NCBI GenBank assembly: GCA_016746295.1
Contig: JAEAOA010001935.1
Location: 356,430-420,429, forward strand
Direction: 5' to 3'
Origin: Potamilus streckersoni
Taxonomy: Eukaryota
DNA: 64,000 nucleotides
Part shown: positions 1 to 64,000 of the stretch, one piece after another
Numbering within the stretch: position 1 is the stretch's first letter
How the letters are laid out: every line of letters begins with the position of its first letter
Notes under the pieces: generated by a model
Told to the model about the DNA's origin: nothing
The model's input: only the letters and a program-made list of their open reading frames with translations
The model's database searches: none
Program-made: the position numbers and the translations under genes

Positions 1-1251
1 TGACCTACTTTTGCTATGCTGTAGTATTTCTCAATAAACGAAAGTGACCCTGAAATTTACAAAAACATTAAAGGTATACCTGGTCAATGAAGCATGAAAA
101 AAATTGGGAATGTGACCTTTGGCATGATGCAAAATGCATCATATCAAGTTGCTTAACTAAATGACCAACAGAATCTAAGAAAATGACCACAGTTATTCAA
201 AATAAGTTGCAGTGACACCCTTTAACATGATGTAATTATTAGAAAGCTATCAAAACATACCTAGTTTCATGTACAAGCAGCAGTGTCTGAGAAACTGACC
301 CAAAAAATGCCCAATAAAAATAGTCACAACAATGACAAACAAGTCAAAGTAATCTACATTCAATATTGTGGTTTATTACTCCAAAAGCAGTATGAATTGA
401 TAGAATTTTATGACCTGGTGAGCAACAATAATGGCATATCTAACCCAATCATAAAATACATACATTTGTTGATACAGATAATGATGGCAAATACTATAAT
501 GTCAGCTAAAAATCTAGTTTTTATGTCCACAAAATCATGATCTTCCCTATCTCTTACCTTTGATTTGTAGTATAACTGCAGTAGCTACATTTAAATTTGG
601 CTTCCGGCTTCTCTCTGTGATTTATGAGATAATGCTTATGTATCCCCTGGTAAGATATTGTCTGGTGACCACACACTCCACACTTGAAACCTCTACTAGT
701 CTTCTTCAAGATTTTGTATTTCAATGACACTGCAATGAATAAAAAGCTAAGTAGAAACTATAATTTAGGAAATGCTCTTCAAAACCAGTCATTGAGGACA
801 TTTCCAAGAAATTCAAATTATTTTAACACTTTATTTCCATATAGTGTTAATTTCTATTTTGCTTTAGAAATTAGTAAATATAACATATAAAATATTGTAC
901 CAGATAACAAGAAAATTGGTAACAAAACCATAAAAACAACAACTGTAGTCCATACTGATTTTATCCTTCGTCCAAGAAACACTTATCTGCAGATGGCTCT
1001 GTAGCAAGTCTGATCCACTGTAATGTGCTGTGGACTGGTTTTTATATGTTTAAGTAATGGTTGCTTGATGGAATTTGACAGAACTCCACAGATGAAAGAA
1101 TGAAATGATTTTTGTGTAAAAATTATGTTTATAGCTCTTATACAATTTTCAGACTTGAGATCTGAATTGTCATTGAATTGTCATTGATATTGCAGTCAAC
1201 CAGTCTGCATATCTGACCAACCAGTACTGCACTCCAGACATGATTTTTTTA

Positions 1252-1458
1252 AAATGTATCCTTGCCTTAAAAATTTACAGCATGTTTTCTGTTTCTAATT
1301 TTGTGGTGTTTGTTTTTAATTTTTGTAATCATTTCATTATATATGTTTTGTTTTTCATATTCTTTTTTAAGCCTTGTCAAATGTTGTTAAGCGCTTAGAG
1401 CTTTTAAAGATTAGGTGCTATATAAAGTCCTCGTTGTTATTATTATTATTATTATGAT
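1252..1458 (+). mobile_element. 3'-terminal fragment of a non-LTR (CR1/L2-like) retrotransposon family ending in an (ATT)n tail; same 3' module as 22955-23150 and (reverse) 31321-31450
   Basis: Block shared with 22955-23150 (e.g. ...gtgctat(a)ca...attattatt); reverse complement of 31380-31450 matches 1380-1440; terminal ATT microsatellite. Confidence 0.5.
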
Positions 1459-1872
1459 TAGTGTTAATTCATGTACGGTACATAAAAAACTGATTAGTGT
1501 TAATTCATGTACGGTACATAAAAAACTGATTAGTGTTAATTCATGTACGGTACATAAAAAACTGATTAGTGTTATTTCATGTACTTAGTATTAATTCAAG
1601 TAAAGTATATCAGAACTGATTAGTGTTTAATTCATGTACTGCATATCAGAACAGATTTGTGTTCATTCACGTACTGCATATCAAAACTGATTAGTGTTAA
1701 TTTACATACTGTTTATAAAAACTGAATTCATGAACTGTATATTAAAAGTGATTAGTATAATGTATATCAAAACTAATAGCTAATTCATGTACTGTATATA
1801 AAAAATGATTAGTGTTCATGTACTTTACATCAGAACTGATTCGTATTAATTTACATATCGTTTTTCAAAACT
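1445..1872. repeat. Tandem array of ~43-bp units (gattagtgttaattcatgtacggtacataaaaaact...), a diverged variant of the 35-bp satellite further right
   Basis: Visible periodic repetition; shares the core 'tagtgttaattcatgtac' with the 35-bp satellite. Confidence 0.8.
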
Positions 1873-2179
1873 ATGTGTGTGATTTAGATTTTTGATGTAG
1901 CTTTTAACAATTTTTCAGTCATATTGCTACAATATCGGCAGTGTGACAGTTTATATTGATGTATAGCACTTGGGCATCATGCCACATACATATAGCATGA
2001 TGTTCCACCCAGTCACATTATCCTGACACCAGACCAACCAGTCATAACACTATACTAGCCTTTTAATGCTGAGCGCTAAGCAAGACAGCTGTTAGTACCA
2101 TTTTTGAAAAGTCTTTGGTATGACTCGGTCGGGGTTCAAACTCACAACCTCCTGGGCGTTCTAACTGCTAGGCCACACA
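1873..2179 (-). mobile_element. tRNA-derived SINE, family A (~310 bp) inserted into the satellite; flanked by an 11-bp target-site duplication gtttttcaaaa
   Basis: Minus-strand head is tRNA-like (gtggcctagcagttagaacg...ggttgtgagtttgaaccc, B-box-like); body conserved with copies at 24632-24959, 33985-34323, 40787-41092 and 45878-46201; direct repeat gtttttcaaaa at 1862-1872 and 2181-2191. Confidence 0.75.
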
Positions 2180-2189
2180 GGAGCGGTTT

Positions 2190-2623
2190 TTCAAAAATCA
2201 TGTACTATATATCAGAACTGAACAGTGTTAATTCATGTACTGTATATCAGAATTGAAGTGTTAATTCATGTAAAGTATATCAGAACTAAATAGTGTTAAT
2301 TCATGTATTGAATAGTGTTAATTCATGTACTGTATATCAGAAATTAATAGTATTAATTCATGTACTGTATATCAGAATTGAAGTGTTAATACATGTACTG
2401 TATATCAGAACTGAAGTGTTAAGTCATGTACTGTATATCAGAAATGAATAGTGTTAATTCATGTAAAGTATATCAGAACTGAGTAGTGCTAATTCATGTA
2501 CTGTATATCAGAACTGAATAGTGTTAATTCATGTACTGTATATCAAAACTGAATAGTGCTAATTCATGTACTGTATATCAGAACTGAATAGTGTTAATTC
2601 ATGTAAAGTATATCAAAACTGAA
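2190..2623. repeat. 35-bp satellite (ctgaatagtg[c/t]taattcatgtactgtatatcagaa), left block
   Basis: Exact 35-bp periodicity, about 12 copies. Confidence 0.9.
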
Positions 2624-2625
2624 TA

Positions 2626-4430
2626 CACCACTCCCTCAATAACTCGCGGACATCTGTGTCCAAAAACATCGACCGCGATATAAGCGAGGGCGCGAGTTAT
2701 CGAGGGACCTATAACAAACAACAAAACTAACAAAGGGATTGACGTATAGGCAAAAGGGGGTGGGGTGGGGTTGGCTTGGCATGTTACAGTGTTGAATACT
2801 CAATTAATAAACATGCTAAGATCAACAGTGAATAAATATCTCTTCATATCAGTATATATTATTTTTTTCCTCAGAGTAACATTAATTTCAGGATAATTTG
2901 CAGTATATATTGATCATCAAAACATTATTTCACGTGGTTTTCATTCGCTTAGCACATGTATGTCTTCACGTTTTGACGGCAGATTTGAATCACCCATGCA
3001 TGCGTGCCCCAGTTATACCACGTGACCACGCAGTCAAATAATAGTTATTTTGGAATTATTATTCTTAAGATAGTTATTAGTAAAAACGTATTATCGCAAA
3101 TAGAAATATCGGTACATGTACGATGGCTAACTTTCGAAATTCGCAGAGCTAGTCGACTAAAAAACACAATGAGCAAATATTACTTTGATGCATTACGAAG
3201 ATTTCAAGGTGTCTAGGTGATGATTGATCATAATATACTTTGTGGGATTTCTTTGACTTGTTTGGTCGGAAATCAAAGGTATCCGCCTGGATTTCATTAA
3301 AAGAGCCACCTTCAATAGTTATCATCTACAAAGAGGTTTATTACCTGTAAAACAAACGTTTTAACCTTGGAATATAATGCCTCGGGGATAACGGTTGGTC
3401 CGGTTGCTCAATGCCAATGAATTTTATTAATCAAAACAGACGGTCCGACATATTGTTTATTTATATTAAGCAGAGATCTGGTTTCTAATTATAGCCATAG
3501 CTGTCACACCTGTTTGAAGTGGTTGGCGAGTGTGTCGATTTTTTTTATTTTTTTTTTACAGGTACCCGCTTTTACGTTTCAATATCCGGGTTTTTATATA
3601 CCGGTTTACCCGATGACAGCCCTAGATACATTACTGATATTATATACTTTAATGATGTTAATACATAAAATGTGAAAACATTTTCGATTGGTGAAGTAAA
3701 ATTAAATTTGATAAAGGTAACGAATATGAGAATGTATGCTCCTATTGGCATGCCATTGAATTTTCTTTTATTGTACTTACCTGGTTTGATTTGATGCAAA
3801 ATACATATTCAAAGTTATAACACAACAGCGGTCTCTTTTAATTGATTCTTTTATTGTAACAAACACTTCCCACGCTGTTGATCAAAACAAAGCAGGCCTG
3901 TAATTAGGTTCTCACAGAAATACTTTCGGGTTTCGATGTGACGGTTGACTGACTCTTTTCATGCTTTCTTATAAGAGAATAGGAATATTGTGATTATAGA
4001 GTAGAGACAAAATTAAAGGATTATAATGGGAATTTTACCTAGCCAGATATTTAATTAGTGTCTATTTCATTCTATGTTGCCGCATGTTAGCATTTACCAG
4101 AATTTTTCATTGAGCACTGTTTATTTACAATTTACAGTGTATTAACAACTATTTCTCTATTAAAAAAAAACAATATGTGATATCTTTTTAGAAATTGCAA
4201 ATTTCACAATATGGATTCTATCTTTATAAGCAATAATCACCATTTTTGATGATAAAAACGAGTTATATATCAAGGTTTAATTTACCAATTTACAATTTCT
4301 TATCACATTTTTCACCGTTGAACACATTATAAAATATATTTTCTTTGGAAAAAAATTGGGAGCCATGCCGGAAACCGCGTTATAAGCGGGTTCGCGAGTT
4401 ATCCGGGAGCGAGTTATCGAGGGAGTGGTG
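2626..4430. mobile_element. Non-autonomous TIR DNA transposon (Tc1/mariner-like) inserted into the 35-bp satellite; TA target-site duplication; termini CACCACTCCCTC(A/G)ATAACTCGC
   Basis: 22-bp terminal inverted repeat with one mismatch at 2626-2647 vs the reverse complement of 4409-4430; TA at 2624-2625 and 4431-4432, which rejoin to the satellite monomer (actgaaTAgtgttaa); repeated GATAACTCG motifs in both subtermini; no long ORF inside. Confidence 0.7.
2955..3620. repeat. Interspersed repeat module (~600 bp) shared with 6640-7190; carries gggtacccg palindromic motifs
   Basis: Long collinear similarity between 2960-3615 and 6640-7190 (cagatttgaat.acccatgcatgc...gccccagttat.ccac...ttcaaggtgtctaggtgat...gtcacacctgtttgaagtggttggcgag). 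Confidence 0.65.
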
Positions 4431-4432
4431 TA

Positions 4433-6050
4433 GTGTTAACCAATGTACTGTATATCAGAACTGAATAGTGCTAATTTATGTACTATATATCAGAACTGAA
4501 CAGTGTTAATTCATGTAAAGTATATCAGAATTGAAGTGTTAATTCATGTAAAGTATATCAGAACTAAATAGTGTTAATTCATGTATAATTCATGTACTGT
4601 ATATCAGAAATTAATAGTATTCATTCATGTACTGTATATCAGAATTGAAGTGTTAATACATGTACTGTATATCAGAACTGAAGTGTTAATTCATGTACTG
4701 TATATCAGAACTGAATAGTGTTAATTCATGTACTGTATATCAGAACTAAATAGTGTTAATTCATGTACTGTATATCAGAACTGAATAGTGTTAATTCATG
4801 TACTGTATATCAGAACTGAATAGTATTAGTTCATGTACTGTATATCAGAACTGAATAGTGCTAATTCATGTACTGTATATCAGAACTGAATAGTGTTAGT
4901 TCATGTACTGTATATCAGAACTGAATAGTGCTAGTTCATGTACTGTATATCAGAACTGAATAGTGCTAATTCATGTACTGTATATCAGAACTGAATAGTG
5001 CTAATTCATGTACTGTATATCAGAACTGAATAGTGCTAATTCATGTACTGTATATCGGAGCTGATTAGTGCTAATTCATGTACTGTATATCGGAGCTGAA
5101 TAGTGCTAATTCATGTACTGTATATCGGAGCTGATTAGTGCTAATTCATGTACTGTATATCGGAGCTGAATAGTGCTAATTCATGTACTGTATATCGGAG
5201 CTGAATAGTGCTAATTCATGTACTGTATATCAGAACTGAATAGTGTTAGTTCATGTACTGTATATCAGAACTGAATAGTGCTAGTTCATGTACTGTATAT
5301 CAGAACTGAATAGTGCTAATTCATGTACTGTATATCGGAGCTGAATAGTGCTAATTCATGTACTGTATATCGGAGCTGAATAGTGTTATTTCATGTACTG
5401 TATATCAGAACTGAATAGTGCTAATTCATGTACTGTATATCGGAGCTGAATAGTGCTAATTCATGTACTGTATATCGGAGCTGAATAGTGCTAATTCATG
5501 TACTGTATATCAGAACTGAATAGTGCTAATTCATGTACTGTATATCAGAACTGAATAGTGCTAATTCATGTACTGTATATCAGAACTGAATAGTGTTAGT
5601 TCATGTACTGTATATCAGAACTGAATAGTGCTAATTCATGTACTGTATATCGGAGCTGATTAGTGCTAATTCATGTACTGTATATCAGAACTGAATAGTG
5701 CTAATTCATGTACTGTATATCAGAATTGAATAGTGTTAATTCATGAACTGTATATCAGAACTGAATAGTGCTAATTCATGTACTGTATATCAGAACTAAA
5801 TAGTGTTAGTTCATGTACTGTATATCAGAACTGAATAGTGCTAATTCATGTACTGTATATCGAAGCTGAATAGTGCTAATTCATGTACTGTATATCGGAG
5901 CTGAATAGTGCTAATTCATGTACTGTATATCGGAGCTGATTAGTGCTAATTCATGTACTGTATATCGGAGCTGAATAGTGCTAATTCATGTACTGAATAT
6001 CGGAGCTGATTAGTGCTAATTCATGTACTGTATATCAAAGGTGATTAGTA
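4433..6050. repeat. 35-bp satellite, main block (~46 copies), with alternating monomer variants (cagaactgaatagtg vs cggagctgattagtg) suggesting higher-order structure
   Basis: Exact 35-bp period across 1.6 kb; two monomer classes alternate in blocks. Confidence 0.9.
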
Positions 6051-6639
6051 TTAACTCAGGCATATGATAAACAATGAATTATTTGCTACTTCATGGCAAA
6101 GAAACAAGTCTTTGACCAAACACTATAATTTATAATTGTATAGAAAAGTTCCATTGTACATTGATAATGAAACAGTCTTGTTTGTATGAAGCCCCTTCGA
6201 GATGATATTATCCTTAATTTTTTTTATATGTATAGTGATAGATTCTACTTGTGGGCACTAGGGCTGTCTAAAATCACGAAAACCCAACTTGGGTACCCGT
6301 TGCGAAATTTTTTTTATATGTATAGTGATAGATTCTACTTGTGGGCACTAGGGCTGTCTAAAATCACGAAAACCCAATCTGGGTACCCGTTGCGAAATTT
6401 AACAGGTACTCGGGTACCCGTTAGACTGTAGACCAAATAATTGTTATCTCCATTTCTTTAATATTTTGTATGTCGATATAGGCTAACTGTGTAATGCATT
6501 ACTGGGTCTAATGTGTCCACACCAATGTAGCTGTGAATGATCTGACCGAACACTATTAAATAATAAATTTATTTAGAATGACCTTTGTACAATCAGCCAC
6601 ATTAAATCCTTTAGAACATTCACCTTGTTAAAACAGACC

Positions 6640-7190
6640 ACAGCAGATTTGAATTACCCATGCATGCATGTAAAGCATGCCCCAGTTATGCCACTCAGTC
6701 ACATAAGTTTTATTATTTTGTAATTATCAGTATATGTTGACTAACTTTCAAAATTAGCAGAGCTAGACCACTAGAAAAACAAGAGTTGCTCAAAGATTAC
6801 TTTGAGGCATTACAAAGATTTCAAGGTGTCTAGGTGATAATTGTTTATAATATAAATTGTGGGATTTCATTGACAAGTGTGTTGGGAAATCAAAGGTATA
6901 CATCTGGATTACATTAAAAGAGCATGCAATGTACGGAGCATTAACGGGATAAGGGATAATGGGATACCAGTTTGTCCTTTTGCACAATGCCAATGGATTT
7001 TATTAATCCAAATAGATGCTCTGATGTATTGTTTATAGATATTAAGCAGGGATCTGGTTTCTAATTGAAGCCATAGCTGTCACACCTGTTTGAAGTGGTT
7101 GGCGAGTTCGGTGATTTTATATTATTTTTTACTGGTACCTGGGTTTTTCTATATGGTCGGGTACCCAATGACAGCCTTAGTGGGTACTGC
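6640..7190. repeat. Second copy of the ~600-bp interspersed module seen at 2955-3620
   Basis: See feature 2955-3620; upstream 6186-6431 holds a 2x 122-bp tandem duplication ending in ...gggtacccgttgcgaaatt. Confidence 0.6.
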
Positions 7191-7485
7191 CAGAATTATT
7201 ATATTATTTTACTTCAACAGTGCATTCTGATATATATTGCAATATATTCATAAATTCCTTAGAAATGCTGGGAAATTCCTTATAAATATTGGGAAATTAT
7301 TTAGTAAGTTCAAAATAATAATAAAGAGTGAACAAGAAGTTAATTTCTTAACACCTTAATTCCCTTTAAATCTCTTCAAGCTCCTGATTGAGCAGCATCC
7401 TTACAAGCATGAGTTATGTGAGACAGGTCACTATTTAATTTACATCATTTGAACTCTTGAATGCAATGTTAGTAAGCTTTTATGA

Positions 7486-7678
7486 TGAGATAATACAGTA
7501 AAACCTGTCTTGAGAGACCACTGTTATGAGAGATCACCTGCCTTGGGAGACCTGGTTCTCTATGTACAGATTTATTAATTGTATAGTGTTTAGACCTGTT
7601 ATGAGAGACCACATGTCATGAGACCATTATGTTTTGGCAAAAGAGGTGGTCTTTCAAAACAGGTTCCACTGTACTAGC
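7486..7678. mobile_element. MITE (~190 bp) with Tc1/mariner-type termini (TA|CAGTAAAACCTGTCTTGAGAGACC ... GGTCTTTCAAAACAGGTTCCACTG|TA)
   Basis: About 25-bp terminal inverted repeat; flanking TA on both sides; second copy at 25612-25785; partial copy near 38420-38470. Confidence 0.65.
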
Positions 7679-8685
7679 ATTGTTTATTTTTTATTGAAAC
7701 TGACAATTTCAGTTTGGAAACAAGTTGGAAAAACCTGAATTTCTTACAAAACAGGATTGCATACATAAATAAAATGAATATTTATTCGTCTGATTTTTGG
7801 ATTCAATAATTTATTTTCCTGGACACTCCACAAGTTGACTTTTTCATAAAATATTCTGAAAGATATTCAAGGAAATTAATTCTGGAATTATTTGGAAACA
7901 AAGACTGTGATTCAAGTGAGGAATTATTGTTATTCATATATTGGACTACATCTGACGTCATCGTTTTCCATATTTGTACATCATTTGGACTCGAACCTGG
8001 ATTCTTATAGGACTATTTAGTGATAGGACTTGTGTTTTTATTCTTAGAATCATATTTGGGTTATATTCACAGATTGTAAGTCCTTTATACAAACTTTTAT
8101 ATTGTTGTCTAGGGAAATAAATTGTTTTGTTAAAATTTACAAGGCTTGTTGGCTTTCATAGTTGAAGTCAATATTGAAGAGGTTTACTATGGTTAATTAT
8201 ACTATCATCCTACTGAAGTCAATATTGAGGAGGTTCACTATGGTTTATTATACTATCATCATATTGAAGTCAATATTATGATACATATCACCAGAGTACT
8301 AATGTGAGTAATCAATGTGTCAATGATATCAAAATCACAATAACCTGGACAACTGACCTTAAAATCAAATGGCCTATTCCCAACCTTAAATGCAAGCTTC
8401 CACAAAATTTGGTCAAGGTACTTCATCTAGAAATAAAGTTATTACGCAAAAACATTTTGCTTTCTTTAGTGAGTGACCATGACATTTTAAATGTTGACCC
8501 CAAAATCAAAATGCTTTCTATCCAAAGTACAAGTCAGCCTCAAATGTTATTGAAAGAACATAGCAAATACCTGAAATTTGTGTGCAAAAATCACTGGGCC
8601 ACCTTGAATATACTGTTTAAAAAAGTAAAAGGATTTGTTTTTAAAAATGTTAAAATATTTAATCAATAACATGAAAATTTCAAAG

Positions 8686-9312
8686 GATAAGCAGAGAATT
8701 ATCTTTCCAACAGATAGGGACTATATTTCCAGCAGAGAATTATCTTTCCAACAGATAGGGACTATATTTCCAGCAGAGAATTATCTTTCCAACAGATAGG
8801 GACTATATTTCCAGCAGAGAATTATCTTTCCAACAGATAGGGACTATATTTCCAGCAGAGAATTATCTTTCCAACAGATAGGGACTATATTTCCAGCAGA
8901 GAATTATCTTTCCAACAGATAGGGACTATATTTCCAGCAGAGAATTATCTTTCCAACAGATAGGGACTATATTTCCAGCAGAGAATTATCTTTCCAACAG
9001 ATAGGGACTATATTTCCAGCAGAGAATTATCTTTCCAACAGATAGGGACTATATTTCCAGCAGAGAATTATCTTTCCAACAGATAGGGACTATATTTCCA
9101 GCAGAGAATTATCTTTCCAACAGATAGGGACTATATTTCCAGCAGAGAATTATCTTTCCAACAGATAGGGACTATATTTCCAGCAGAGAATTATCTTTCC
9201 AACAGATAGGGACTATATTTCCAGCAGAGAATTATCTTTCCAACAGATAGGGACTATATTTCCAGCAGAGAATTATCTTTCCAACAGATAGGGACTATAT
9301 TTCCAGCAGAGA
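8686..9312. repeat. 41-bp minisatellite (cagcagagaattatctttccaacagatagggactatatttc), about 15 near-identical copies
   Basis: Exact 41-bp period; copies essentially identical. Confidence 0.9.
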
Positions 9313-9378
9313 GGTCAAACCGATGAATTCCATAATGGCATGAAATACTCTTGAAAAGCCATTTGCCTTAGGACTTAC

Positions 9379-9638
9379 CTATCTTCTCTGATTTTGATTT
9401 ATCATCTTCACTTTTCTCTTCACTCTCATCATCTGCATCTGTATTGTTATTATCATCACTTTCACAATCAATGGGGTCTTTATTTCCAGTGTCAGTATCC
9501 TTTGCCTTTGCATTAATGATATTACTGTTCCCATCCTCCTTTGTGTGGCTCTTGTTCTTCTGATGTTCTTCATTTAATTCTATAAATGCCAATTTTCTTC
9601 CACTATGTTCAATTTTACAATGTTTTATAAGTTTGTGC
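9379..9638 (-). CDS. Internal coding exon (minus strand) of the large zinc-finger/AT-hook gene: ...HKLIKHCKIEHSGRKLAFIELNEEHQKNKSHTKEDGNSNIINAKAKDTDTGNKDPIDCESDDNNNTDADDESEEKSEDDKSKSEKI
   Basis: Acceptor ttttttatag|G at 9639-9648 and donor ATAG|gtaagtcc at 9371-9378 (minus sense); open frame in between; begins with 1 nt that completes AG|G (Arg) with the 2-nt overhang of exon 16127-15950; ends in phase 1. Confidence 0.55.
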
Positions 9639-10547
9639 CTATAAAAAAATAAAACAAATATAAGTTCCTATATAAAATAAGCCATCAATGCAGAAATTTT
9701 TGGGGTTTTAGGAAATGAAAATAATTTAATGAAACGGCAAGATAAATTTTTTGCTGATCTTATCAAAATCCTGTGCAAACTGGTCTGCAATTCACTGCTG
9801 GTAATTTTGTGAAAGGCAAGGCTTTATGGGTACAACTGGTATAAGGTTATCCTTTCACAAGTTCATTTGCTATATCAGTGAAACAGTTCTGTAAATGAAA
9901 ATCTAATACCAGTCAAACTCTTAACACCTTCCAAAATATAATCCTCAATAAGTTGTCAAGACGGTAAGTTGTAGATTTCCACTGCACAGGCCGTCATCTT
10001 CTAAAAGTCAAATTTATTCATTAAGCTGACATCAGGCCTGATGTAATTCTTCAGTAAAATTTCTTTCACCTGCTGTGAAATTAATGAATTCCTGCCCAAA
10101 ATAAATAAGCTCTCATACTGTCAGGTTCGTAATTACCATTGGTAATTTGGTGAAGTATATTCAGCTCAACTGGTCACAGACCAGAAATGCTTTTGTTATG
10201 ATCTCAATTGTCCACTGGCAAAAATTGGTTATCACTTGTTATTAAGGTTTACTTTCATTTGGACAAATATTGAAAATTCATTTGTTCAACATGAAACTGA
10301 GAAGGAAAACTTTTTAAATTTTTCAATCACTTGCTAGATGGTGTGAATGCAGATTCAGGGCTGACAAGTGTTTCTCTGTAATGAAAAGAATCTTCTGTCA
10401 AGAATATTGCCCACAATGTTTGTGAAGTCCATACTTTCTGCCAAAAGTTTCTTTTCCATGTTTTGATGAAGCTCATACAAGCTTTCTGTTCTGACTCTTC
10501 TTTATTATTAAACACTTGCCGCAGACTTGTATTAGTTACATTATCAA

Positions 10548-10735
10548 TAAACATTTTACCAGAGACTTGTATTAATTAGCAATTACTTACAGTATCCATA
10601 AACATTTTACCAGAGACTTGTATTAATTAGCAATTACTTACAGTATCAATAAACATTTTACCAGACTTGTCTTAATTGGTAATTACTTATAGTATCAATA
10701 AACACTTTACCAGACTTGTCTTAATAGGTAATTAC
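10548..10735. repeat. ~57-bp tandem repeat (attttaccagagacttgtattaattagcaattacttacagtatc.ataaac), 3-4 copies
   Basis: Visible tandem periodicity. Confidence 0.8.
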
Positions 10736-11519
10736 TTTCAAACAGGTGTTAGAAGGGTCACAAAGTAAGTTCCAATCAAATCTGGTCATTAACATCATCA
10801 TTTTATATTTTTTTTGCGGAAAAGTTCATTCAAGGTATTTTTCCTGACTTACTGAGTGGATTTTTAAAGATTTTTTTTCAACCCTGCAATGGGTGGACTT
10901 CAATGGGTCTCATTCACTTCAATTTTTCTGTTGAGTCTTACAAAGAGGAACTTGTATTGGGGAAACCAAAGTTAAGTATGTTTCAAATCCAACTCCTTCT
11001 AAGTCCTAATAATACAAGAATAATACAAGAAACATCCTATATAAAGATATGAATGTAAAGTTGATTTACAAGGAATATTACTTTGTCCATGTCAAAGTCT
11101 CATGCACACAGGTTTTTTAAACAATGTTCACCTAAAATTGCATCAGAATATATTGCATGGTGTTTATGCCAAGTTGATTACAAGCAACACCTCTTGCAAA
11201 GATATTATGTTGATTAAAGAGGAATATGCTTTGGTCCAAATTGGTGTCAATAACACAAACCCAAAAAAGCATACTCTTAAGTTTATGAGACAATGTTCTC
11301 GCAAAATCCAATCAGAAATGGTCCTATAGCTATGCCAACATTCCAAGTTTATATGTGAAGACAACAACATGCTCAATAAGGGGCATAACTCTGTCAAAAA
11401 TGGAGTAGACAAAACTTGACATTAGCAGTTTATACAACAGTGTTCATACCAAATTACATCACCTTGGTTTGAATGGTACTTGAGCAATGCTGGTTACAAG
11501 AAACATCTTCTGTTAAGAT

Positions 11520-11800
11520 ATTAAGTTAAACAAGGCCTATAACTCAATCCAAAACAGAGCTGGTGAGATGAAACCAAAAATAAGGCATATGTAGGTTTAC
11601 TAGATAGTGTTCATACTGAACTGCATTAGAATCTGTTGAATGCATTTTTGAGCTCTGAAGATCGCTCGCTGTGAGGAAGTGATGACCTCTCTGGATAATA
11701 TAGTTAAGACAATCCAAATGTGATTGGAGCCCATCAAAATAACTGAGGCATTCCTGAGAAATGGAGATGATTCGGACCTTTCTTTCTCCATGCAGAGTAA
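11520..11800. repeat. Interspersed repeat (~280 bp) also present inside the MITE at 13855-14110
   Basis: Near-identical block caaggcctataactcaatccaaaacag...gaaatggagatgattc(g/t)gacctttct at both loci. Confidence 0.6.
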
Positions 11801-12679
11801 GCCACACAAAACCTTAAAGCCCTAACTGGGCAAAGGAGTATCTTGATTACTCTAGGTATAACTGAGCCAGGGGACCTACCTTGATAGAGTGTATGACTTT
11901 TTAGCCCTTTAATATGCATGTAGCAAAGTTACCCAGTGCAGTTCTCTACACATTGGACTATTAAACAGTGAAGTGTATGTTCCTACATCAGTATTAAAAG
12001 CCTTTAGCTAAGTTATTGAAGCTTTCATAGTTGTGATTCTAATCATGAAAACTGAAGCAAGTACTGAACGATATAAGCAACCACCATTTTGGAGAGACAC
12101 AGTTTCGACCTATGTACTTTAAATAGCCGATTTTGACCAGAGCATAAACAGTGACCATGTGATCTGAAGTAAAGGTCATTCACACCAATGACTGTAGTAT
12201 CTAATAGGGGGTTTTCCCTGAAGGTGGTGCTACGAAAACCTGCTCTAAATGGCTGCTGTTTACCAGAGGTGCAAAAAAGGCACTTGTATTCTAATTAGGT
12301 AGAAGTGACAATAAGCGCCTGTATACGAATGCAGTAGAGGTGCCAAAAGGTGCTTATATGAGGTAAAAGGTTAAGAGGCTAATGCAAGAAAACTTTAATG
12401 TACATAAAAGTGAATGTTTTGTTGATTACATCTGCTGATCTGATGTTAGAACTAGCAACCCCAGTTAGTTCCTATTCCGTACAGGTAAACTGGGTGAAAA
12501 TCAGCTTTTTCTTATACTGTGTGTGCTAAATTTGCATTAAAATCAATATTGATAACAACATTTTTATGAATTAAACTTTATTTAAAAGACCTTTGAATTA
12601 TCTACAAATGCATATAAAATTCATTAATATATACATTTTGTTATTTAACCATATGGTCATGTAATCATCAATCAGTTAT

Positions 12680-12948
12680 GTTGTTGTTATTGTTGATGTT
12701 GTTGGGCTTAACGCCATTTTTCAGCACACGATAGGCTATTCATGGCGGCCAGTATTAATGGTGGAGGGAAGACCGGTAAATCACCGGAAAGAACCACCGA
12801 CCCACGAGAAGCTACTGGCAAGCTTTCTCACATATCTACATTAGCCGAATCCTAGACTCGAACACACGCAGAGGTGAGATGGCAGTGATCCGTAATGGAC
12901 GGCACTTTAGACCACTCGGCCACTTGAGGCCCCCAATCAGTTATGAAA
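12680..12948 (-). mobile_element. tRNA-derived SINE, family B (~265 bp, (CAA)n-type tail on minus strand) with an 11-bp target-site duplication aatcagttatg
   Basis: Minus-strand head gggggcctcaagtggccgagtggtctaaagtgc...ggttcgagtctagga is tRNA-like; direct repeat aatcagttatg at 12669-12679 and 12950-12960; further copies at 39835-40068 and 45100-45350. Confidence 0.75.
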
Positions 12949-13782
12949 ATTGTCGGCTTTCAGTTAATTGCCATTTCCTGTGTGCGCGAGTTGATACCAG
13001 TGTGTTTGTTTTGCAAATGCGGGTCATTAGAACCTCATGAATATTATTGAGAATTTGAACTCTGAATTGAGAATGAATAACGTTTCCAATGGTGTTTTGA
13101 AAATTTGCATATGATGACCCTGAGCTGAGAAAATAGTCCCTAAAGTCTCACTAATTTTTTTCAACTCACGAACATTATACTTACATTTTCAATATACCAT
13201 TAGAAAATACACATTCTACACTTTCTTTTGGTTCCAAATTTGTTTTTTGGAACATATATTTAAGTACCGGCATTTAATTTTGAAAGTACGCAATTTACAA
13301 GTTGACCTCTATAAGACACATGCACAAGGTCGCCATATTGGATCCACGAGGATAAACATAACTTCAATGTGAATAATCGGCGATCACAAGACAAATGCTG
13401 TGATATATGTACACTGTTAGAGTGTTCTGTATCGATAAGTAATTATTTTATATTTATTAAATATTTTGTGAAATATAGTGTAAAATGTATCATATAAAAA
13501 AAATGATTGTCCTGATGTTGACGTATATGTAGATTTCACGGGTTTACTCTTGAATTATTTTATGTTAGTTCTCTTCTTCAAAACTTTTATCTAAATACAA
13601 ATTAATGTCAAATTGTATGCAAATGATGTTTTAACATTTAAAAACAAAATGGCATATCTGTAAATGAAATTTAAACAAATTACTTGCACATATAGGTAGT
13701 ACGAATAGAGAATGAAAACTTTTTTTACAGATCTACATTTCGTACCATGATAAAGTACTGCTCAGCAATTTTATAAGATGAA

Positions 13783-14302
13783 CCAAAGGAGTCTGCAGTT
13801 TTATCAATAAAGCACGACAAAATTTCTAACATGAAATCACCTTTACATTAACAAGGCCTATAACTCAATCCAAAACAGTTGGTGAGATGAAACCAAAAAT
13901 AAGGCATATGTAGGTTTACTAGATAGTGTTCATACTAAACTGCATTAGAATCTGTTGAATGCATTTTTGAGCTCTGAAGATCGCTCACTGTGAGGAAGTG
14001 ATGAACTCTCTGGATATGATAGTTAAGACAATCCAAATGTGACTGGAGCCCATCAAAATAACTGAAGCATTCCTGAGAAATGGAGATGATTCTGACCTTT
14101 CTCAAATTTTGACACCATCGCTCACTAAAAAACAAAAGCTGCTCCATTTCATGAGCAATGGTGGCAAGTCAGTGATGTCATGGTTGACTATGACCACAGA
14201 CAGTGTCCAGAGTCTGTTGTTTGGTTAATTATAATACCGTAAAGGTGACTTCATGTCAGAAATTTTGTCATGCTTTATTGATAAAACTGCAGACTCCTGT
14301 GG
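13783..14302. mobile_element. MITE-like element (~520 bp) with ~60-bp perfect terminal inverted repeats (CCA(A/C)AGGAGTCTGCAGTTTTATCAATAAAGC...) and a 7-bp target-site duplication GATGAAC
   Basis: 13784-13850 is the reverse complement of 14232-14302; flanks ...aaGATGAAC|ccaaagg and ctcctgtg|GATGAACta; interior is a mosaic of blocks found at 11520-11800 and 20950-21110. Confidence 0.65.
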
Positions 14303-15949
14303 ATGAACTATGTCTTTTTAAATATATATATATAGTTTTTTAACTATTCCTAAAACTATTTTGTTTTTTTTTATTGCCAGTTCAGAAATAGGCGATTATC
14401 CTGGACCTTACTGCCAAAATTGCAGGCATCAGTGTTGTTACAATATCATCAAAATCTTGTATAAATATTGACAGTCAACTGGAATTGTGATAGAAATTTT
14501 CAACTTTTATAAGAAAAATAATCGTACATTTGCTGAATTTTGCTGATTTTGGATGTCAGTGGACATTCTCAGAGCATAGAAAATTTGATGAACTGTTTAC
14601 AATTTATGCCAATGTTTTCTTCTGAATTAAATGATGTGTTAACAAATATCTTGTTCAGTATCTCAATTGTCTGGTAGAAGAAAATTTTATTTTTTAACAC
14701 CTTATATTCTTCCCTACACTGAAAATAGTGGACATTGTTTAATTTACTGCAGATATTTGAATTCTACAGGCAAAATTCTATAAGACTGCCAAGTTTCATG
14801 GAGATATCTTGTTTAGATCAAAAGTTATGATAGAAATACTTATTTTATTAAATGTGTCAGGTCCGTGACTCAGAAGAATTAAACATACATTTATATAAGG
14901 CAAAAATTCAGCGAAAAGCCACTTTTTGCCAGTATTCAAATAGTCATAACTTTTTAACTAATCATCATATTAAAAAAATTAAAACTGTTCTGAAAAGGTC
15001 TAAATGAGCTCTATAAGAATCAACCATTAAAATGCAAATATGTTGACTTTGTAATTTTGACTGGGGTTGCTATTAGAATGGAAGTAAATTGGAATTATAA
15101 GGATTAAATGATCATGGTTGGGTATTTATTGAAGTGTAAATTTTACCTAATCACTTTCATCTGTGAGTGGATGGGTAAAATCTACACATCAATAAATGCT
15201 TAACTATGATCATTTAATCCTAGAATAAATAAAAGACCTTACCACCTGGCCTTTCGTACAGATTTAAAAAAAAAAAACATACCGCCTGCTCACTTGGCCA
15301 TATGTTAAAATGAGTTATAATGAGGGAATTTTCTAAATACATGAGGGATTAATGAACAAATAAATAGACTTAAAATATAATTAGCAATTTTAGTGCATAT
15401 TGCTGATTCGGAAATCAGCCTAATTTCACAATCTTACATTCTATAACACATCCTGTATTAGAAATACTTTACCAATGGATGTGAAATAAGTTCTATATAC
15501 CTTTTTGCATGTCACAAGGAGACTAATGGAAGCAATGTGATGTATTGAAAGATGATGTTCCAGTTAGAAAGATCATGGACTTTTTAGAAGAGAATGGTTT
15601 ATATTTAATTTACATTTTATTTAATTTTTTTAATTTGCATTTTAAGGATTTCATTCTCTATTGGCTTTATGTTTGTTTTGTGGGATTTTTTTTGGAGGGG
15701 ATGCCTAAACTAACTTGTTACTGTATAGTCAGGACTGTGCTGATGTGCCATTAAACCATACATACATATATAAACAAACACTGACATTTAAAGAAAATAT
15801 AGATTTAGATTTGTGACTTACACAAACAAAGCATTTTAAAACTTTTGATCATGCTGCAAATATTGAAATTGTGGTACCTACATCAAGCTGATTTTCAATG
15901 TAAACAAAAAAATCAGAAATGCAAAGCAACTTATATATGCAAGTTTTAC

Positions 15950-16127
15950 CTCTCATAAACCTTGTATGCACAGTATTTGCACCGAAATCTAGGTTGTGCA
16001 TGATACTTTATGACATGTTGATATACAACGATGTACGAGTGGTAAGTTTCTCTGCACACCACACACTCATAACCTTTGGGAGTTTGCCTGAACAAATGAG
16101 CAACGCTTGTGTATATTTTAGATCCTT
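15950..16127 (-). CDS. Internal coding exon (minus strand) with a C2H2 zinc finger: (K)GSKIYTSVAHLFRQTPKGYECVVCRETYHSYIVVYQHVIKYHAQPRFRCKYCAYKVYE(R)
   Basis: Acceptor tttttgtttttcag|AA and donor GAGAG|gtaaaact; C-x2-C-x12-H-x4-H motif; starts with 2 nt that complete A|AA (Lys) after exon 23560-23166; ends with AG, completed to AGG by exon 9638-9379. Confidence 0.6.
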
Positions 16128-16614
16128 CTGAAAAACAAAAATACATTAAGTGATTGTATATCTTGTATGTATCACTAGTGGAACTGAGCAGCAAAATGTT
16201 AGTACATTTGCTTTAAAAACTGCTGGCCCCAGTTCATCCCTTATCCTGTAGTCAGGATATGGACTAAGCACAAGAAATGAACTCGCAAATTTCAAAATCT
16301 CTGATCTTCAATTTCACTTAGAATAAGATTTTAAATGTCCGATATTGTACATTCATCCCTTTTATTTGTATTGTTTCATGCATGCCAAGTGTTAATGATA
16401 TTGCTAGACTCCATGACCATTAAAATTTTGTTTTTAAATTGTGAACTTGAGTCCAAATTCAATGTGTGTGCTCAGTGAATTTTCCTGATAAGTCTCATAT
16501 TAACATATGCTGGTAGTAATGATTGCCCATCCAACATTATGGATTCCTCCCGATACTCAGGTTTCTTCCACCTTATTCCATCCCAATATGAGCCACTGAC
16601 ATCATGCATTACAA

Positions 16615-17102
16615 CAGGGGTCTCAAACAAGCAGGCAGCATGCTGCCCACTAAGCTGTATCCTGTGGCCCATGAGGTAACAAAGCTGTATCCTGTGGCCC
16701 ATGAGATAACAAAGCTGTATCCTGTGGCCCATAAGAGATAACAAAGCTGTATTATGCTGCCTATGAGAGATAACAAAGCTGTATAATGTGGCCCATGAGA
16801 GATAACAAAGCTGTATCCTGTGGCCCATGAGAGATAACAAAGCTATATCCTGTGGCCCATGAGAGATAACAAAGCTGTATCCTGTGGCCCATGAGATAAC
16901 AAAGCTGTATCATGCAGCCCATGAGAGATAACAAAGCTGTATCCTGTGGCCCATGAGAGATAACAAAGCTATATCCTGTGGCCCATGAGAGATAACAAAG
17001 CTGTATCCTGTGGCCCATGAGGGAAAAAAAGGTGCTGCAACCCTTCGGCAATCAAAAATGCCTTCATGCAGCCCTCAGGGTGCTTTGAGTTTGAGACACC
17101 TG
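16615..17102. mobile_element. MITE-like element with hAT-like termini (CAGG(G/T)GTCTCAAAC) whose interior is a ~36-38-bp tandem array (gagataacaaagctgtatcctgtggcccat), about 10 copies
   Basis: caggggtctcaaac at 16615-16628 vs the reverse complement of gtttgagacacctg at 17089-17102; imperfect (T)GCATTA-type flanks; internal periodic array. Confidence 0.5.
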
Positions 17103-17384
17103 CATTATACTGTTACCTGTTATAAATTAAAATATATCAAGGACATAAGTCTTACAAATTGACATAAAATTAACATGATATAATTACAGTACTGCTTATG
17201 AAGTTATCCTAAAATTTGTCAGCTGGTGGAGCACCAAGTCCAAGAGACAGGGTCACATGTAAAACTCCAGACTGCAAACACATAAATGCCATTAAACTCA
17301 TAACTGATTTTGTGTCTGTTTATGACAGAACATGATTTTTTGTAAGGGCCAGTTTATTACAACAGATAGCAATTTGAAAGAGTA

Positions 17385-17760
17385 TCATATGAATATAAAT
17401 GACAGTATCACAATGTGTATTGACACTTATTACTAGCAAGTTGTCCATTTTGAAAGAGTATCATTTGAATATAAATGACAGTATCACAATGTGTATTGAC
17501 ACTTATTACTAGCAAGTTGTCCATTTTGAAAGAGTATCATTTGAATATAAATGACAGTATCACAATGTGTATTGACACTTATTACTAGCAAGTTGTCCAT
17601 TTTGAAAGAGTATCATTTGAATATAAATGACAGTATCACAATGTGTATTGACACTTATTACTAGCAAGTTGTCCATTTTGAAAGAGTATCATTTGAATAT
17701 AAATGACAGTATCACAATGTGTATTTACATTTATTACTAGCAAGTTGTCCATTTTGAAAA
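17385..17760. repeat. ~76-bp tandem repeat (gaaagagtatcatttgaatataaatgacagtatcacaatgtgtattgacacttattactagcaagttgtccatttt), about 5 copies
   Basis: Visible periodicity of about 76-77 bp. Confidence 0.85.
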
Positions 17761-19339
17761 TTCATCCAATACAATATATCCACTAGCGTTTCTGTGCTTC
17801 TAAGGTTTATAGTAATAACTGCAAGCCATTTTTTGCCTGGGGGGTAAAAAAAGAGGATTGTGTGTATGGCCAATTACGAGATGAGTGTTTGCACCTTAAG
17901 AATAAGTAACGAAGAGCTTGTGTGGAAAATGATGTTAACATATGAAATCACAGGTAGTCCTCCAGACTAACTCATGCTATCAAAATATTTTTGATACAAC
18001 AATTGATCAATTTCACCCTCTTCCTTGCATTTCAAGTAAAAGTGAGACCACACAGTACCCCAAGGACTTCTAAACCAACATATTTAAGAATGAACCTATT
18101 TTTAAAGCAACCACCTGTCTTCAGAGACATTAATTATTAATCATTTCCCTGAGATGGAAAGTGTGCTGAAAATGATTCTTGACTGCCAATGGAAATTCTA
18201 ACAGAAAAGTCAGAGCTTCATTAATAAGAGTCACCCAAAGGAATTGATGTTCTACTGACTGAACAGGTTTTCTATTCAACAAAAAGGCCATTTCTTCCTT
18301 AGATTGGTTAGATCTTTTTTACAAGTTTACAATTACCCATACAAGTATATCTCCACTCTTTTTGATGTGTTGTGGGTTCTAATAGCATCTGTCGCAAATG
18401 CTGAGAATATTTCTACCACATTTTTTGGATTAGAACCTATGAAACTGTTTTTCACTTGTCAATCAAAAGTTTGAACACTCTTACCAATTTGGCCACGGTG
18501 TATATGCAATGAAATAATCTATGAGCATGTGCTTGCTCAACAGACAGACATTAAATATACACATGCATTTAGACTATAAATTATTTATCAATTTTTTATG
18601 TTTTATGCAAATAGGTGAATTTCTCCACAAAGAGTATAATAATCAATTTTACCTGAAAATTCAAGCGAGTTATATTGCATAGGTATTTTTAGCACAATCA
18701 CATGACCTCGTGAAAACCCCTGCATGTTATTAATAACATTGGTATTTTTAGTGCAATCATGAGACAGCAGGTATGGTTAAACGAGGAGTAGCATCGCACA
18801 ATTCACTGAAAAATTATGTTACATTATTGTAATAATAACCCTGTGTATCATCTGACTTAGTGATCTGTAATTAAATCATTGTTGTAAGGAGTAATTCTAT
18901 GCTTACTATGAAATCTCACAATTAAATTTGCTCAACAATGACTAGATGTAATTAAGAAATATCTTTTAATCCATGATTCTGTAAAACAGCAACTGCAAGA
19001 AAACCAGGATGCTCATGTGGAATTTACAGAACTGTAATTTAAGCCAATTGTAGAACCAAGCAAAACAATTGCTGTTGCAATTAAGGCAACACATAAAACT
19101 ACCTGCTGATACTGCCAGCCGTCTGCATCCTCTCCCACCAGTCTGGCCATAACCCAAAATTCAACTACCACCACCAGCACCACACTTTTATACAGACATG
19201 ATGGATAAATTTACTAAGGAAGGTATTGCTACTATTGGTGATGAATACCAAATACATTGCTGCAGTTTGATGGCAGGAAAAAGAAAATTATATGAAACCT
19301 GAAAAGTGTAGCTCATGCTCACTGGAGTAAAATTGGATT

Positions 19340-19400
<61 letters not shown>
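19340..19400. repeat. (CA)n microsatellite, about 30 units
   Basis: Direct read. Confidence 0.95.
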
Positions 19401-19401
<1 letters not shown>

Positions 19402-19499
19402 TAAAGGGAAAAGTCACAAAAGAAATAAAGCGTACCATTAAAAGCTCAAGATGAGTAGGAAAAAACTGTAAACTATAAAAGAACATCTGCCTCTAAGGC

Positions 19500-22400
19500 T
19501 CTCTCCTGTGCCAGATTCATACAGAAAAACCACTCAAATGCAAACCGGAAGTGGCCTTGCCACTTGCGATCAACATTGTCAAAAACAAGGTGGTAATGTA
19601 ATCACTGAATCGCTGCTGACTCAAGATAAATTTTGTCCCAATAACATCCTCGCTAATGTTGTTCAACTAGAAATTCTGATTGGTGGAAGATGAGCCGGCA
19701 ACAATCCTACGAAATCATCAATGAAGCAGTTATTTGATGACCAATGCAGACCTGAAAGCATCAGGGTGATAATTTATGATTACCCATTTATAAAACGATC
19801 TACAGAGATGGACTTGGCAATGTTGTTCAAGGTTTATTTAGAAGGACAGCCCTACAAGCTATTCCAATTGCAAAATAATCAGGTATGAAAGACATCCAAG
19901 TTGTTTCTTAATAAGGCTACTGGCACCTTTGGTAATCTTGCTGGTAAAGCAATCTCGGCATTCAAAGACAGACTCACACAATGTATATGCAGACTGCAAT
20001 CAGTCCGACCACAGCCAGTAAAACTATCCATCAAAGTAAGCATTCCAGTAAAACTGCCTAGCACCGAAGTGATGCTACAAATTGTTAGCAAATAAATCTA
20101 GCTGTAAATAAGCGGTTGAAAGAATTAGCTGGAGTGCCATTACCAACGAAACAACAAGAAGCTGCTGAGAGAGAAAAAGGAAATAGCAGCAAAGTCTAAT
20201 AGTGGTAAGTGGTCTGGCTTGATGGATGTTGCAGACAACGAATATAAAAAAAATGTTCAAACATCTGATCCAGCATCTGAAAAGGATTTTTGATGCGCAT
20301 GGATGAGTGATTATCAGTATTATTTTTATGATGCGCATGGATGAGTGATTATCAGTATTATTTTTATGATGCGCATGGATGAGTGATTATCAGTATTATT
20401 TTTATGATGTGCATGGATGAATTGAGCTACAAGATACAAGCAGATATTTCCCACACACTAAGGCATTCACAGAGATTGAAGGAAAACTTTTAAAATTAGA
20501 TGGCATAGCATATGGAATTGGCGATCAAGTTGGTTTTGTTAATAATGGTGTTATGGCATTGTTTATAAGTGCCACATATGTCATTGACATAAAAAACATT
20601 GAATCATATCTCAACGCTACCAGGATGATACTCGACCTCGCAAGGTATTCCGATGATTATTCAAGGTGCACTGGTTTGTCAATGATATTTGCCAAAGATA
20701 CCACTTGTCACTGAAAGCGGCTGGAACTGAAGCTGCATCGAAGAATAAACATTTCAACTTGAAAATCGCAGCACAATGATCAATGTTAAATGGTGAAAAG
20801 AAATTTTCTTGCGTAATTCTGCTATCACATATTTTTGGGTTCTGCAGACATGTTAGAAAAGTTTTTTCGGTGCTAAACACAGTTATACTATCTCAAAACG
20901 CCAGACAACAATGCAATCTAGCAGTTAATTCTGGTAAAAGGAGACTGACAAAAATTTCATTGGGGATGCCAATTTTGACACCATCACTCACTGAAAAACA
21001 AAAGCTGCTCCATTTCATGAGCAATGGTGGCAAGTCAGTGATGTCATGGTTGACTATGACCACAGACAGTGTCCAGAGTACTGTTGTTCGGTTAATTATA
21101 TAGCTGATATCGTAGCAGGGAGTGTAAGTACCATGACATATATTTATAGTGTTTGAGGAAACTGCTAGAGTAAATTCACAAGAGCAAACCCCATAGTGTT
21201 TGATACTCTCGGAGTTAGTGAAGTTTCTCTGAGAATAAACTGACACCATGAACCATCCAAAGAAAAGTTACTGAATTTTGAAAGGAATTATGTTTCACAT
21301 GCATATCATCGGTTGATGTCTTTCATAGGGCATGATCTGAATGGTAATCCAGTGTCATTTCTCAATGCTGTATCCAATCTAGTATCACTGGAACACTTGG
21401 ATTTGTTTAGACAATCCGTTGCTAATATGCACTTTCAAGCTCATGTAGCACAATTACCAGCTGGTGGTTACAGAGCAATCACTGTTATATTGTCATATTG
21501 TTAGACAAATCAATGTTGCTTGAAGGTGTTGGGGAATGAATGAGAATGATTGATGCATCCGTTAAAAACATAACATGTAGATGGTTTCTCAACATGTAAA
21601 TTTTTTCCTTACATGTGAGTGCTTTCCAAACATGTAATTGGATCACAAGCGATCTGCAATTAGATCACTCATGATATTAGGTCATATCATCACTTCAATG
21701 TTATTCTGACACCTGGTCAGATTAAAAAACTTAATCCAAATCAAAGAATTTTGTGGCAAAAATAACTCTGAAATAAGTAGGGCCAAATACATTATCATTG
21801 ACTGAACGTCAATTCAAACACTACAATGATGCAAAGAAATCAAAAACTGGCATTAGACTTGATCATTCTGTGAATTCAATAACACAACAAAAACTGGCGG
21901 TATATTTCTGTTTCTAGCAGTGTTACCATCGCTAATTGCAGTAGTGGCTTCAGCTGTTACAAAAGCAGCTGCCTTTTGCCGCTGAAACAGCTGCTGGTAT
22001 GGCACTGAAAAAAAAATCAACATGACAGGATATAAAGACCTAAAATTAAATGGGACATGGTCTAAGACTACCAGGAACTCAATCCAGCTCAGTGATTAAA
22101 TATAAAAACACTTGAGGTATATTATGCGTGATCAAATACCAGAAAAACCAAGCAGAATTGAAACAGGTATCATTAACCTTGATGGACATTCTGGTCCAGG
22201 TACTCATTGAGTTGCATATGATGTTGATCCACATACAATTATTTTGATTCATATGGATTAACACTACCCTGAGAATTTTTATGGTTTAGTGGCTTAGCCA
22301 GTGACACCAATCTGATGTTCAACATTACCAACATAGACAGCAACGGATCCACCAATATGTGTTCCTGAAGTGCTTGCAGTACTTAATGCTGTATAAGTGC

Positions 22401-22850
22401 TTCATCATCAAGTATACTACATATCGTTTGAAATAGGTTAATGGCTTATAATGGCAGATATTTATGGAAGACCTGTTAGAGGCAAGTCACAGGGTGATAT
22501 TGATTTATCCAAATATGCAATAAGAGATGAACTTGCTGATCTTTTGCATGTCACTGACGTTGATCAAAATGAAATTGTTGTTTTTCATGATCAGCAAAGA
22601 CGGTTAAAGATATCCTGTTGACAGATGTTCTTCTGACTTCAAGGTGATTTTTACTAAACCTGGTAAAATTAAAAGATTGTGGAATCCAATTCTAACACTC
22701 ATGGAAGAGATTGCTGGATGTGTTAGAAGAATTGGAGACAATATGAATGGTGATCTCAACATGAGCAGAAATACAATTATCAATGTGAGTGAACCAAAAT
22801 CAAACGATTCCATGGCAACAAAATAATTATGTGGACAGTAACATTTCCAC
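19500..22850 (+). pseudogene. Degenerate plus-strand protein-coding remnant of unknown origin. Protein-like segments sit in shifting frames (e.g. FTEIEGKLLKLDGIAYGIGDQVGFVNNGVMALFISATYVIDIKNIESYLNATRMILDLARYSDDYSRCTGLSMIFAKDTT; MRDQIPEKPSRIETGIINLDGHSGPGTHWVAYDVDPHTIILIHMD; MADIYGRPVRGKSQGDIDLSKYAIRDELADLLHVTDVDQNEIVVFHDQQRRLKIS). It may be a decayed virus-like or large DNA-transposon (Polinton-like) gene set
   Basis: Many mid-size ORFs with non-low-complexity composition, all on the plus strand but in different frames and separated by stops; the G-x-G-T-H-W-V-A-Y segment resembles the His-box of adenain-type cysteine proteases; no contiguous ORF. Confidence 0.3.
20282..20420. repeat. 41-bp tandem repeat (gatgcgcatggatgagtgattatcagtattatttttat), about 3.5 copies
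   Basis: Direct read. Confidence 0.85.
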
Positions 22851-22954
22851 AATCAAAAATAAAAATAGTAAATGTATGACAGTGATCTCATTCAAGAGCG
22901 CTTTTAAAACTCATCTGTTTCAACTGTAAGAACAGACTTAAAAGACCTAATAAT

Positions 22955-23105
22955 GCTTCCTTACCTTAAATATTTACAGCATGTTTTCTGTTTTCTAATT
23001 TCATGACGTTTGTTTTTATTTTTGTAATCATATCATAATATGTTTTTTACATGTTAAATGTTGTAAAGTGCCTAGAACTTTTATTAAATGTTTAGGTGCT
23101 ATACA

Positions 23106-23147
<42 letters not shown>

Positions 23148-23150
23148 GAA
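22955..23150 (+). mobile_element. Second 3'-end fragment of the CR1/L2-like LINE family with an (ATT)n tail (23107-23147)
   Basis: Collinear with 1252-1458; terminal ATT microsatellite. Confidence 0.5.
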
Positions 23151-23165
23151 TTATCAATGCCTTAC

Positions 23166-23560
23166 TTGGTTCTTCTGGCTTGACGACAGTTGCCCTGTTT
23201 GATGCCTTTTGCCTTTCTTCAGAAGTTTGTCTCACTGCATTTCCTGAAGACTGTTGCTTCTCTTCCAACGTTTGTCTCAATGCACTGCCTGTTGACTTTC
23301 GTCTTTCTTCATTAGAAATATCTGATGTTCGTCTGACTGCAATATCAGACTTTCGTTTTTCTTCACGAGAATGATCATATATTCGTCTGAACGCACTGCT
23401 TGATGATGGTTGTTTCTCTTCTGATTTGTGTCTAACAGCACTTTCAGATGACTTGCGCATTTCTTTATGAGAATGATCAAATGTTTGTTTCACTGTACTG
23501 TCAGATGACGGCTGTCTTTCTTCAACAGAATAATCTGAAGATCGTCTCTGCGTACTGCTT
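23166..23560 (-). CDS. Internal coding exon (minus strand) encoding a Ser/Arg/Glu-rich segment of degenerate ~19-aa repeats: ...SAVRHKSEEKQPSSSSAFRRIYDHSREEKRKSDIAVRRTSDISNEERRKSTGSALRQTLEEKQQSSGNAVRQTSEERQKASNRATVVKPEEP
   Basis: Acceptor tttttcttggtacag|A and donor CCAA|gtaaggc; 395 nt open in one frame (1+393+1); begins with 1 nt that completes AG|A (Arg) after exon 36120-35862; underlying DNA is a degenerate ~57-bp tandem repeat. Confidence 0.55.
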
Positions 23561-23799
23561 CTGTACCAAGAAAAATTATTAATCTCCTATGACAAGGATA
23601 AAAACAATATATGTAAACAAAAACAAGAAAATTGTGATTAAAAAAATGGAACCTCATAAACTATAGTAAAAGTTACATGGACCTTGTATGCATATTTACT
23701 CATTTTAAATTAAACACTAATTTTCTTGAACCAAAGTCTATTAAATCCTGATTTTTGAATGCTCTGCACCTCAAATGTCATCAAGAAACTTCCAAACAA

Positions 23800-24310
23800 A
23801 AACTACTAATAGCTATAGTTTACAATGGTGACTATGTAGTTTACAATGTACTAAGTATAGCTATAGTTTACAATGGTGACCATGTACTAAGTATAACTAT
23901 AGTTTACAATGGTGACCATGTACTAAGTATAGCTATAGTTTACAATGGTGACCATGTACTAAGTATAGATATAGTTTACAATGGTGACCATGTACTAAGT
24001 ATAGCTGTAGTTTACAATGGTGACCATGTACTAAGAATATAGTTTACAATGGTGACCATGTACTAAGTATAGCTAGTTTACAATGGTGACCATGTACTAA
24101 GTATAGCTATAGTTTACAATGGTGACCATGTACTAAGTATAGCTATAGTTTACAATGGTGACCGTGTACTAAGTATAGCTATAGTTTACAATGGTGACCA
24201 TGTTTTAAGTATAGCTATAGTTTACAATGGTGACCATGTACTAAGTATAGCTATAGTTTACAATGGTGACCATGTACTAAGTATAGCTATAGTTTACAAT
24301 GGTGACCATG
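23800..24310. repeat. 36-bp minisatellite (ctaagtatagctatagtttacaatggtgaccatgta), about 14 copies
   Basis: Exact 36-bp period. Confidence 0.9.
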
Positions 24311-24631
24311 CACTAAGTTAAGTCATGAAAAGAGTACATCAAGTGAAAATGTCACAATATAAGGTAGTACAAATTGGTTTATCAATATGTCAAGCTATCA
24401 TTGTGACACTACAGTGCATCAATCTGGATTATACAGGATCACTCCTTTAGGTTCATTTCATCCAAAAATGTCTATTTACTTTAACAGTGATTTTGCCATA
24501 TGACTCATGAAGAAGTTTACAGCTAGCTGGATTCTTGGGTTAACAATGTTTACCCTATGTTAATGTTTATTTATGTCTTACTTTATGACTGAGTTTGTCT
24601 TTATTTCTGTTAAACAAAATCCACTAAGTGA

Positions 24632-24959
24632 GTGTGTGTGATTTAGATTTGTAACGTAGCTTTAAAAATTTTTCAGTCATATCACTATGATGTCTGCCAT
24701 ATGACAGTTTATAATGATGTCTAGCACTGCAGCATAATGCTGCAGACATGTGGCATGATGTCCCACCTAGCCACCTGACACCAGGCCAATAAGTTCTAAC
24801 TTAAATCTTTTAATGCTGAGCGCCAAGTGAGGCAGCTGTTAGTACCATTTTTGAAGGTCTTTGGTACAATTAGGCCACGGTTCAAACCCGCGACATTGCA
24901 CATCAGAGGTGGACGTTCTACCTCTAGTCCACAGAAGCGGCCTATAAGTGAAACACCTG
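24632..24959 (-). mobile_element. SINE family A copy (target-site duplication about TAAGTGA)
   Basis: Collinear with the other family A copies; tRNA-like head ...ggccgcttctgtggactagaggtagaacgtccacctctgatgtgcaatgtcgcgggtttgaacc on the minus strand. Confidence 0.7.
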
Positions 24960-25611
24960 TCACAAGTATCATTTTGATGCTAGAATGAACTCCTACAAAC
25001 CAAAATTACAGAGTGAGCCTATAGTTGTACAACATGAATGCTCTATGATGCACCATAACTTCCCACTAAATTTAAAGTTGGATCCAACTACAACATAGGC
25101 CATGATTGATCTACCATGACAATATGTGCAGACAGATCAAGGTTGATGCTGCTTGTCTTTCTGACATATAATCTACTGGGTAACACGTGCTAATTCATCC
25201 ATGGTACTAGCCTGTGAACCATCAAATCAAAGAGTAAATATTTTAAAAACAACTTCTACTAATTTTGTGAAAATTATACAGAAGTACATCCCAAAAATAA
25301 TTAAACATCAATTGAGGTCATAACTGTTTATTAACCTTGTGGATTCTTCTACCCAATTTGCATGGAAGCCATTTTGGAAGCCTATCACTATCAACATGGA
25401 AGTGTGTTTGGATGCCTACTGTAAACAACAGCCATTAAGAACTGGTTTTCACAGCACTGAATTCTGGGAAAACCCCTATATTGGACAGTACAGGCATTGA
25501 GGTCAATGCCCATTATGTCACATCAAATGGTTGTATTTAAGATCTGGTTGTAATCTTTTCAAAAAAAAACTGGGTTGCATTCTCCACTCTCCAAATGATG
25601 CCAGTGATTAT

Positions 25612-25785
25612 GTTCAGTACAATGAAACCTTGTCTTGAAAGATCACTGCTTTGTGAGACCACCTGTCTTGAAAGATCATATTCTCAATGCACAAACTGCT
25701 ATGAGAGATGACCTGTCTTGAGAGACCATAATAGTTTGGCAGAAAGGGTGTCTTTCAAGACAGGTTCAACTGTACTTTCTTGAGT
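25612..25785. mobile_element. Second copy of the Tc1-like MITE (see 7486-7678)
   Basis: Termini gtacaatgaaaccttgtcttgaaagatcac ... gacaggttcaactgtac; similar interior. Confidence 0.55.
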
Positions 25786-28574
25786 TTGGACGATTGGAAA
25801 TGGGTATATGAAAGTTTCAACAAATCAAATATAGTCTTAGATGTTGAGAGACTACAATGATTTTGGTAACTAATCAAATTTTGATGATTAATTTTGCAGG
25901 TGTTGGCAAACAGATTCTGAAGTTGAGGAATGTCAGCAAAAGCAGGTCACACTACTTCACTGGCTTGATGGTGTAGGAGTTCTCTCACTATTTTAAAGCA
26001 TAAAAAAATTCTTCTATGAAAATAATTATAAACTACAAGGATCAGATTTTGTTCTTAAACCTTTTGATAGATAATAGAGGTACCAAAAAGGTAAAAAGGG
26101 TTGACACTGATGTTAAACTTGGGCAAACTATGCACATGAGTTTTAATGCATTCTTTTCATAGCACACAAAACAGTGTGACTTTGGTACATATGCATCCAC
26201 TGCCTAAAAAGCAACTAACTGTATGTAGTAATGTAATAATGTAATGTAATAATATAATGTAATAATGTAAAGTAGTAATGGGGTGGAAATTAACTGGGTT
26301 ATAACTAGAATTGCATTGTTGTATCACTCCTTTTTTAGCGTACCAATTTACACGGGATAACAATTTTGCATTATTTCCTTGGTTGCTCCAAACCACAAAA
26401 ATAAAGACCACCAAAAATTGAACTTCATGTGAAGCATTAAGCTCCACAAACTTATTTTCTTACTCATATATTCCTAGTTGTCAATAAATTTTATCTATTT
26501 GTTAATTCAACTTCATTATTTTAACAAAATATATTTTGTAATAGTTTGTTTTATTTAAATCCATTTTGAAAAAAAAGACTGGAGCTAATATTCTTTTCTT
26601 ACATATGTATGCAAATATATCCACTATCAGGTAATTTATACATTTCCACTCACTTTAAACCAAAATGTTCAATGAGATTTATAAGAATAAAACAGAAACT
26701 AAAATATTTAAGTACCAAAATTACTAACAATGAATAAAAAATGAAATGATGTACAAAAATTGGATTTAATATTTTTAATATATTTATCTACATGAATCCT
26801 TCATTTAAGCAAAACTGCTGATGAATATAGTGCAAATACAGGAATAACAAAATTGTGCTTTACTCTCCACAAGTCCAAGATGCAACTCGATGTGGTCCAT
26901 CTAAACGAATGATCAACAAAAATCAAAATCTAACAATTAATACTAAGGATTCCTGCTAAAATTTAAATCCTCCTGAAAGCATATTTAATTATGTCCATGC
27001 ATTATGATTCAATAGAACAAGAATATAAACTACTGCTTGATGTTCATTAAACTCTAATTACAGTACTAATTAAACTCTAATTTCAGTACTAAAGCTCACG
27101 CTTCACAGATTTCTGGACAAACCCTCTGAATGAAAACTGTGAATTTAGTCTTCCAATAGATGTAAATGTTTGTCACATAGAAAATTAAAGAAATTTTAAA
27201 ATTAAAAAAGTCAATACCAATGATCACTCAAACATTTTATCTTGAGCTGCACACATCCATGGCTGCCACAGCTTGCTGACTGTCCTGAGCTTCAGGTATG
27301 GAATGATGACAATATCAACACAACACAATTATCAAGACATAGTGATGTTAGAACTTCAATGGACAGCGGTTTAACTGACAGATCATACATACTAATATCA
27401 TTGACCTCTTGGACAAAATCATGATGCAAGGAACTGATATTGACCTTGATTTTTACTCCATCTATTATTAGTATTGTTTTAACCATCAACATCTCCACCA
27501 TTTGTTGTTGGCATTTTTTTTTTCTTTAGTATTCTTTATCTTGAGTACTTGCAGAGATTAATCCAATGATATGCAAACTATGACAGGAAAATTTATGAGT
27601 TTAAGTATACATGAAAATGTCTTTCTCACAAAATCATCAAAAATGAAACCAGTGTTCTAATTTTACTGAAAATGGAATTAGTCAAGAAACAGTGAGCAAT
27701 TAGGAGCTAAAGGGACCAATCCCACCATATCCAAACGGCAAGAAACAATTAAGATTTTAAGTGTTAATGTTATTTTTTTAGCATTTACATTGATGGAACA
27801 TCAACCAGATTGGCCAGCAAGTTGGGTCAGTTGATTGGAATCATCAGCTGGGCCAGCCGTTAACCCAGAGAATGGGAGGAGCATTTATGTCAACCAAACT
27901 CGGGTAACCAACAAGAATTGCAGAGATCCCTCAACAACCAGAAGACCTCATTGGTCAGCTAGCTGGCAAGCCAAGTACAAGCTTGTCTGTTGCATGTGTA
28001 GAAAAAAAAGTGAAAATCAGTGGATATTTAGACTTGCCGAGTCCACCCGCTCACTGCAATGGAAGGATCCAAACTTTGCTGCAGAAGATGTCTAGTTTAG
28101 TTTTCACTAAATAAATAAACAAAATAAATGTTCTGCAGATGGAACTTGTCTACTACCAAGTAGGGCACTTGCATTCACCACATCACATAGAAAAAGTGGA
28201 TGTGATTGTTACTTTGTTATATAGGCGAAAAGGTGAAGTTTCTTGTCAAATACTGTAATCATACACCGGATGTGTGGACACACACACAAACACTGAGGAT
28301 GACAAGAATGCACTGGAGGCAAATCAGTCATCTAGAAAGTTATAGTTTGTCTTCATGGCAGAATATTGTTGTATACTAAAGACAAGCATGTCAATTCATG
28401 ATGTGCAAGAAAAAAATAAATAAAAAGAAATAAGGTACATTTGCATGTACTAAACAACAAAATGAAATTGGGAGACTTGGACATCTTGAAGCAAGAGTGG
28501 CAAAGGAACAAATGCAGTGGTATTTGGACAACTTGAATTTTGCCAGTCCTTATTTAGAGATACTGGTACTGCTA

Positions 28575-28790
28575 TGTACCAAATATGTCAATTTTGGGTA
28601 CAATGATATGTTTGTACAATGATATTTTTGTACAATGATATGTTGGTACAATGATATGTTGGTACAATGATATGTTGGTACAATGATATGTTGGTACAAT
28701 GATATGTTTGTATAATGATATATTGGTACAATGATATGTTTGTACAATGATATGTTTGTACAATGATATGTTTGTACATTAGAATCTCCT
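28575..28790. repeat. 16-bp tandem repeat (gtacaatgatatgttg), about 13 copies
   Basis: Direct read. Confidence 0.9.
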
Positions 28791-28799
28791 CCTTACCTA

Positions 28800-29700
28800 T
28801 TGTGGCAGTGCATGGCTACTAGAAATCAAATGTTCACTTTCTATCCTGAAAGGTGGTATCTGTATTTCAGAAGATACTTGCCGTATTCAAGATCAGTTAC
28901 TGTTTACAATTCCTTCAGGATGTTTTTGGTGTACGCATAAGGAGAAACTTTTCTGTTCTTTGTTTGGGAACACCCTCTCGGTGAAGAACATCTTTCATTT
29001 CTTGTATGGCAGACAGCATATGCTGTGCTGCATCCATGAGATTTCAGTCTGGAGTGTTTGAGCTGTATAGAGGGTTCCAGGCCATATTTTAAGAAGATTC
29101 AAGCCTGCTCTACTGCAATCTCTTGTTTCAAATACATTCCGCCAATACAGTTATTGTGTCCACAACAATAGTGTCTTGGTGTCCATTGAGTACCGTATTG
29201 AGTGCTTTGGTAAACCAAACTCCATAAAGTCTACCAGATATGCTATACAAGAGGACCCAATCAACAATCCTGGACTCAAAATACTTGCAAGGACAAAGAC
29301 ATGTTCTTGTTGTTGCATACGCATAGCAAATTTGGTGTACATTTCCTCTGACCGAACCTCTAGGTGGCCATCTTCACTAGCCAAGGGTCTAATAACCCTA
29401 TCTATACCTTGACATATCGAGCAGATATTTCTATGTTTCAGTGGCAAGCCACCACATCCAATCAAAATCAAGTTGTTCGAATTGGAACACTGTTTTTATA
29501 TGACTGACACAAGAGGAGCACACAACTCAAATGGACTGATAAATAAGCACTTTTCTAGTGCCATTCCATGTTTGCACAAATACCTTTCACCTGTAACGGC
29601 TTCCTTTTGGTACACATTCATACTTTTGATGTTAAACTTACGAAGTATCTTTTTGAGATCAATTGTCAGCATCATTTTTAGCTAATGTACAGTCCCATTT
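28800..29700 (-). pseudogene. Minus-strand coding remnant of unknown family (probable decayed TE gene): ...LKMMLTIDLKKILRKFNIKSMNVYQKEAVTGERYLCKHGMALEKCLFISPFELCAPLVSVI*KQCSNSNNLILIGCGGLPLKHRNICSICQGIDRVIRPLASEDGHLEVRSEEMYTKFAMRMQQQEHVFVLASILSPGLLIGSSCIAYLVDFMEFGLPKHSIRYSMDTKTLLLWTQ
   Basis: Protein-like composition over about 800 nt with one in-frame stop and frame changes; CxxC motif; no recognisable domain by eye. Confidence 0.25.
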
Positions 29701-30879
29701 GTTAGTTGGCAATGCAAATTACAGGAGGCAACACATAAATCCAATAGATGTCACTAGGACAAAGCACCGATATAGCTGTTAGATCTGCCAAGGATTAGAT
29801 AGGGTTATTGGAACCTTGGTGATCAATTCTTTTAGTGAAACTCCATGTTGATATGACCATCCATTCAGAGGATTAGCAATTCCATGGTTTTTAAGATCGC
29901 TGTTGTGGTGGCACACTGGGGTCTGAACTGCCTCATTTTCATTTAGGACAAACTAGAATGTGTTCTGGCAATCCTCCCAGTAGTTTAGGAGTAGCGAAAA
30001 CAAACTTGTGCTAACAGACATATGACACTGGACATCTGAAGACATACATCAGACAACATGCCATTCAATAAGTCCTTTAGTTTATGCCCAGCAGAGCAAA
30101 ATTACATTCTAGTTGTGTTGTTAGGGCTTCAATAACAGGCCCATATACCCTAACAAGATCTTCGCATGAAGGCATGGCAGTTGATTTTTTTTAATCAGTA
30201 AGACCAATTCTGAGTAATGTGTAACAAAATATCAAGTAATGTCATCATCAAAATGCAAGACATGCATTTGAATTCAGAATTGTAACCTGGTGCAGTGAAT
30301 ACAACATCGAGTTCTTAATACTTAGACTTTAATGATCTCCGGTTTCTTGATAAATACAGGTGACCTTTAAGACAGATGGTTCTACAGACTCTGAAAGAGA
30401 TAATATTACCAGTGAAATACATAAGAAATGCAAGTGGAATGGAGAATAAATGTAAACAAAACACAGAATGAATTCAAATGAAACAATGAATCCAAAATAA
30501 TGGAACTCCAACGCAAAATGCAGAATGATGACTGATAAAAATTAAAATGCATTTTATTGCATGGTCTTTTTACCTGTACTTCAGGTTGCCACTAAATTTC
30601 CACAGCTGAAAGCCCTTTGTCATGAAAATCTGGGAAAATAATTGTTCTTCGTACTGACAATTTTACACTATAAGCTGATGTGATTACATCATCAGTGGTA
30701 GTTTTCTCTCTAAAATATTTATCTAAATTAAACAAAACCTTAAATTTAATAAAACAAAACAATGAAAGAAGTGATAAATACAAAACAGAATGCATTTCTG
30801 AAAATGCAATCATAAAACAACAAAATAGTAGTTGCAATGCAAAAAGTGCATGGAATGCAAATGAAATACAGAATGAATG

Positions 30880-31110
30880 CAAGCAAAATGCAGATTGAAT
30901 TGCCAATGAAATCAGAATGAATGCAAGCACAATGCAGATTGAATTGCCAATGAAATACAGAATGAATGCAAGCAAAATGCAGATTGAATTGCCAATGAAA
31001 TACAGAATGAATGCAAGCAAAATGCAGATTGAATTGCCAATGAAATACAGAATGAATGAAAGCAAAATGCAGATTGAATTGCCAATGAAATCAGAATGAA
31101 TGCAAGTGAA
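30880..31110. repeat. 48-bp tandem repeat (aatgaaatacagaatgaatgcaagcaaaatgcagattgaattgcc), about 4.5 copies
   Basis: Direct read; it accounts for the spurious 189-aa ORF 30592-31161. Confidence 0.85.
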
Positions 31111-31312
31111 ATGCTGAATTATTGCAAGTAAAATTGGGAATGAAATGTCAGCAAAATGCAAATAAAATATAGATCTGGTACTATTGTCTGAGAGTCTGTA
31201 ATACAGGTAACTATTAAGACAGAAGTGTCTTTAATGCAGATGACATACAACAGGCTACAGTTTAATATAGATACTTAAGGCAAGACCTAGCACAAAACAT
31301 TACAGATCACCT

Positions 31313-31320
<8 letters not shown>

Positions 31321-31378
<58 letters not shown>
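31321..31378. repeat. (AAT)n microsatellite (about 19 units), the 3' tail of the minus-strand LINE fragment
   Basis: Direct read. Confidence 0.9.
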
Positions 31379-31379
<1 letters not shown>

Positions 31380-33960
31380 TAATAATACTAATGAGGACTT
31401 TGTATAGCGCCTAATCTTTAGAAGCTCTAAGAGCTTTAAAAAATTTGACAATTAAAAAAAAACATATGATGATACAATTAAAAAAATAAATACAAACACC
31501 ATGAAATTAGAAAACATTCTGTAAATATTTAAGGTAAGGAAACATTATTATGTCTTTAAGTCTGTTCTTGCAGTTGAAATAGGTGCACTTTAATAGCACT
31601 CTTAAATGAGATCATTATGTCTTTGAGTCTAAGTTCAGTGGCCAATTCGTTCCATGTTGCTGGACCCTGGTATGCAAAAGAGCGTTGTCCTTATGATTTC
31701 ATTTTCATAATGGGAATAATGAAAATACAAGTGTCAGAAGAGGAGTGTAAGTATCTTGCAGGTGTGTACACATGGGTGAGGTCAGATAGGTACGTTGGAT
31801 TGGAGATCGTCAGTGAAACATAGCATAGAGAACATATTCTGTGTTTAATTCTGGATCATATGGATAGCCAGTACAGGGTACAGAGCAGTGGAAAGGCGTG
31901 CTCTGATCATGGTACTCTAAGTATGATCAAAGATGTGTTTTGAACTTTTTGAAGTTTCTGGAGTAGATATTGAGATGAACTAAACAGAATTGAGTTACAA
32001 TAGTCCAGTCCTAAAAGTACTAAGGAACACACAAGTGTTTTAGTGGCATCAACTGAAAGATACTTGTGAATGGAGCTGATGCGTCTCAGCTCAAGATATG
32101 CAGACTTGCATATGTTCATGACATGTTGATGCAATGAGAGAGTACTGTAAAGAGTGACACTGAGGTTTCGTACTGACTGCTTGAAGTTAATGTTGTTGTT
32201 GCTGACATTTATTGTCTGAGGTAAAGGATGTGAATGAGAAAGTCTTTCTGCTGTGATCAGGATGGCTTCAGTTTTATCATCATTCATCTGCAGCTTGTTA
32301 CATGTCATCCATGATTTCACATTGGAAATGCACCTCTCTATGTCTTGGATGGTAGCTTCAACTTCAGTTGGATGGCACTAGATGATGATCTATGACACTT
32401 GAAAGTGGTTGAGTGAAAAGAATAAAGAGAACAGGTCCAAGAACAGACCCTTGTGGAACACCACAGCATAGAACAACTGGGCTGGAGTGTTTACCATTTG
32501 CAGACACAATTTGTGTCCTGTTGACCAAGTAGGACTTGAACCATAGTAAGGCCATATCATGAATGCCAAATACATGCTGGAGATGGTGAAGTAATATATC
32601 ATGGTCTATTGTGTCAAATGCTGCAGACAAGTCAAGAAGAGTGAGGACTGTAATCTTTCTGCCATCCAAAGCAATGAAAAGGTCATTAACTGTTTTCAGA
32701 TGAGTAGTTTCAGTACTGTGGCAAGGGTGATATGCAGACTGTACATTGCTAAAAAGAAAGTTTGAATTCAGATGATATAAAAGATATAACAACTTTTTCT
32801 AAGATTTTTGACATGAATTGGAGATTAGAAACTGGGCAGCAGTTCTTTAAAATCCTTATAGTCAAGTGTTGGTTTCTTCAGCAGAGGCTTTACAATGGCA
32901 GTTGTATAAAATGATGGGAATTCCCCAGATTAGAGAGAGAGGTATTAATAACATTAGTTAGTAAAGGCAATATTGGATATCAGCACTCTAGCAGCAGCGA
33001 CGTTGAATCAATCCCTGAAAAAGATAACATGACTTTGGTGCACTATACATTACGATTGTACATACTAAATCCATAGAGATAGGTTCAAGTGGTTGCCGCT
33101 GATATTCTATATTGTAACTGTATGGTGGTGATGAGTCACTGAAATTGTGTTGTCAAGTTTATCTCTGATGGTTTGCACTTTGTCACAGAAGAAATTTGCA
33201 AACAGGTCCGGAAGGTCAACTAGAGAAAAGGGAGCTGGAAGAGGTGTACATTTGTTCCTTGACATTAGATTTTTTGTAATCTCAAATAGCTCTTTGCAGC
33301 TGGAACTTTCTGTGATCTTAGTACTGTAGTGGACTGACTTCGCTGCATGGACTATGTGACATTCTTCTTAGCGGCATCATAAATCTGCTTATGAATAGTG
33401 AGTCTGGTGGAAAGCCAAAGCCTCTCATCTTTACGATGGTCTCTTTTGGCAGTGTGAAGCTGATCATTAACACTGCTATACCATGGAGAACAATTCTGAT
33501 TTGCTATTCTGCATTTTGTTGCTGGGGCATGTTTGTCAAGCAATGAACACAGGCAGTTACTGAGTTGTTCTGCTGTAGGAGGTAAGCTAGTTGTTAGGTT
33601 TGCTTGGATGTCATACATTAGCTGGGTTCTGTTTATAATAAGGAGGTTTCTCTTAGTAGCGAATAAAGGTGGAGGATTAGGAACTAATACGTCAGATAGC
33701 ATATAATGCAGAGGTTATCTGATGCAAGGTTGTGGGACTACAGGGAGGACTGTAAAATATTATCATTAGGTCTGTAAAGAATCCAGTCTAAAATGTGACC
33801 ATGTAACCATGTTTATGGGTGGGTTCACTAACTGACTGACTGCGGTTGAAAATGTGAATGGAATCTAGGAATACGTGTGGCTGGTTCATACAGATAACCT
33901 TTAAGATACAAGGTTTTTTTTATACAGGTGACCTTTCATGATAGGTGGTTGCTTAACACA
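31321..33960 (-). mobile_element. 5'-truncated, frameshifted non-LTR retrotransposon (CR1/L2-like) carrying a reverse-transcriptase remnant; its 3' end is an (ATT)n tail (plus strand reads (AAT)n at 31321-31378)
   Basis: Minus ORFs 33352-33702 (..CSPWYSSVNDQLHTAKRDHRKDERLWLSTRL..), 32364-32792 (..QSAYHPCHSTETTHLKTVNDL...LLDLSAAFDTIDHDILL...GVPQGSVLGPVLF..) and 31907-32320 (MKSWMTCNKLQMNDDKTEAILI...). These are RT motifs 0-7 plus the thumb region, split over three frames. The 3' module matches 1252-1458 and 22955-23150. Confidence 0.7.
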
Positions 33961-33981
33961 GGTGAATGTTAAGAAAGAATT

Positions 33982-33984
<3 letters not shown>

Positions 33985-34021
<37 letters not shown>

Positions 34022-34323
34022 TTCAGAATTTTAACTTAGCTTTAAAAAAATTTCAGTCATATTGCTACGTGACAGTTCATAGTGATGTCCAGCACTGGGG
34101 CATCATGCAACAGACGTATGGCATGATTTCCCACCTAGTCACATTATCCTGATACCAGGCTGTCCAATCCTAACACTAACCTCTTAATGCTGAGCACCAA
34201 GAGAGGCAGCTGTTAGTACCATTTATTTGTTTAAAAGTCTTTGGTATGACTCGATGGGGGTTCAAACCTTTGAACTCCCACATCCAAGGTTGATGCTCTA
34301 ACAACTAGGTCACCAGAGCAGTC
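33985..34323 (-). mobile_element. SINE family A copy with a (GT)n/(AC)n tail; target-site duplication taagaaagaatta
   Basis: Direct repeat taagaaagaatta at 33968-33980 and 34324-34336; collinear body. Confidence 0.75.
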
Positions 34324-35544
34324 TAAGAAAGAATTAATGGCATTTAAATTATCTTATCGAAGGTTGTGAAACAAAATTCAATAAATTTATATGTTGTATT
34401 GTCAAACAAATTTGCAGGTATTACTAATGGGAAAATCCAGCTCTCTCTCCAAATCCTGCATTTTAAGGCTCACATAAAAATTTGTTGGTTTTTTTTCAGT
34501 ATGGCTGCTGCCAATATCCAGAAAATTAGGATCAAAGTTTGTGATCATATATTTACAAAACCTTTACAGAGGACTTGACATCTCCACTCTCTCATGCTAT
34601 TTACTTATGTGAAAAAGAAAACTAGTCATATCGTGAAAATCGATGATTTTTTTCTTTTGTATATTCTGTGCTGATATTTAGTATTAATTCAATTAACACC
34701 ATAGACATCAGCATAAAAGATGAAAAGAGAAAAATAGAAGAATTTATTAATTTTATGGTATGACTATAGTGCATTCCTCACAGAATTTCTGCATCACTTT
34801 TGCTGTTTTTGGAAGAGGCACAGCTGTTTTGAATAAAAATCAGGTTTAACAAATTTTAAAATTTGGAATTGTAGATTTTTTAAAAATTTAAAAATTGGAA
34901 TCCTTGGATTTTGATATAATAAACTGGGGTGATCCTGAGTGACAGCACTGAAATGGTGTTCCAGTTTACTGTCAGTTGTGCATCAATGAGGCCCAATTTT
35001 TTTCATTCAACCTCCAGTTCTGACACCATGGTTCATTTTTCACTCAATCTGACCCTCATTCTAACAACAAAGGTTTTTTTAGCCCACAATCTTGCATTAT
35101 TAGAGAAAACACTGTAACTAGGCTTCAATAAATTTTTTAAAAAATATAACAAAAATTATTTCAAATTATCATTTAAGTATTTAACATTCAGAAACCAAAA
35201 AGGTGATTCGGGATAAATAAATAGAAGGCATAAATAACATTACTCAGAATAAAACACAAAAAAATTCTCTAGACTATATTCTTTTTCAAGTCATAAATAT
35301 CAATTTTGGAGGGCATTTTTGCTAACTGAACAAATTTTTATTTTTTCACTGTTTGTGTCAGATATACTGCTACTAGTCTGAACAGACTTGTTGAACTTGT
35401 TGCACTTCTTGAAATTAAAACTGTTTGAACAACTGGACAAAATTAGAAATATAGAGGAATTTTATTTTTCAATGTTAAAATGACCAACACTGTTTATAAT
35501 ATATGCAAGGCTCTCTGCTTGCTGTTACAAATTTTGTGGTGTTT

Positions 35545-35700
35545 ATGTGGATATTTTATGCCATATCCATAGCATTCGACATATCCATAGTATTTGACAT
35601 ATCCATAGCATTCGACATATCCATAGTATTAGACATATCCATAGCATTCGACATATCCATAGCATTCGACATATTCATAGCATTCGACATATTCATAGCA
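35545..35700. repeat. 21-bp tandem repeat (atccatagcattcgacatat[c/t]), about 8 copies
   Basis: Direct read. Confidence 0.85.
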
Positions 35701-35861
35701 TTCGACATATTAAGAAAAACAAGTTTACCACCAACCCAGTGTTTTGCAGTAATGCTTATTCCCTGAATGTGTATTTAACAAAACTGCTGTTGCTAGCAGA
35801 AAAATGATAACCATAAGCTGAGATGAACACAGAGTTATGTAACAATAAGTCATATATTCAC

Positions 35862-36120
35862 CTTGTTTTTGTTGTTAGCCTATTTGAAAGGTTCGCACTC
35901 AACAATTCATTCCCACTATCAAAACTTGTGGACTTGTCACCAGGCTTGTCTTTAGGAGCTTTACTGGCTTTGTTGTGTTCTTTCCTCAGATGGTTATATA
36001 CAGCAAGGAAGTATTCACAGGTAAAGTCACATAGATTACAAAGGTACTGCGGTGATCCATTCTTATTCCATATATAATTCTTACTCAGTGTATTGCAGTT
36101 GTCTTCATTATCTTTACAAT
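35862..36120 (-). CDS. Internal coding exon (minus strand) with a C2H2 zinc finger: (D)CKDNEDNCNTLSKNYIWNKNGSPQYLCNLCDFTCEYFLAVYNHLRKEHNKASKAPKDKPGDKSTSFDSGNELLSANLSNRLTTKT(R)
   Basis: Acceptor ccatttcag|AT and donor ACAAG|gtgaat; 259 nt (2+255+2) open; YLCNLCDFTCEYFLAVYNHLRKEH fits C-x2-C-x12-H-x4-H; phase-compatible with exon 40594-40442 upstream (G|AT = Asp) and exon 23560-23166 downstream (AG|A = Arg). Confidence 0.6.
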
Positions 36121-39100
36121 CTGAAATGGAAAGCCTCTTTCAAAACAATATGAAGAAACACATGCACTAATAATGATGGGTATATTGCAAAAAGCTCTGT
36201 TCTACAAACTGCTCAGCAGGTACTTGAACAAACGAAGTTGTTGGAAAACATGTTTGGAGAAGGTTAGCATTTTTGGTGTCAAACTCTTCTAAATAATAAG
36301 GACTGTTCCAGTAAAACAAATATCCCAGGTAGAAGATACTTTCAAATTCAAAAATCCCAATGGGAAGCAATTAAAAAAAATTAAAATCCACCATCAGAAA
36401 TGTTTTAATTAAAACAAACATTGCCCCTACAGAAGCATATTTTTTTTTTTATACATAATTTCTGGCTATGGGTTAGTGTGTGGTAGAAGTGATTGTAATA
36501 CTGGGTTGGGGACAGAAGCAATTTAAACGACATCTAGCTGGAGGTAATCTACTGAATTCTTATAGATCATATAATCTACTGCATATTTTTTTTTGTATTC
36601 ATTCATTTTGTTTGTTTGTCAGTCACCTATGTCTCTGATACTGTGAAATCACAAATTTTCTTGGTGGCTTATTATTTGTATACATCATTGATGAGTCCCT
36701 TAATATCTACTAATATCCATGAATATAGATTTTACATTAGGGATTTCTATTCTAATACAGAAATCATGAATTTGTATCCTTACTAAACTGTATGTTTACT
36801 AAAATGATCACTTTGTTTTGCATTTTTCTTTGTTCTCAGACATGCTGCTTTTGATGAGAATAATAGTTAAATCTAATACTGCTTTAAATGGGTGGTCAGA
36901 TGCTATGATTTCCATTTTATTTTTTTTTTTCAATAAATGTTTTGGTAAACTTAAATGATTTGTCACAAAACAAAATCATTAATGCCTATGAAAGTGGTGT
37001 CACATTATTTCTGCCTACTCTTTACACTATATCATTTCTTGTAAGAACACATTTCAGTTATTGACATCTTATTTGTATGCCTTGTTGCAAAATATCAAGT
37101 TTTTTAAAAAAAGAAATATAGCAAGTCAAACATTTTTATATCATAAATTGGATTTTTAAAAATGGATGAAAGTCAAGGAATCATTGTTTCCCAGAGTACT
37201 CAAAAAATCAATGACATTGCAGTTAACTATTGTCAAACAGCATCATCATCATCATTATCATCATCATCATTATCATCATCATCATTATCATCATCATCAC
37301 TGAATGCCTAATAGCAACATTCTGCACTTTTAATCCAGTTGTCACAGGTTCCATCTCCCACTTCTAGTCTTTCATAAGTGACTTATACATATGGTCTGAG
37401 GGGCTTTAATAGCAGAGTATAAGATGCATGTCTTGTGATACAGATCTGAGAGGCTTCCATGGCAGAGTGGTACAATATCCTTGTCACATGATTACTTGTC
37501 TCCAATGTGTAAATGAGAATGATGCCATTTACTTGTGAAAGGTCAGTAATTTTATATAAGTGATGTTTGGTGTCTCAAAAGTAGTTGGATTTTCTTCAGC
37601 AATAAAACTGGCTGCCATATATAGATTTTCTTTATCTGAAAATGGTGTAAAGGCCACAATAATCTACTTAAACCCAAGATCTCGTGTCTAAATGACTGGC
37701 TGTTAGAGATAAATATCAAATCAACAGAGGCTCCATGTGCCCTAGTGTACTAAGTGCTCGCTTTCGCATATCACTTGCACATCTCTCTGGGTGAGATTTG
37801 TCACAGAGAGATCAACCAATTTGGGTTGGTGGTCTTTCGGGGTTCCTCCTCCACCTAATATACTGTTAAACACCCCCCCAAAAAAAACAAACCATACAAA
37901 ACTAAATCAACTAATCAACTGTGGCAACAGCAGCAAAGGCCCTGTTCAAGTTTATAAGTTTTGACTCCAGTAAATTTTGTAGACCTTTGAATATTATCAA
38001 TTATTCTTTTCTGACCGTTACCTAAAGTCATCATCAGTCAGGCAGAAGTACAGTGTATAATCATAAATGGTTATTTTGTGCTGACCATATGAGATGAAGT
38101 CTAGAGCAATCCTGCATCACATGCTTCCAAAAAGTTTACATTTTAGCTCACTTAAAGTTTTTCTAACAATGTCCATTGTTTCAACCAGACTGTGTTTAGA
38201 ACTCTTTTCAGGACTTATAATTTTTTTTATTATTTTTGAACAATAAGTCTTGTTTTAAATAATTTGCATTATTTTATGTGATCTAGTAAATAAATTGTAT
38301 CATTGTTAAAATTTATAAAGCTTGTTGTGTTCACGCTTTCTTTTATGTTACACAGAATGAGCCGTTACGTAACAACACTATATAACCAATAAATCTGTGC
38401 ATGGATAATTTGGTATCTAAAGAGAGGTGGTCTCTTATAGCAGTGGTCTCTCACGACTGGTTTTACTGTAATAAGAGCTATATGCATAAATACTGGTGGG
38501 AATAATGTTTAGTGGTCAAGGAAAATATATGGATGATTTCATAGGGATTCAAAATTTTGATAGGTCACATTTCTTATCATACTAATGTTGTTCAACAATA
38601 CTATTCTTCATGGTCGATTTATTTCTATAGATATTTGTTACCAATAAAACTAGGAAATTAAATCCTTCATAAATATTTCTGATTTTACAGTAGCTGCTAA
38701 ATTATCTGTTACAGTGGCCATAGGAAAGTGACTAAGAGTGATCTTTTCAGAGGGTAATCACAAAAATGTGAATTAAATTGCACATAAAGTATAAAAGGAA
38801 TAATTAATTTCTAAATATTGAATATTTTCATTTAAAAATCACAGGATGTAATGGAATGTCATGGAATCATTATGACAAAAATAAATTAGCATAACATAGG
38901 GATTAAACGTAATCTGACTCGACAAAATAGGGCCATACCAGCCCATGTGTCGACAAAATAAGGGTGCTGTTATAGGGCCATACCAGCCCATGTGTTGCAT
39001 AGCTAACTCTCATCTCCTAGGAAAATTTCAGCATAGACAGATCCTTAACCCTTTACTGAATGACCTGAATTCATCCTACTCCCAATACCTGGCCTGACAA

Positions 39101-39834
39101 GTAGGAAGAGGCTAGAGACCAGCATTGACATGTGTCATGCATCCTTGGGCATCACATGACTTCCAGGCCAAGGAAGTCTCAGAATATTCATTTCTCCAAG
39201 GGGCATTTATCCTTCCCTAAATAGGTAATAGATCCAAACCCTTCCTGGAAATGCAAACAACCATCCAAAGAAAAAGAGGTGAGTCTTTCTTCATCCTCTT
39301 ATTCATGTAGCAACTTTTTTACAAGTCCCACACTTTATCAGAACACAGACCATTGTGCACTAACATGCTGAGGTGAGCGTACCATACAGACATCCTTTGA
39401 TCACACCTTGCAACATTATACTTTGAAAAAAAAATAACATTATACCAAAGAAACACTAAACCCAGAACTTAAAAGGGGTAGACCATTTTTACTCTAGAGC
39501 TGGTATAGTGAAATGGGGAATGCAATTAAATGAACCACTTCTTACAAAGCAAGTTGCCAAAAAAACACCTAATTTAACAAAATATGTGTGTGAGTGAATG
39601 CGTGTGATTTGGATATTTAATGTAGCTATAACAATTTTTTTAGTCATATCGCTATGATGTCTGGACTATTTCCCACATACCAAAGTCAGGTTTATGTCAT
39701 TGTTTAGTGTGTCTACTGAAATAAAATAAAATTATTAAGGGGTACCACAAAACCCACTACAGCTGTAATAACATCCATGACAGAATTCTGCTGGATTGGT
39801 TACCCTTCGGACTAAGTGGACATCTACAATCTGT

Positions 39835-40068
39835 TGTTGTTGTTGGGCTTAACGCCATTTTTCAGCACACGATAGGCTATTCATGGCGGCCAGTATTAAT
39901 GGTGGAGGAAGAAACCGGGAAATCACCGGAAAGAACCACAGACTCATGAGAAGCTACTGGCAAGCTTTCTCACATATCCACATTATCCGAATCCTAGACT
40001 CGAACACACGCAGAGGTGAGATGGCAGTGATCCGTAACGGACAGCGTTTTAGACCACTCGGCCCATCA
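39835..40068 (-). mobile_element. SINE family B copy with a 13-bp target-site duplication atctacaatctgt
   Basis: Direct repeat atctacaatctgt immediately flanking both ends (39821-39833 and 40071-40083). Confidence 0.8.
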
Positions 40069-40441
40069 TCTACAATCTGTAGTGGACACTTAATCCCTTG
40101 CCTCATGTCCATGTTCACTGAAATTTGCAATATGTGTACCAATCATCTGATGACTGATGCCATTTCTAATAAGTCAGTCATTTTAAGATGTCACCCATAA
40201 TGCTCTCTACCAAACGTTGTGTTATCAAAGGAATGCTGATGGCAGGAAGCAGAAGAACAAAGCTTCTCTAGAACATGGTGTGGTACCTCACTTGAAGACC
40301 TTTCTGAGTACCATTCTAAGATTTTTCATCTCCATATCTGACTTGCAAAATAATTCACAAAAAAACCCCTAAAATTTCATTTGTTAGAGCATAAAACAAT
40401 ACATGACATGAATGCCATACTAGTTTTTTTCAAAAACTTAC

Positions 40442-40594
40442 CTTTATTATCTTCCTGGCATGGTAACAATTTCACTCTTTTGGAATTCATAGATACGGAC
40501 ATATAGCCTGGCTCTATTTCAATCTCTGGCAAACTTTCAGGTGATGAAGGTCTTTTTCTAGGTCTTCCAACACTTCGCTTATTTCCTGTTTCAT
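40442..40594 (-). CDS. Internal coding exon (minus strand) with an AT-hook: (D)ETGNKRSVGRPRKRPSSPESLPEIEIEPGYMSVSMNSKRVKLLPCQEDNK
   Basis: Acceptor ttccacacag|AT and donor AAAG|gtaagtt; 153 nt (2+150+1) open; GRPRKRP AT-hook core; paralogous exon at 45692-45543. Confidence 0.6.
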
Positions 40595-40786
40595 CTGTGT
40601 GGAAGAGACATAACAGTTCTGGGGTTAATTAACAGTTAATTCAGTAATCAAATGAAAAATGAAGCGCATACAAACTTTTGACTATAGAGTGCATTTAAGA
40701 TCATTTGCCAGAAAGTCTTCAATGTTTACATGTGTAAATAACTTAGTGTAGTTTGCCAACAAATTGTTTCCAAAATATGTAATTGT

Positions 40787-41092
40787 GTGTATGTGAGTGT
40801 TTTGGAGTTTTAATGCAGCTTTAAAATTTACATATTTATTGCTATGATGTCCAAAAAGTGGCAGTTAATAGTGATGTCTAGCAATGGGGCATCATACTGC
40901 TTACATGCAGCATCCACCCAGACACATTATCCTGACACCTGGCCAAACACTAACCTCTTAATGATGAGCACCAAGCGAGGCAACTAATAGTACCATTTTT
41001 AATAACTCTTTGGTATGATATGGTTAGGGTCAAAACCATTACGTCCGACATCTGAGGTGGATACCCTAACCACATAGGCCACCAGAGCAGTC
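40787..41092 (-). mobile_element. SINE family A copy inside duplication unit A (paralogous copy at 45878-46201 in unit B, so its insertion predates the duplication)
   Basis: Collinear with the other family A copies; present at the equivalent position of both duplication units. Confidence 0.7.
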
Positions 41093-43070
41093 AATTTAAC
41101 AAAATAAGGTCAAGACAACACTTAGCTATAGCAAGGACTGTGGAACCAGCACCTGATTGAATGTGGTATGTGATATGTTTTTCAAATACTAACATCTGAG
41201 CAAGGCAGCTACTAGTACCATTTTTATAAATCAATTGCATGACATGGCTGATGTTCGAAACAATGACCTACCGCATCTGAAGTGGATATTCTAACCAATT
41301 AGAATATTGATTTGATTTAAGAAGAAATGGACGGACATAACCACTTATTTGAAGTGGATCTGAGAAGAAAAAGTATGCATAAGATAAAAAAAATACTTGG
41401 GTTAACTTGGGATTAAGAAAATCTGACACAGCACGGTGTTATATTTTCATGCTTACAATGGTAACATATCAAATCTTGAGTGCCAGCTTTTGAGTAAAAT
41501 TGTTTGACACATGGATGTTTACGATCAAAATTGGATTAATTCATCCATATGTGAAAAACGGCATGGTATCTCAGTTCATAGGAGAAATTAAATGGCTCAT
41601 AATGTTATGAAACAATGATATCAGATTTTAATGGAACCCAAAAATGATTAGGAGCAGCATCTTTGAAGATTCATTATAATTCAGATGATTTGGTATAGAA
41701 TAATTTTTGCATATAATGGTGGCATTGGGGATTCAATATATCAATTTGGATTTGTGGATATTTCTTCCTACAAGGTTCTGAAAAGCTTGAGTTTCACAGA
41801 AAAATGCCTTTTTGTAAACAACTGATGAAACATCTGGCTTTCAAATTCCTGCTCCAACCATACCCAATGGCATACATTTTTAATACCTCTCTTGTTATCT
41901 TCAGAATTCTTATTTGCTCTTTCAAATATGTAGCTCACCACCAGAATGATGCTGCTTCTTATATATGATCATAATTAGGACTAATTAGGTGAAAACGGTT
42001 CTGAATGAATTCAACCTGCACTCTGGTGGCAAAATCGCAGGGCACACCAACAGAAAACAACCCCTACCATTTTTCCCCTGTAAATTTATTTAAATCTTTG
42101 TACTACACCTTTATTTTAAAAAAGTCTCATGTATGTGAAAACATGTCTTTGTTAATCACTAATTTTGGGTCTGGTTCGGTGATACAAATGTAGAAAATAT
42201 GTAAGTACCATGACTGAATAATTAACATCAGGATCATTGAAAAGCTGATGACCATAAACTGATACATGTTTATGAGGTCTCTAAATGATCAATTACGACA
42301 AGGAGAAAGCAGAAATAATAAGTCATAAGTGTCAAAACCCTCCAAAGAGAGACCAATCTGGTCTGATATGAATTTCATTAAGCAGATGAGAATAAAATCA
42401 CTTTTTAAAGCTAAAGTAAGCAAATTACATGTGTAACATTTTTGCTTTTGGAGGCTGGATTTACAAGGTAAGGATGATCTGATATATTTTGAATAAGGAA
42501 TTTTCCTAGCAAAGCACCAACAAAGTTTTCTAAGTCTAGATATAATAGGTACAAAAAATATTGCTAAAAATAAAAAAATCTCTTTTGTACAAAAATTTGT
42601 TAACAATGACATTGAAAGTGCAACAAAAGAAAATACAAAAGCTATTTGAGCTTGAAAATGAAGTCAATGCAACCTACTTTTAGTGTGGTTGAATTACACC
42701 CACTGACAGACACCAACATAACAATTTTCATGTGCAGGTGAAAATGGATCTAGGATAGTGACGGTGTAATGATTCATCTTGAATCTAAGTAAATGAACAA
42801 ATGCACAGACAAAATGTAAATCATAACTTTGTTGATGAGGGATAAAATTCTTAAGGTGGTGACAAGCTCAGCCGCCAATATAGCCGCTGAACAGAATAAT
42901 CCAACATAATGACACAAATTACTGCAACTCGAAAGCTACACTGCTTTTAATTTTTGCATTTTCGTATGCTGTTTGAATTTAAGTATAAATTTTGATTCCT
43001 GAGTCTACTGACCATTATTTTTTACTTCTGAGCCTAAAAATCTAAAAAAAATGAAAATTTGAAATCATAC

Positions 43071-43196
43071 CCCTGTTCTGGTTCTTGTTGTCTTGCCCAC
43101 TACCTGGACTACCTGCTGGTGACTTAATGCTTTTCTCTGCCACAACAGATGATTTAACATCATTATCCTTCTCAGCTTGTGCCTGTGAGGCATGTT
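43071..43196 (-). CDS. Internal coding exon (minus strand): (E)HASQAQAEKDNDVKSSVVAEKSIKSPAGSPGSGQDNKNQNR
   Basis: Acceptor tcaacag|AA and donor AGGG|gtatga; 126 nt (2+123+1) open; phase-compatible with exon 45692-45543 upstream (G|AA = Glu) and exon 40594-40442 downstream (G|AT = Asp); paralogous exon at 58128-58003. Confidence 0.55.
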
Positions 43197-43419
43197 CTGT
43201 TGACATGAAAATAAAATATAAATACTGCATTGCTTATGAAATTAGCATCTTACATCCATATCAGCTACAGTACACAGAGATAGACTAACCATTATTCATT
43301 TGTGCGAGTGTAGTTGTCATCTAATTGTTCATCACTATACAATGTAATATCCAAGCATAACAAGCATGGGTCTGCACTCCAGTGTATTATTACTTCCTGC
43401 AAGGCCTTTGAAGATGGAG

Positions 43420-43565
43420 TAAAATATACCAGGTAATTTACTTATCTGGCAATGTGAACCCCAATCAGGTAATTTACCTATCTGGCCATGTGGACCCCAA
43501 TCAGGTAATTTACCTATCCAGCCATGTGGACCCCAATCAGGTAATTTACTTATCTGGCTAAGCAG
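43420..43565. repeat. 36-bp tandem repeat (caggtaatttacctatccagccatgtggaccccaat), 4 copies; a paralogous array sits at 58400-58545
   Basis: Direct read; each unit contains a CAG|GTAATT / AG|GTAAAT splice-donor-like motif on both strands. Confidence 0.8.
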
Positions 43566-43664
43566 ACACCAATCAGAGTGAGTAATGCCTGATGGAATTA
43601 ATACCTGTTGAATGAAATAAAAGAACAGTCTGAACCATTCCAATATATGTCTCAAAATTACATT

Positions 43665-44500
43665 GTACATCACTCTTCACAAACACAAATACAGCATGGT
43701 CCATCAGCAATATGAATGTACATTGTACATCACTCTTCACAAGCACAAATGCAGCATGGTCCATCAGCAATATGAATGTACATTGTACATGATATGAATG
43801 TACATTGTACATCACTCTTCACAAGCACAAATGCAGCATGGTCCATCAGCAATATGAATGTACATTGTACATGATATGAATGTACATTGTACATCACTCT
43901 TCACAAGCACAAATGCAGCATGGTCCATCAGCAATATGAATGTACATTGTACATGATATGAATGTACACTGTACATCACTCTTCACAAGCACAAATACAG
44001 CATGGTCTATCAGCAATATGAATGTACATTGTACATGATATGAATGTACACTGTACATCACTCTTCACAAGCACAAATACAGCATGGTCCATCAGCAATA
44101 TGAATGTACATTGTACATGATATGAATGTACACTGTACATCACTCTTCACAAACACAAATGCAGCATGGTCTATCAGCAATATGAATGTACATTGTACAT
44201 GATATGAATGTACACTGTACATCACTCTTCACAAGCACAAATACAGCAAGGTCCATCAGCAATATGAATGTACATTGTACATGATATGAATGTACACTGT
44301 ACATCACTCTTCACAAGCACAAATACAGCATGGTCCATCAGCAATATGAATGTACATTGTACATGATATGAATGTACACTGTACATCACTCTTCACAAGC
44401 ACAAATACAGCATGGTCCATCAGCAATATGAATGTACATTGTACATGATATGAATGTACACTGTACACCACTCTTCACAAGCACAAATACAGCATGGTCC
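43665..44500. repeat. ~82-bp minisatellite (…atcactcttcacaagcacaaatgcagcatggtccatcagcaatatgaatgtacattgtacatgatatgaatgtacattgtac…), about 10 copies; absent from duplication unit B
   Basis: Period of about 80 bp read from recurring 'cactcttcaca'. Confidence 0.85.
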
Positions 44501-45099
44501 ATCAGTAATGTCATAAAACATGTTTGGGTCATCATCTACTTATATACATATAAATGTGCAGGCCAAATTTCATTTGCAACAGAGTTAAAAATGAAGTCCA
44601 AAGATCTGGACAAATTTTCAAAATTTATATAATGGCCTGAAAATCTAATCTGATAATCTACTACAAACTTCTAGGGATGGCACAATCCATCCAAAGAGGT
44701 GATTAATATGACAGAATTTTGTTCAAGATAGATCAAAATATGGCTGCAAAAAAAAGCATACAATGTCACTAACAATGTTTATAATGTAATATCAAAACTG
44801 GATTGCTCAAACTTTTAAGCCTCCAAAGTAACAAAAAAATCTGTCCCAAATATTGACAAAATTCAAAATCCTGTCCTCAGTACAGAAAAAAAAAAAAACT
44901 GTCAAATGTATCCCATTTCTGGTATGTCAGTCATTTTAAGCTGCCACCCATAATACTTTCTTCCAAATTAGTACGAAATTGGGGCCGAGATTTTGAGAAG
45001 TCATTTAAAAATGGACTAATAAACAGATACATCACACACAGAAGATGCAGTGCCCTATTGTAAAGATCATATGGGATCAAAAGAATGCTGATGGCAGGA

Positions 45100-45350
45100 A
45101 ACAGTTGTTATGGGGTTTAATGACATTTTTCAGTACAAGATAGTTTATAAATGGAGGCCAGCATAAATGGTGAAGAAAGAACCGGGGAAAACCCCTGAAA
45201 GAACAACCAACACACGAGAAACTACTTGCATGCTCTCTCATGTACATATATTGCTGAGCCGGAGACTCGATCCCATGCAGACAGATGTGAGATGACAGTG
45301 ACATATAACGGTGAGTACTTTAAACCACTCGGCCACTTGGGACCTTACTG
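45100..45350 (-). mobile_element. SINE family B copy inserted into duplication unit B after the duplication
   Basis: Absent at the orthologous point of unit A (40225: ggcaggaagcagaagaac continuous); flanked by ggaaacag/ggaagcag-type short direct repeats. Confidence 0.7.
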
Positions 45351-45542
45351 GAAGCAGAAGAACAAAGGTTCTGGAGAATGTAGTGTGGTACCTCACTTGC
45401 AGACCGTTCTGTGTAACATTCTAAGATTTATCATCCCCATATCTGACTTGCAAAATAATTCATAAAATAAACTAAATTTCATTTCTTAGAATGTAAAGCA
45501 TAACATGACATGAATGCCACACTAGTTTTTTCATCAACTTAC

Positions 45543-45692
45543 CTTTATCTTCCTGGCTTGGTAACAATTTCACTCTTCTGAAATTCATAGACATGGGCAT
45601 GTAGCCTGGCTCTATTTCAATCTCTGGCAAACTTTCAGGTGATGAAGGTCTTTTTCTAGGTCTTCCAACACTTCGCTTATTTCCTGTTTCAT
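45543..45692 (-). CDS. Internal coding exon (minus strand), paralogue of 40594-40442 with an AT-hook: (D)ETGNKRSVGRPRKRPSSPESLPEIEIEPGYMPMSMNFRRVKLLPSQEDK
   Basis: Same acceptor and donor as its paralogue; 150 nt (2+147+1) open; one codon shorter. Confidence 0.5.
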
Positions 45693-45877
45693 CTGTGTGG
45701 AAGAGACATCATAACAGTTCTGGGGTTAATTAACAGTTAATTCAGTAATCAAATGAAAAATGAAGCGCATACAAACTTTTGACTAAAGAGTGCATTTAAG
45801 ATCATTTGCCAGCAAGTCTTCAATGTTTACATGTGTAAATGACTTAGTGTAGTTTGCCAACAAATTGTTTCCAAAAT

Positions 45878-46201
45878 CAGTAATGTGTGTGTGCAAGATT
45901 TGGATTTTTAATACAGCTTTAAGAAATTATCCAGCTATTTTGCAATGATGACTGCAAAGTTGCAGTTAATAGTGATGTCTAGCAATACTGCATCATGCTA
46001 CATACATGCAACATCATGTTTCACACAGTCACATTATCCTGACACCAGGACAAACACTAACTTCTTAATGCTGAGCACCAAGTAAGGCAGTTACTAGTAC
46101 CATTTTTTTAAAAATCAATTGCATGACATAGCTGATGTTTGAAACCATGACCTCCCACATCTGAGGTGGATACTCTAACCACTTAGGCCACCAGAGCAGT
46201 C
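45878..46201 (-). mobile_element. SINE family A copy in duplication unit B
   Basis: Paralogous to 40787-41092. Confidence 0.7.
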
Positions 46202-46639
46202 AATTTAACAAAATAAGATCAAGACATCATTTAACTGTAGCAAGGACTGTGGGAACCAACACCTGAATGAACAGAAAATAAAGGTGGAATGCAATACGTT
46301 TTCAAGCCAATAACGAAGACACTTTTCTACAAGAGGAATCATGCACATCTGGTGCAGACAACATAGCAGACTGTATTTGGGCTGTAACACGGGAGTCAGA
46401 CAGGAATCTTGTTCTTGCAGTTCTAGAGGAAAGAATCATATGGCTTGGACAAATGATTGTATTCCAGGAAGATAGGCAATTAAATAGTTGTTGACATTGC
46501 ATCATTTATATTTAACCCCATGTTGATATGACCATCGATTTAGAACAAACAGCAATAAGAAGATTCTGAAGATGGCTGCTGGTGTCCATTAGAATGTCTC
46601 AGCATTTTCATCCAGGACAAGCTTACAGTGAATTTGTTC

Positions 46640-47040
46640 AAGGCAATTCTTAGAAGTATTTTAGGAGGAGTAGTGATAACAAGGTACAGTGAATGTATTC
46701 ATGGTAAATCTTCCAAGCATTTAAGGAGGAGAAGTGATAGCAAGGTACAGTGAATGAATGCATGGTAAATCTTCCAAGCATTTTAGGAGGAGAAGTGATA
46801 GCAAGGTACAGTGAATGAATGCATGGTAAATCTTCCAAGCATTTTAGGAGGAGAAGTGATAACAAGGTACAGTGAATGTATTCATGGTAAATCTTCCAAG
46901 CATTTAAGGAGGAGAAGTGATAGCAAGGTACAGTGAATGTATTCATGGTAAATATTCCAAGCGTTTTAGTAGGAGTAGAGATAGCAAGGTACAGTGAATG
47001 TATTCATGGTAAATCTTCCAAGCATTTTAGGAGGAGTAGT
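46640..47040. repeat. 60-bp minisatellite (aggagaagtgatagcaaggtacagtgaatg[aa/ta]t[g/t]catggtaaatcttccaagcatttt), about 6.5 copies
   Basis: Direct read. Confidence 0.85.
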
Positions 47041-50000
47041 GATAGAAAACTAATGGGCATGCGGATGTCAGGCCATTCCACAATATCTTCCTGCTTATGA
47101 CCAATGCGTGAAAATGAAAACATTTTGAGTATTTTCAAATATAAATCAGTTTATCATAAATTTCACCAATCTTCCAATCCAAAGTTTGTTTGGAAGTAAC
47201 TGATTTGTTAAAAGAGCATTCTGACGTAAATCATTCTTTGAAATAAAACAGCATTCAAATATTCCCTTTAGAATCAAGAAGTACCACCCTTAACTCAGCC
47301 AATAAAGTCGCTCTCAGTTACAATCTTTGTCCAGCGTGCTCCAAAACTAATGATGTGATACATTTGACAAATTCCGTCAGTGACTAATCTAACAACAACA
47401 TTTACATGTGGTACAAAAATTGATTTAAGAAGAAATGGACGGACATAACCACGTATTTGAAGTGGATCTGAGAAGAAAAAGTATGCATAAGATAAAAATA
47501 AGACTTGGGTGAACTTGAGATTAAGAAAATCTGACACATATGGTGTTAGATTTTCATGTTTACAATGGTAACATTAAATCTTGAGTGCCAATTTTTGAGT
47601 AAAATTGGTTGACACATGGATTTTCATTATCTAAATTGGAATAATTCATAAATATGTGAAAAACGGCATGGTATCTCAGTTCATAGGAGAAATTAAATGG
47701 CTCATAATGTTATGAAACAAGGATATCAGATTTTAATGGAACCCAAAAATGTTTAGGACCAGCATCTTTGAAGAGTCATTATAATTCAGATGATTTGGCA
47801 TAGAATACTTTTTGCATGTAATGGCAGCATTGGGGCTTCAATAAATCAATTTGAATTTGTGGATATTCATTCCCACAGGCTCCTGCAATGCATGCCTTTC
47901 ACACAAAGATACCTTTTTGTAAACAACTGATGAAACAGTTGGCCATTAAATTCCTGCCCCAAACATACCCAACAGCATACATTAGTACCTCTCTTGATAT
48001 CTTTGGAATTCTCATTTCCTCTTTCAAGTATATAGCTCACCACCATAATGATAGGACTAACTAGGTGAAAATGGTTCTCAGAGATCTCAAAAACGCTTAA
48101 TTACGTGTACTTGGACGCAAATATTTTATTGGGATTCAGAAAATCACCCACACTGGAGTCCTCCGAACGCATGTTTTTGTGGCAAGGAGGAAACTTTTGT
48201 GGCAAAATAAATATGTTCTCTAATCACTATGAAAACTGAAGCAATGCTTTTATTTTAGTTTGTTGCTGACTTTTTTTATGAAAGGTGCATGTGTTATTGA
48301 AGGCGCTGCTATAGGTTCCCTTTGAATGACAAAACAAATACCCACTTGCTATTGCTGCAGCAACATCAAATGAATTGTAGAACATTCACACAATTTTTTA
48401 AAATAATTTCCTTCAGAGGTAATCAGTTTTCATTGAAGTTGCAGAAAAACTTTTTTGGTTGTTTTTTTTCTTTATTTTTTTTTAAAATTGCTATTGTGTG
48501 GTCGACTGTAGTCATTTCACGTTTCCGCCCTCAGAGGTGGTCGATTGTAGCTAGTTAGTTGCATGGCTAGTTTGATTATATTACAGCATACATTATCAAA
48601 GATATCAGCATAAGCAGATTATAACATAACAAATAAAATTTAGGTTAGTTGGTCAATATCAAATAAGGATTTATTTATGTAACAATTGATTCCAGTTCAT
48701 TTTTATATCCATATTTGTGGCTTCCTGTCATTGTGCCTTTGAATTTCTCCACTCCAAACTCAAGACTGTATATACCATTTTTATCAGCCAAAATGTTGTA
48801 GCCAAATATATGGCCAGATGGTATATTTTGTTGTCAATACAGTCAAACCCGGTTATCTCGATTACGTCGGGGGTGTAAAAAAATCGTCGACATAACCGGG
48901 TCCCGAGATATCCGGGTTCATAAAAACAGGTAATTTTAAAAAAGTCCTTGAGCATTACTCCCGTCTCTTGCTGGTGTTTATTGGAATCCCCTCCCACTGC
49001 ATGTTACAATAAAATAAACAAAACACTTAATTGATAATAAAATGAAATGAACTAACCTGGTGTTTTTATCATTTATTCCTTTTTTATCATCATAAGTAAT
49101 TTATTAAAGAAAAAATATATGAACTCCTTATATCACATGTAGCGTATGCATCCATTACTGTAGTGTGCATCACTTATATCAGATAACACACGACGCATTT
49201 TTATAATCAATGTGAATATTGAAAAACAAATCATGTATGGTTGTACTCAGAGGTTTAAATATGTTATCAGATTGAAAAATGGATCAAAGAATATCACAAA
49301 CGAGAGAGTGAGAGAGAAACATCCACCAATTGCTTTCAGGCACCCGCCATTCACCCGTAACGCGGTGTTAGGTGCAAAATAACCAAGATTGTATTATATC
49401 CAGGTTAATATATGACAGTATCTCGCAGATAAAGATCAATAAATGTTTTTGAAAATACATGTATATGTACATTGACTGTGAGTGCAAATGGCCCTCCTTT
49501 CGCTAGTATGGGTTACAAAGAGTATTTATTAAAGCAAGTTAATGTTGAGTAGACTATTTACCCCACTGGCATCAATGCGAGTTTGTATCAATTATGATTC
49601 CTGATGGCAAATAAATAGATGCATGGGTGGGGAATAAACACATCCGTTGGCGAGCAGTAAACTAATTCTTTGAACTTACCGGCAGGATATCAAATACAAA
49701 GGTTATTTTATTGCAAAGCAAACCGACCCTGGAAACCGACTTTTGATTCTTTCAAGTGTGCCGATTCTTTTTTTTCTTTTCTGTTGGTTTTTTTTTTTTT
49801 TTGCCAACTTGGGTTTGCCTTTACTGGTATTCACAGGAATTTTGAAAATAAATTAAAACAATGGAAGCCAATTTTTCTGCCCGACTTAAATAAGTTATAT
49901 TACAAATAAGAAAACAAAACAAAATTAAGAAGACCTCAAGCATGAGAACTAAATTATGGGGCCTCGACTGCTATTGTATAGAAGCCAAGTGCCTGAGATT

Positions 50001-50125
50001 ATCCATTGGCATGCATATATATGAGCATATATATAAGGTGATATTCTGCCTAGAAATTAATCTGTTCTGTTTATTTTCTGTTGACAAGTACATGTATATG
50101 CTGTTTCATGAGAGAGAAAAAAAAA

Positions 50126-51026
50126 ATGTTCCAAAAGAGAAAGCTTTCAAACCAAAACATTGAACTGAAGTATAAAATTTTGCTACAACTTGAAAAAGGC
50201 GAAAAGTGTGTTGATTTGGCAAAAAGTACAACATTCCATCAAACACTATTACCGGCTGGAAGAAAAATGCTGATAAAATCAAAACTACTTATGAACTTGG
50301 ACAATTTGGTCCCGATAGAAAGAAAATGCGTTCCGCAAAGTTCGATGATGTCGACGAGGCAACACTAAAATGGTTTAAAAACGTCCGTGCCGAAAATATC
50401 CCAGTAGACGGCCCTCGTATCCAGCAACAGGCTGAGAAATTTGCAAAAGACTTGGGACATGAAACATGGAAAGCATCACATGGCTGGTTAGATCATTTCA
50501 AACAGCGCAATAATATATGTTTTAAAACCGTGTGTGGAGAGAGAGCATCTGTTTCAGATGTGGCTGTTAAGGAATGGCATAAAGAAGTTTTGCCAAAAAT
50601 TTTAGACAAGTTTAAGCCATGCGATATATACAATGCTGATGAAATGGGGCTAGTTTGGCAATGTCTGCCTAACAAGACGATGGATTTCAAAGGAAACAAA
50701 TGCCATGGAGGAAAAAAATCCAAAGAGAGAGTAACTTTGCTTTTGGCCGGAAATATGGATGGAAGTGACAAGATCAAGCCATTAATAATAGGAAAATCAG
50801 AAAATCCAAGATGCTTCAAAAACCTGAATAGGTCTTCTCTCCCAGTTGACTATAAAAGCCAGTCAAATAGCTGGATGACAGGTGACATCTTTACCAGCTG
50901 GTTACGCAAGTTAGATCGCCACTTAGAGTTTGAAAAACGAAAGATCGCATTGATAATAGGCAACTGACGTGCTCACCCACATGTAGAAGGGTTACAAGCA
51001 ATCACAGTGTATTTTTTTCCTCCCAA
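50126..51026 (+). pseudogene. pogo/Tigger transposase, N-terminal two-thirds (CENP-B/psq HTH: MFQKRKLSNQNIELKYKILLQLEKGEKCVDLAKS..; HTH_Tnp_Tc5 and start of the DDE domain: ...ATLKWFKNVRAENIPVDGPRIQQQAEKFAKDLGHETWKASHGWLDHFKQRNNI...ERVTLLLAGNMDGSDKIKPLIIGKSENPRCFKN...RKIALIIGN*RAHPHVEGLQAITVYFFPPN), inactivated
   Basis: Frameshift near 50225 between ORFs 50081-50368 and 50326-50967; in-frame TGA at 50965-50967 inside the conserved LLLDNxxAHP motif; coding sequence cut at 51026/51027 by the hAT insertion. Confidence 0.75.
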
Positions 51027-51382
51027 CAGGGTTCCTGCAGTCTTAACCAAAACAAATTCCATGACTTTTCCAAAACTTTTCCAGAGACATTCAACAAAAC
51101 TCAAGGACCGCGCTCTCTTGCATTATCAAGTAAAATGAATATAAAGAATGACATCTTTCAAAGAAAATAACAAATAAGTTAACAACAAATATTTTTAATA
51201 TGTACATTTTAAATTTACCTGGGTTTGCACACATTGACTTCATGCAGTAATTCATGTTATAATCCAATTTTCAATGTAATTTGTATTCAAAAGTAAAAGA
51301 GAAACAATTCTATGTAGTTTATGTATGTGTTCATATTTACAATATTAACAAAACATGTCACTTTCCAGTTGCTTTCTTGTAT

Positions 51383-53707
51383 TTAGAGAGAAGCCAACTT
51401 TTTCTGCTCTATCTCCTTTTCAATGTCCTTTAGAGACTCTTGTTTCACTTTTGCAGTCTTTCGGAGAGAATTGGACGCAGTTAACAGGCTTAGGTTATTG
51501 TCCTTTTCAGCTTGTTCAGCATTTTCATCTGCTAATTTGAGCAATTGCTGGATGTCATCTATTAATCTAATTCTTTTATTTAAGATGTCACCCAGCTCAA
51601 GATCTGCTTTTCGTTTTCTGCTCCTCTCACACTCATCCCTCTTTTTCTTTTCCTCATCCAAGTACTGTCTGTATGCATGTCTAGCATTTGAAGCATAGGT
51701 TAACATTTCTTTACTAATATTTACATTTTCAATGCCTCCTACACTCCGAATACCATCAATAATGATTCTTCTTGAAATGAGAGACAACTGCTTTTGGTTA
51801 TCTCTTATGGCTTCTTTGTTCATGGATAATCCTCGTTCAACATCTGCCTGGCCATGAGACAGAGTTAGAAGATGTTTTACAACTGGCCACAAGACAGCAT
51901 ATTCCTTTTTGTTTGCCATCAAAGAATGAAAAAATGAATCTAAGCGGTCTTTCTGTCTGGAGAACTGAGCAAATTTCACAGAGTCTTCCAATTTCAAACA
52001 ATTTTCCAAAAAGGATTTGTAGTTTTTAGCCAGGGCATCACATTGGTTTGGATCTATTCTTCCATTGTTGACTAGAATTTTGACCAGTGAGTGGAATGAC
52101 TGAATGCTTGTCTTTATATCCTTCATCATCATCTCTGGGTTTAAGCATGTCATATGTCTTACAAGTGCAAAAGTCACTGGTGATTTTGTCAGCAGTTTTG
52201 TGACAGCAGCTTGGAGGAATTTCCTGCAATCAATACGGAATGACAAAATGTCCCTATCTGTCAATTTCCCTGATTTTTTTAAGTCTGCAATCACAGTCAT
52301 TGTCACAAAGCCAATTTCAATCATTGCAGGGTCTTTAAGATGTTTGCAATTTGTTAGATCCAATTTTATGAGCTTTGATGCCTCTGTGATAAGGTCCAGA
52401 TGATCTTGAGCTACAAATCGCTCCATAAGACCCCTGATCATTTTGAAAATGTCTTCGGCAAGGAAAGGCAGCAATGGAGTGTCTCCTTGAAATTCCTGTA
52501 AAAATGGCTCAAACTCTCTAGCCACTGAAAGGAAAAACTGTGCTTGAGGAATGAAGAGATGAGACTTAATCACTTCCTTTAGACTCTCAAATGATTTTAA
52601 TTTTGGGTGCTTTTTAAGCGACTCAATATATGTTGCTAGGTATGGAAGGAGGGATATGACTTTCTCTACAACTGTGATATTCTCAAGCCACCTGTGCTTA
52701 CAGAATTTTGGTGGCAGCTCCTTGTTACCAGATACTTTTTGATAGTCCTCTATTCTGGCTGGAGAATCTTTAAAGAAGTAATAGAGATTGCTTTGTGTCT
52801 CCTCCAGATTCCACTCTGTGGCAGTGCAACCATGCCTGAAAGCATTATGAATTAAATGCAGGCTGCAAGATTCTGTTGGCAACAACGACTTTCCAGGATT
52901 TAAACGATTAATCTCTGCATTCAACATGTCAAAGGTTTTCCAGTTAACATTAGGTCCATCCATTGAAATTTGGAGGAGGTTCCTGGTGCCAAGATCTTGG
53001 ATGATTGGACACAACTTGCCAAAAAGATCATCTGCAGTGGCATGTCCCAAAAACTCAGATGTTAAAAATCTTGTCTGCACTCTTTCTGCACCCTGTTCCC
53101 AAAATCTGACATGAATGTCACATTGCTTTTGGCGCAATTGTTTATTCAAACTTTCATCGAACTGCAAGACATATCCATCACACTTGCGTATGCTATCTTT
53201 TAAGGTTGATGTAAAGTATGGGGATAGGCCATGAATAGCAATATAACTTGTTTTGTCATAACCGCAAGTGAATTTGTTTGCAATTGCACTGTCTGGAAAC
53301 ATTAGTGAAAAAACTTGTGAAATTTCCTCATTGGAATTAAAGGAGCTGTGTGTATTCACTGTCCTTGATGTCCACAAAATTTCTGCCTTTAATACATCAT
53401 TTGATGATGTATATGACGTTAATGTTGGGGCAGGCTTTGGCGTACCTTTAGGTAATGGTGAGGCTAAAGGTGAAATAAAACCAAAGAGTGTGTTGTTCTG
53501 AGCAGATTTCATTATTTTACAATTCTGCACATGCTTCTTGCTGGTGGAATGACTTTTGAGGGCAGCTTCTCCCATATTTGCAATATCTATAATTTTGCTA
53601 CAAGCTCTGCATTTAGCAGTCCTTGGGTCTGAAGCATTCTTCTCCGCCCATTTTTCATAGCTTGGGTTAGTCAGCCATCTGTTATTGAATGTGCACATGC
53701 CAGGCAT
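51383..53707 (-). CDS. hAT-family transposase, 774 aa, intronless and intact: N-terminal CxxC...H...H zinc finger (KCRACSKIIDIANMGEAALKSHSTSKKH), DUF4371-type core (..LQFDESLNKQLRQKQCDIHVRFWEQGAERVQTRFLTSEFLGHATADDLFGKLCPIIQDLGTRNLLQISMDGPNVNWK..), C-terminal hAT dimerisation motif (..LWPVVKHLLTLSHGQADVERGLSMNKEAI..) and a coiled-coil tail
   Basis: Single 2,325-nt ORF on the minus strand with no stops; motif pattern FDES…/…VERxxS characteristic of hAT (Ac/Buster/Charlie-like) transposases; lies centrally within an element with TIRs. Confidence 0.8.
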   Translation of the reverse strand: MPGMCTFNNRWLTNPSYEKWAEKNASDPRTAKCRACSKIIDIANMGEAALKSHSTSKKHVQNCKIMKSAQNNTLFGFISPLASPLPKGTPKPAPTLTSYTSSNDVLKAEILWTSRTVNTHSSFNSNEEISQVFSLMFPDSAIANKFTCGYDKTSYIAIHGLSPYFTSTLKDSIRKCDGYVLQFDESLNKQLRQKQCDIHVRFWEQGAERVQTRFLTSEFLGHATADDLFGKLCPIIQDLGTRNLLQISMDGPNVNWKTFDMLNAEINRLNPGKSLLPTESCSLHLIHNAFRHGCTATEWNLEETQSNLYYFFKDSPARIEDYQKVSGNKELPPKFCKHRWLENITVVEKVISLLPYLATYIESLKKHPKLKSFESLKEVIKSHLFIPQAQFFLSVAREFEPFLQEFQGDTPLLPFLAEDIFKMIRGLMERFVAQDHLDLITEASKLIKLDLTNCKHLKDPAMIEIGFVTMTVIADLKKSGKLTDRDILSFRIDCRKFLQAAVTKLLTKSPVTFALVRHMTCLNPEMMMKDIKTSIQSFHSLVKILVNNGRIDPNQCDALAKNYKSFLENCLKLEDSVKFAQFSRQKDRLDSFFHSLMANKKEYAVLWPVVKHLLTLSHGQADVERGLSMNKEAIRDNQKQLSLISRRIIIDGIRSVGGIENVNISKEMLTYASNARHAYRQYLDEEKKKRDECERSRKRKADLELGDILNKRIRLIDDIQQLLKLADENAEQAEKDNNLSLLTASNSLRKTAKVKQESLKDIEKEIEQKKLASL

Positions 53708-54514
53708 GTTGGACTAAACCTAAAGCAATAAAAAATGAAAGATTTTCAGATTTAGCTGTCATTATGGGATATTGTGTATTTTATTATGTATTCAGAGTTT
53801 TCTAACGGTCCAATGTTCATTAAGTAATTATTTTTATAATCTTTTGGCCAGACTTAGAATCTAAGATTTAGTTAATATAATATTATGTAGTCTTGGTTAT
53901 TTGAAATTAAAATACAATTTTCAGACAATGACAATTCTTTTCTTTAACTTTAACAAAAATTCATTAAGTATCCTAGTAACAGCAACACTGAAAATGCCAT
54001 CAAAGTTTACCAGATACAGAAAAATGTTTGATTAAAGTTAAACTATAATGGTAGTAAATATGTTTTATCCTAACATGGCAACCCTCTTGAAAAATGGAAG
54101 TCAAATTTCCCACACTGTAATATTACTGGAATTTTGACTGAAGTCTTCTTGCAATTTTTTTTTTATTTTGAATTCAAATATTTTTCTTTCTTCAATACAC
54201 GATCTATTCTAGTATTTATTTACTATAAATATTTATTTTTATTGGGGTTTTGGAAAATCGGGTGAATTTAATTGGGAGACAAAGACAGGTCTAATATTAA
54301 AACAGTTCTCTTAAATTTTATTCAGTATGGTTGGCTGGTCAACTAAAAACAGCTTCCGATTGAAAACTATAGTTTTTTAATATTCTGAAATGAATGTAAA
54401 GTAACTGCCCAAAATAAGAATATGAAATTTACAATAACAATTATAATCAGGTCGTACCGTACCATCTGCCATAATAAAAGAATGAATATGCCATATGAGA
54501 TGTTACGACAGACC

Positions 54515-54960
54515 CGAAAAAAAAGAGAAATATAAACGAAACCAAAATTAGTGTTTACCATGTGCATTAGATCGAGAAAATAAGTGACTTTCTCGGAAGA
54601 AATTAACTTTGTTTTGATATATCGTGAAGTGTTAATTGCTCAAAATGGTGCAGCAAACAACATTAATTTCCCTATGGAACTACAAAGTAAATCACGTGAG
54701 ATATACTGTTAGGGAACTTACTCTTGTTATACAAAATTAAGAGATAAATATAAATGAAACCAAATTAGTACTTACCTTGTACCTTAGATTGAAGAAATAA
54801 CAGACATTTTGGGAAGAAATTGGCTTCCTCTTGATAGACCTTCAAGCGGTTTTTGCTCAAAGCGGCGCGGCTGTTCATTTGAATTTTCCAATCGAACTAC
54901 ACCGGAAATCACGTGATACTACTGTTAGGGTCACTTACTCTTGTTATATTTAATGAAACC
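54515..54960. repeat. Subterminal ~220-bp tandem repeat (2 diverged copies) in the 5' non-coding region of the hAT element (upstream of the transposase ORF)
   Basis: 54515-54735 vs 54736-54960 share gaga(a/t)aaatataaa(c/t)gaaaccaaa(a)ttagt..ttacc.tg..cttagat.ga(g/a)aaataa...ttt.ggaagaaatt..ct...ttgata.a.c.t.aag.g......gctcaaa..g..g..c..tt.a..ttcc.at.gaactaca..g.aaatcacgtga.a.tactgttaggg.acttactcttgttata; shorter 25-bp direct repeats aaattccatgacttttccaaaactt at 51052-51076 and 55043-55067. Confidence 0.7.
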
Positions 54961-55169
54961 ATTTATCGATCGTAATTTTATCGTGTTTTATTTAATCGGT
55001 ACTCGTTGAAATTTGGAGTAATCAATTTTTTAACTCCATTGTCAGAAATTCCATGACTTTTCCAAAACTTAGCAAGGTTTTGACAAATTCCATAAATTTT
55101 CAAGGCCCTTGAAATTTATTTTCTAATTTCCAAAACTTTTCCAGGATTCCATGACCCGCGGGAACCCTG

Positions 55170-55777
55170 TCCCAATGCTACCAGTAAACTTCAGCCACGC
55201 GACCAAGGAATAATTCAGGCTTTTAAAATCCAATATCGGAAAGCTTTAGTTTGCAATTATTTGCTTGCAGTTGAGGAAAAGCGATCATATAAACCAACTC
55301 TGCTAGACGCCATCATGTATGCCCGTGCAGCTTGGAACAGTGTATCGCCGAAAACCATTAAAAACTGCTGGTTCCATTGTATTCTTCCGGAAATTTCTGA
55401 TGAAGAATTTCACCAGCAGTGTTTAATTGCACAAGAAATTAAAGAGCCTCAAACAGAAATAGGTCTTGAAGCGATGGCTGATGAGATTGCGGACTCCATA
55501 GGCATTTCATTTTCACGTGGATGATAATGCCAATGCCTATGGTGAACTTACTGATGAGGAAATAATTCAATCGGTGACAATGAAGCAGATACGATCATGC
55601 AAGCAAGATGATGATGATGATTAGCCTATCACTATCCCAAGCTACAGTGAAATGGCTGAATGCATTCAAAAAATGAAATTGTTTGTGGCGAGTGTCGACG
55701 GTGCCGAGCATATGTATGAAAACGTAAGTGCTTTTGAATCGTTCGTTACAAATCAGCACCGGAGTAAACAAATGTAG
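55170..55777 (+). pseudogene. pogo/Tigger transposase, C-terminal third (..ATSKLQPRDQGIIQAFKIQYRKALVCNYLLAVEEKRSYKPTLLDAIMYARAAWNSVSPKTIKNCWFHCILPEI..., then after a frameshift ..DDNANAYGELTDEEIIQSV...PITIPSYSEMAECIQKMKLFVASVDGAEHMYENVSAFESFV)
   Basis: Continues the pogo frame interrupted at 51026; conserved LQPLDQGII / DAI..A..AW..V...I.NCF motifs; at least one further frameshift near 55500-55525; stop TAG at 55774-55776. Confidence 0.7.
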
Positions 55778-57199
55778 ACTGATATTACTTCATATTTTCT
55801 ACAAAAATAATGCAGTGCACATTATGATATGTTTATGTACTTGTGTGTTTTATAGATGTATAGATTCAAAATGAAAAAAGTATTCATTTTTTATTCATAT
55901 ATAGTATGCGTTTATTGTACATGTACGTGTAGGTAATTTTACCATATATTTTTGTATTTCCACTACATTATGTTCAGTTTATAATTCCTAGATATTTTGA
56001 AAATATTGCTGACATGTTTGGCTATTTTGTCATAAAATGCAATACAATAAATCGTCATGATATTAGGTGCAAATGGAACAATTTCATCACCTGAATGAAT
56101 ATTCAGCCGACCAGCACTTTTCCGTCTGCACATTGATTATTAATGTGTACATGTACATAATATTTCATTACTTGTATCTCCTTGATTGTAGTTTCTTGTA
56201 TATGTACTTCGGAACATAATTCATATCTTAAATGTACCTTAAGAAATAAAAGGGAAATGATAAAATACACATGTAGCTAACATCTAAGATTCTGTGTTTT
56301 CGTAAAATAAAGTTACATTGTAATTTGTGCACACTCTTGTCTTTGTGAATTTCTGAATATTTTATGTAGTGAACATGATATATTCTTAATAAACTAATCA
56401 ATTAAGCTACTTTTACAAATCAAAAATAGAAAGAATATGAAATAAACATGTGACTACTGCCAAAACAGACCAAAATTGTTCCTGAAAATCTATCGCTTTT
56501 GCTGACTATTTATTGTACAATTTCTGTGAGATTGACGTTAAAAAGTTGCATTTCGTCGAATTAAGCGGGTCCACATGTTACTTCGGACCGAAACTTATGC
56601 CCGACATAACCGGGTTATCGACTTAACAGAGGTCGAGATAAACGGGTAAAAAATAGCATAACAGAAAAGAATTTTTTCGGGACCGGACTCAAACGCTCGA
56701 CATAAGCGGGTTGTCGAGATAACCGAGGTCAAGATAAGTGGGTTTGGCTGTATGTAAAACATAATTGCAATTTGCGACATTGGCAAAGCCCAGCGCAATC
56801 ACTGTTATTGATTTCATTTCCGGTTATTGCCGTATAAATATTGCCTGCGAACTCAAAATCAAGAGACTTGGACAATATGTTATTTGCAAATTTAGACAAG
56901 TGTTTTGTAGTTAAACGTTAAAATGTTGAATATTTCAATGAGATTCAGAACTGTGCTAAAGTTGCTATAACTGATAGTTCGGATGCGACCGTAGCCAAGT
57001 GTAAGAAAGTACGTGATTTCTGGCTATGTGGGGACTGCAACTTTTGCTGGTGGGACTCTAATTTTTACCAAATTAGGAGTCCATTTTCCTAGTTTTAAAA
57101 TCCTAGTGAGACCTCTGGTTCTGAATATATTTCAACCTGTACTCTGTTGGCAAAATCACAGGGCACACCAATGGAAAAAATTAACCCATACCATTTTTT

Positions 57200-57203
57200 C
57201 CCA

Positions 57204-57250
<47 letters not shown>
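57200..57250. repeat. (TA)n microsatellite
   Basis: Direct read. Confidence 0.95.
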
Positions 57251-58002
57251 CAGAAATTCATTACAAAAAGAAGTCTCATGCCTATGAAATAATGTCTTTG
57301 CTAATCACTGATTTTGGGTCATACAAATGTAGAAAATATGGAAGTACCATGACTGAATAATTAACATCAGGATCATTGAAAAGCTGATGACCATAAACTG
57401 ATACATGTTTACGAGGTCTCTAAATGATCAATTATGATATAATAGGTACAAAAAATATTGCTAAAAATAAAAAAGTCACTTTTGTACAAATATTAGTTAA
57501 CAATGAACTAATGTGGTAAAGTAACTAAGATATGTATCTACACGTCAAAATCCAAGACAAGAAGGTGCAACAAAACAAAATACAAAAGCTATTTGAGCTT
57601 GAAAATGAAGTCAATGCAACCTACTTTTAGTGTGGTTGAATTACACCCACTGACAGACACCAGCATAACAATTTTCATGTGTAGGTGAAACTGTATCTAG
57701 GATAGTGATGGTGCAATGATTCATCTTGTAACTAAGTAAATGCATAAATGCAATATCCAATCATGACTTTGTTGATGAGGGATACAATTCTTAAGGTGGT
57801 GACAAGCTTAGCCACCAATATAGCTAATTAGTATAGCCAGTGTAGATCACAGATTATTTAGACTTGAAAGTTAAACTGCTTTTAGTTTTTGCATTTTCGT
57901 ATGCTGTTTGATTTTTTTTAAAAAATTTGATTCCTGAGTCTACTAACCATTATGTTTACTTCTGAGCCTAAAAATCTAAAAAATAAAAATTTGAAATCAT
58001 AC

Positions 58003-58128
58003 CCTTGTTCTGGTTCTTGTTGTCTTGCCCACTACCTGGACTACCTGCTGGTGACTTAATGCTTTTCTCTGCCATAACAAATGATTTAACATCATTATCC
58101 TTCTCAGCATGTGCCTGCGAGGCATTTT
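58003..58128 (-). CDS. Internal coding exon (minus strand), paralogue of 43196-43071: (E)NASQAHAEKDNDVKSFVMAEKSIKSPAGSPGSGQDNKNQNK
   Basis: Same acceptor tcaacag|AA and donor AAGGG|gtatga; 126 nt open; phase-compatible with exon 60052-59881 upstream (G|AA) and exon 45692-45543 downstream (G|AT). Confidence 0.5.
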
Positions 58129-59880
58129 CTGTTGACATGAAAATGAAATATAAATACTACATTGCTTATGAAATTAGCATCTTACATTCACATCAGCTTA
58201 AGTACACAGAGATAGACTAACCATTATTCATTTGTGAGAGTGTAGTTGTCATCTAATTGCTCATCACTATACAATGTAATATCCAAGCATAACAAGCATG
58301 GGTCTGCACTCCAGTGTGGTGTGTCTTTTTATATGTGATAGATTTATGATAGGCTGTATTATTACTTCCTGTAAGGCCTTTGAAGGTGGAGTAAAATATA
58401 CCAGGTAATTTACTTATTTGGCTATGCAGACCCCAGTCAGGTAATTTACCTATCCAGCCATGTGGACCCCAATCAGGTAATTTACCTATCCAGCCATGTG
58501 GACCCCAATCAGGTAATTTACCTATCCAGCTAAGTGGAACCCAATCAGAGAGAGTAATGTCTGATGGAATTAATACCTGCTGATTGAAGGAAACATACTA
58601 ATATACCAGTCTACTATTCCTTCTACATATAATGTTTCAAGCAAATAGGGTGGAACTTGATCTACTATCACATAATTAGTATGTTAAACATAAATACATT
58701 AACCAGAAATTCTCCTTCTGGACATTAATGTCTTTACCAACAGTTCTTTGTCACACACGGCATACAGCCAGAAAAATTTGGACTAGATTTGTTTGAAAAG
58801 CTCATATGCCCCATTACCCTACCTCAAAAGTCCCCAAAACAATGTTTTTATTGTATTTAAGATAATGTTGTAAAACATGTTTGGGTCATCATTTACTTAT
58901 ATATATAAATGTGCAGGCCAAGTTTCAATTGCAACAGAGTTAAAAATGAAGTCCAAAGATCTGGACAAATTTTCAAAATTTATATAATGGCCTGAAAATC
59001 TAATCTGATAATCTACAACAAACTTCTAGGGATGGCACAAAACATCCAACAAGGTGATTATTTTTACAGAATAATGTTTAAGATGGATCAAAACATGGCT
59101 GCAAAAAAAAAAAACATACTATGTCACTAACAATATTTATAATGGAAAATTAAAACTGGATTGCTGAAACTTTTAAGCATCAAAAGAGACAAAAAACTAT
59201 GTCCCAAATATTGACAAATTTGTCAAAATCCTGTCCTCAGTACACAAAAAAAACCTCAGAATCCTGTCCTCAGTACAAAAAAAGCTGTCAAATCAAGCCC
59301 TTATTACTGACAAAACTGTCAGACTCCATAGTCTGAACACATGATAAAGATTGCTAAAGATCATCAATGGCACAAAAATCTACACCTATACAAAAACATA
59401 CATATTATACCCATTTTGCCTAATTCATGCAGTTTCTACTTAAATCTTGATAGGCAATGTTTCTAGATATTTTAATGGCTTGTATACAAAATCTGGCTAT
59501 CTATATACAGTGAGAAATGTGCCTACTGAATTTTACCTGTCAGAGTTAGGCAATTTTTACATAATCATGCCAACAAGGTTCATAATGAAAGGTGCTAACA
59601 AGCTTCCCAATACAGATGTAGAGATGAAGAGGGACAAATTAAGATGCTCTCAATAGAGAAAACACAACAGAAACATCAAGAATAGATTAAATAATTGTTA
59701 ATACTTGCTTTCCCCTGCTACTTCTTGGTATATACTTTTCTTTAAACCTAGTACCTCTAAAAATATTTCCCTTATTTAAAACTTGAGTACAAAAATGCCA
59801 AAACATTTGCAACTGCAATGGTTTAGCATTGTAAACCTGCATCTTTCATCCCACCCACCCATTCAACCTCAGGTCAATAC

Positions 59881-60052
59881 CTATCAATTTAGTTTTCAGC
59901 TGCAAGTTTTCATTCTTCAGTTTCTCTATTTCATTTTTCAGATGTCGCTTTTTGAGCTCCTTGGCATATTTGTCCCTCTCTTTCTGAAGTTCTTCCAGTT
60001 CCCTCTGCAGCTGCTGGATTTCGTCATCTTCATCAAGACAAATGACCTCCAT
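59881..60052 (-). CDS. First coding exon (minus strand) with the start codon: MEVICLDEDDEIQQLQRELEELQKERDKYAKELKKRHLKNEIEKLKNENLQLKTKLI(E); predicted coiled coil
   Basis: ATG at 60050-60052 in good Kozak context (acacaATGG) with an in-frame TAA 9 nt upstream; donor ATAG|gtattg at 59875-59880; heptad-like Leu/Glu/Lys pattern; phase (ends with 1 nt) matches the next exon; a possible 5'-UTR acceptor ctatttcag lies just upstream. Confidence 0.5.
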
Positions 60053-60769
60053 TGTGTTTTACACACTGCCTTCTTTACTTAACAGCTGAAATAGAACAAC
60101 ATGTCTATTCAGTACATGTGCATGCCTGTAAGAATTCTTTGATCCTATTACGGAGCAATAAAAAATAGGAACCTCAACAGATAAATGTAACATAAACAGA
60201 CCACCTTTTATAAAGCCAACCAAGGTGGCTTATCACACAGGTGTCCTTATCAATTAGGTGAATTTTACTAAGGACAAAATTGTAAATTATATGCTGTAAT
60301 GACCAATCTGAGGCTTATCTCTTTTCAGAAAGATCACTCAAGTGGTGGGACCACTGTAATTCTCATCCTATATTCAGCAACGTCTCCAGGACACACAATT
60401 ACATGAATCACCCACAAAAATACAAGCAAATACATAAAAATCAAAGACAGTCAATTTTCCATTTGCAAAATGTTTAACAATCATCAATGTTACTGAAGCT
60501 ATATCAGATCATGTATGTGCTAGTTGTGTCACAAAATACTGTTCCAATAAACAACTACAAGATTTATCTCATACATTATAAGTTTTTTATCATGCACACA
60601 AATGCCATAGTTGTGAAAATTGTGGAGAAATCACTGTATGCACTATTTAAATTCAATTAAAATTTAATTCTTTCTTGTGATAACAACACCACAACACAAA
60701 TATATAATATGAATATCATTGCAATTTGACTTAAACATTGCTTCTAAAACACTGATATATACACACACA

Positions 60770-60778
60770 CACACACAC

Positions 60779-60870
<92 letters not shown>
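60770..60870. repeat. Compound (AC)n(AT)n microsatellite; a second (AT)n at 61440-61520
   Basis: Direct read. Confidence 0.95.
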
Positions 60871-60872
<2 letters not shown>

Positions 60873-61438
60873 AAAGAAGAGTTGTCAAAATACTTTTAAA
60901 ACAACTGATGAATTTTGTAAATTGAAAATGTCACATCTCTACCCAGATTTAATAATAAACCAGTCAAAATATTTTAATTCACTCTGCCAAGATGATGACA
61001 AAAGCAGTAATGCCTAATACAAGTAACAAACTCTTGGTGTCCAAATTAATGCCCAACACAAGCAACTCAGTCTTGGTCAGGAGTCATGCTAACAGGAAAA
61101 ATAGGCAATTAAGTCACCTAAAAAATTTAAACTTTGTGGCCTTCTGATAGGAAAGCAAAAACAACTTCCCCTGTGATTATTTTAGAAATACATTGATAAA
61201 TTATACCTTTTGAGATGCCTCTTGCCTTAGGCAGATTTATTCTAGTATTGTGTTGTAGCTAAAAGTATTCTTCAAGCCATCAGTAGCTAGACCTAGTTTT
61301 GAAATCAATTACACTAACAAACAACCTCTTGCACATTCACAGGCATTGGTTTTGATAGCTGACTGACCATTAACCATACCCTGAGTTGGCAACTAAGGCC
61401 CCTATCACATTATTCTTCAATGACAAAAATATATAAAC

Positions 61439-61522
<84 letters not shown>

Positions 61523-64000
61523 CATTTCTTGCTTCACTTCCACTTCTCCCTGTTGAGCTCTCACTTCTCCCTGTTCTGCCCAAAAGGAGAAGTCACTTCT
61601 GCCTAAAATTCAAGACTAGCTTGACCCCTGCTTGGTGTTCAAGGTAATGCCTGACACAAGTCTTGTTCCAGTTATTCCACAATACATTAACAGTCTTGGT
61701 GTTCAAATTGCTGCCTAACACAAGTAACCAAGTGTTCAACATGTTACACAAGTAACAGTTAAAGTTATGCCCAACATAGATAATAATCTTGGTGACCAAA
61801 TTAATGCTACTACAAATTTCCTGAAGAAAATGAGTAAGCATATGAGAGCCTATTAAATACAGAAAATGCATTCTTAAAAAATGTATAAATTTCAAGTTGT
61901 TAAAGACAATAGTTTTAAAAAAGTATACAAAATATTAAACAACTGTCTTCAATCAGATAAAATGCTTCAATGTCTTTCAATAAAAGGCAACATCACAAAC
62001 AAGCAAAGGCTACACATAAAAATCAACAGTAATTGCTGTTGGCAATATATCTCAGTTATGTTTTCAAGTCAAATATTCAATGTTATTAATCTCCTAATAT
62101 TCTTTATATCTTAAAACATATTGCACATTACAGCATTTGATTTTGCAGCTTAAAAGGTTTTGTTTTTTACTCCCTAGTGTATTACATTGATAAGGTTTTT
62201 AGTAAAATCATAATAACTTAATTATACCATAATCCACCACAATAGCACAAATGTTGATATATAGCATGTTTCAAGTGTTGTAAACATTAAAGTGGGTATT
62301 ATATATTAAAAACCCTAGCAAGATTACGCTAAACCAACAAGTAGTTCTTCACCCTTTTTTCTGATATTGTGGTGGGGACAAACAATGCTGGAACTATTTA
62401 TGATAGAGTTTTCCACCCAACTGATGTATATAGATGGTATGTAAAATCCATCTTCTTCTGATGTAAGACTTAAACACAGCCATGTTCCATATCCATCTTC
62501 TTCTGATGTAAGACTTAAACACAGCCATGTTCTTAGTGATATAATCCTCACAAGATGGTCTTCACAAATCATTTTTACTTAGGGGTGGTGCTGACTTCTA
62601 CCCATGCATCAGCAATTTAAAATTTCAGCTCAATAACTGATGCATAAACAGGTGTTCTGTTATGAGAGATTCTGTTATAAAAAAAAAAGTGAGTGGGTTA
62701 AAAGAAGAGGAATTTTAATTACAATCTCATACAAAGGTCATTGGTCTTGGTCCCATGCAGCAATAGAAATGAAAAGGTTGGATTAGGTAAAACACTGAGA
62801 CAAGACAAAAATGGGAGGAAGCTAACAAAACATCTTATAATACTCTCTAGCTTGACAGTATAATTAGTTGATTCCAACTGTCTGTATCTTTATCTGGAAA
62901 CATAAACAATAATAGAAAACAGTAGTCCATTTCATATTTTAAGTAAAAAGTTGTGACCATAAGATCCATCAATTTTACTTTACACAACAGTGCATTACTA
63001 GCTGATCACCTTGTTTCAGAATGATTCACAAATAAAAGCAAGCACCGACTTATAAATTTGTATATGTAATTATGGATAATGCAACTCTTCAAGTTGACAT
63101 GTAAATTAGAATTCATTTATAAATTTAACTTGACGAATGGATTTATAATCCAAAAATGATATGTACATTTTAATGATTTTCTCTATTAATAACCTGTAAG
63201 TGGGTCGAAATCAATTACAGTGATTCTTAACGACTCCATCCCCATACATACAACCAGTCTTTCCAGTTTTAAATGCTAAGAAGTTGCTTTTGCAATGTTG
63301 ATGGTTTACAGGGTAAAACACTACCCCATCATTTCATTTGCATGCAAATCATGGGGTTCCAGATAGACGGTTTTCGAGGGGTTTTTTTTAATGTTGTCGC
63401 GCCATTTTTGTGAATCCAAATGGTCCTTTTGTATGTCTATTTTTACATTACCCACATTTTTGATATAACATTTTTACAGTTAATATTGTCATCGGTGCAT
63501 GCAAATTTTAAAAGTATTTACATGTAAATTAAAAAGTAGTCCTGACCAACTGATGAATTCTTACTTAGGTCCGATCAACAGCTTTCATAATTCCTGCACT
63601 CGATCCCAATGCATTATTGCTTCCTACGAGCGAATGAGGACAATATGCTGCCAATTTTAGAAAAGTCTCACATTGCTCTGTTATTTTTCTCTAACATAGT
63701 GCATGTATTTGTTACTGAGCTGCAAACCAGTCTAAAGATAGGCAGTAACCAATCTTAGTCAAAAACTAGTATCTTGATATGGGTGCGGAAATTTCATCTA
63801 GCTCTCTTTTCTAATATTTCCAACACAAATTTCTTATATTTCCACTGAAAAAAAAATATTTTCCTAGGCAAGGGCAATTACTTTTGATTTTAAAAAACTA
63901 TACATTGTCTGGATTGATCATAACTAAAATCCCAAATCATTGGTTCGCGTTTTTTTTTTTAACGATATAAAAACCTGGTCTCATTAAACAATAAATTAAA

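Follow-up and report, generated by a model that had tools for sequence, protein, structure and literature searches.

A spliced zinc-finger and AT-hook gene with a tandemly duplicated exon cassette in the mussel Potamilus streckersoni

The AT-hook is found in HMGA and, together with C2H2 zinc fingers, in ZFAT, PATZ1 and ZBTB24. C2H2 finger pairs with H-x4-H spacing of the type considered here often make protein contacts rather than bind DNA, and mutually exclusive splicing is known to arise where exons have been duplicated in tandem. The locus described here has AT-hooks, finger pairs of this spacing and duplicated exons. It lies in a 64,000 nt stretch of the Potamilus streckersoni genome (referred to below as the window), in which a minus-strand gene of ten exons extends from 60052 down to 558. 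We consider it very probable that this is the spliced zinc-finger/AT-hook gene encoding CHS0354_032784 and that an exon cassette has been duplicated within it; somewhat more likely than not, the motifs of its product reflect a nuclear DNA- or chromatin-binding role. The gene is a real protein-coding gene that is already deposited and is uncharacterised; its biology is modest and leaves current understanding unchanged.

The gene model in the window

An earlier note, made by reading the DNA sequence, had proposed a minus-strand model of nine exons between 60052 and 9379, and when the model was rebuilt all nine were reproduced with their listed phases. Its expectation that the gene continues past the left edge also holds: there is a tenth exon at 729–558, and the deposited protein has 492 more amino acids than the window product. 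The ten exons are as follows.

Exon 1, 59881..60052, minus strand: aa 1–57, with the N-terminus VICLDEDDE and then a long coiled-coil-like helix; donor GTATTG; ends in phase 1; 100% match to CHS0354_032784 aa 1–57.
Exon 2 (SerB), 58003..58128, minus strand: Ser/Gly/Asn-rich linker, phase 1-1; upstream cassette copy, 95% identical to SerA.
Exon 3 (ATB), 45543..45692, minus strand: AT-hook exon, DETGNKRSVGRPRKRPSSPE...RVKLLP, phase 1-1; upstream cassette copy.
Exon 4 (SerA), 43071..43196, minus strand: duplicate of exon 2, phase 1-1.
Exon 5 (ATA), 40442..40594, minus strand: duplicate of exon 3, phase 1-1.
Exon 6 (Zn1), 35862..36120, minus strand: a single C2H2 finger, YLCNLCDFTCEYFLAVYNHLRKEH; phase 1 in, 2 out; same splice context in Sinanodonta.
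Exon 7, 23166..23560, minus strand: Ser/Glu/Lys/Arg-rich with degenerate repeats of ~17–34 aa (…S.AVRQTSEE.Q…); phase 2 in, 1 out.
Exon 8 (Zn2), 15950..16127, minus strand: the whole of finger 2 and the N-terminal half of finger 3 (FRCKYCAYKVYE/R); phase 1 in, 2 out.
Exon 9, 9379..9638, minus strand: C-terminal half of finger 3 (HKLIKHCKIEH) and, after it, an acidic stretch rich in Asp, Glu and Asn; phase 2 in, 1 out; donor GTAAGT.
Exon 10, 558..729, minus strand: finger 4 and the N-terminal half of finger 5; 100% match to CHS0354_032784 aa 607–664.

All nine introns in the window are GT..AG with compatible phases, the overhangs from exon 1 to exon 9 being 1, 1, 1, 1, 1, 2, 1, 2 and 1. They are 2–13 kb long and stuffed with transposable elements and satellites, among them Tigger/pogo, hAT-like and LINE fragment sequences; the proposed span of more than 50 kb also holds. 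The start codon, an ATG, lies at 60052, and a TAA stands in frame two codons 5′ of it. Every acceptor is a YAG following a pyrimidine-rich tract (9–14 pyrimidines per 17 scored positions), as had been claimed for all nine; the donors of exons 1–9 are GTATTG, GTATGA, GTAAGT, GTATGA, GTAAGT, GTGAAT, GTAAGG, GTAAAA and GTAAGT, such that the description GTAAGT-like stands insofar as all are GTR, with the exact hexamer in only three. An alternative acceptor for exon 7 at the start of its open frame (23586) breaks the reading frame; the acceptor is instead TTGGTACAG/A, at position 23560. Exons 1–9 encode 606 aa, rather than the 560 given earlier, and the ten exons together give a spliced product of 663 aa. 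Scans of the window for tRNAs and Rfam families were both empty.

The deposited protein, its orthologue and its domains

The 663-aa spliced product is 100% identical over its full length to the first 663 residues of CHS0354_032784, a 1155-aa GenBank "hypothetical protein" of P. streckersoni. Annotation of the P. streckersoni genome used Funannotate/EVidenceModeler with RNA-seq, assembled transcripts and protein hints (PMC7937423). An orthologue, ACJMK2_012597 of Sinanodonta woodiana (1101 aa, 65–70% identical), is encoded at a collinear locus and maps exactly, when spliced, onto 16 exons. The first eight Sinanodonta exons have the same intron positions and phases as in Potamilus and nearly the same splice-site contexts. 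Exon 1 is 172 nt in both species, and all of the exon length differences are multiples of 3, whereas the flanks are riddled with indels. There are two departures: Sinanodonta has one internally expanded Ser exon of 201 nt where Potamilus has two of 126 nt, and one N-terminal AT-hook exon where Potamilus has two. Over 556 aligned codons there is no stop codon or frameshift, with dS = 0.35, dN = 0.15 and omega = 0.42, a pattern that shows purifying selection acting on the coding frame. The gene model is therefore right, because its product is identical to an annotated protein and is conserved in a second species.

Both proteins carry the UniRef name 'C2H2-type domain-containing protein', and the database records describe no function for either. 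Within the libraries searched this architecture is confined to the two unionid mussels. More distant matches among 1.84 billion representatives are restricted to the finger region at 25–28% identity, and at E <= 5e-4 none of the matches contains the N-terminal motif and just one has an AT-hook-like motif. One of the top distant matches is a C2H2 protein from the slug Arion vulgaris.

From the N-terminus, the protein consists of VICLDEDDE, a helix, a Ser-rich linker plus AT-hook unit that occurs twice, one C2H2 finger, and Ser/Glu/Arg-rich repeats; the C-terminal part contains three C-x2-C-x12-H-x4-H finger pairs, a third AT-hook, and acidic 'DVTPDxVD' repeats. The real order of the N-terminal units is thus Ser, AT-hook, Ser, AT-hook, not the Ser stretches followed by two AT-hook exons reported earlier; both AT-hook exons do have the GRP core with basic flanks, and it was their duplication together with the Ser exons that had been missed. 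The acidic N-terminus VICLDEDDE is invariant between Potamilus and Sinanodonta. The following helix of ~60 residues has weak matches to coiled-coil Pfam families and may form a coiled coil; AlphaFold, run with a two-sequence alignment, models residues 8–71 as helix (pLDDT 75–82), with a full-protein mean pLDDT of 31.8 and values < 50 everywhere outside the helix, all of the fingers included.

There are seven [FY]xCx2Cx12Hx4H fingers in CHS0354_032784, at positions conserved in ACJMK2_012597, and the window encodes fingers 1–4 and half of finger 5. Both of the finger exons recognized previously are confirmed, except that the supposed second-finger exon holds 1.5 fingers, with finger 3 split by the next intron and restored across the exon 8/9 splice junction. 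No Pfam family was matched at its curated cut-off, the best finger models being of the ZNF462, ZNF451, ZNF142 and ZHX types (16–26 bits versus 25–30), and zf-C2H2 (PF00096) scores 14–17 bits, below its cut-off of 25.2. The AT-hook motif KRSVGRPRKRPSS, a Gly-Arg-Pro core with Lys/Arg flanks, is present three times in CHS0354_032784 (twice in the window) and twice in ACJMK2_012597; the third, C-terminal copy is the older and is common to Sinanodonta. Pfam searches with the three AT-hook peptides matched no family at E up to 10, although the AT_hook model is very short and HMMER filters may drop matches of this kind. Exon 7 is repetitive, as had been noted, but it is not an SR-protein RS domain, as its 132 aa contain no more than 3 RS/SR dipeptides; it is instead a degenerate Ser/Glu/Lys/Arg-rich tandem repeat.

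Cassette duplication and alternative readings

Self-BLAST of the window reveals two copies of a segment containing a Ser exon and an AT-hook exon, the upstream one of which has been interrupted.

Copy A, 40245..44893: exons 4 and 5 with flanking intron sequence.
Copy B, 45350..59253 (45350–48052 plus 57117–59253): exons 2 and 3, split by a 9-kb insertion.
Nested transposable-element insertion, 48079..57116: present in copy B only.
Tigger/pogo transposase halves, 50215–50964 and 55096–55521, plus strand: within the copy B insertion.
hAT-like element whose 776-aa ORF is intact, 53713–51386, minus strand: separates the Tigger/pogo transposase halves.

The copy A and copy B blocks are 77–90% identical, and both map to a single Sinanodonta unit (L001 14451–18109). 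Comparison of the sequences thus indicates that a ~5-kb two-exon cassette was duplicated in tandem once the Sinanodonta lineage, which lacks the duplication, had separated. The duplicated exons are 95% identical, the flanks 87–93% plus indels, and neither copy has lost its splice sites. ATA is nearer than ATB in sequence to the lone N-terminal AT-hook exon of Sinanodonta. Around the nested insertion, a search for terminal inverted repeats yielded weak candidates only (26–30 nt, 70–81%), and the element boundaries are therefore approximate. A LINE fragment is also present in the introns of the gene. We do not favor the idea that a mobile element carries the AT-hook exon, as all copies seen in both species are inside this one gene. 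The locus provides a clean example of exon duplication that can be dated relative to the Sinanodonta split and to a later transposable-element insertion.

How far could the exon chain have come together by chance from open frames and splice-like signals, or represent a dead pseudogene? The earlier note had regarded the meshing of splice phases as very unlikely by chance, and this argument does not survive: using the same criteria (YAG preceded by a pyrimidine tract, a donor of the form GTR, an open stretch of 126 nt or more, compatible phases), chains of 30 pseudo-exons can be built on the plus strand and of 17–28 in ten Markov-simulated sequences, and phase meshing as a statistical argument is almost weightless. 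However, identity to the deposited protein, the shared intron positions of the orthologue, the omega of 0.42 with an undisrupted frame across 556 codons at a dS of 0.35, the length differences in multiples of 3, and the rebuilding of a finger across a splice junction make a chance or pseudogene origin scarcely credible; careful reading of raw sequence alone is evidently enough to reconstruct correctly an animal gene of ten exons and 60 kb. A less remote but still unlikely reading accepts the gene and supposes that the duplicated cassettes are not all in one mRNA, with exons that are mutually exclusive or skipped, or with copy B decaying to pseudo-exons, so that the product has one N-terminal AT-hook as in Sinanodonta. 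Because all four duplicated exons are phase 1-1, leaving any of them out would preserve the frame. The copies differ mainly by nonsynonymous changes (10 versus 2 synonymous), and therefore one copy may be under relaxed constraint; against the Sinanodonta exon, omega is 0.84 for ATB and 0.56 for ATA (small counts), suggesting that ATB has diverged further, and the 9-kb insertion sits in an intron of 12.3 kb. On the other side, the acceptor and donor sequences are identical between the copies and the frame is open in both, the exons are more alike than their indel-rich flanks, and the deposited evidence-based model contains all four. Inclusion of all four in a single mRNA is accordingly what the automated annotation predicts.

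As to function, we favor, with some reservation, a nuclear DNA- or chromatin-binding factor, as the motifs suggest; the earlier note had recognized the layout of such a factor, and the structural part of that reading, a spliced gene with AT-hooks and C2H2 fingers, is well supported. In such a factor the AT-hooks would anchor the protein to AT-rich DNA by way of the minor groove, the finger pairs would contribute contacts to DNA or protein, and the N-terminal helix could mediate self-association. We think it rather improbable that the protein is mainly a SUMO-dependent or other protein-protein scaffold, in which VICLDEDDE would recognize SUMO while the H-x4-H finger pairs would bind proteins in a ZNF451-like manner. 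The invariance of VICLDEDDE in the two species, its hydrophobic core and acidic tail, which we take to fit the pattern of a putative SUMO-interaction motif, the weak Pfam likeness to ZNF451, ZNF462 and ZHX finger pairs, and the best match to a solved structure (the ZHX1 finger pair 2ghf, E = 0.006) are all in its favor. But these family similarities fall under the curated cut-offs, the three conserved GRP-core basic motifs point to nucleic-acid contact, and the scaffold and DNA-binding roles are mutually compatible.

The AT-hook exon has been amplified at least twice, yielding the older C-terminal copy and then the recent two-exon duplication in Potamilus. This invites a further speculation, to which we give little credence: that AT-hook number is adaptively tuned, for example in tracking fast-evolving AT-rich satellites or transposable elements. 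If true, this would resemble the satellite-binding multi-AT-hook proteins of other animals.

Comparison with known zinc-finger and AT-hook proteins

The paired C-x2-C-x12-H-x4-H finger spacing of the mussel protein is shared with vertebrate ZNF462, ZNF451, ZNF142 and ZHX1-3, and there is weak profile similarity to the ZNF462, ZNF451 and ZNF142 Pfam models and to the ZHX1 structure, at the scores given above. The mussel protein differs from these in having no homeodomain and nothing in common with them outside the fingers, and membership in the ZNF451, ZNF462 or ZHX families was rejected, with all scores below cut-off and no accessory domain. Orthology to ZFAT, PATZ1, ZBTB24 or HMGA was not detected either, the only similarity being a weak single-finger match to ZFAT (2rsh, E = 0.26). 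In relation to the AT-hook plus C2H2 proteins, the mussel protein is without a BTB/POZ domain, and the residue preceding its AT-hook core is Val where canonical RGRP has Arg. Like ZFAT, PATZ1 and ZBTB24, it joins a GRP-core basic motif (KRSVGRPRKRP) to C2H2 fingers, and does so with the AT-hook in multiple copies.

Gene structure and its independent support

The minus strand of this repeat-rich sequence, which has a G+C content of 34% and a eukaryote-like composition, carries ten exons of a gene that continues past the left edge: the nine within 60052–9379 and a tenth at 729–558. With the exon boundaries set from the flanks of each candidate open segment, all introns are of the GT..AG type, every acceptor is a YAG preceded by a pyrimidine-rich tract, and the phase overhangs run 1|1|1|1|1|2|1|2|1|2 over the ten exons, in line with the pattern in the earlier note. 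The ATG at 60052 (minus strand) begins the peptide quoted in the earlier note, and GRPRKRP occurs in two near-identical peptides, near 45666 and 40568. Nine exons encode 606 amino acids, not the 560 first reported, and all ten encode 663; finger 3, FRCKYCAYKVYE|RHKLIKHCKIEH, is complete only once exons 8 and 9 are spliced together.

A homologue search with this product fits its whole length to one deposited protein, the 663 residues being 100% identical to residues 1–663 of the 1155-aa CHS0354_032784, deposited as 'hypothetical protein CHS0354_032784 [Potamilus streckersoni]'. For the Potamilus genome annotation, Funannotate/EVidenceModeler combined assembled transcripts and protein hints with predictors trained on RNA-seq (PMC7937423). 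The gene is already in the public record. A related genome also has the gene: the 1101-aa Sinanodonta woodiana protein ACJMK2_012597 is 65–70% identical and maps exactly onto its own locus, L001, in 16 exons, and its phases agree with those of the window exons throughout the first eight. Junction contexts of these eight are nearly identical in the two species (for example tttttcttggtacag|AAGCAG, AACAAG|gtgaat and TGAGAG|gtaaaac), and the two loci are collinear, with introns alignable at 68–78% identity. Across 556 aligned codons, free of stops and frameshifts, dS is 0.35, dN 0.15 and omega 0.42. Wherever exon lengths differ between the species, they do so by a multiple of three, and the 200-nt exon flanks contain about 150 indels of arbitrary lengths. 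The nine-exon model is therefore borne out by the deposited protein and the orthologue.

The meshing of phases had itself been regarded as very unlikely by chance, and this argument fails. Chains were built under the loosest values that the real exons show: a YAG with 10 or more pyrimidines among the 17 positions before it, a GTR donor and an open stretch of 126 nt or longer. Under these rules 30 pseudo-exons can be chained in compatible phase on the plus strand of the window, and ten Markov-simulated sequences yield chains of 17–28. Phase continuity is therefore no evidence when boundaries are freely chosen, and the model is correct because of its independent support from the deposited protein, the orthologue and selection.

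Upstream of the gene, a block at 63152–63996, 3–4 kb from the start codon, is 72% identical to the Sinanodonta locus over 890 nt. No ORF is obvious in this block, which may represent either a repeat shared by the two loci or conserved upstream or 5′-UTR sequence.

Cassette duplications and intron elements

Self-comparison of the window reveals that 40245–44893 (copy A) duplicates 45350–48052 plus 57117–59253 (copy B) at 77–90% identity. Each copy contains one Ser-rich and one AT-hook exon, so the order of exons 2–5 is Ser, AT-hook, Ser, AT-hook, which corrects the arrangement proposed earlier. Both copies align to a single Sinanodonta unit (L001 14451–18109), and the Sinanodonta protein has a single Ser/AT-hook unit; the duplication thus took place in the Potamilus lineage after its split from Sinanodonta. 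Between the two copies the exons are 95% identical, differ by a single 3-nt indel and have the same splice sites, and their flanks are 87–93% identical with many indels. Twelve codons differ between the duplicated exons, ten nonsynonymously and two synonymously, and constraint on one copy may therefore be relaxed; of the two AT-hook exons, the upstream one is the more diverged from its Sinanodonta counterpart. The deposited model places all four duplicated exons in one mRNA. Each of the four is phase 1-1, so the frame would survive if any were skipped or used alternatively. An older intragenic duplication, common to both species, is seen within the Sinanodonta locus (17192–18005 against 78010–78871, 68% identity). 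Its unit comprises an AT-hook exon and the adjoining intron sequence, about 190 nt on one side and 460 nt on the other, and it is the source of the third, C-terminal AT-hook near residue 815 of both proteins.

Transposable-element features in the window
50215–50964, plus strand: Tigger/pogo transposase, first part (HTH_Tnp_Tc5 and N-terminal part of DDE_1)
51386–53713, minus strand: intact hAT-like ORF of 776 aa, inside intron 2, same strand as the host gene
55096–55521, plus strand: Tigger/pogo transposase, second part (C-terminal part of DDE_1)
31900–33700, minus strand: LINE fragment with an RVT_1 reverse-transcriptase domain, intron between exons 6 and 7
1874–2141, 24633–24940, 34005–34323, 40784–41092, 45884–46201: dispersed SINE-like repeat of about 300 nt

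Copy B alone contains a 9-kb insertion (48079–57116), with ends CAGAGATCTC... and ...GAGACCTC(TG). It is flanked by ATGGTTCT and CTGGTTCT, whereas copy A has a single ACGGTTCT there, a difference that points to a target-site duplication of 8 bp, formed once the cassette had already duplicated. The two Tigger/pogo halves are separated by about 4.1 kb that includes the hAT-like ORF, and one element thus lies nested within the other. The 776-aa ORF has no match in Pfam; its 563 homologues are dispersed over echinoderms, fish, ticks, molluscs and others, and include a second copy 91% identical and one named 'HAT C-terminal dimerisation domain-containing'. The ORF seems to belong to a hAT-like transposase family that is poorly represented in Pfam.

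Other repeats populate the introns. One copy of the SINE-like repeat precedes each AT-hook exon by about 190 nt, and the repeat gave no tRNA with ARAGORN and no match in Rfam. The Sinanodonta locus has over ten other copies of it; the LINE also has further copies in that locus. The intron between the two duplicated cassettes contains an 82-bp tandem repeat (43710–44509, 9.8 copies, 98% identity). A 41-bp repeat at 8690–9312, 67 nt downstream of the exon 9 donor, has 15.2 copies that are 100% identical, which suggests very recent expansion or an assembly effect. The intron that separates exons 9 and 10 contains a 35-bp satellite at 1455–2625 and 4443–6037, with 45 copies in the larger array; a related array lies in the orthologous Sinanodonta intron (L001 55200–58009 and 59750–59838), so the satellite has kept its place in both species.

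Protein architecture and probable role

The protein begins with VICLDEDDE and a helix, followed by the Ser-linker/AT-hook cassettes, one finger, the region of the repeat exon, three finger pairs, the third AT-hook and at least seven acidic DVTPDxVD repeats. Within the N-terminus, (M)EVICLDEDDE (60052–60023, aa 1–10), Val3 to Glu11 are unchanged between the two species. The helix, at residues 8–71, is the only part confidently predicted by AlphaFold (pLDDT 75–82). The exon described earlier as RS/E-rich is rich in Ser, Glu, Lys and Arg and has just three RS/SR dipeptides, and is therefore not an RS domain. No Pfam model matched the AT-hook peptides, whose GRP core and basic flanks are plain in the sequence.

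Among 1.84 billion representative proteins the Sinanodonta orthologue is the sole match below 1e-30. The next matches, at E of about 1e-21 and weaker, cover mainly the finger region at 25–28% identity and have neither the AT-hook module nor the N-terminal motif; as far as the libraries searched show, this architecture seems confined to unionid mussels.

The observation is confirmed, and its interpretation is supported. We infer, with moderate confidence, that the product most likely acts in the nucleus as a factor that binds DNA or chromatin: its AT-hooks would engage the minor groove of AT-rich DNA, the finger pairs could contribute contacts with DNA or protein, and self-association may be mediated by the N-terminal helix. 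A role as a SUMO-dependent scaffold is a live alternative, as VICLDEDDE resembles a SUMO-interaction motif, in which acidic residues follow a hydrophobic core. The seven fingers are all of the form [FY]xCx2Cx12Hx4H and conserved in position in both species. Although no Pfam model reaches its cut-off for the protein, the fingers most resemble the ZNF462-, ZNF451-, ZNF142- and ZHX-type finger models, and the ZHX1 finger-pair structure is matched at E = 0.006.

Follow-up and report, generated by a model that had tools for sequence, protein, structure and literature searches.

Tandem duplication of exons is a familiar route of gene change in animals. A 2002 survey, in the form cited in PMC9013439, found tandemly duplicated exons in about 10% of animal genes, and mutually exclusive splicing is frequent among such exons (PMC9013439, PMC6071210). 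The locus described here, in a window of 64,000 nucleotides, resembles these cases in several respects: (i) the copy is head to tail within one inferred gene; (ii) complete exons are copied together with their splice sites; and (iii) the paralogous exons are equal or nearly equal in length, equal in phase, and placed between exons that are single-copy in the window. It differs from them in that the unit contains two exons, so that an exon pair is repeated, and in that the event is young (about 10% divergence), with breakpoints, empty sites and later insertions still readable; the case is also known from sequence alone. We regard an intragenic tandem segmental duplication, with both exon pairs spliced in and with later drift and conversion, as the best overall explanation (probability roughly 0.6), and the locus as a new instance of a common process of ordinary gene evolution.

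Structure of the duplication and order of the insertions

The direct duplication in the window consists of five colinear blocks, found by self-BLASTN and a repeat finder (E-values 6e-73 to 0). With their self-BLASTN identities, these are 40245–41161 with 45350–46271 (86.6%), 41312–41950 with 47420–48052 (88.9%), 41997–42298 with 57117–57437 (77%), 42539–43616 with 57436–58588 (83.5%), and 44506–44893 with 58863–59253 (89.8%). The blocks and boundary alignments define unit A (40157–44909; 4,753 bp) and unit B (44910–59293; 14,384 bp, enlarged by insertions), which share about 3.3 kb (about 3,299 aligned columns) with 10.2% mismatch and 27 indels. The first-pass annotation had proposed a tandem 4.8-kb direct duplication at 40130–59290; the colinear blocks and the junction at about 44909 verify it, and its size and extent were right to within about 30 bp. 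This structural part of the explanation is very nearly certain.

In the boundary alignments, the homology starts at 40157, which corresponds to 44910 (40157–40214 versus 44910–44967, 84%), and ends at 59293, where the letters up to ...CTGTCAAAT are identical to those up to about 44908. A comparison of the junction with both flanks of the duplication, left and right, placed the A/B junction at 44900–44915 (...CTGTCAAATGT/ATCCCATTTC...), a unique sequence that shows no more than 3 nt of microhomology, and revealed no repeat common to both breakpoints; SINE-like copies lie close to the breakpoints at positions that are not equivalent. Non-allelic homologous recombination between flanking repeats was considered and rejected: the copies of a 230-bp interspersed repeat at 39832–40063 and 45104–45334 lie on opposite sides of the homology start, and no copy occurs past 59293. 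Because the junction shares so few nucleotides with the breakpoints, the mechanism was probably independent of homology, either end-joining or replication template switching, and would have copied a segment of about 3.5–4.75 kb with two successive coding exons and the associated introns.

The two units have since gained different insertions. Unit B is 3.03 times the size of unit A, mainly through a nested transposon stack of 9,039 bp (48079–57117) with the termini CAGAG(A/G)TCTC and a 5-bp target-site duplication, GTTCT (48074–48078 and 57118–57122). Unit A carries a single GTTCT at the matching position (41998–42002). This empty site, together with the target-site duplication in B, places the stack after the duplication, and the tripling of unit B by transposons noted earlier is borne out. 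Unit A in turn has an 82-bp minisatellite (43710–44509; 9.8 copies, 98% matches by TRF) in a non-homologous block (43617–44505); its unit matches nothing in unit B or elsewhere in the window, in line with the earlier proposal that unit A had gained it, presumably by expansion. Further differences are a B-specific block of about 1.15 kb (46272–47419), which includes a 61-bp minisatellite (46624–47045; 6.9 copies); a B-specific segment of 382 bp (44968–45349), which holds the copy of the 230-bp repeat at 45104–45334 (diverged, 73%; another copy lies at 12691–12921); and 242 bp specific to A (42297–42538), either inserted in A or deleted from B. By contrast, a 36-bp minisatellite (43430–43576, 4.1 copies; in B 58402–58548, with equal unit and copy number) and an interspersed repeat of about 320 bp (40784–41092; in B 45884–46201; further copies at 1872–2152, 24628–24945 and 34005–34323) occur in both units and are therefore older than the duplication.

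The stack in unit B contains a degenerate pogo/Tigger-type transposase gene on the plus strand (50215–55521), present in two pieces (50215–51026 and 55176–55521) that match Pfam HTH_Tnp_Tc5 (7e-16) and DDE_1 (4e-21 and 5e-14) and carry an in-frame stop and a frameshift. Its translation, joined across the nested element, reads ...FFPPN/ATSKLQPRDQGII.... The nested element is of hAT type and lies on the minus strand (51027–55169; 4,143 bp), with the termini CAGGGTTCC(T/C)GC, terminal inverted repeats CAGGGTTCCTGC and CAGGGTTCCCGC (11 of 12 positions matching) and an intact ORF of 776 codons (53713–51386). A copy in another assembly is 92.5% identical and ends at 51027. Neither the protein nor its very large family matches a Pfam model. 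The AlphaFold2 model of the ORF product (pLDDT 86.7) matches the Hermes transposase alone (E 4e-10 to 3e-7), and Hermes accounts for each of the 12 top-ranking PDB matches (probability 1.00, target TM-score 0.53–0.67); the model thus predicts a Hermes-type RNase-H fold with an inserted helical domain. The termini of the hAT elements Ac, hobo and Hermes begin with CAGGG or CAGAG, as do those of the nested element. The acidic and aromatic residues D186, D252, W342 and E626 are conserved, and a C-terminal motif, SHGQADVERGLS, with SHGQAxVERGFS as the consensus of the family, is similar to the dimerisation motif of hAT transposases. In contrast to the usual 8 bp of hAT elements, the target-site duplication, reconstructed from the interrupted pogo frame, is 6 bp (TCCCAA; 51021–51026 and 55170–55175).

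Exon pairs and gene context

The four exons reported earlier are present exactly as described, at equivalent positions in the two units and on the minus strand. Exon A1 (43196–43071; 126 nt) has the acceptor ttttattttcatgtcaacag/AA, the donor GG/gtatga and an open frame; exon A2 (40594–40442; 153 nt) has the acceptor tctcttccacacag/AT and the donor AAG/gtaagt, and encodes KRSVGRPRKRP. Both run from phase 1 to phase 1. Their paralogues are B1 (58128–58003; 126 nt), with 6 substitutions, and B2 (45692–45543; 150 nt), with 7 substitutions, one 3-nt deletion and the same GRP motif as A2. In all four exons the acceptor is AG, with a pyrimidine tract, and the donor is GT, the splice signals being nearly identical between the copies; counted from the first base, each is open in the third frame (A1 and B1 in the first frame as well), and in each the first 2 nt complete a codon and the last nucleotide is spare. 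The open frames, splice signals and compatible phases claimed for the four exons are thus intact throughout. When unit A is filtered for splice signals plus an open frame, A1 and A2 alone remain; the filter is a loose one and yields about one false positive per 4–5 kb in this AT-rich window. No third copy of the pair exists in the window.

In six frames, the peptide KRSVGRPRKRP has just two occurrences, one in A2 and the other in B2. On inspection it has the form of an AT-hook, a GRP core flanked by Arg and Lys; a Pfam search with both 92-residue peptides at E ≤ 10 reported no family, AT_hook included, but the motif is very short and weak matches are dropped by the HMMER filters. The two AT-hooks of the first-pass annotation are thus GRP motifs recognised by inspection, one in each second exon.

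The duplicated copies are flanked by phase-compatible exons, each single-copy in the window, of one inferred, unannotated gene model. The putative upstream exon (60085–59881, minus strand) has a likely start ATG at 60052–60050 (context acacaATGg) and ends in phase 1; the downstream exon (36120–35862, minus strand) encodes a C2H2 zinc finger (CNLCDFTCEYFLAVYNHLRKEH) and starts in phase 1. C2H2 motifs occur in the window on the minus strand only, at 35975–36040, 16000–16065 and 617–682. Conceptual splicing of the ATG exon, B1, B2, A1, A2 and the zinc-finger exon gives an uninterrupted ORF of 328 residues. Because the phases of the four exons match those of the ATG and zinc-finger exons, every other inclusion pattern translated, including A-only, B-only and the hybrid B1–A2, is also in frame. 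We infer that the four segments are real exons of one large, animal-type gene on the minus strand, which would encode a protein with a predicted coiled coil, AT-hook-like motifs and C2H2 zinc fingers, and that the duplication lies in its 5' part. Protein searches, exact look-ups with the gene's own ORFs and metagenome scans found nothing, neither an orthologue nor a transcript nor a second assembly.

With splice signals so nearly identical, the spliceosome would recognise all four exons by default, and the mRNA would then encode some 92 residues twice in frame, each time with the AT-hook-like GRP motif, which might affect DNA binding. That both pairs are included in a substantial share of the transcripts, or more, is in our estimate an even bet. 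The intron between B2 and A1 is about 2.3 kb long. That between B1 and B2 measures 12.3 kb, having been inflated by the nested stack; its 9 kb of transposon DNA, with an intact ORF on the same strand, could disturb correct splicing of the B pair.

Divergence of the copies and competing explanations

The paralogous exons differ by 13 substitutions in 276 nt, of which 11, in 10 codons, are nonsynonymous and 2 synonymous; the predominance of nonsynonymous changes and the EDNK/EDK codon indel with the H/Q, S/F, V/M and R/K replacements, all pointed out earlier, recur in our alignment. The exon dN/dS, calculated from these 13 substitutions, is about 1.0–1.1, and the data reject values below about 0.4. 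The substitutions fall at the edges of the exons, where they number about 12 per 113 nt or so, a rate level with the introns, and a 54-residue core with the GRP motif contains a single R/K change. A dN/dS near 1 fits the earlier suggestion of relaxed constraint, as read from these few edge-located changes. Overall divergence is lower in the exons than in the introns (4.7% versus 10.7%; Fisher p = 8e-4), and the sole exonic indel is 3 nt long, whereas two-thirds of those in introns have lengths not divisible by 3. If the copies drifted neutrally as the average intron does, with 10.7% substitutions and 0.9 indel events per 100 bp, splice dinucleotides, frame and ORF would survive in both of them in only 1.6% of cases (p = 0.016). 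These figures weakly suggest selection on both exon copies. Divergence is patchy, however. Of the 140-nt windows that lie wholly within introns, 13.6% are conserved to the level of the exons; the units share 8 perfect runs of 60 nt or longer (0.4 expected), 5 of them purely intronic; and the near-identical tract at exon 2 continues past the exon for about 176 nt of the upstream intron. Since near-identical tracts also occur inside introns, the exons may owe their similarity to gene conversion and not to selection on both copies, and conversion, not coding constraint alone, may maintain the likeness of the copies. After the duplication, the copies would thus have drifted about 10% apart with patchy re-homogenisation, probably by gene conversion.

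The same divergence could be read as the use of a single exon pair, the other pair being decaying pseudo-exons that survive through youth, chance or gene conversion by the functional copy. The neutral-like dN/dS with 11 of 13 changes nonsynonymous, the intronic level of change at the exon edges, the near-identical tracts beyond the exons, by which conversion could explain the intact core, and the division of the B pair by a transposon-loaded intron are all consistent with this reading. Yet none of the 8 splice dinucleotides is lost, and each copy retains its frame and its ORF, a joint outcome of low neutral probability; the one exonic indel preserves the frame, contrary to most intronic ones; and the near-identical splice signals give no ground in the sequence for the spliceosome to skip one pair. 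We consider single-pair use rather doubtful. That the segments are not exons at all, but chance open frames with splice-like dinucleotides in a duplicated intron, would agree with the want of homologues in the database searches and of a reported Pfam domain, and with the false-positive rate of the loose filter. But the only two loci of unit A that pass this filter have the exact phase bridging the ATG exon to the zinc-finger exon, their sequence is hydrophilic with a motif typical of nuclear DNA-binding proteins, and frame, motif and splice sites have survived twice against a background divergence of 10%, so this reading is highly improbable.

Alternative use of the pairs, as mutually exclusive two-exon cassettes or combinatorial ones yielding isoforms with slightly differing single AT-hook modules, has the precedent of tandemly duplicated exons cited above and is permitted by the single phase class, in which A-only, B-only and hybrid B1–A2 mRNAs are all in frame. 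Nothing would enforce exclusivity, however: joint inclusion is in frame and so meets no frameshift or NMD filter, the 2.3-kb B2–A1 intron imposes no steric block, and the window has no Rfam match. A scan for docking/selector pairs in the 24-kb pre-mRNA interval (35.9–60.1 kb), restricted to perfect Watson–Crick complementarity, found no complement of at least 15 nt; the longest, 14 nt, is about the chance length and is not present in both units. Within frame, intron length and perfect complementarity, the enforcing mechanism of a mutually exclusive cluster was not found, and we judge alternative use very unlikely. As for a falsely expanded repeat in the assembly, nothing specific speaks for it, although a region rich in minisatellites and transposons can mislead assemblers; artefactual expansions yield near-identical copies, whereas these have diverged by about 10%, with 27 indels between them, carry private insertions (the 9-kb stack with its target-site duplication in B, the 82-bp array and 242 bp in A) and meet at a unique junction, which leaves an artefact with hardly any probability. 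The joint inclusion of both pairs after an intragenic duplication remains our preferred explanation.

Comparison with known systems

The locus shares with mutually exclusive clusters such as those of Dscam1, tropomyosin and ATE1 (PMC6071210, PMC7797038) an origin in tandem duplication, and here as there the copies are alike in length and sequence. In contrast to those clusters, no enforcing feature was found: the phases permit joint inclusion, the intron between the pairs is long, and the scan for perfect complements detected no competing docking/selector pairing. An exclusive choice here would also have to act on exon pairs.

HMGA is a multi-AT-hook chromatin protein with three AT-hooks. The motif here, VGRPRKRP, departs from the canonical RGRP and lacks a Pfam AT_hook match, and the predicted protein, unlike HMGA, also combines a coiled coil with C2H2 zinc fingers and has no relatives detectable in the databases searched. 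It resembles HMGA in its GRP core among basic residues and in the disordered, hydrophilic segment around it, and the motif would occur twice if both exon pairs are included.

Structure and history of the tandem units

Self-comparison using a repeat finder and BLASTN revealed five colinear direct blocks (40245-44893 against 45350-59253) with identities of 77-90% and E values between 6e-73 and 0. In sensitive alignments of the boundaries, homology could be followed leftward to 40157 = 44910 and rightward to ~44908 = 59293, which gives two tandem direct copies, unit A (40157-44909; 4,753 bp) and unit B (44910-59293; 14,384 bp). According to these analyses, the macro-duplication claimed in the first-pass annotation is real, and its coordinates were correct to within ~30 bp. 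At the A/B junction, where ...CTGTCAAATGT meets ATCCCATTTC... with an ambiguity of at most 3 nt, the left part continues the end of unit B and the right part continues the start of unit A. A 230-bp interspersed repeat is located near both breakpoints (39832-40063 and 45104-45334). NAHR between flanking repeats is excluded, because these two copies lie on opposite sides of the homology start and no copy is present after 59293. The duplication would have arisen through a homology-independent mechanism, either end joining or template switching. We consider the structural account of the tandem units nearly certain. The 230-bp family, which has no Rfam match in the whole window, includes a third copy (12691-12921) that is 94% identical to the 39832 copy; the copy at the A/B junction is just 73% identical to these two.

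Two repeats are older than the duplication. One is a 36-bp minisatellite, present at 4.1 copies in A and B alike, and the other is an interspersed repeat of ~320 bp (40784-41092 and 45884-46201). The 82-bp minisatellite (43710-44509), which was previously described as gained by unit A, is indeed private to this unit, with no ancestral copy or counterpart in unit B, as is a segment of 242 bp (42297-42538). Private to unit B are 382 bp (44968-45349), ~1.15 kb with a 61-bp minisatellite (46272-47419), and a 9,039-bp insertion (48079-57117). The 5-bp sequence GTTCT is directly duplicated on either side of the insertion and is single and empty in unit A (41998-42002), directly proving that the insertion postdates the duplication. 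Unit B is threefold larger mostly because of this insertion, in agreement with the suggested growth of unit B through transposons.

The insertion is a nested stack of transposons with CAGAG(A/G)TCTC termini and a 5-bp target duplication, yet one transposase gene in it, which is degenerate, is of the pogo/Tigger type (Pfam HTH_Tnp_Tc5 and DDE_1). Pogo/Tigger-type elements normally duplicate TA. Separate pogo termini were sought and not found; either a third nesting layer is present or the element is atypical. The pogo/Tigger frame is interrupted, between ...FFPPN and ATSKLQPRDQGII..., by a 4,143-bp element (51027-55169; termini CAGGGTTCC...) whose terminal inverted repeats are 12 nt long and whose target duplication, TCCCAA, is 6 bp, whereas hAT transposons usually duplicate 8 bp. 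A 25-nt direct repeat (51054-51078 and 55046-55070) was rejected as the target duplication; it lies subterminally, and the element truly ends at 51027 and 55169. Assembly GCA_013573275.1 has a DNA copy of 92.5% identity (locus L001 1-3171), which stops at the inferred terminus 51027. The element has an intact ORF of 776 codons (53713-51386) on the minus strand, the strand of the host gene. Pfam and PDB sequence searches with the 776-residue protein were empty; its family comprises 10,533 cluster representatives at E <= 1e-3, is distributed across animals (echinoderms, a hemichordate, molluscs, ticks, spiders, and fishes), and has no Pfam annotation on record for its members. An AlphaFold2 model of the protein (pLDDT 86.7) matched the Hermes hAT transposase only (12 best PDB matches, E 4e-10 to 3e-7). 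The element is apparently complete, and it was classified as hAT-type through the predicted fold only.

Proposed host gene and the duplicated putative exon pairs

The window is AT-rich throughout (G+C of 30-39% in 2-kb steps) and has plentiful minisatellites and interspersed repeats, resembling DNA of a large animal genome. C2H2 zinc-finger motifs were found on its minus strand only (35975-36040, 16000-16065, and 617-682), which, together with an ATG-containing exon (60085-59881), indicates one long minus-strand gene that covers 60.1 kb to 0.6 kb or more and probably continues past the window edge. A word-indexed protein search revealed no homologue at E <= 1e-3 for the N-terminal exons, including the duplicated unit, or for the zinc-finger exons; the searched database contains animal proteins, and therefore no close annotated relative of the gene is present there. 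Exact look-up of the ORFs of the ATG exon, of exon 2 in both copies, and of the transposase returned no record, and metagenome scans with wobble-masked exon 2 and exon 1 patterns gave zero matches.

The density of minisatellites in the introns of this gene is unusually high, with units of 16-90 bp (1455-2625, 4443-6037, 8690-9312, 16652-17021, 17373-17759, 23846-24318, 28598-28778, 30856-31114, and 35562-35710). The array at 8690-9312 is perfectly homogeneous (41-bp unit, 15 copies, 100% matches), and that at 4443-6037 has 45 copies of a 35-bp unit. An intron also harbors a frameshifted fragment of a non-LTR retrotransposon (LINE-type) on the minus strand (31910-33714; Pfam RVT_1, E = 1e-15). 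A long minus-strand open frame (23586-23095), which is probably a large exon of the gene, encodes a Ser/Glu/Arg/Lys-rich product whose internal repetition is apparent by eye only; no homologues and no domains were found for it. A large inverted repeat, formed by two long (TA)n microsatellites ~550 bp apart (60782-60869 and 61430-61520), lies a short way upstream of the putative first coding exon.

Each unit contains a pair of putative minus-strand exons, B1 (58128-58003; 126 nt) and B2 (45692-45543; 150 nt) in unit B, and their paralogues A1 (43196-43071; 126 nt) and A2 (40594-40442; 153 nt) in unit A, at exactly the positions annotated earlier. Exon 1 has the acceptor ...tcatgtcaacag and exon 2 the acceptor ...tctcttccacacag, the donors are gtatga and gtaagt, and each splice site differs between A and B by 1-2 of the 20 intron-side nucleotides. 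In all four exons, the first 2 nt complete a codon and the last nucleotide is spare, which fits the 1 spare nucleotide at the end of the ATG exon and the 2 completing nucleotides at the start of the downstream zinc-finger exon (36120-35862). Conceptual splicing of the six exons yielded an uninterrupted ORF of 328 residues, bearing out the earlier claim of open frames and compatible phases. The ORF was likewise uninterrupted with only the A pair, only the B pair, the hybrid B1-A2, or neither pair, and in two more patterns (a single duplicated exon, and three of the four). When an exon filter was applied (a pyrimidine content of at least 65% ahead of AG, a GTRAG-like donor, and an open frame of 60-400 nt), A1 and A2 were the sole loci passing in unit A, and no extra third exon was found within the unit; ~1 unrelated segment per 4-5 kb passes elsewhere, and the result is supportive, not decisive. 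No third copy of the exon pair was found in the window by tBLASTN. Both second exons encode KRSVGRPRKRP, with a GRP core as in an AT-hook; no Pfam family was reported for the exon-pair peptides.

Divergence of the copies and predicted use of the exon pairs

The exon pairs differ at 13/276 nt (4.7%) and by one 3-nt indel, compared with 324 of 3,023 aligned intron columns (10.7%; Fisher p = 8e-4). As noted previously, most exon changes are nonsynonymous (11/13); the NG86 estimates are dN = 0.050 and dS = 0.046, and with so few changes, dN/dS is rejectable only below ~0.4. The changes are confined to the exon edges, leaving a 54-residue core, AEKSIKSPAGSPGSGQDNKNQN(R/K)DETGNKRSVGRPRKRPSSPESLPEIEIEPGYM, with one conservative change. 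In simulated drift at the mean intronic substitution and indel rates, only 1.6% of trials retained all splice dinucleotides, both frames, and both ORFs, which hints that both copies have been kept up over time. Perfect runs of at least 60 nt between the units number 8 (0.4 expected), 5 of them purely intronic, and conservation reaches the exon level in 13.6% of intronic 140-nt windows. The near-identical tract of exon 2 (40504-40770; partner 45602-45871) reaches ~176 nt into the upstream intron, and further perfect or near-perfect tracts with partners in unit B are located at 42203-42272, 42630-42715, and 44574-44661. The simplest reading of these tracts would be intermittent gene conversion between the units, which weakens the selection argument and means that the 10% divergence underestimates the age of the duplication. 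The tracts may also be conserved intronic splicing elements; an intronic ncRNA behind them was sought, with no Rfam match anywhere in the window.

Because the copies have almost identical splice signals and all translated combinations stay in frame, all four exons would be expected to be recognised by default; the product would then carry two GRP motifs in an internal repeat of ~92 residues. We give this joint inclusion of both pairs a probability of about one half. A serious rival, although a doubtful one, is that one pair consists of unused, decaying pseudo-exons, which is favored by a dN/dS of ~1, the gene-conversion signature, and the transposon load of the B intron. Mutually exclusive or combinatorial use of the pairs is improbable: no feature would enforce it, be it frame incompatibility or a short intron, and perfect complementarity within the 24-kb interval extends over 14 nt at most, so that docking/selector RNA structure is not above chance. 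That the four segments are chance open frames is hard to reconcile with their fitting phases and the retention of both copies, and a misassembled duplication is scarcely credible given the private insertions in each unit. An unlikely reading is that, in a young duplication still being homogenised, the four same-phase exons serve in combination or as two-exon cassettes that exclude one another. In that case, the number of AT-hook modules in the proteins of one gene would vary from zero through one (A, B, or hybrid) to two, and the locus would show regulated alternative splicing at an early stage of its emergence from exon-pair duplication.

Relation to known tandem exon duplications

Module gain by one duplication is a textbook way of raising DNA-binding valency and creating new splice isoforms. 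If both pairs are expressed, a second AT-hook-like module would have been gained here in one mutational step. The locus is unusually legible, with breakpoints, an empty transposon target site, and candidate gene-conversion tracts all visible, and could be a clean worked example of the origin and ageing of exon duplications. An unusual splicing pattern in transcripts would make it more noteworthy.

Judged from its sequence, the locus has the structure of a tandem exon duplication and is a further instance of this known process. Tandemly duplicated exons occur in ~10% of animal genes according to a 2002 survey, as cited in PMC9013439, and are frequently linked to mutually exclusive splicing (PMC6071210). 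Since such duplications are common in animal genes (PMC9013439), current understanding is unchallenged; the present case differs only in having two exons per repeated unit and in its youth, with its history still readable.

Follow-up and report, generated by a model that had tools for sequence, protein, structure and literature searches.

The 64-kb window, which is the whole stretch of DNA that was analysed, contains a tandem duplication composed of unit A (40157-44893) and unit B, the latter split into a left part (44910-48078, colinear with A 40157-41996) and a right part (57118-59253, colinear with A 41997-44893). The two units are 84-91% identical per HSP by BLAST, at a K2P distance of 0.10 over 3,271 aligned sites, and ~9.04 kb present in unit B is absent from unit A, which is empty for all three of the nested elements described here. 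This additional DNA is bounded by an outer element (48079-57117) with terminal inverted repeats (TIRs) CAGAGATCTCA/CAGAGGTCTCA matching at 10 of 11 positions, the left TIR CAGAGATCTCA lying at 48079-48089 and the right TIR, TGAGACCTCTG as read on the plus strand, at 57107-57117. The left arm (48079-48839, plus strand), absent from unit A, ends in the TA used by the next element inward, and the right arm occupies 56753-57117 on the plus strand. The sequence-only reading had placed this element at 48079-57114; its start is retained here, while the best inverted-repeat model moves the end by 3 bp to 57117. The best-fitting target-site duplication (TSD) is the 5-bp GTTCT, found as the last bases of the left part of unit B (48074-48078) and the first bases of the right part (57118-57122), and GTTCT is single in unit A at the site occupied in unit B. 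Excision of the outer element in silico gave one junction-spanning BLAST HSP against unit A (A 41312-42295), so that colinearity was restored, in agreement with the earlier claim that the element is present in only one of the two copies of a 4.8-kb duplication. ARAGORN found no tRNA gene between 38 and 60 kb, so by this test the SINE-like repeat has no recognisable tRNA shape.

Inside the outer element lies a pogo/Tigger element with the boundaries TA|CAGTCAAACCC...GGGTTTGGCTG|TA (48840-56750), the flanking TA on both sides of its TIRs bearing out its reported insertion at a TA dinucleotide. Its 5′ part (48840-51026, plus strand) holds TIR CAGTCAAACCC, three copies of an end motif, and the N-terminal two-thirds of a transposase pseudogene whose coding sequence starts at 50108, and its 3′ part (55176-56750, plus strand) holds the C-terminal transposase remnant, extending to 55810, six end-motif copies, and TIR GGGTTTGGCTG followed by TA. 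All nine copies of this 15-nt motif fall within 78 nt of the 5′ end or 195 nt of the 3′ end of the element, with 0.05 expected by chance. The fragments in the window match Pfam HTH_Tnp_Tc5 (5e-16) and DDE_1 (3e-21), and CENP-B_N, HTH_Tnp_Tc5, and DDE_1 are all found in an intact relative (P0248), the 526-aa transposase of another pogo copy, L008. With its TA TSD, CAG... TIRs, and this domain set, the element resembles pogo/Tigger elements of the Tc1/mariner superfamily, Tigger4-like, from which the window copy differs in being a pseudogene split by another insertion and in being long, at 3.76 kb, of which 1.27 kb precede the ORF. A protein cluster of this pogo type at 90% identity has members in Sinanodonta woodiana and Potamilus streckersoni, which makes a unionid freshwater mussel the probable host.

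Comparison with the L008 coding sequence, to which the window copy aligns at 97.3% identity (2.7% divergence), revealed a 1-nt deletion at ~50220, a TGC to TGA change at 50965-50967 that is the first in-frame stop and adjoins a D>G substitution in the IIDNC catalytic motif, a 20-nt deletion at 55506, and stops at 55622 and 55775, all on the plus strand. The decay noted previously is real but was understated as frameshifts and a stop: with two frameshifts and three stops, besides the substitution in the catalytic motif, the window's pogo copy is dead. The 5′ part of the element is 95-97% identical to copies L003, L008, L012, and L013, and L012 has the same ...CTG|TA terminus as the window copy followed by unrelated flank. 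None of the other copies covers the 5′ terminus of the window copy (48840-49417).

The pogo coding sequence is interrupted by an inner element of 4,143 bp (51027-55169, minus strand, antisense to pogo) that starts and ends with CAGGGTTCCTGC... and ...GCGGGAACCCTG, carries the TIR CAGGGTTCCYGC at 51027-51038 and 55158-55169, and is flanked by a perfect TCCCAA TSD (51021-51026 and 55170-55175), for which the chance expectation is p ~1/4096. Within the 64-kb window, the TIRs of the outer, pogo, and inner elements each form the only exact pair. The inner element contains an intact, single-exon ORF of 774 aa (51383-53707, minus strand) encoding a hAT-fold transposase and has family-typical subterminal motifs at both ends. 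The matched TIRs, the perfect TSD, and the full-length ORF agree with its earlier description as apparently intact with an open ORF. Deletion in silico of the inner element together with one TCCCAA gave ...ITVYFFPPNATSKLQPRDQGII... in a single frame, restoring the pogo frame as had been proposed. The same site is empty in L003, L008, L012, and L013, four pogo copies recovered independently in other samples, all of which are colinear across it with a single TCCCAA, and the alignments of these copies on either side of the hAT site in the window overlap by exactly those 6 nt. Since all four pogo copies run uninterrupted across the insertion point, the hAT and pogo segments are not one ancestral chimera, which settles a test that the sequence-only reading had suggested.

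With TIRs and TSDs defined at base resolution, and with the units aligned and each layer excised in silico to leave seamless sequence every time, the three-level nest is upheld, and we consider it very probable that three cut-and-paste DNA transposons were sequentially nested in one unit of a tandem duplication that predates them. A segment of ~4.8 kb with a dispersed SINE-like repeat already aboard would have undergone tandem duplication, after which a 1.1-kb non-coding TIR element with CAGAG... ends and, most likely, a 5-bp GTTCT TSD, hAT5-like in type, would have inserted into unit B. The pogo/Tigger element would then have entered at a TA inside this outer element and decayed afterwards, and an autonomous hAT6-type element would have inserted, antisense, into the DDE_1 coding region of pogo between the codons ...PPN and ATS..., where a 6-bp staggered cut and its repair would have left TCCCAA at both sides. 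The transposition chemistry is presumed to follow that established for the hAT and pogo families. The relative order of duplication, outer element, pogo, and hAT is supported, with the hAT copy as the youngest layer, and the divergences are consistent with it, the K2P distance between units A and B standing against the 2.7% that separates pogo from its intact relative. Of the claim that the order is datable, this relative order stands and absolute dates do not, none being derivable. Layer ages from TSD or TIR identity, another earlier proposal, were rejected, as TSDs of 2-6 bp and TIRs of 11-14 bp hold no usable signal and lengths of 2-14 nt are too short for divergence.

The same nesting order would hold, as something other than three local events, if the whole stack or its inner two layers had been built elsewhere and had arrived in one step, a course of events we regard as improbable. 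Both pogo and the outer element retain TIRs good enough for recognition in trans; pogo with the hAT already inside might have been moved in trans into the outer element, or an outer element already holding both might have inserted into unit B. Against this, the hAT is absent from all four other recovered pogo copies, several lesions private to this pogo copy fit a long residence, and a composite of 7.9 or 9 kb would be a poor cut-and-paste substrate, given that the efficiency of cut-and-paste transposition depends on transposon size. We infer instead that each layer reached its present locus in turn.

The outer element has a length of 1,126 bp without pogo, contains no ORF of at least 80 aa lying wholly inside it, and shows no TIR beyond 11 nt and no extended similarity between its arms. 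Its single copy leaves the TSD length ambiguous: 5 bp goes with the 10/11 TIR, and 7-8 bp would mean a poorer one. A search for further copies elsewhere in the 64-kb window found none, the pogo-empty form (TTGTTGTCAATATGTAAAACAT) had zero matches in JGI metagenomes, and the 5′ terminus (CAGAGATCTCAAAAACGCTT) had one metagenome match, of 21 nt only and on a GC-rich bacterial contig, which is random. The short TIR, the dissimilar arms, and the want of another copy in the window or the metagenome scans are what would be seen if this were not a transposon at all, and instead an indel specific to unit B, or a precise loss from unit A, with fortuitous inverted termini. We nevertheless judge this very unlikely, as the points at which unit B departs from unit A are exactly those of the 10/11 CAGAG inverted repeat and of a GTTCT duplication present only once in A, a conjunction expected by chance at ~1e-5 (the figure for 10 of 11 inverted-repeat matches with the ends fixed) times 1e-3, and as unit A carries no footprint, which the excision of a DNA transposon usually leaves. 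The outer sequence is treated here as a transposon and a candidate for the hAT5 group, in which hAT-type termini go with a 5-bp TSD, its CAGAG termini and 5-bp GTTCT TSD being the best model, and the putative family that it represents rests on one locus. MITEs are short (usually <~800 bp), non-coding elements with TIRs and a TSD that occur in many near-identical copies. The outer element has a TIR and a TSD and lacks an ORF of that size, is long for a MITE at 1,126 bp, and has a TIR of only 11 bp and no second copy in the window or the metagenome scans; non-autonomous TIR element is a safer term than the earlier MITE-like.

The assignment of the inner element to hAT holds by fold and not by sequence. 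A fold search with the inner ORF returned Hermes (the Musca domestica hAT; PDB 2BW3, 4D1Q, 8EDG) as its sole match, with an RNase-H-like DDE core and a large all-alpha insertion domain of the Hermes type, at a sequence identity of only 12-13%. By sequence, Pfam at E<=10 gave the 774-aa ORF no hAT match and only a sub-threshold CEP104 zinc-finger match, phmmer against PDB gave no match, and a 27-sequence profile against PDB gave coiled-coil noise only; no hAT family, Dimer_Tnp_hAT included, was among the 25 listed of 33 Pfam families matched by the 27 homologues at E<=1. An SHGQAxVERGFS motif in the family is Dimer_Tnp_hAT-like by eye only, zf-BED matches are weak and occur in 10 of the 27 members (best E 0.018), H53 and H59 are invariant, and C33 and C36 are nearly so. 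The TIRs have the YARNG-type start of hAT elements (CAGGGTTCCTGC / CAGGGTTCCCGC). In contrast to Hermes, the inner transposase has an added C-terminal coiled coil of ~110 residues, and the TSD is not the canonical 8 bp but 6 bp, both here (TCCCAA) and, as CATGAG, in a Holothuria copy, L004, that has the same TIR. The TSD of a sea urchin relative is ambiguous at 5 or 6 bp, and none was resolved when TSDs were looked for in the Ptychodera and Physella relatives. According to PMC12730594, hAT5 and hAT6 are documented exceptions to the 8-bp hAT TSD, the 6-bp TSD of the hAT6 group being cited there to Kapitonov & Jurka (2007, Repbase Reports). By fold and TSD length, the inner element is assigned to the hAT6 type; it shares with that group the hAT-fold DDE transposase, CAGGG (YARNG-type) termini, and 6-bp TSD, and stands apart in the missing Pfam hAT match and the extra coiled coil.

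Homologues of the 774-aa ORF occur in many animal genomes across many phyla, with transposases of 774-790 aa annotated as uncharacterized proteins, and an exact look-up of the window ORF in the contig collection returned no record. Conservation of the inner element's termini extends to the copies from Holothuria, sea urchin, and Ptychodera, and the bivalve, sea cucumber, sea urchin, and acorn worm elements have ~50 nt at their ends in common although their transposases are just 37-44% identical. That the ORF might be a domesticated, host-retained gene of hAT origin is suggested by its dN/dS of 0.28 against relatives and by the ordinary protein labels of its homologues, and can be set aside as the least probable reading considered, since the ORF is bracketed by matched TIRs and a perfect TSD and is embedded in another transposon, the contigs of relatives break at subterminal repeats as multi-copy sequence would, the termini are conserved together with the protein across phyla, and purifying selection is common between active transposon lineages. 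As part of a mobile element, the copy in the window may be mobile to this day, judging from its TIRs, subterminal motifs, and full-length ORF. More tentatively, it could belong, as a copy still active today, to a hAT lineage that spans the metazoans, has no Pfam model, and is characterised by 6-bp TSDs, a C-terminal coiled coil, and ~50-nt shared termini; were it active, it would be a natural candidate for a transposon tool in molluscs and would be useful for studying how the stagger of the target cut is set by hAT enzymes.

Animal genomes routinely contain nested insertions, of which this stack is a clean but ordinary case, a tidy local example with three family-level annotations. The use of nested insertions for relative dating is established in the TinT, or transposition in transposition, method (PMC3014933), which likewise takes an inserted element to be younger than its host element but orders families from thousands of nests, whereas a single locus gives a local order only. 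Of wider consequence, a hAT6-type family without a Pfam hAT match is probably miscalled as host genes by domain-based annotation, and the apparently complete copy in the window, with both ends present, could seed a proper family model. The alignment to the hAT contig L001 stops exactly at 51027, the next two bases there being AA and not TT, and the two tandem repeats of ~213 bp in the 5′ non-coding region of the hAT element (54521-54948, minus strand; 75% mutual identity) were found in L006 too.

The window, with a GC fraction of about 0.30-0.39, is AT-rich and repeat-dense; it contains minisatellites and a reverse-transcriptase fragment on the minus strand (31907-32792; Pfam RVT_1, E 1e-15) that is presumably a decayed non-LTR retrotransposon. 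The direct tandem repeat detected by BLAST (39-45.2 kb versus 44.8-60.5 kb) was delimited as unit A at 40157-44893 and unit B as HSPs at 44910-48052 and 57117-59253, with 84-91% identity per HSP and a K2P distance of 0.10 over 3,271 sites. A SINE-like repeat in unit B (45958-46201) matches a counterpart inside unit A 40802-41161, and further copies of this dispersed repeat, at least five in the window, lie at ~1.9, 24.6 and 34.1 kb (1940-2105, 24643-24852 and 34073-34323). Its presence in both units and elsewhere is consistent with an insertion predating the duplication, which fits the order proposed from sequence alone. No tRNA gene was found by ARAGORN in 38000-60000, a range that includes the SINE-like copies of both units. 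Minisatellites private to unit A (43710-44509, 82 bp × 9.8 copies, 98% matches) and to unit B (46624-47045, 61 bp × 6.9 copies) arose after the duplication. Just downstream of the outer insertion, unit B carries a (TA)22 microsatellite (57205-57248), and the equivalent position in unit A is non-repetitive.

The gap between HSPs is ~9.06 kb in unit B versus 46 bp in unit A. The B-specific block begins at 48079 with CAGAGATCTCA and finishes at 57117 with CAGAGGTCTCA, which is the reverse complement of that start but for one mismatch; no other exact-pattern pair of these termini occurs in the window. GTTCT abuts both ends (48074-48078 and 57118-57122) and occurs once at the corresponding site in unit A. 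The outer element is indeed present in only one copy of the duplication. Deletion of 48079-57122 in silico produced a junction colinear with unit A, aligned as a single BLAST HSP against 41312-42295. The start at 48079 given by the sequence-only reading held, and its end at 57114, which would imply a mismatched 8-bp duplication and a much poorer TIR, was replaced; we prefer 57117 with a 5-bp duplication, a preference based on a single copy. Without the pogo insertion, which is hosted at TA as proposed, the outer element is 1,126 bp, in agreement with the estimate of ~1.1 kb. The label "MITE" was loose. No arm similarity extends past the 11-nt TIR, no ORF of at least 80 aa lies wholly within the element, and no second copy was found in the 64-kb window or in two metagenome scans. 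With its CAGAG termini and 5-bp duplication, the outer element resembles the documented hAT5 group (PMC12730594), to which it is tentatively assigned.

The pogo/Tigger element begins at 48840 as TA|CAGTCAAACCC and ends at 56750 as GGGTTTGGCTG|TA, the only exact pair of these TIRs in the window. The window has nine copies of the 15-nt motif TCGASATAASCGGGT (0.05 expected), all within the initial 78 nt or final 195 nt of the element, which ties both ends to one family. Its coding remnants match HTH_Tnp_Tc5 and DDE_1 (Pfam), and its relatives are annotated as Tigger4-like. Sinanodonta woodiana and Potamilus streckersoni both contribute fragments to the 90%-identity cluster of its transposase, which points to a unionid freshwater mussel as the most likely source of the sequence. 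Contig L008 holds an intact 526-aa ORF with CENP-B_N, HTH_Tnp_Tc5 and DDE_1, and the window copy shares 97.3% identity with its CDS. Relative to that CDS, the window copy has deletions of 1 nt (~50220) and 20 nt (55506), in-frame stops at 50965, 55622 and 55775, and a catalytic motif altered from IIDNC to IIGN*, in total five disabling lesions and one catalytic-motif substitution; the frameshifts had been recognized, with one stop counted instead of three. Contig L012 shares the 3′ terminus, ...GGGTTTGACTG|TA, followed by unrelated flank, which indicates that pogo is mobile without the outer element. None of the other copies recovered spans the 5′ 580 nt (48840-49417).

The inner element runs from CAGGGTTCCTGC at 51027 to GCGGGAACCCTG finishing at 55169, flanked on both sides by TCCCAA, and excision of the element with one TCCCAA restores ...LQAITVYFFPPNATSKLQPRDQGIIQAFK... 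in a single frame, as the codon-resolution interruption described from sequence alone predicts. Four pogo contigs from other samples (L003 and L012 from ENA, L008 and L013 from JGI) align on both sides, at 50xxx-51026 and 55170-56xxx, with paired HSPs that overlap by the 6 nt of TCCCAA and no more, and are decisively unoccupied hAT sites. The hAT contig L001 is 92.6% identical to window 54190-51027; beyond that point the two part, with AA in L001 and TT in the window.

Nesting logic supports the order duplication, outer element, pogo, hAT, and the numbers agree, with units 10% diverged, pogo 2.7% from its intact relative and carrying the lesions listed above, and the hAT intact; together with the excisions, they uphold the relative order first proposed. 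Dating each layer from target-duplication or TIR identity proved unusable, since lengths of 2-6 nt and 11-14 nt make absolute dating impossible. There is a small residual likelihood that the inner layers came together at another site and arrived here as a composite. A single ancestral hAT-pogo chimera is ruled out by the four hAT-free pogo copies and the L001 breakpoint at 51027. The nested stack is thus confirmed as a well resolved, yet ordinary feature, and the corrections (outer end, hAT6 type, loose "MITE") are minor.

The inner transposase is an intact 774-aa ORF (51383-53707, minus strand) with no Pfam or PDB sequence match, including with a 27-sequence profile. Among 8,000 candidates scored, 390 homologues were found at E ≤ 0.001, typically ~770-830 aa long; the 120 listed all lack a Pfam domain. 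Their hosts are echinoderms, hemichordates, molluscs, ticks, insects and fishes. End-to-end alignment with homologues shows the ORF to be full-length and single-exon, still open as first described. The family shows no variation at D184/E185, D250, H284, R339/W340 and E624/R625, and almost none at C281; we take these residues to be the DDE triad, CxxH and RW motifs of classical hAT blocks. A Holothuria leucospilota copy (L004 1840-6675) shares this TIR, CAGGGTTCC, and is flanked by CATGAG on both sides, a perfect 6-bp duplication; a sea urchin copy has a CAGGGTTCG terminus and an ambiguous duplication of 5 or 6 bp. Since families with 6-bp duplications are already described as hAT6 (PMC12730594), the inner element joins that known group and is of hAT6 type. 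Against its closest relatives (L001, L002, L006 and L007; 91% amino-acid identity), dN/dS was 0.28 and dS 0.14, a ratio that indicates divergence among functional lineages, not decay.

About 50 nt at each hAT6-type end, comprising CAGGGTTC plus GTCATGGAA / CTGGAAAAG motifs, are conserved in bivalve, sea cucumber, sea urchin and acorn worm (window 51027-51096 and 55100-55169; L004 1840-1909 and 6606-6675; L005 3305-3374 and 7758-7827; L010 8511-8580), and the transposases of these copies share only 37-44% identity. The TTCCATGAC motif reads in the same direction at the two ends (window 51054-51078 and 55046-55070, 25/25 identical). A C-terminal coiled coil of ~110 residues (666-773, window 51383-51710), with A733 and E734 invariant in the family, is conserved beyond the hAT core. 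Among the Pfam families listed, no hAT model is hit by any of the 27 members, and these transposases are therefore named "uncharacterized protein" by annotation pipelines. The 5′ non-coding region of the hAT element holds two tandem ~213-bp repeats, 75% identical (54521-54731 and 54739-54948), and the related contig L006 has them too. In Physella acuta, ~2.4 kb downstream of the homologue, there is an unrelated ~950-bp hAT-like MITE (L011 9595-10547); its termini are CAGGGGTCTCC and its 8-bp duplication, ACCTAGAT, is perfect.

What the first reader, a model, noticed from the sequence alone, without database searches (positions are those of the whole stretch)
51027..55169. Candidate autonomous, possibly active hAT element with an atypically short target duplication
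A 2,325-nt uninterrupted transposase ORF carries a zinc finger, a DUF4371-like core and a C-terminal hAT dimerisation motif (LWP…L…ADVERGLS). It lies between perfect 9-bp terminal inverted repeats (CAGGGTTCC) with subterminal ~220-bp and 25-bp repeats, which is the architecture of a young autonomous element. The flanking direct duplication is only TCCCAA (6 bp; 5 bp if the TIR is read as ACAGGGTTCC) rather than the canonical 8 bp of hAT elements. This suggests an unusual lineage, a staggered-cut variant, or ambiguity at the TIR tip.
Basis: partly seen in the sequence, partly recalled or inferred. Interest (0 to 1): 0.75.

Follow-up and report, generated by a model that had tools for sequence, protein, structure and literature searches.

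The report
hAT6-type transposon inside dead Tigger
This is a complete cut-and-paste "jumping gene" of the hAT superfamily that landed inside an older, dead jumping gene; its short 6-base insertion footprint is real but typical of an already described lineage (hAT6), so it is a clean but ordinary example.

Summary
The features are real. A 4,143-bp element (51027-55169) has CAGGGTTCC termini and an uninterrupted 774-aa ORF on the minus strand. It sits inside a dead Tigger/pogo transposase gene.

An uninterrupted 94-97% identical copy of that Tigger carries a single TCCCAA where the window has TCCCAA-element-TCCCAA. The 6-bp target duplication is therefore proven, and the "TIR-tip ambiguity" reading is excluded.

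Relatives in a sea cucumber, a tick and a goby share the CAGGGTTC tip and 6-bp duplications. Another branch, with five identical copies in the fish Eleginops, makes 5 bp.

hAT groups with 6-bp and 5-bp duplications (hAT6, hAT5) were described in Repbase in 2007, so this is a new member of a known kind.

Activity of this copy is unproven. dN/dS against a 91% relative is 0.28, but this copy has private changes at conserved sites, including invariant G279E.

The parts
51021..51026 (.). Left copy of the 6-bp target-site duplication, TCCCAA
   Evidence: Sequence. The uninterrupted Tigger copy L012 has one TCCCAA (L012 657-662) that aligns to both window copies.
51027..51040 (+). Terminal inverted repeat at the gene-downstream (3') end: CAGGGTTCC perfect, CAGGGTTCCTGCAG imperfect at 12 of 14
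   Evidence: The homologous contig L001 loses similarity exactly at ...GGAACCCTG. The same CAGGGTTC tip is found in sea cucumber, urchin, tick and fish relatives.
51054..51078 (+). Subterminal 25-mer AAATTCCATGACTTTTCCAAAACTT, containing two TTCCADRA motifs; presumed transposase-binding sites
   Evidence: An exact second copy in the same orientation lies at 55046-55070. Motif census. Conserved in relatives.
51383..53707 (-). Transposase ORF of 774 aa. It has a BED-like CCHH finger (C33, C36, H53, H59), an RNase-H-like DDE core (D184, D250, E624) with CxxH (C281, H284) and R339-W340, an all-alpha insertion domain, and a C-terminal coiled-coil hairpin (about residues 675-773).
51386..51685 (-). 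Part of the ORF that encodes the C-terminal antiparallel coiled-coil hairpin (residues about 675-773), absent from Hermes
53708..55160 (-). 1.45-kb non-coding gene-upstream region (promoter / 5' UTR inferred)
   Evidence: No long ORF. About 92% identical to the relative L010 over its whole length.
54521..54960 (-). Tandem pair of about 217-bp units at about 71-75% identity; most units carry a TCACGTGA palindrome
   Evidence: Both units are present and orthologous in L010, so the duplication predates the split of the two lineages.
55046..55155 (+). Cluster of six TTCCADRA subterminal motifs, all on the + strand. It includes the second 25-mer (55046-55070) and the palindrome TCAAGG-C-CCTTGA (55100-55112).
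   Evidence: The same arrangement is found at the 5' ends of relatives from four phyla.
55156..55169 (-). Terminal inverted repeat at the gene-upstream (5') end, ...CCGCGGGAACCCTG
55170..55175 (.). Right copy of the 6-bp target-site duplication, TCCCAA
50326..51026 (+). Left half of the host element: a dead Tigger/pogo transposase gene (HTH_Tnp_Tc5 plus the first half of DDE_1)
   Evidence: Pfam. 97% DNA identity to L012.
55176..56269 (+). Right half of the host Tigger/pogo copy
   Evidence: Joining the flanks minus one TCCCAA restores the frame ...YFFPPNATSKLQP.... It also gives a full-length single DDE_1 match 1-177 and a gap-free 94% alignment to P0124.

Best explanation
Window 51027-55169 is one structurally complete, autonomous-type DNA transposon of the hAT superfamily. 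It belongs to a metazoan-wide lineage that makes 6-bp (in some branches 5-bp) rather than 8-bp target duplications. This corresponds to the group called hAT6 in Repbase. The element inserted into the DDE domain of an older, already or subsequently dead Tigger/pogo element.

Inferred mechanism, by analogy with Hermes:
1. The N-terminal BED-like zinc finger and the core bind the asymmetric arrays of TTCCATGA-type subterminal motifs and the CAGGGTTC tips.
2. The DDE site (D184, D250, E624), with R339-W340, cuts the element out through hairpins on the flanking DNA.
3. The two element 3'-OH ends attack the target strands 6 bp apart.
4. Gap repair produces the TCCCAA duplication.

Shown here: the boundaries, the 6-bp duplication, the hAT fold, the conserved catalytic residues, the lineage-wide short duplications, and purifying selection on the ORF.

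Inferred only: the chemistry, the binding sites, and identity with the Repbase hAT6 families.

Whether this particular copy can still move is open. I put it at about 0.3.
For: - Boundaries and duplication: the TIR is unique in the window. The paralogous empty site L012 has a single TCCCAA. Reading frame, full DDE_1 and a gap-free 94% alignment are restored after removing the element plus 6 bp.
- Catalytic residues: D184, D250, R339, W340 and E624 are invariant in 36 sequences. They correspond in order and spacing to Hermes D180, D248, R318, W319 and E572, listed as essential in PMC6027215. That correspondence is read from order and spacing, not from a residue-level superposition.
- TIR tip: CAGGG fits the hAT consensus (T/C)A(A/G)NG.
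- Lineage property: relatives with the same CAGGGTTC tip have 6-bp duplications in Holothuria (CATGAG), the tick Haemaphysalis (AGCAAG), the goby Knipowitschia (TTGATA) and metagenome contig L018.
- Literature: hAT6 is defined by 6-bp duplications, with families from S. purpuratus and Nematostella (PMC12730594). An S. purpuratus homologue of this protein exists (P0026 / L004).
- Selection: dN/dS is 0.28 and dS is 0.14 against four contigs encoding the 91%-identical protein.
- Family mobility: five copies, 100% identical over 4,855 bp, lie on five chromosomes of Eleginops.
Against: - No sequence model of hAT (Pfam Dimer_Tnp_hAT, DUF4371) detects the protein or any of 35 relatives. A profile search of PDB sequences does not find Hermes either. 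The superfamily assignment therefore rests on a predicted structure and on motifs.
- Model confidence is low (<50) for residues 621-637, which include the catalytic E624.
- Duplication length is not uniform in the family. It is 5 bp in the Eleginops branch and in L033. It is ambiguous (5 or 6) in the urchin, a stick insect and L090/L091.
- Against activity of this copy: only one copy in 64 kb, and the exact protein is absent from the public collection.
- Private substitutions fall at conserved sites: G279E (34 of 34 relatives have G, two residues before the CxxH cysteine), L305Q and F627L (three residues after the catalytic E).
Confidence: 0.85

Rival explanations
1. The element is a dead relic. 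The ORF is intact only because too little time has passed for a stop codon to arise, and the copy can no longer transpose on its own. It might still be moved in trans by a functional relative.
For: - Three private amino-acid changes fall at columns conserved in at least 85% of 34 distant relatives. These include G279E at an invariant glycine next to the CxxH motif, and F627L next to the catalytic E624. The 91% relative P0001 has none of its own.
- Of the polarised changes, the window branch has 23 derived and P0001 has 16. Six of the window's changes, against one to three of P0001's, hit positions shared by at least 20 of 34 relatives.
- No second copy in the window, and the exact protein is not on record.
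Against: - The ORF is full length and matches the family from Met1 to the last helix.
- All five Hermes-type essential residues are intact.
- TIRs and the duplication are perfect.
- dN/dS of 0.28 shows the lineage was under selection until recently.
- The excess of derived changes is not significant (p = 0.34).
Confidence: 0.55
2. The element belongs to a different DNA-transposon superfamily that makes 6-bp duplications (IS3EU or Dada), or to another DDE superfamily with an insertion domain (P, Kolobok, MULE, Transib). The hAT-like motifs would then be convergent.
For: - Pfam hAT models fail.
- IS3EU elements make 6-bp duplications (PMC12730594). That Dada elements make 6-7 bp is from my own knowledge.
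Against: - Hermes is the only strong structural match.
- The CAGGG tip fits the hAT consensus, whereas the IS3EU families in that paper end in TAYGG with TIRs longer than 30 bp.
Confidence: 0.04
3. The ORF is a domesticated, host-co-opted hAT-derived gene rather than a transposon.
For: - The ORF is long and intact, with dN/dS below 1.
- The many NCBI homologues listed are named only 'uncharacterized protein', 'hypothetical protein' or 'unnamed protein product', as predicted genes are.
Against: - It is bounded by TIRs and a target duplication and lies inside another transposon.
- Relatives keep the same ends and occur as multiple identical copies on different chromosomes.
- Short-read contigs of the close relative end at or near the element ends or at the repeated 25-mer, as expected for a repeat.
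Confidence: 0.02
4. The true duplication is the canonical 8 bp and has decayed, or the element tips are misplaced by a base or two.
For: This is a single insertion, and the base next to each tip (A on the left, T on the right) would extend the inverted repeat to 10 bp.
Against: - The empty site shows exactly six duplicated bases.
- The base outside CAGGG...CCCTG differs in L001 and in every relative.
- Four independent relatives have perfect 6-bp repeats directly abutting the same tips.
Confidence: 0.01

Closest known systems
hAT6 group of hAT transposons (Repbase: hAT6-1_SP, hAT6-2_SP, hAT6-1_NV; Kapitonov & Jurka, Repbase Reports 2007, 7:1192, as cited in PMC12730594)
   Same: A hAT-type transposase with 6-bp target duplications in animal hosts. 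A homologue of the window protein with the same CAGGGTTC tip exists in S. purpuratus, one of the two species from which hAT6 families are named.
   Different: Direct sequence comparison was not possible. The protein family recovered here also contains branches that make 5-bp duplications, so it may be broader than, or only overlap with, Repbase hAT6.
Hermes (Musca domestica) and the classical hobo/Ac/Tam3 hAT elements
   Different: - 6-bp rather than 8-bp duplication.
- About 12-14% sequence identity in the structural alignments.
- Invisible to Pfam Dimer_Tnp_hAT.
- An extra conserved coiled-coil hairpin of about 100 residues lies within the 150 residues that follow the catalytic E. That Hermes ends about 40 residues after E572 is from my own knowledge.
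hAT5 group (Repbase; 5-bp duplications; Kapitonov & Jurka 2007, 7:1188)
   Same: Short-duplication animal hATs. The published tree places hAT5 and hAT6 in the same larger animal lineage with Blackjack. Branches of the present family (Eleginops, L033) make 5 bp.
   Different: The window copy and its nearest relatives make 6 bp. Whether the 5-bp branches seen here are Repbase hAT5 is unknown.
IS3EU and Dada superfamilies (other eukaryotic DNA transposons with 6-bp duplications)
   Same: Duplication length only.
   Different: The transposase fold and the termini differ. IS3EU has TAYGG tips and TIRs longer than 30 bp. Dada targets small-RNA genes (my own knowledge). Here the fold is Hermes-like and the target is a Tigger ORF.

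Membership tests
hAT superfamily | RNase-H-like DDE catalytic core interrupted by a large all-alpha insertion domain (Hermes-type fold) | tested here: met
   [not shown]
hAT superfamily | Essential residues equivalent to Hermes D180, D248, R318, W319 and E572, plus the CxxH motif | tested here: met
   D184, D250, R339, W340 and E624 are invariant, H284 is invariant and C281 nearly invariant, in 36 aligned family members, and all are present in the window protein. The residue list comes from PMC6027215. The one-to-one correspondence is inferred from order and spacing, not from a printed superposition.
hAT superfamily | C-terminal hAT dimerisation domain recognisable by Pfam PF05699 (and, for the Buster/ZMYM-like branch, DUF4371) | tested here: not met
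   No hit at E<=1 in the window protein or in any of 35 homologues. The ...LSHGQAxVERGFS... motif and the fold match suggest the domain exists in divergent form.
hAT superfamily | N-terminal BED-type zinc finger | tested here: inconclusive
   The CxxC-x16-H-x5-H pattern is conserved. Pfam zf-BED gives only sub-threshold hits in 12 of 36 members, best E 0.018.
hAT superfamily | Short TIRs beginning (T/C)A(A/G)NG | tested here: met
   The tip is CAGGGTTCC, with 9 perfect and 12 of 14 matches. The consensus comes from PMC6027215.
hAT superfamily | 8-bp target-site duplication (classical definition) | tested here: not met
   6 bp, proven by the empty site. The literature accepts 5-, 6- and 7-bp hAT groups, so this does not exclude membership.
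hAT6 group (Repbase) | 6-bp target-site duplication | tested here: met
   Window TCCCAA; relatives CATGAG, AGCAAG, TTGATA and GTTAGA.
hAT6 group (Repbase) | Transposase clusters with hAT6-1_SP, hAT6-2_SP and hAT6-1_NV | not testable with these tools
The only indirect support is an S. purpuratus homologue with the same tip and the names in the published tree.
IS3EU superfamily | IS3/integrase-like transposase, TIRs longer than 30 bp ending TAYGG..CCRTA, 6-bp duplication | tested here: not met
   Only the duplication length agrees. The tips are CAGGG and the fold is Hermes-like.
Active autonomous element (functional status) | Several near-identical copies, insertion polymorphism or transcripts in the source genome | not testable with these tools
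   The source genome is not available. There is one copy in the window and the exact protein is not on record. The nearest relatives are 92-94% identical in DNA.

The most novel reading that the evidence does not exclude
Within one transposase family that keeps almost the same termini (CAGGGT.C plus TCATGGAA-type subterminal arrays), different branches make 6-bp or 5-bp target duplications. All members carry a conserved C-terminal coiled-coil hairpin of about 100 residues that Hermes lacks.

If this hairpin, or a small number of substitutions, sets the spacing of the two active sites in the transpososome, the family would be a natural series for finding what determines target-cut stagger in hAT transposases. 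The family is also a very large group without any Pfam model: more than 10,000 50%-identity clusters.
Probability: 0.15. Interest if true: 0.5.

Novelty: new member of a known kind. Interest (0 to 1): 0.22.

Why it matters
For genome annotation, this is a textbook nested insertion with a proven empty site, and it is a useful seed for a repeat library.

It also shows that a very large metazoan transposase family is invisible to Pfam's hAT models: 10,525 cluster representatives at E<=1e-3. Its members are routinely deposited as 'uncharacterized protein'. Such genes can therefore be mistaken for novel host genes.

Mechanistically, the coexistence of 5-bp and 6-bp branches with near-identical ends could help explain how hAT transposases set their target stagger. 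That idea is a lead, not a result.

Tried and rejected
- Pfam scans of the protein and of 36 family members, expecting hAT or DUF4371: nothing.
- Sequence and profile searches against PDB sequences: only coiled-coil and zinc-finger noise.
- Exact-protein look-up for other copies of the window ORF: none.
- The AFDB Foldseek library was unavailable.
- The bacterial promoter/terminator scan of the upstream region is not meaningful for a eukaryotic element and showed no excess.
- Rfam search of the whole window: no family.
- Searches for further copies or MITE-like derivatives in the window by tip and subterminal pattern: none.
- Literature search for the tip sequence CAGGGTTC gave only unrelated primers. 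A search for '6 bp TSD' plus hAT listed ten papers, of which I opened only the top one, where the phrase referred to a Polinton and not to hAT.
- Metagenome contigs as a source of many insertion sites: 11 of 15 TIR pairs had no flanking repeat. I attribute this to chimeric short-read assembly of repeats and did not use them as evidence.
- Considered and rejected: an 8-bp decayed duplication, a 10-bp TIR with a 4-bp duplication, a domesticated gene, and the IS3EU, Dada, P, Kolobok and MULE superfamilies.
Full report
**What is in the sequence**

Reading 50800-55400 and listing ORFs confirms a 2,325-nt uninterrupted ORF on the minus strand (51383-53707, 774 aa). CAGGGTTCC lies at 51027-51035 and its reverse complement at 55161-55169. 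These are the only two occurrences of the 9-mer in the 64-kb window; 0.15 are expected and 1 of 100 shuffles reached two. The inverted repeat continues imperfectly to 12 of 14 positions. TCCCAA directly abuts both tips (51021-51026 and 55170-55175).

- The 25-mer AAATTCCATGACTTTTCCAAAACTT occurs at both ends in the same orientation (51054 and 55046, both on the + strand).
- The '~220-bp repeat' is a single tandem pair of about 217-bp units at roughly 71-75% identity. It lies only on the gene-upstream side (54521-54960).

An 8-mer, TTCCADRA, occurs twice in the first 100 bp and six times in the last 140 bp of the element. All eight are on the + strand and none on the - strand, against a background of 0.15 per kb per strand. 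The two ends are therefore asymmetric.

**The insertion site and the duplication length**

The flanks encode a Tigger/pogo transposase. The 213-aa ORF ending at 50967 has HTH_Tnp_Tc5 and the first half of DDE_1. Removing the element and one TCCCAA has three effects.
- It restores the frame ...YFFPPNATSKLQPRDQGII....
- It gives a single full-length DDE_1 match, profile positions 1-177.
- It gives a gap-free 94% alignment to an intact homologue, P0124.

The DNA encoding P0124 (contig L012) aligns to window 50365-51026 at 97% identity and to window 55170-56269 at 94%. The two alignments overlap on exactly six bases of L012 (657-662, TCCCAA). This is a paralogous empty site, so the insertion duplicated six bases.

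It is contradicted because the base outside CAGGG...CCCTG differs in the closest relative and in all distant relatives.

The host Tigger copy is dead. It reads IIGN* where P0124 has IIDNC, and QPRDQG where P0124 has QPLDQG.

**What the protein is**

Pfam finds no transposase family in the 774-aa protein, only a sub-threshold CEP104 zinc-finger hit. None of 36 aligned family members hits Dimer_Tnp_hAT or DUF4371, even at E<=1; 12 of 36 give sub-threshold zf-BED hits. Sequence and profile searches against PDB sequences find nothing relevant.

Other evidence nevertheless supports hAT.
- **Conserved motifs.** The alignment of 36 members at 33-91% identity shows invariant D184-E185 (FDES), D250 (SMDGP), H284 in CxxH, R339-W340-x-E342 (HRWLEN) and E624-R625 (VERGFS). 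The finger ligands are also conserved (H53 and H59 invariant, C33 and C36 nearly so). All are present in the window protein.
- **Correspondence to Hermes.** In order and spacing these residues correspond to Hermes D180, D248, R318, W319 and E572, listed as the essential residues in PMC6027215.
- **Predicted structure.** An AlphaFold model built on the alignment is confident: mean pLDDT 85.1 and pTM 0.70. It is weak at residues 71-100 and at 621-637, which includes E624.
- **Foldseek.** Against the PDB, the top 12 hits are all Hermes transposase (E 1e-9 to 1e-6, probability 1.0). The next hit is at E 0.1.

I conclude that this is a hAT-superfamily transposase too divergent for the Pfam models. 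It carries an extra, conserved antiparallel coiled-coil hairpin of about 100 residues (about 675-773) after the catalytic glutamate.

**The family and its ends**

The word-indexed search found 390 homologues at E<=1e-3. Echinoderms, fishes, a hemichordate, molluscs, ticks, a stick insect and a spider are among them. None has a precomputed Pfam domain. The exhaustive phmmer search counts 10,525 50%-identity cluster representatives at E<=1e-3 and 1,113 at E<=1e-30.

I fetched the genomic context of members in chromosome-level assemblies and located their ends.

| Locus | Organism | Protein identity to window | Tip | Duplication |
|---|---|---|---|---|
| L003 | Holothuria leucospilota (sea cucumber) | 44% | CAGGGTTCC | CATGAG, 6 bp |
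| L006 | Haemaphysalis longicornis (tick) | 39% | CAGGGTTCG | AGCAAG, 6 bp |
| L007 | Knipowitschia caucasica (goby) | 41% | perfect 14-bp TIR | TTGATA, 6 bp |
| L004 | S. purpuratus (urchin) | 39-40% | CAGGGTTC | ATGAA, 5 bp; 6 bp if the first C is shared |
| L008 | Bacillus rossius (stick insect) | 36% | CAGGGTTC at the 5' end; 3' tip mutated | TAAAA, 5 bp; 6 bp if the terminal G is shared |

Five copies of a 34%-identical member in Eleginops maclovinus are 100% identical over 4,855 bp and lie on five chromosomes. Their duplications are GAGTT, TATTT, ATTAGT, AAAAA and TTAAT, which is 5 bp.

On a neighbour-joining tree the window protein groups with the Holothuria 6-bp element. The 5-bp members sit on other branches.

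The ends are strikingly conserved across phyla.
- At the gene-upstream end: CAGGGTTC, four to six bases, then repeats of GTCATGGAA (TCCTTGAA in arthropods), then a TCAAGG/CCTTGA-type palindrome at about 60 bp.
- At the other end, the same motif appears in the opposite orientation relative to the tip.

Short-read metagenome contigs were not usable. Eleven of 15 TIR pairs there have no flanking repeat. I attribute this to chimeric assembly of multicopy repeats but did not test it.

**Relation to what is known**

PMC12730594 states that hAT elements usually make 8-bp duplications. It also states that families with 5-bp and 6-bp duplications were characterised and named hAT5 and hAT6 (Kapitonov & Jurka, Repbase Reports 2007), and that both fall in an animal lineage with Blackjack. 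Its tree file contains hAT6-1_NV, hAT6-1_SP and hAT6-2_SP.

Three observations fit hAT6: a hAT fold, 6-bp duplications, and an S. purpuratus family member. I could not compare sequences with Repbase, so membership in that named group is an inference, which I put at about 0.7. Membership in the hAT superfamily with a lineage-typical 6-bp duplication is well supported.

**Is this copy young or active?**

Evidence for:
- The ORF is intact and collinear with the family from the first to the last residue.
- All essential residues are present.
- The tips and the duplication are perfect.
- Against four contigs (L001, L002, L010, L011, from one GenBank assembly and three sequencing runs) that encode 91%-identical 776-aa proteins, dN is 0.040, dS is 0.142 and dN/dS is 0.28. 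The lineage was therefore under purifying selection.

Evidence against or neutral:
- Those relatives are only 92-94% identical in DNA.
- There is no other copy in the window.
- The exact protein is not in the public collection.
- The window protein has three private substitutions at columns conserved in at least 85% of 34 distant relatives: G279E (34 of 34 G, next to CxxH), L305Q and F627L (next to E624). P0001 has none of its own.
- Polarised by the distant relatives, the window branch has 23 derived changes and P0001 has 16 (p = 0.34). The window has more hits at strongly conserved positions.

Activity is therefore possible but not shown. I put transposition competence of this copy at about 0.3. 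Mobility of the family as such is shown by the identical Eleginops copies.

**Mechanism, and which steps are inferred**

Shown here:
- the element boundaries;
- the six-base duplication;
- the Hermes-like fold;
- the conserved DDE, RW and CxxH residues;
- the asymmetric arrays of subterminal motifs, conserved with the protein family.

Inferred from established knowledge of Hermes and other hAT elements:
- The BED-like finger and core bind the subterminal motifs and tips.
- The DDE site excises the element through hairpins on the flanking DNA, with the conserved tryptophan stabilising the flipped base.
- The two 3'-OH ends attack the target six bases apart, and repair yields the duplication.

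Why the stagger is 6 bp (or 5 bp) rather than 8 bp is unknown. The family-specific C-terminal coiled-coil hairpin is one candidate for altering the oligomer geometry. That is speculation.

**Verdict**

Its short duplication is genuine but characteristic of an already described kind (hAT6). I rate it a new member of a known kind, of low to moderate interest.

The useful by-products are:
- a proven empty site;
- the demonstration that this very large family escapes Pfam's hAT models;
- the 5-bp/6-bp variation among branches with near-identical ends.

Noticed in passing
window 50326-51026 and 55176-56269 (+): The host of the insertion is a dead Tigger/pogo copy. Compared with the 94%-identical intact protein P0124, it reads IIGN* where P0124 has IIDNC, and QPRDQG where P0124 has QPLDQG. 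Upstream of 50326 the CENP-B-like N-terminus is broken by several stops.
   Followed up: partly
window 31907-33702 (-): Fragmented non-LTR retrotransposon. The ORF at 32364-32792 hits Pfam RVT_1 (E 1.3e-15). The neighbouring ORFs look like parts of the same broken reverse-transcriptase gene.
   Followed up: partly
L093-L097 (Eleginops maclovinus GCA_036324505.1, five chromosomes), element 5609-10462 in each locus: Five copies of a 34%-identical family member are 100% identical over 4,855 bp. Their duplications are 5 bp in four cases and 6 bp, probably 5 plus a chance match, in the fifth. This looks like a currently or very recently active element.
   Followed up: partly
Family-wide (alignment A2): A metazoan transposase family with 10,525 50%-identity cluster representatives at E<=1e-3 has no Pfam model. 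The NCBI homologues listed carry only uninformative names ('uncharacterized', 'hypothetical' or 'unnamed protein product').
   Followed up: partly
[not shown]
   Followed up: partly
5' and 3' ends of L003, L004, L006, L007, L008 and the window element: Termini are conserved across phyla at only 35-45% protein identity. The shared pattern is CAGGGTTC, a short spacer, GTCATGGAA/TCCTTGAA repeats and a TCAAGG/CCTTGA palindrome about 60 bp in. This implies either strong co-constraint of the ends with the transposase or horizontal spread.
   Followed up: no
L014-L092 (metagenome contigs): Eleven of 15 CAGGG..CCCTG TIR pairs in short-read metagenome contigs have no flanking direct repeat, whereas all ten insertions in chromosome-level assemblies do. 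This is probably chimeric assembly of repeat flanks, but it was not tested.
   Followed up: no
L001 (GCA_013573275.1), L010, L011: L001 stops two bases beyond the CAGGG tip at its 3' end. L010 (at both ends) and L011 (at its 3' end) stop in or next to the repeated 25-mer. This is the behaviour expected when an assembler meets a multicopy repeat or an internal repeat.
   Followed up: partly
window 54521-54960: Three of the four aligned ~217-bp upstream tandem units (both window units and one of the two L010 units) contain a TCACGTGA palindrome (E-box-like CACGTG). Both units are retained in the 92%-identical relative L010, so they may be promoter or regulatory sequence.
   Followed up: no
window 57205-57248: A (TA)22 microsatellite lies about 1 kb downstream of the detected Tigger homology.
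   Followed up: no
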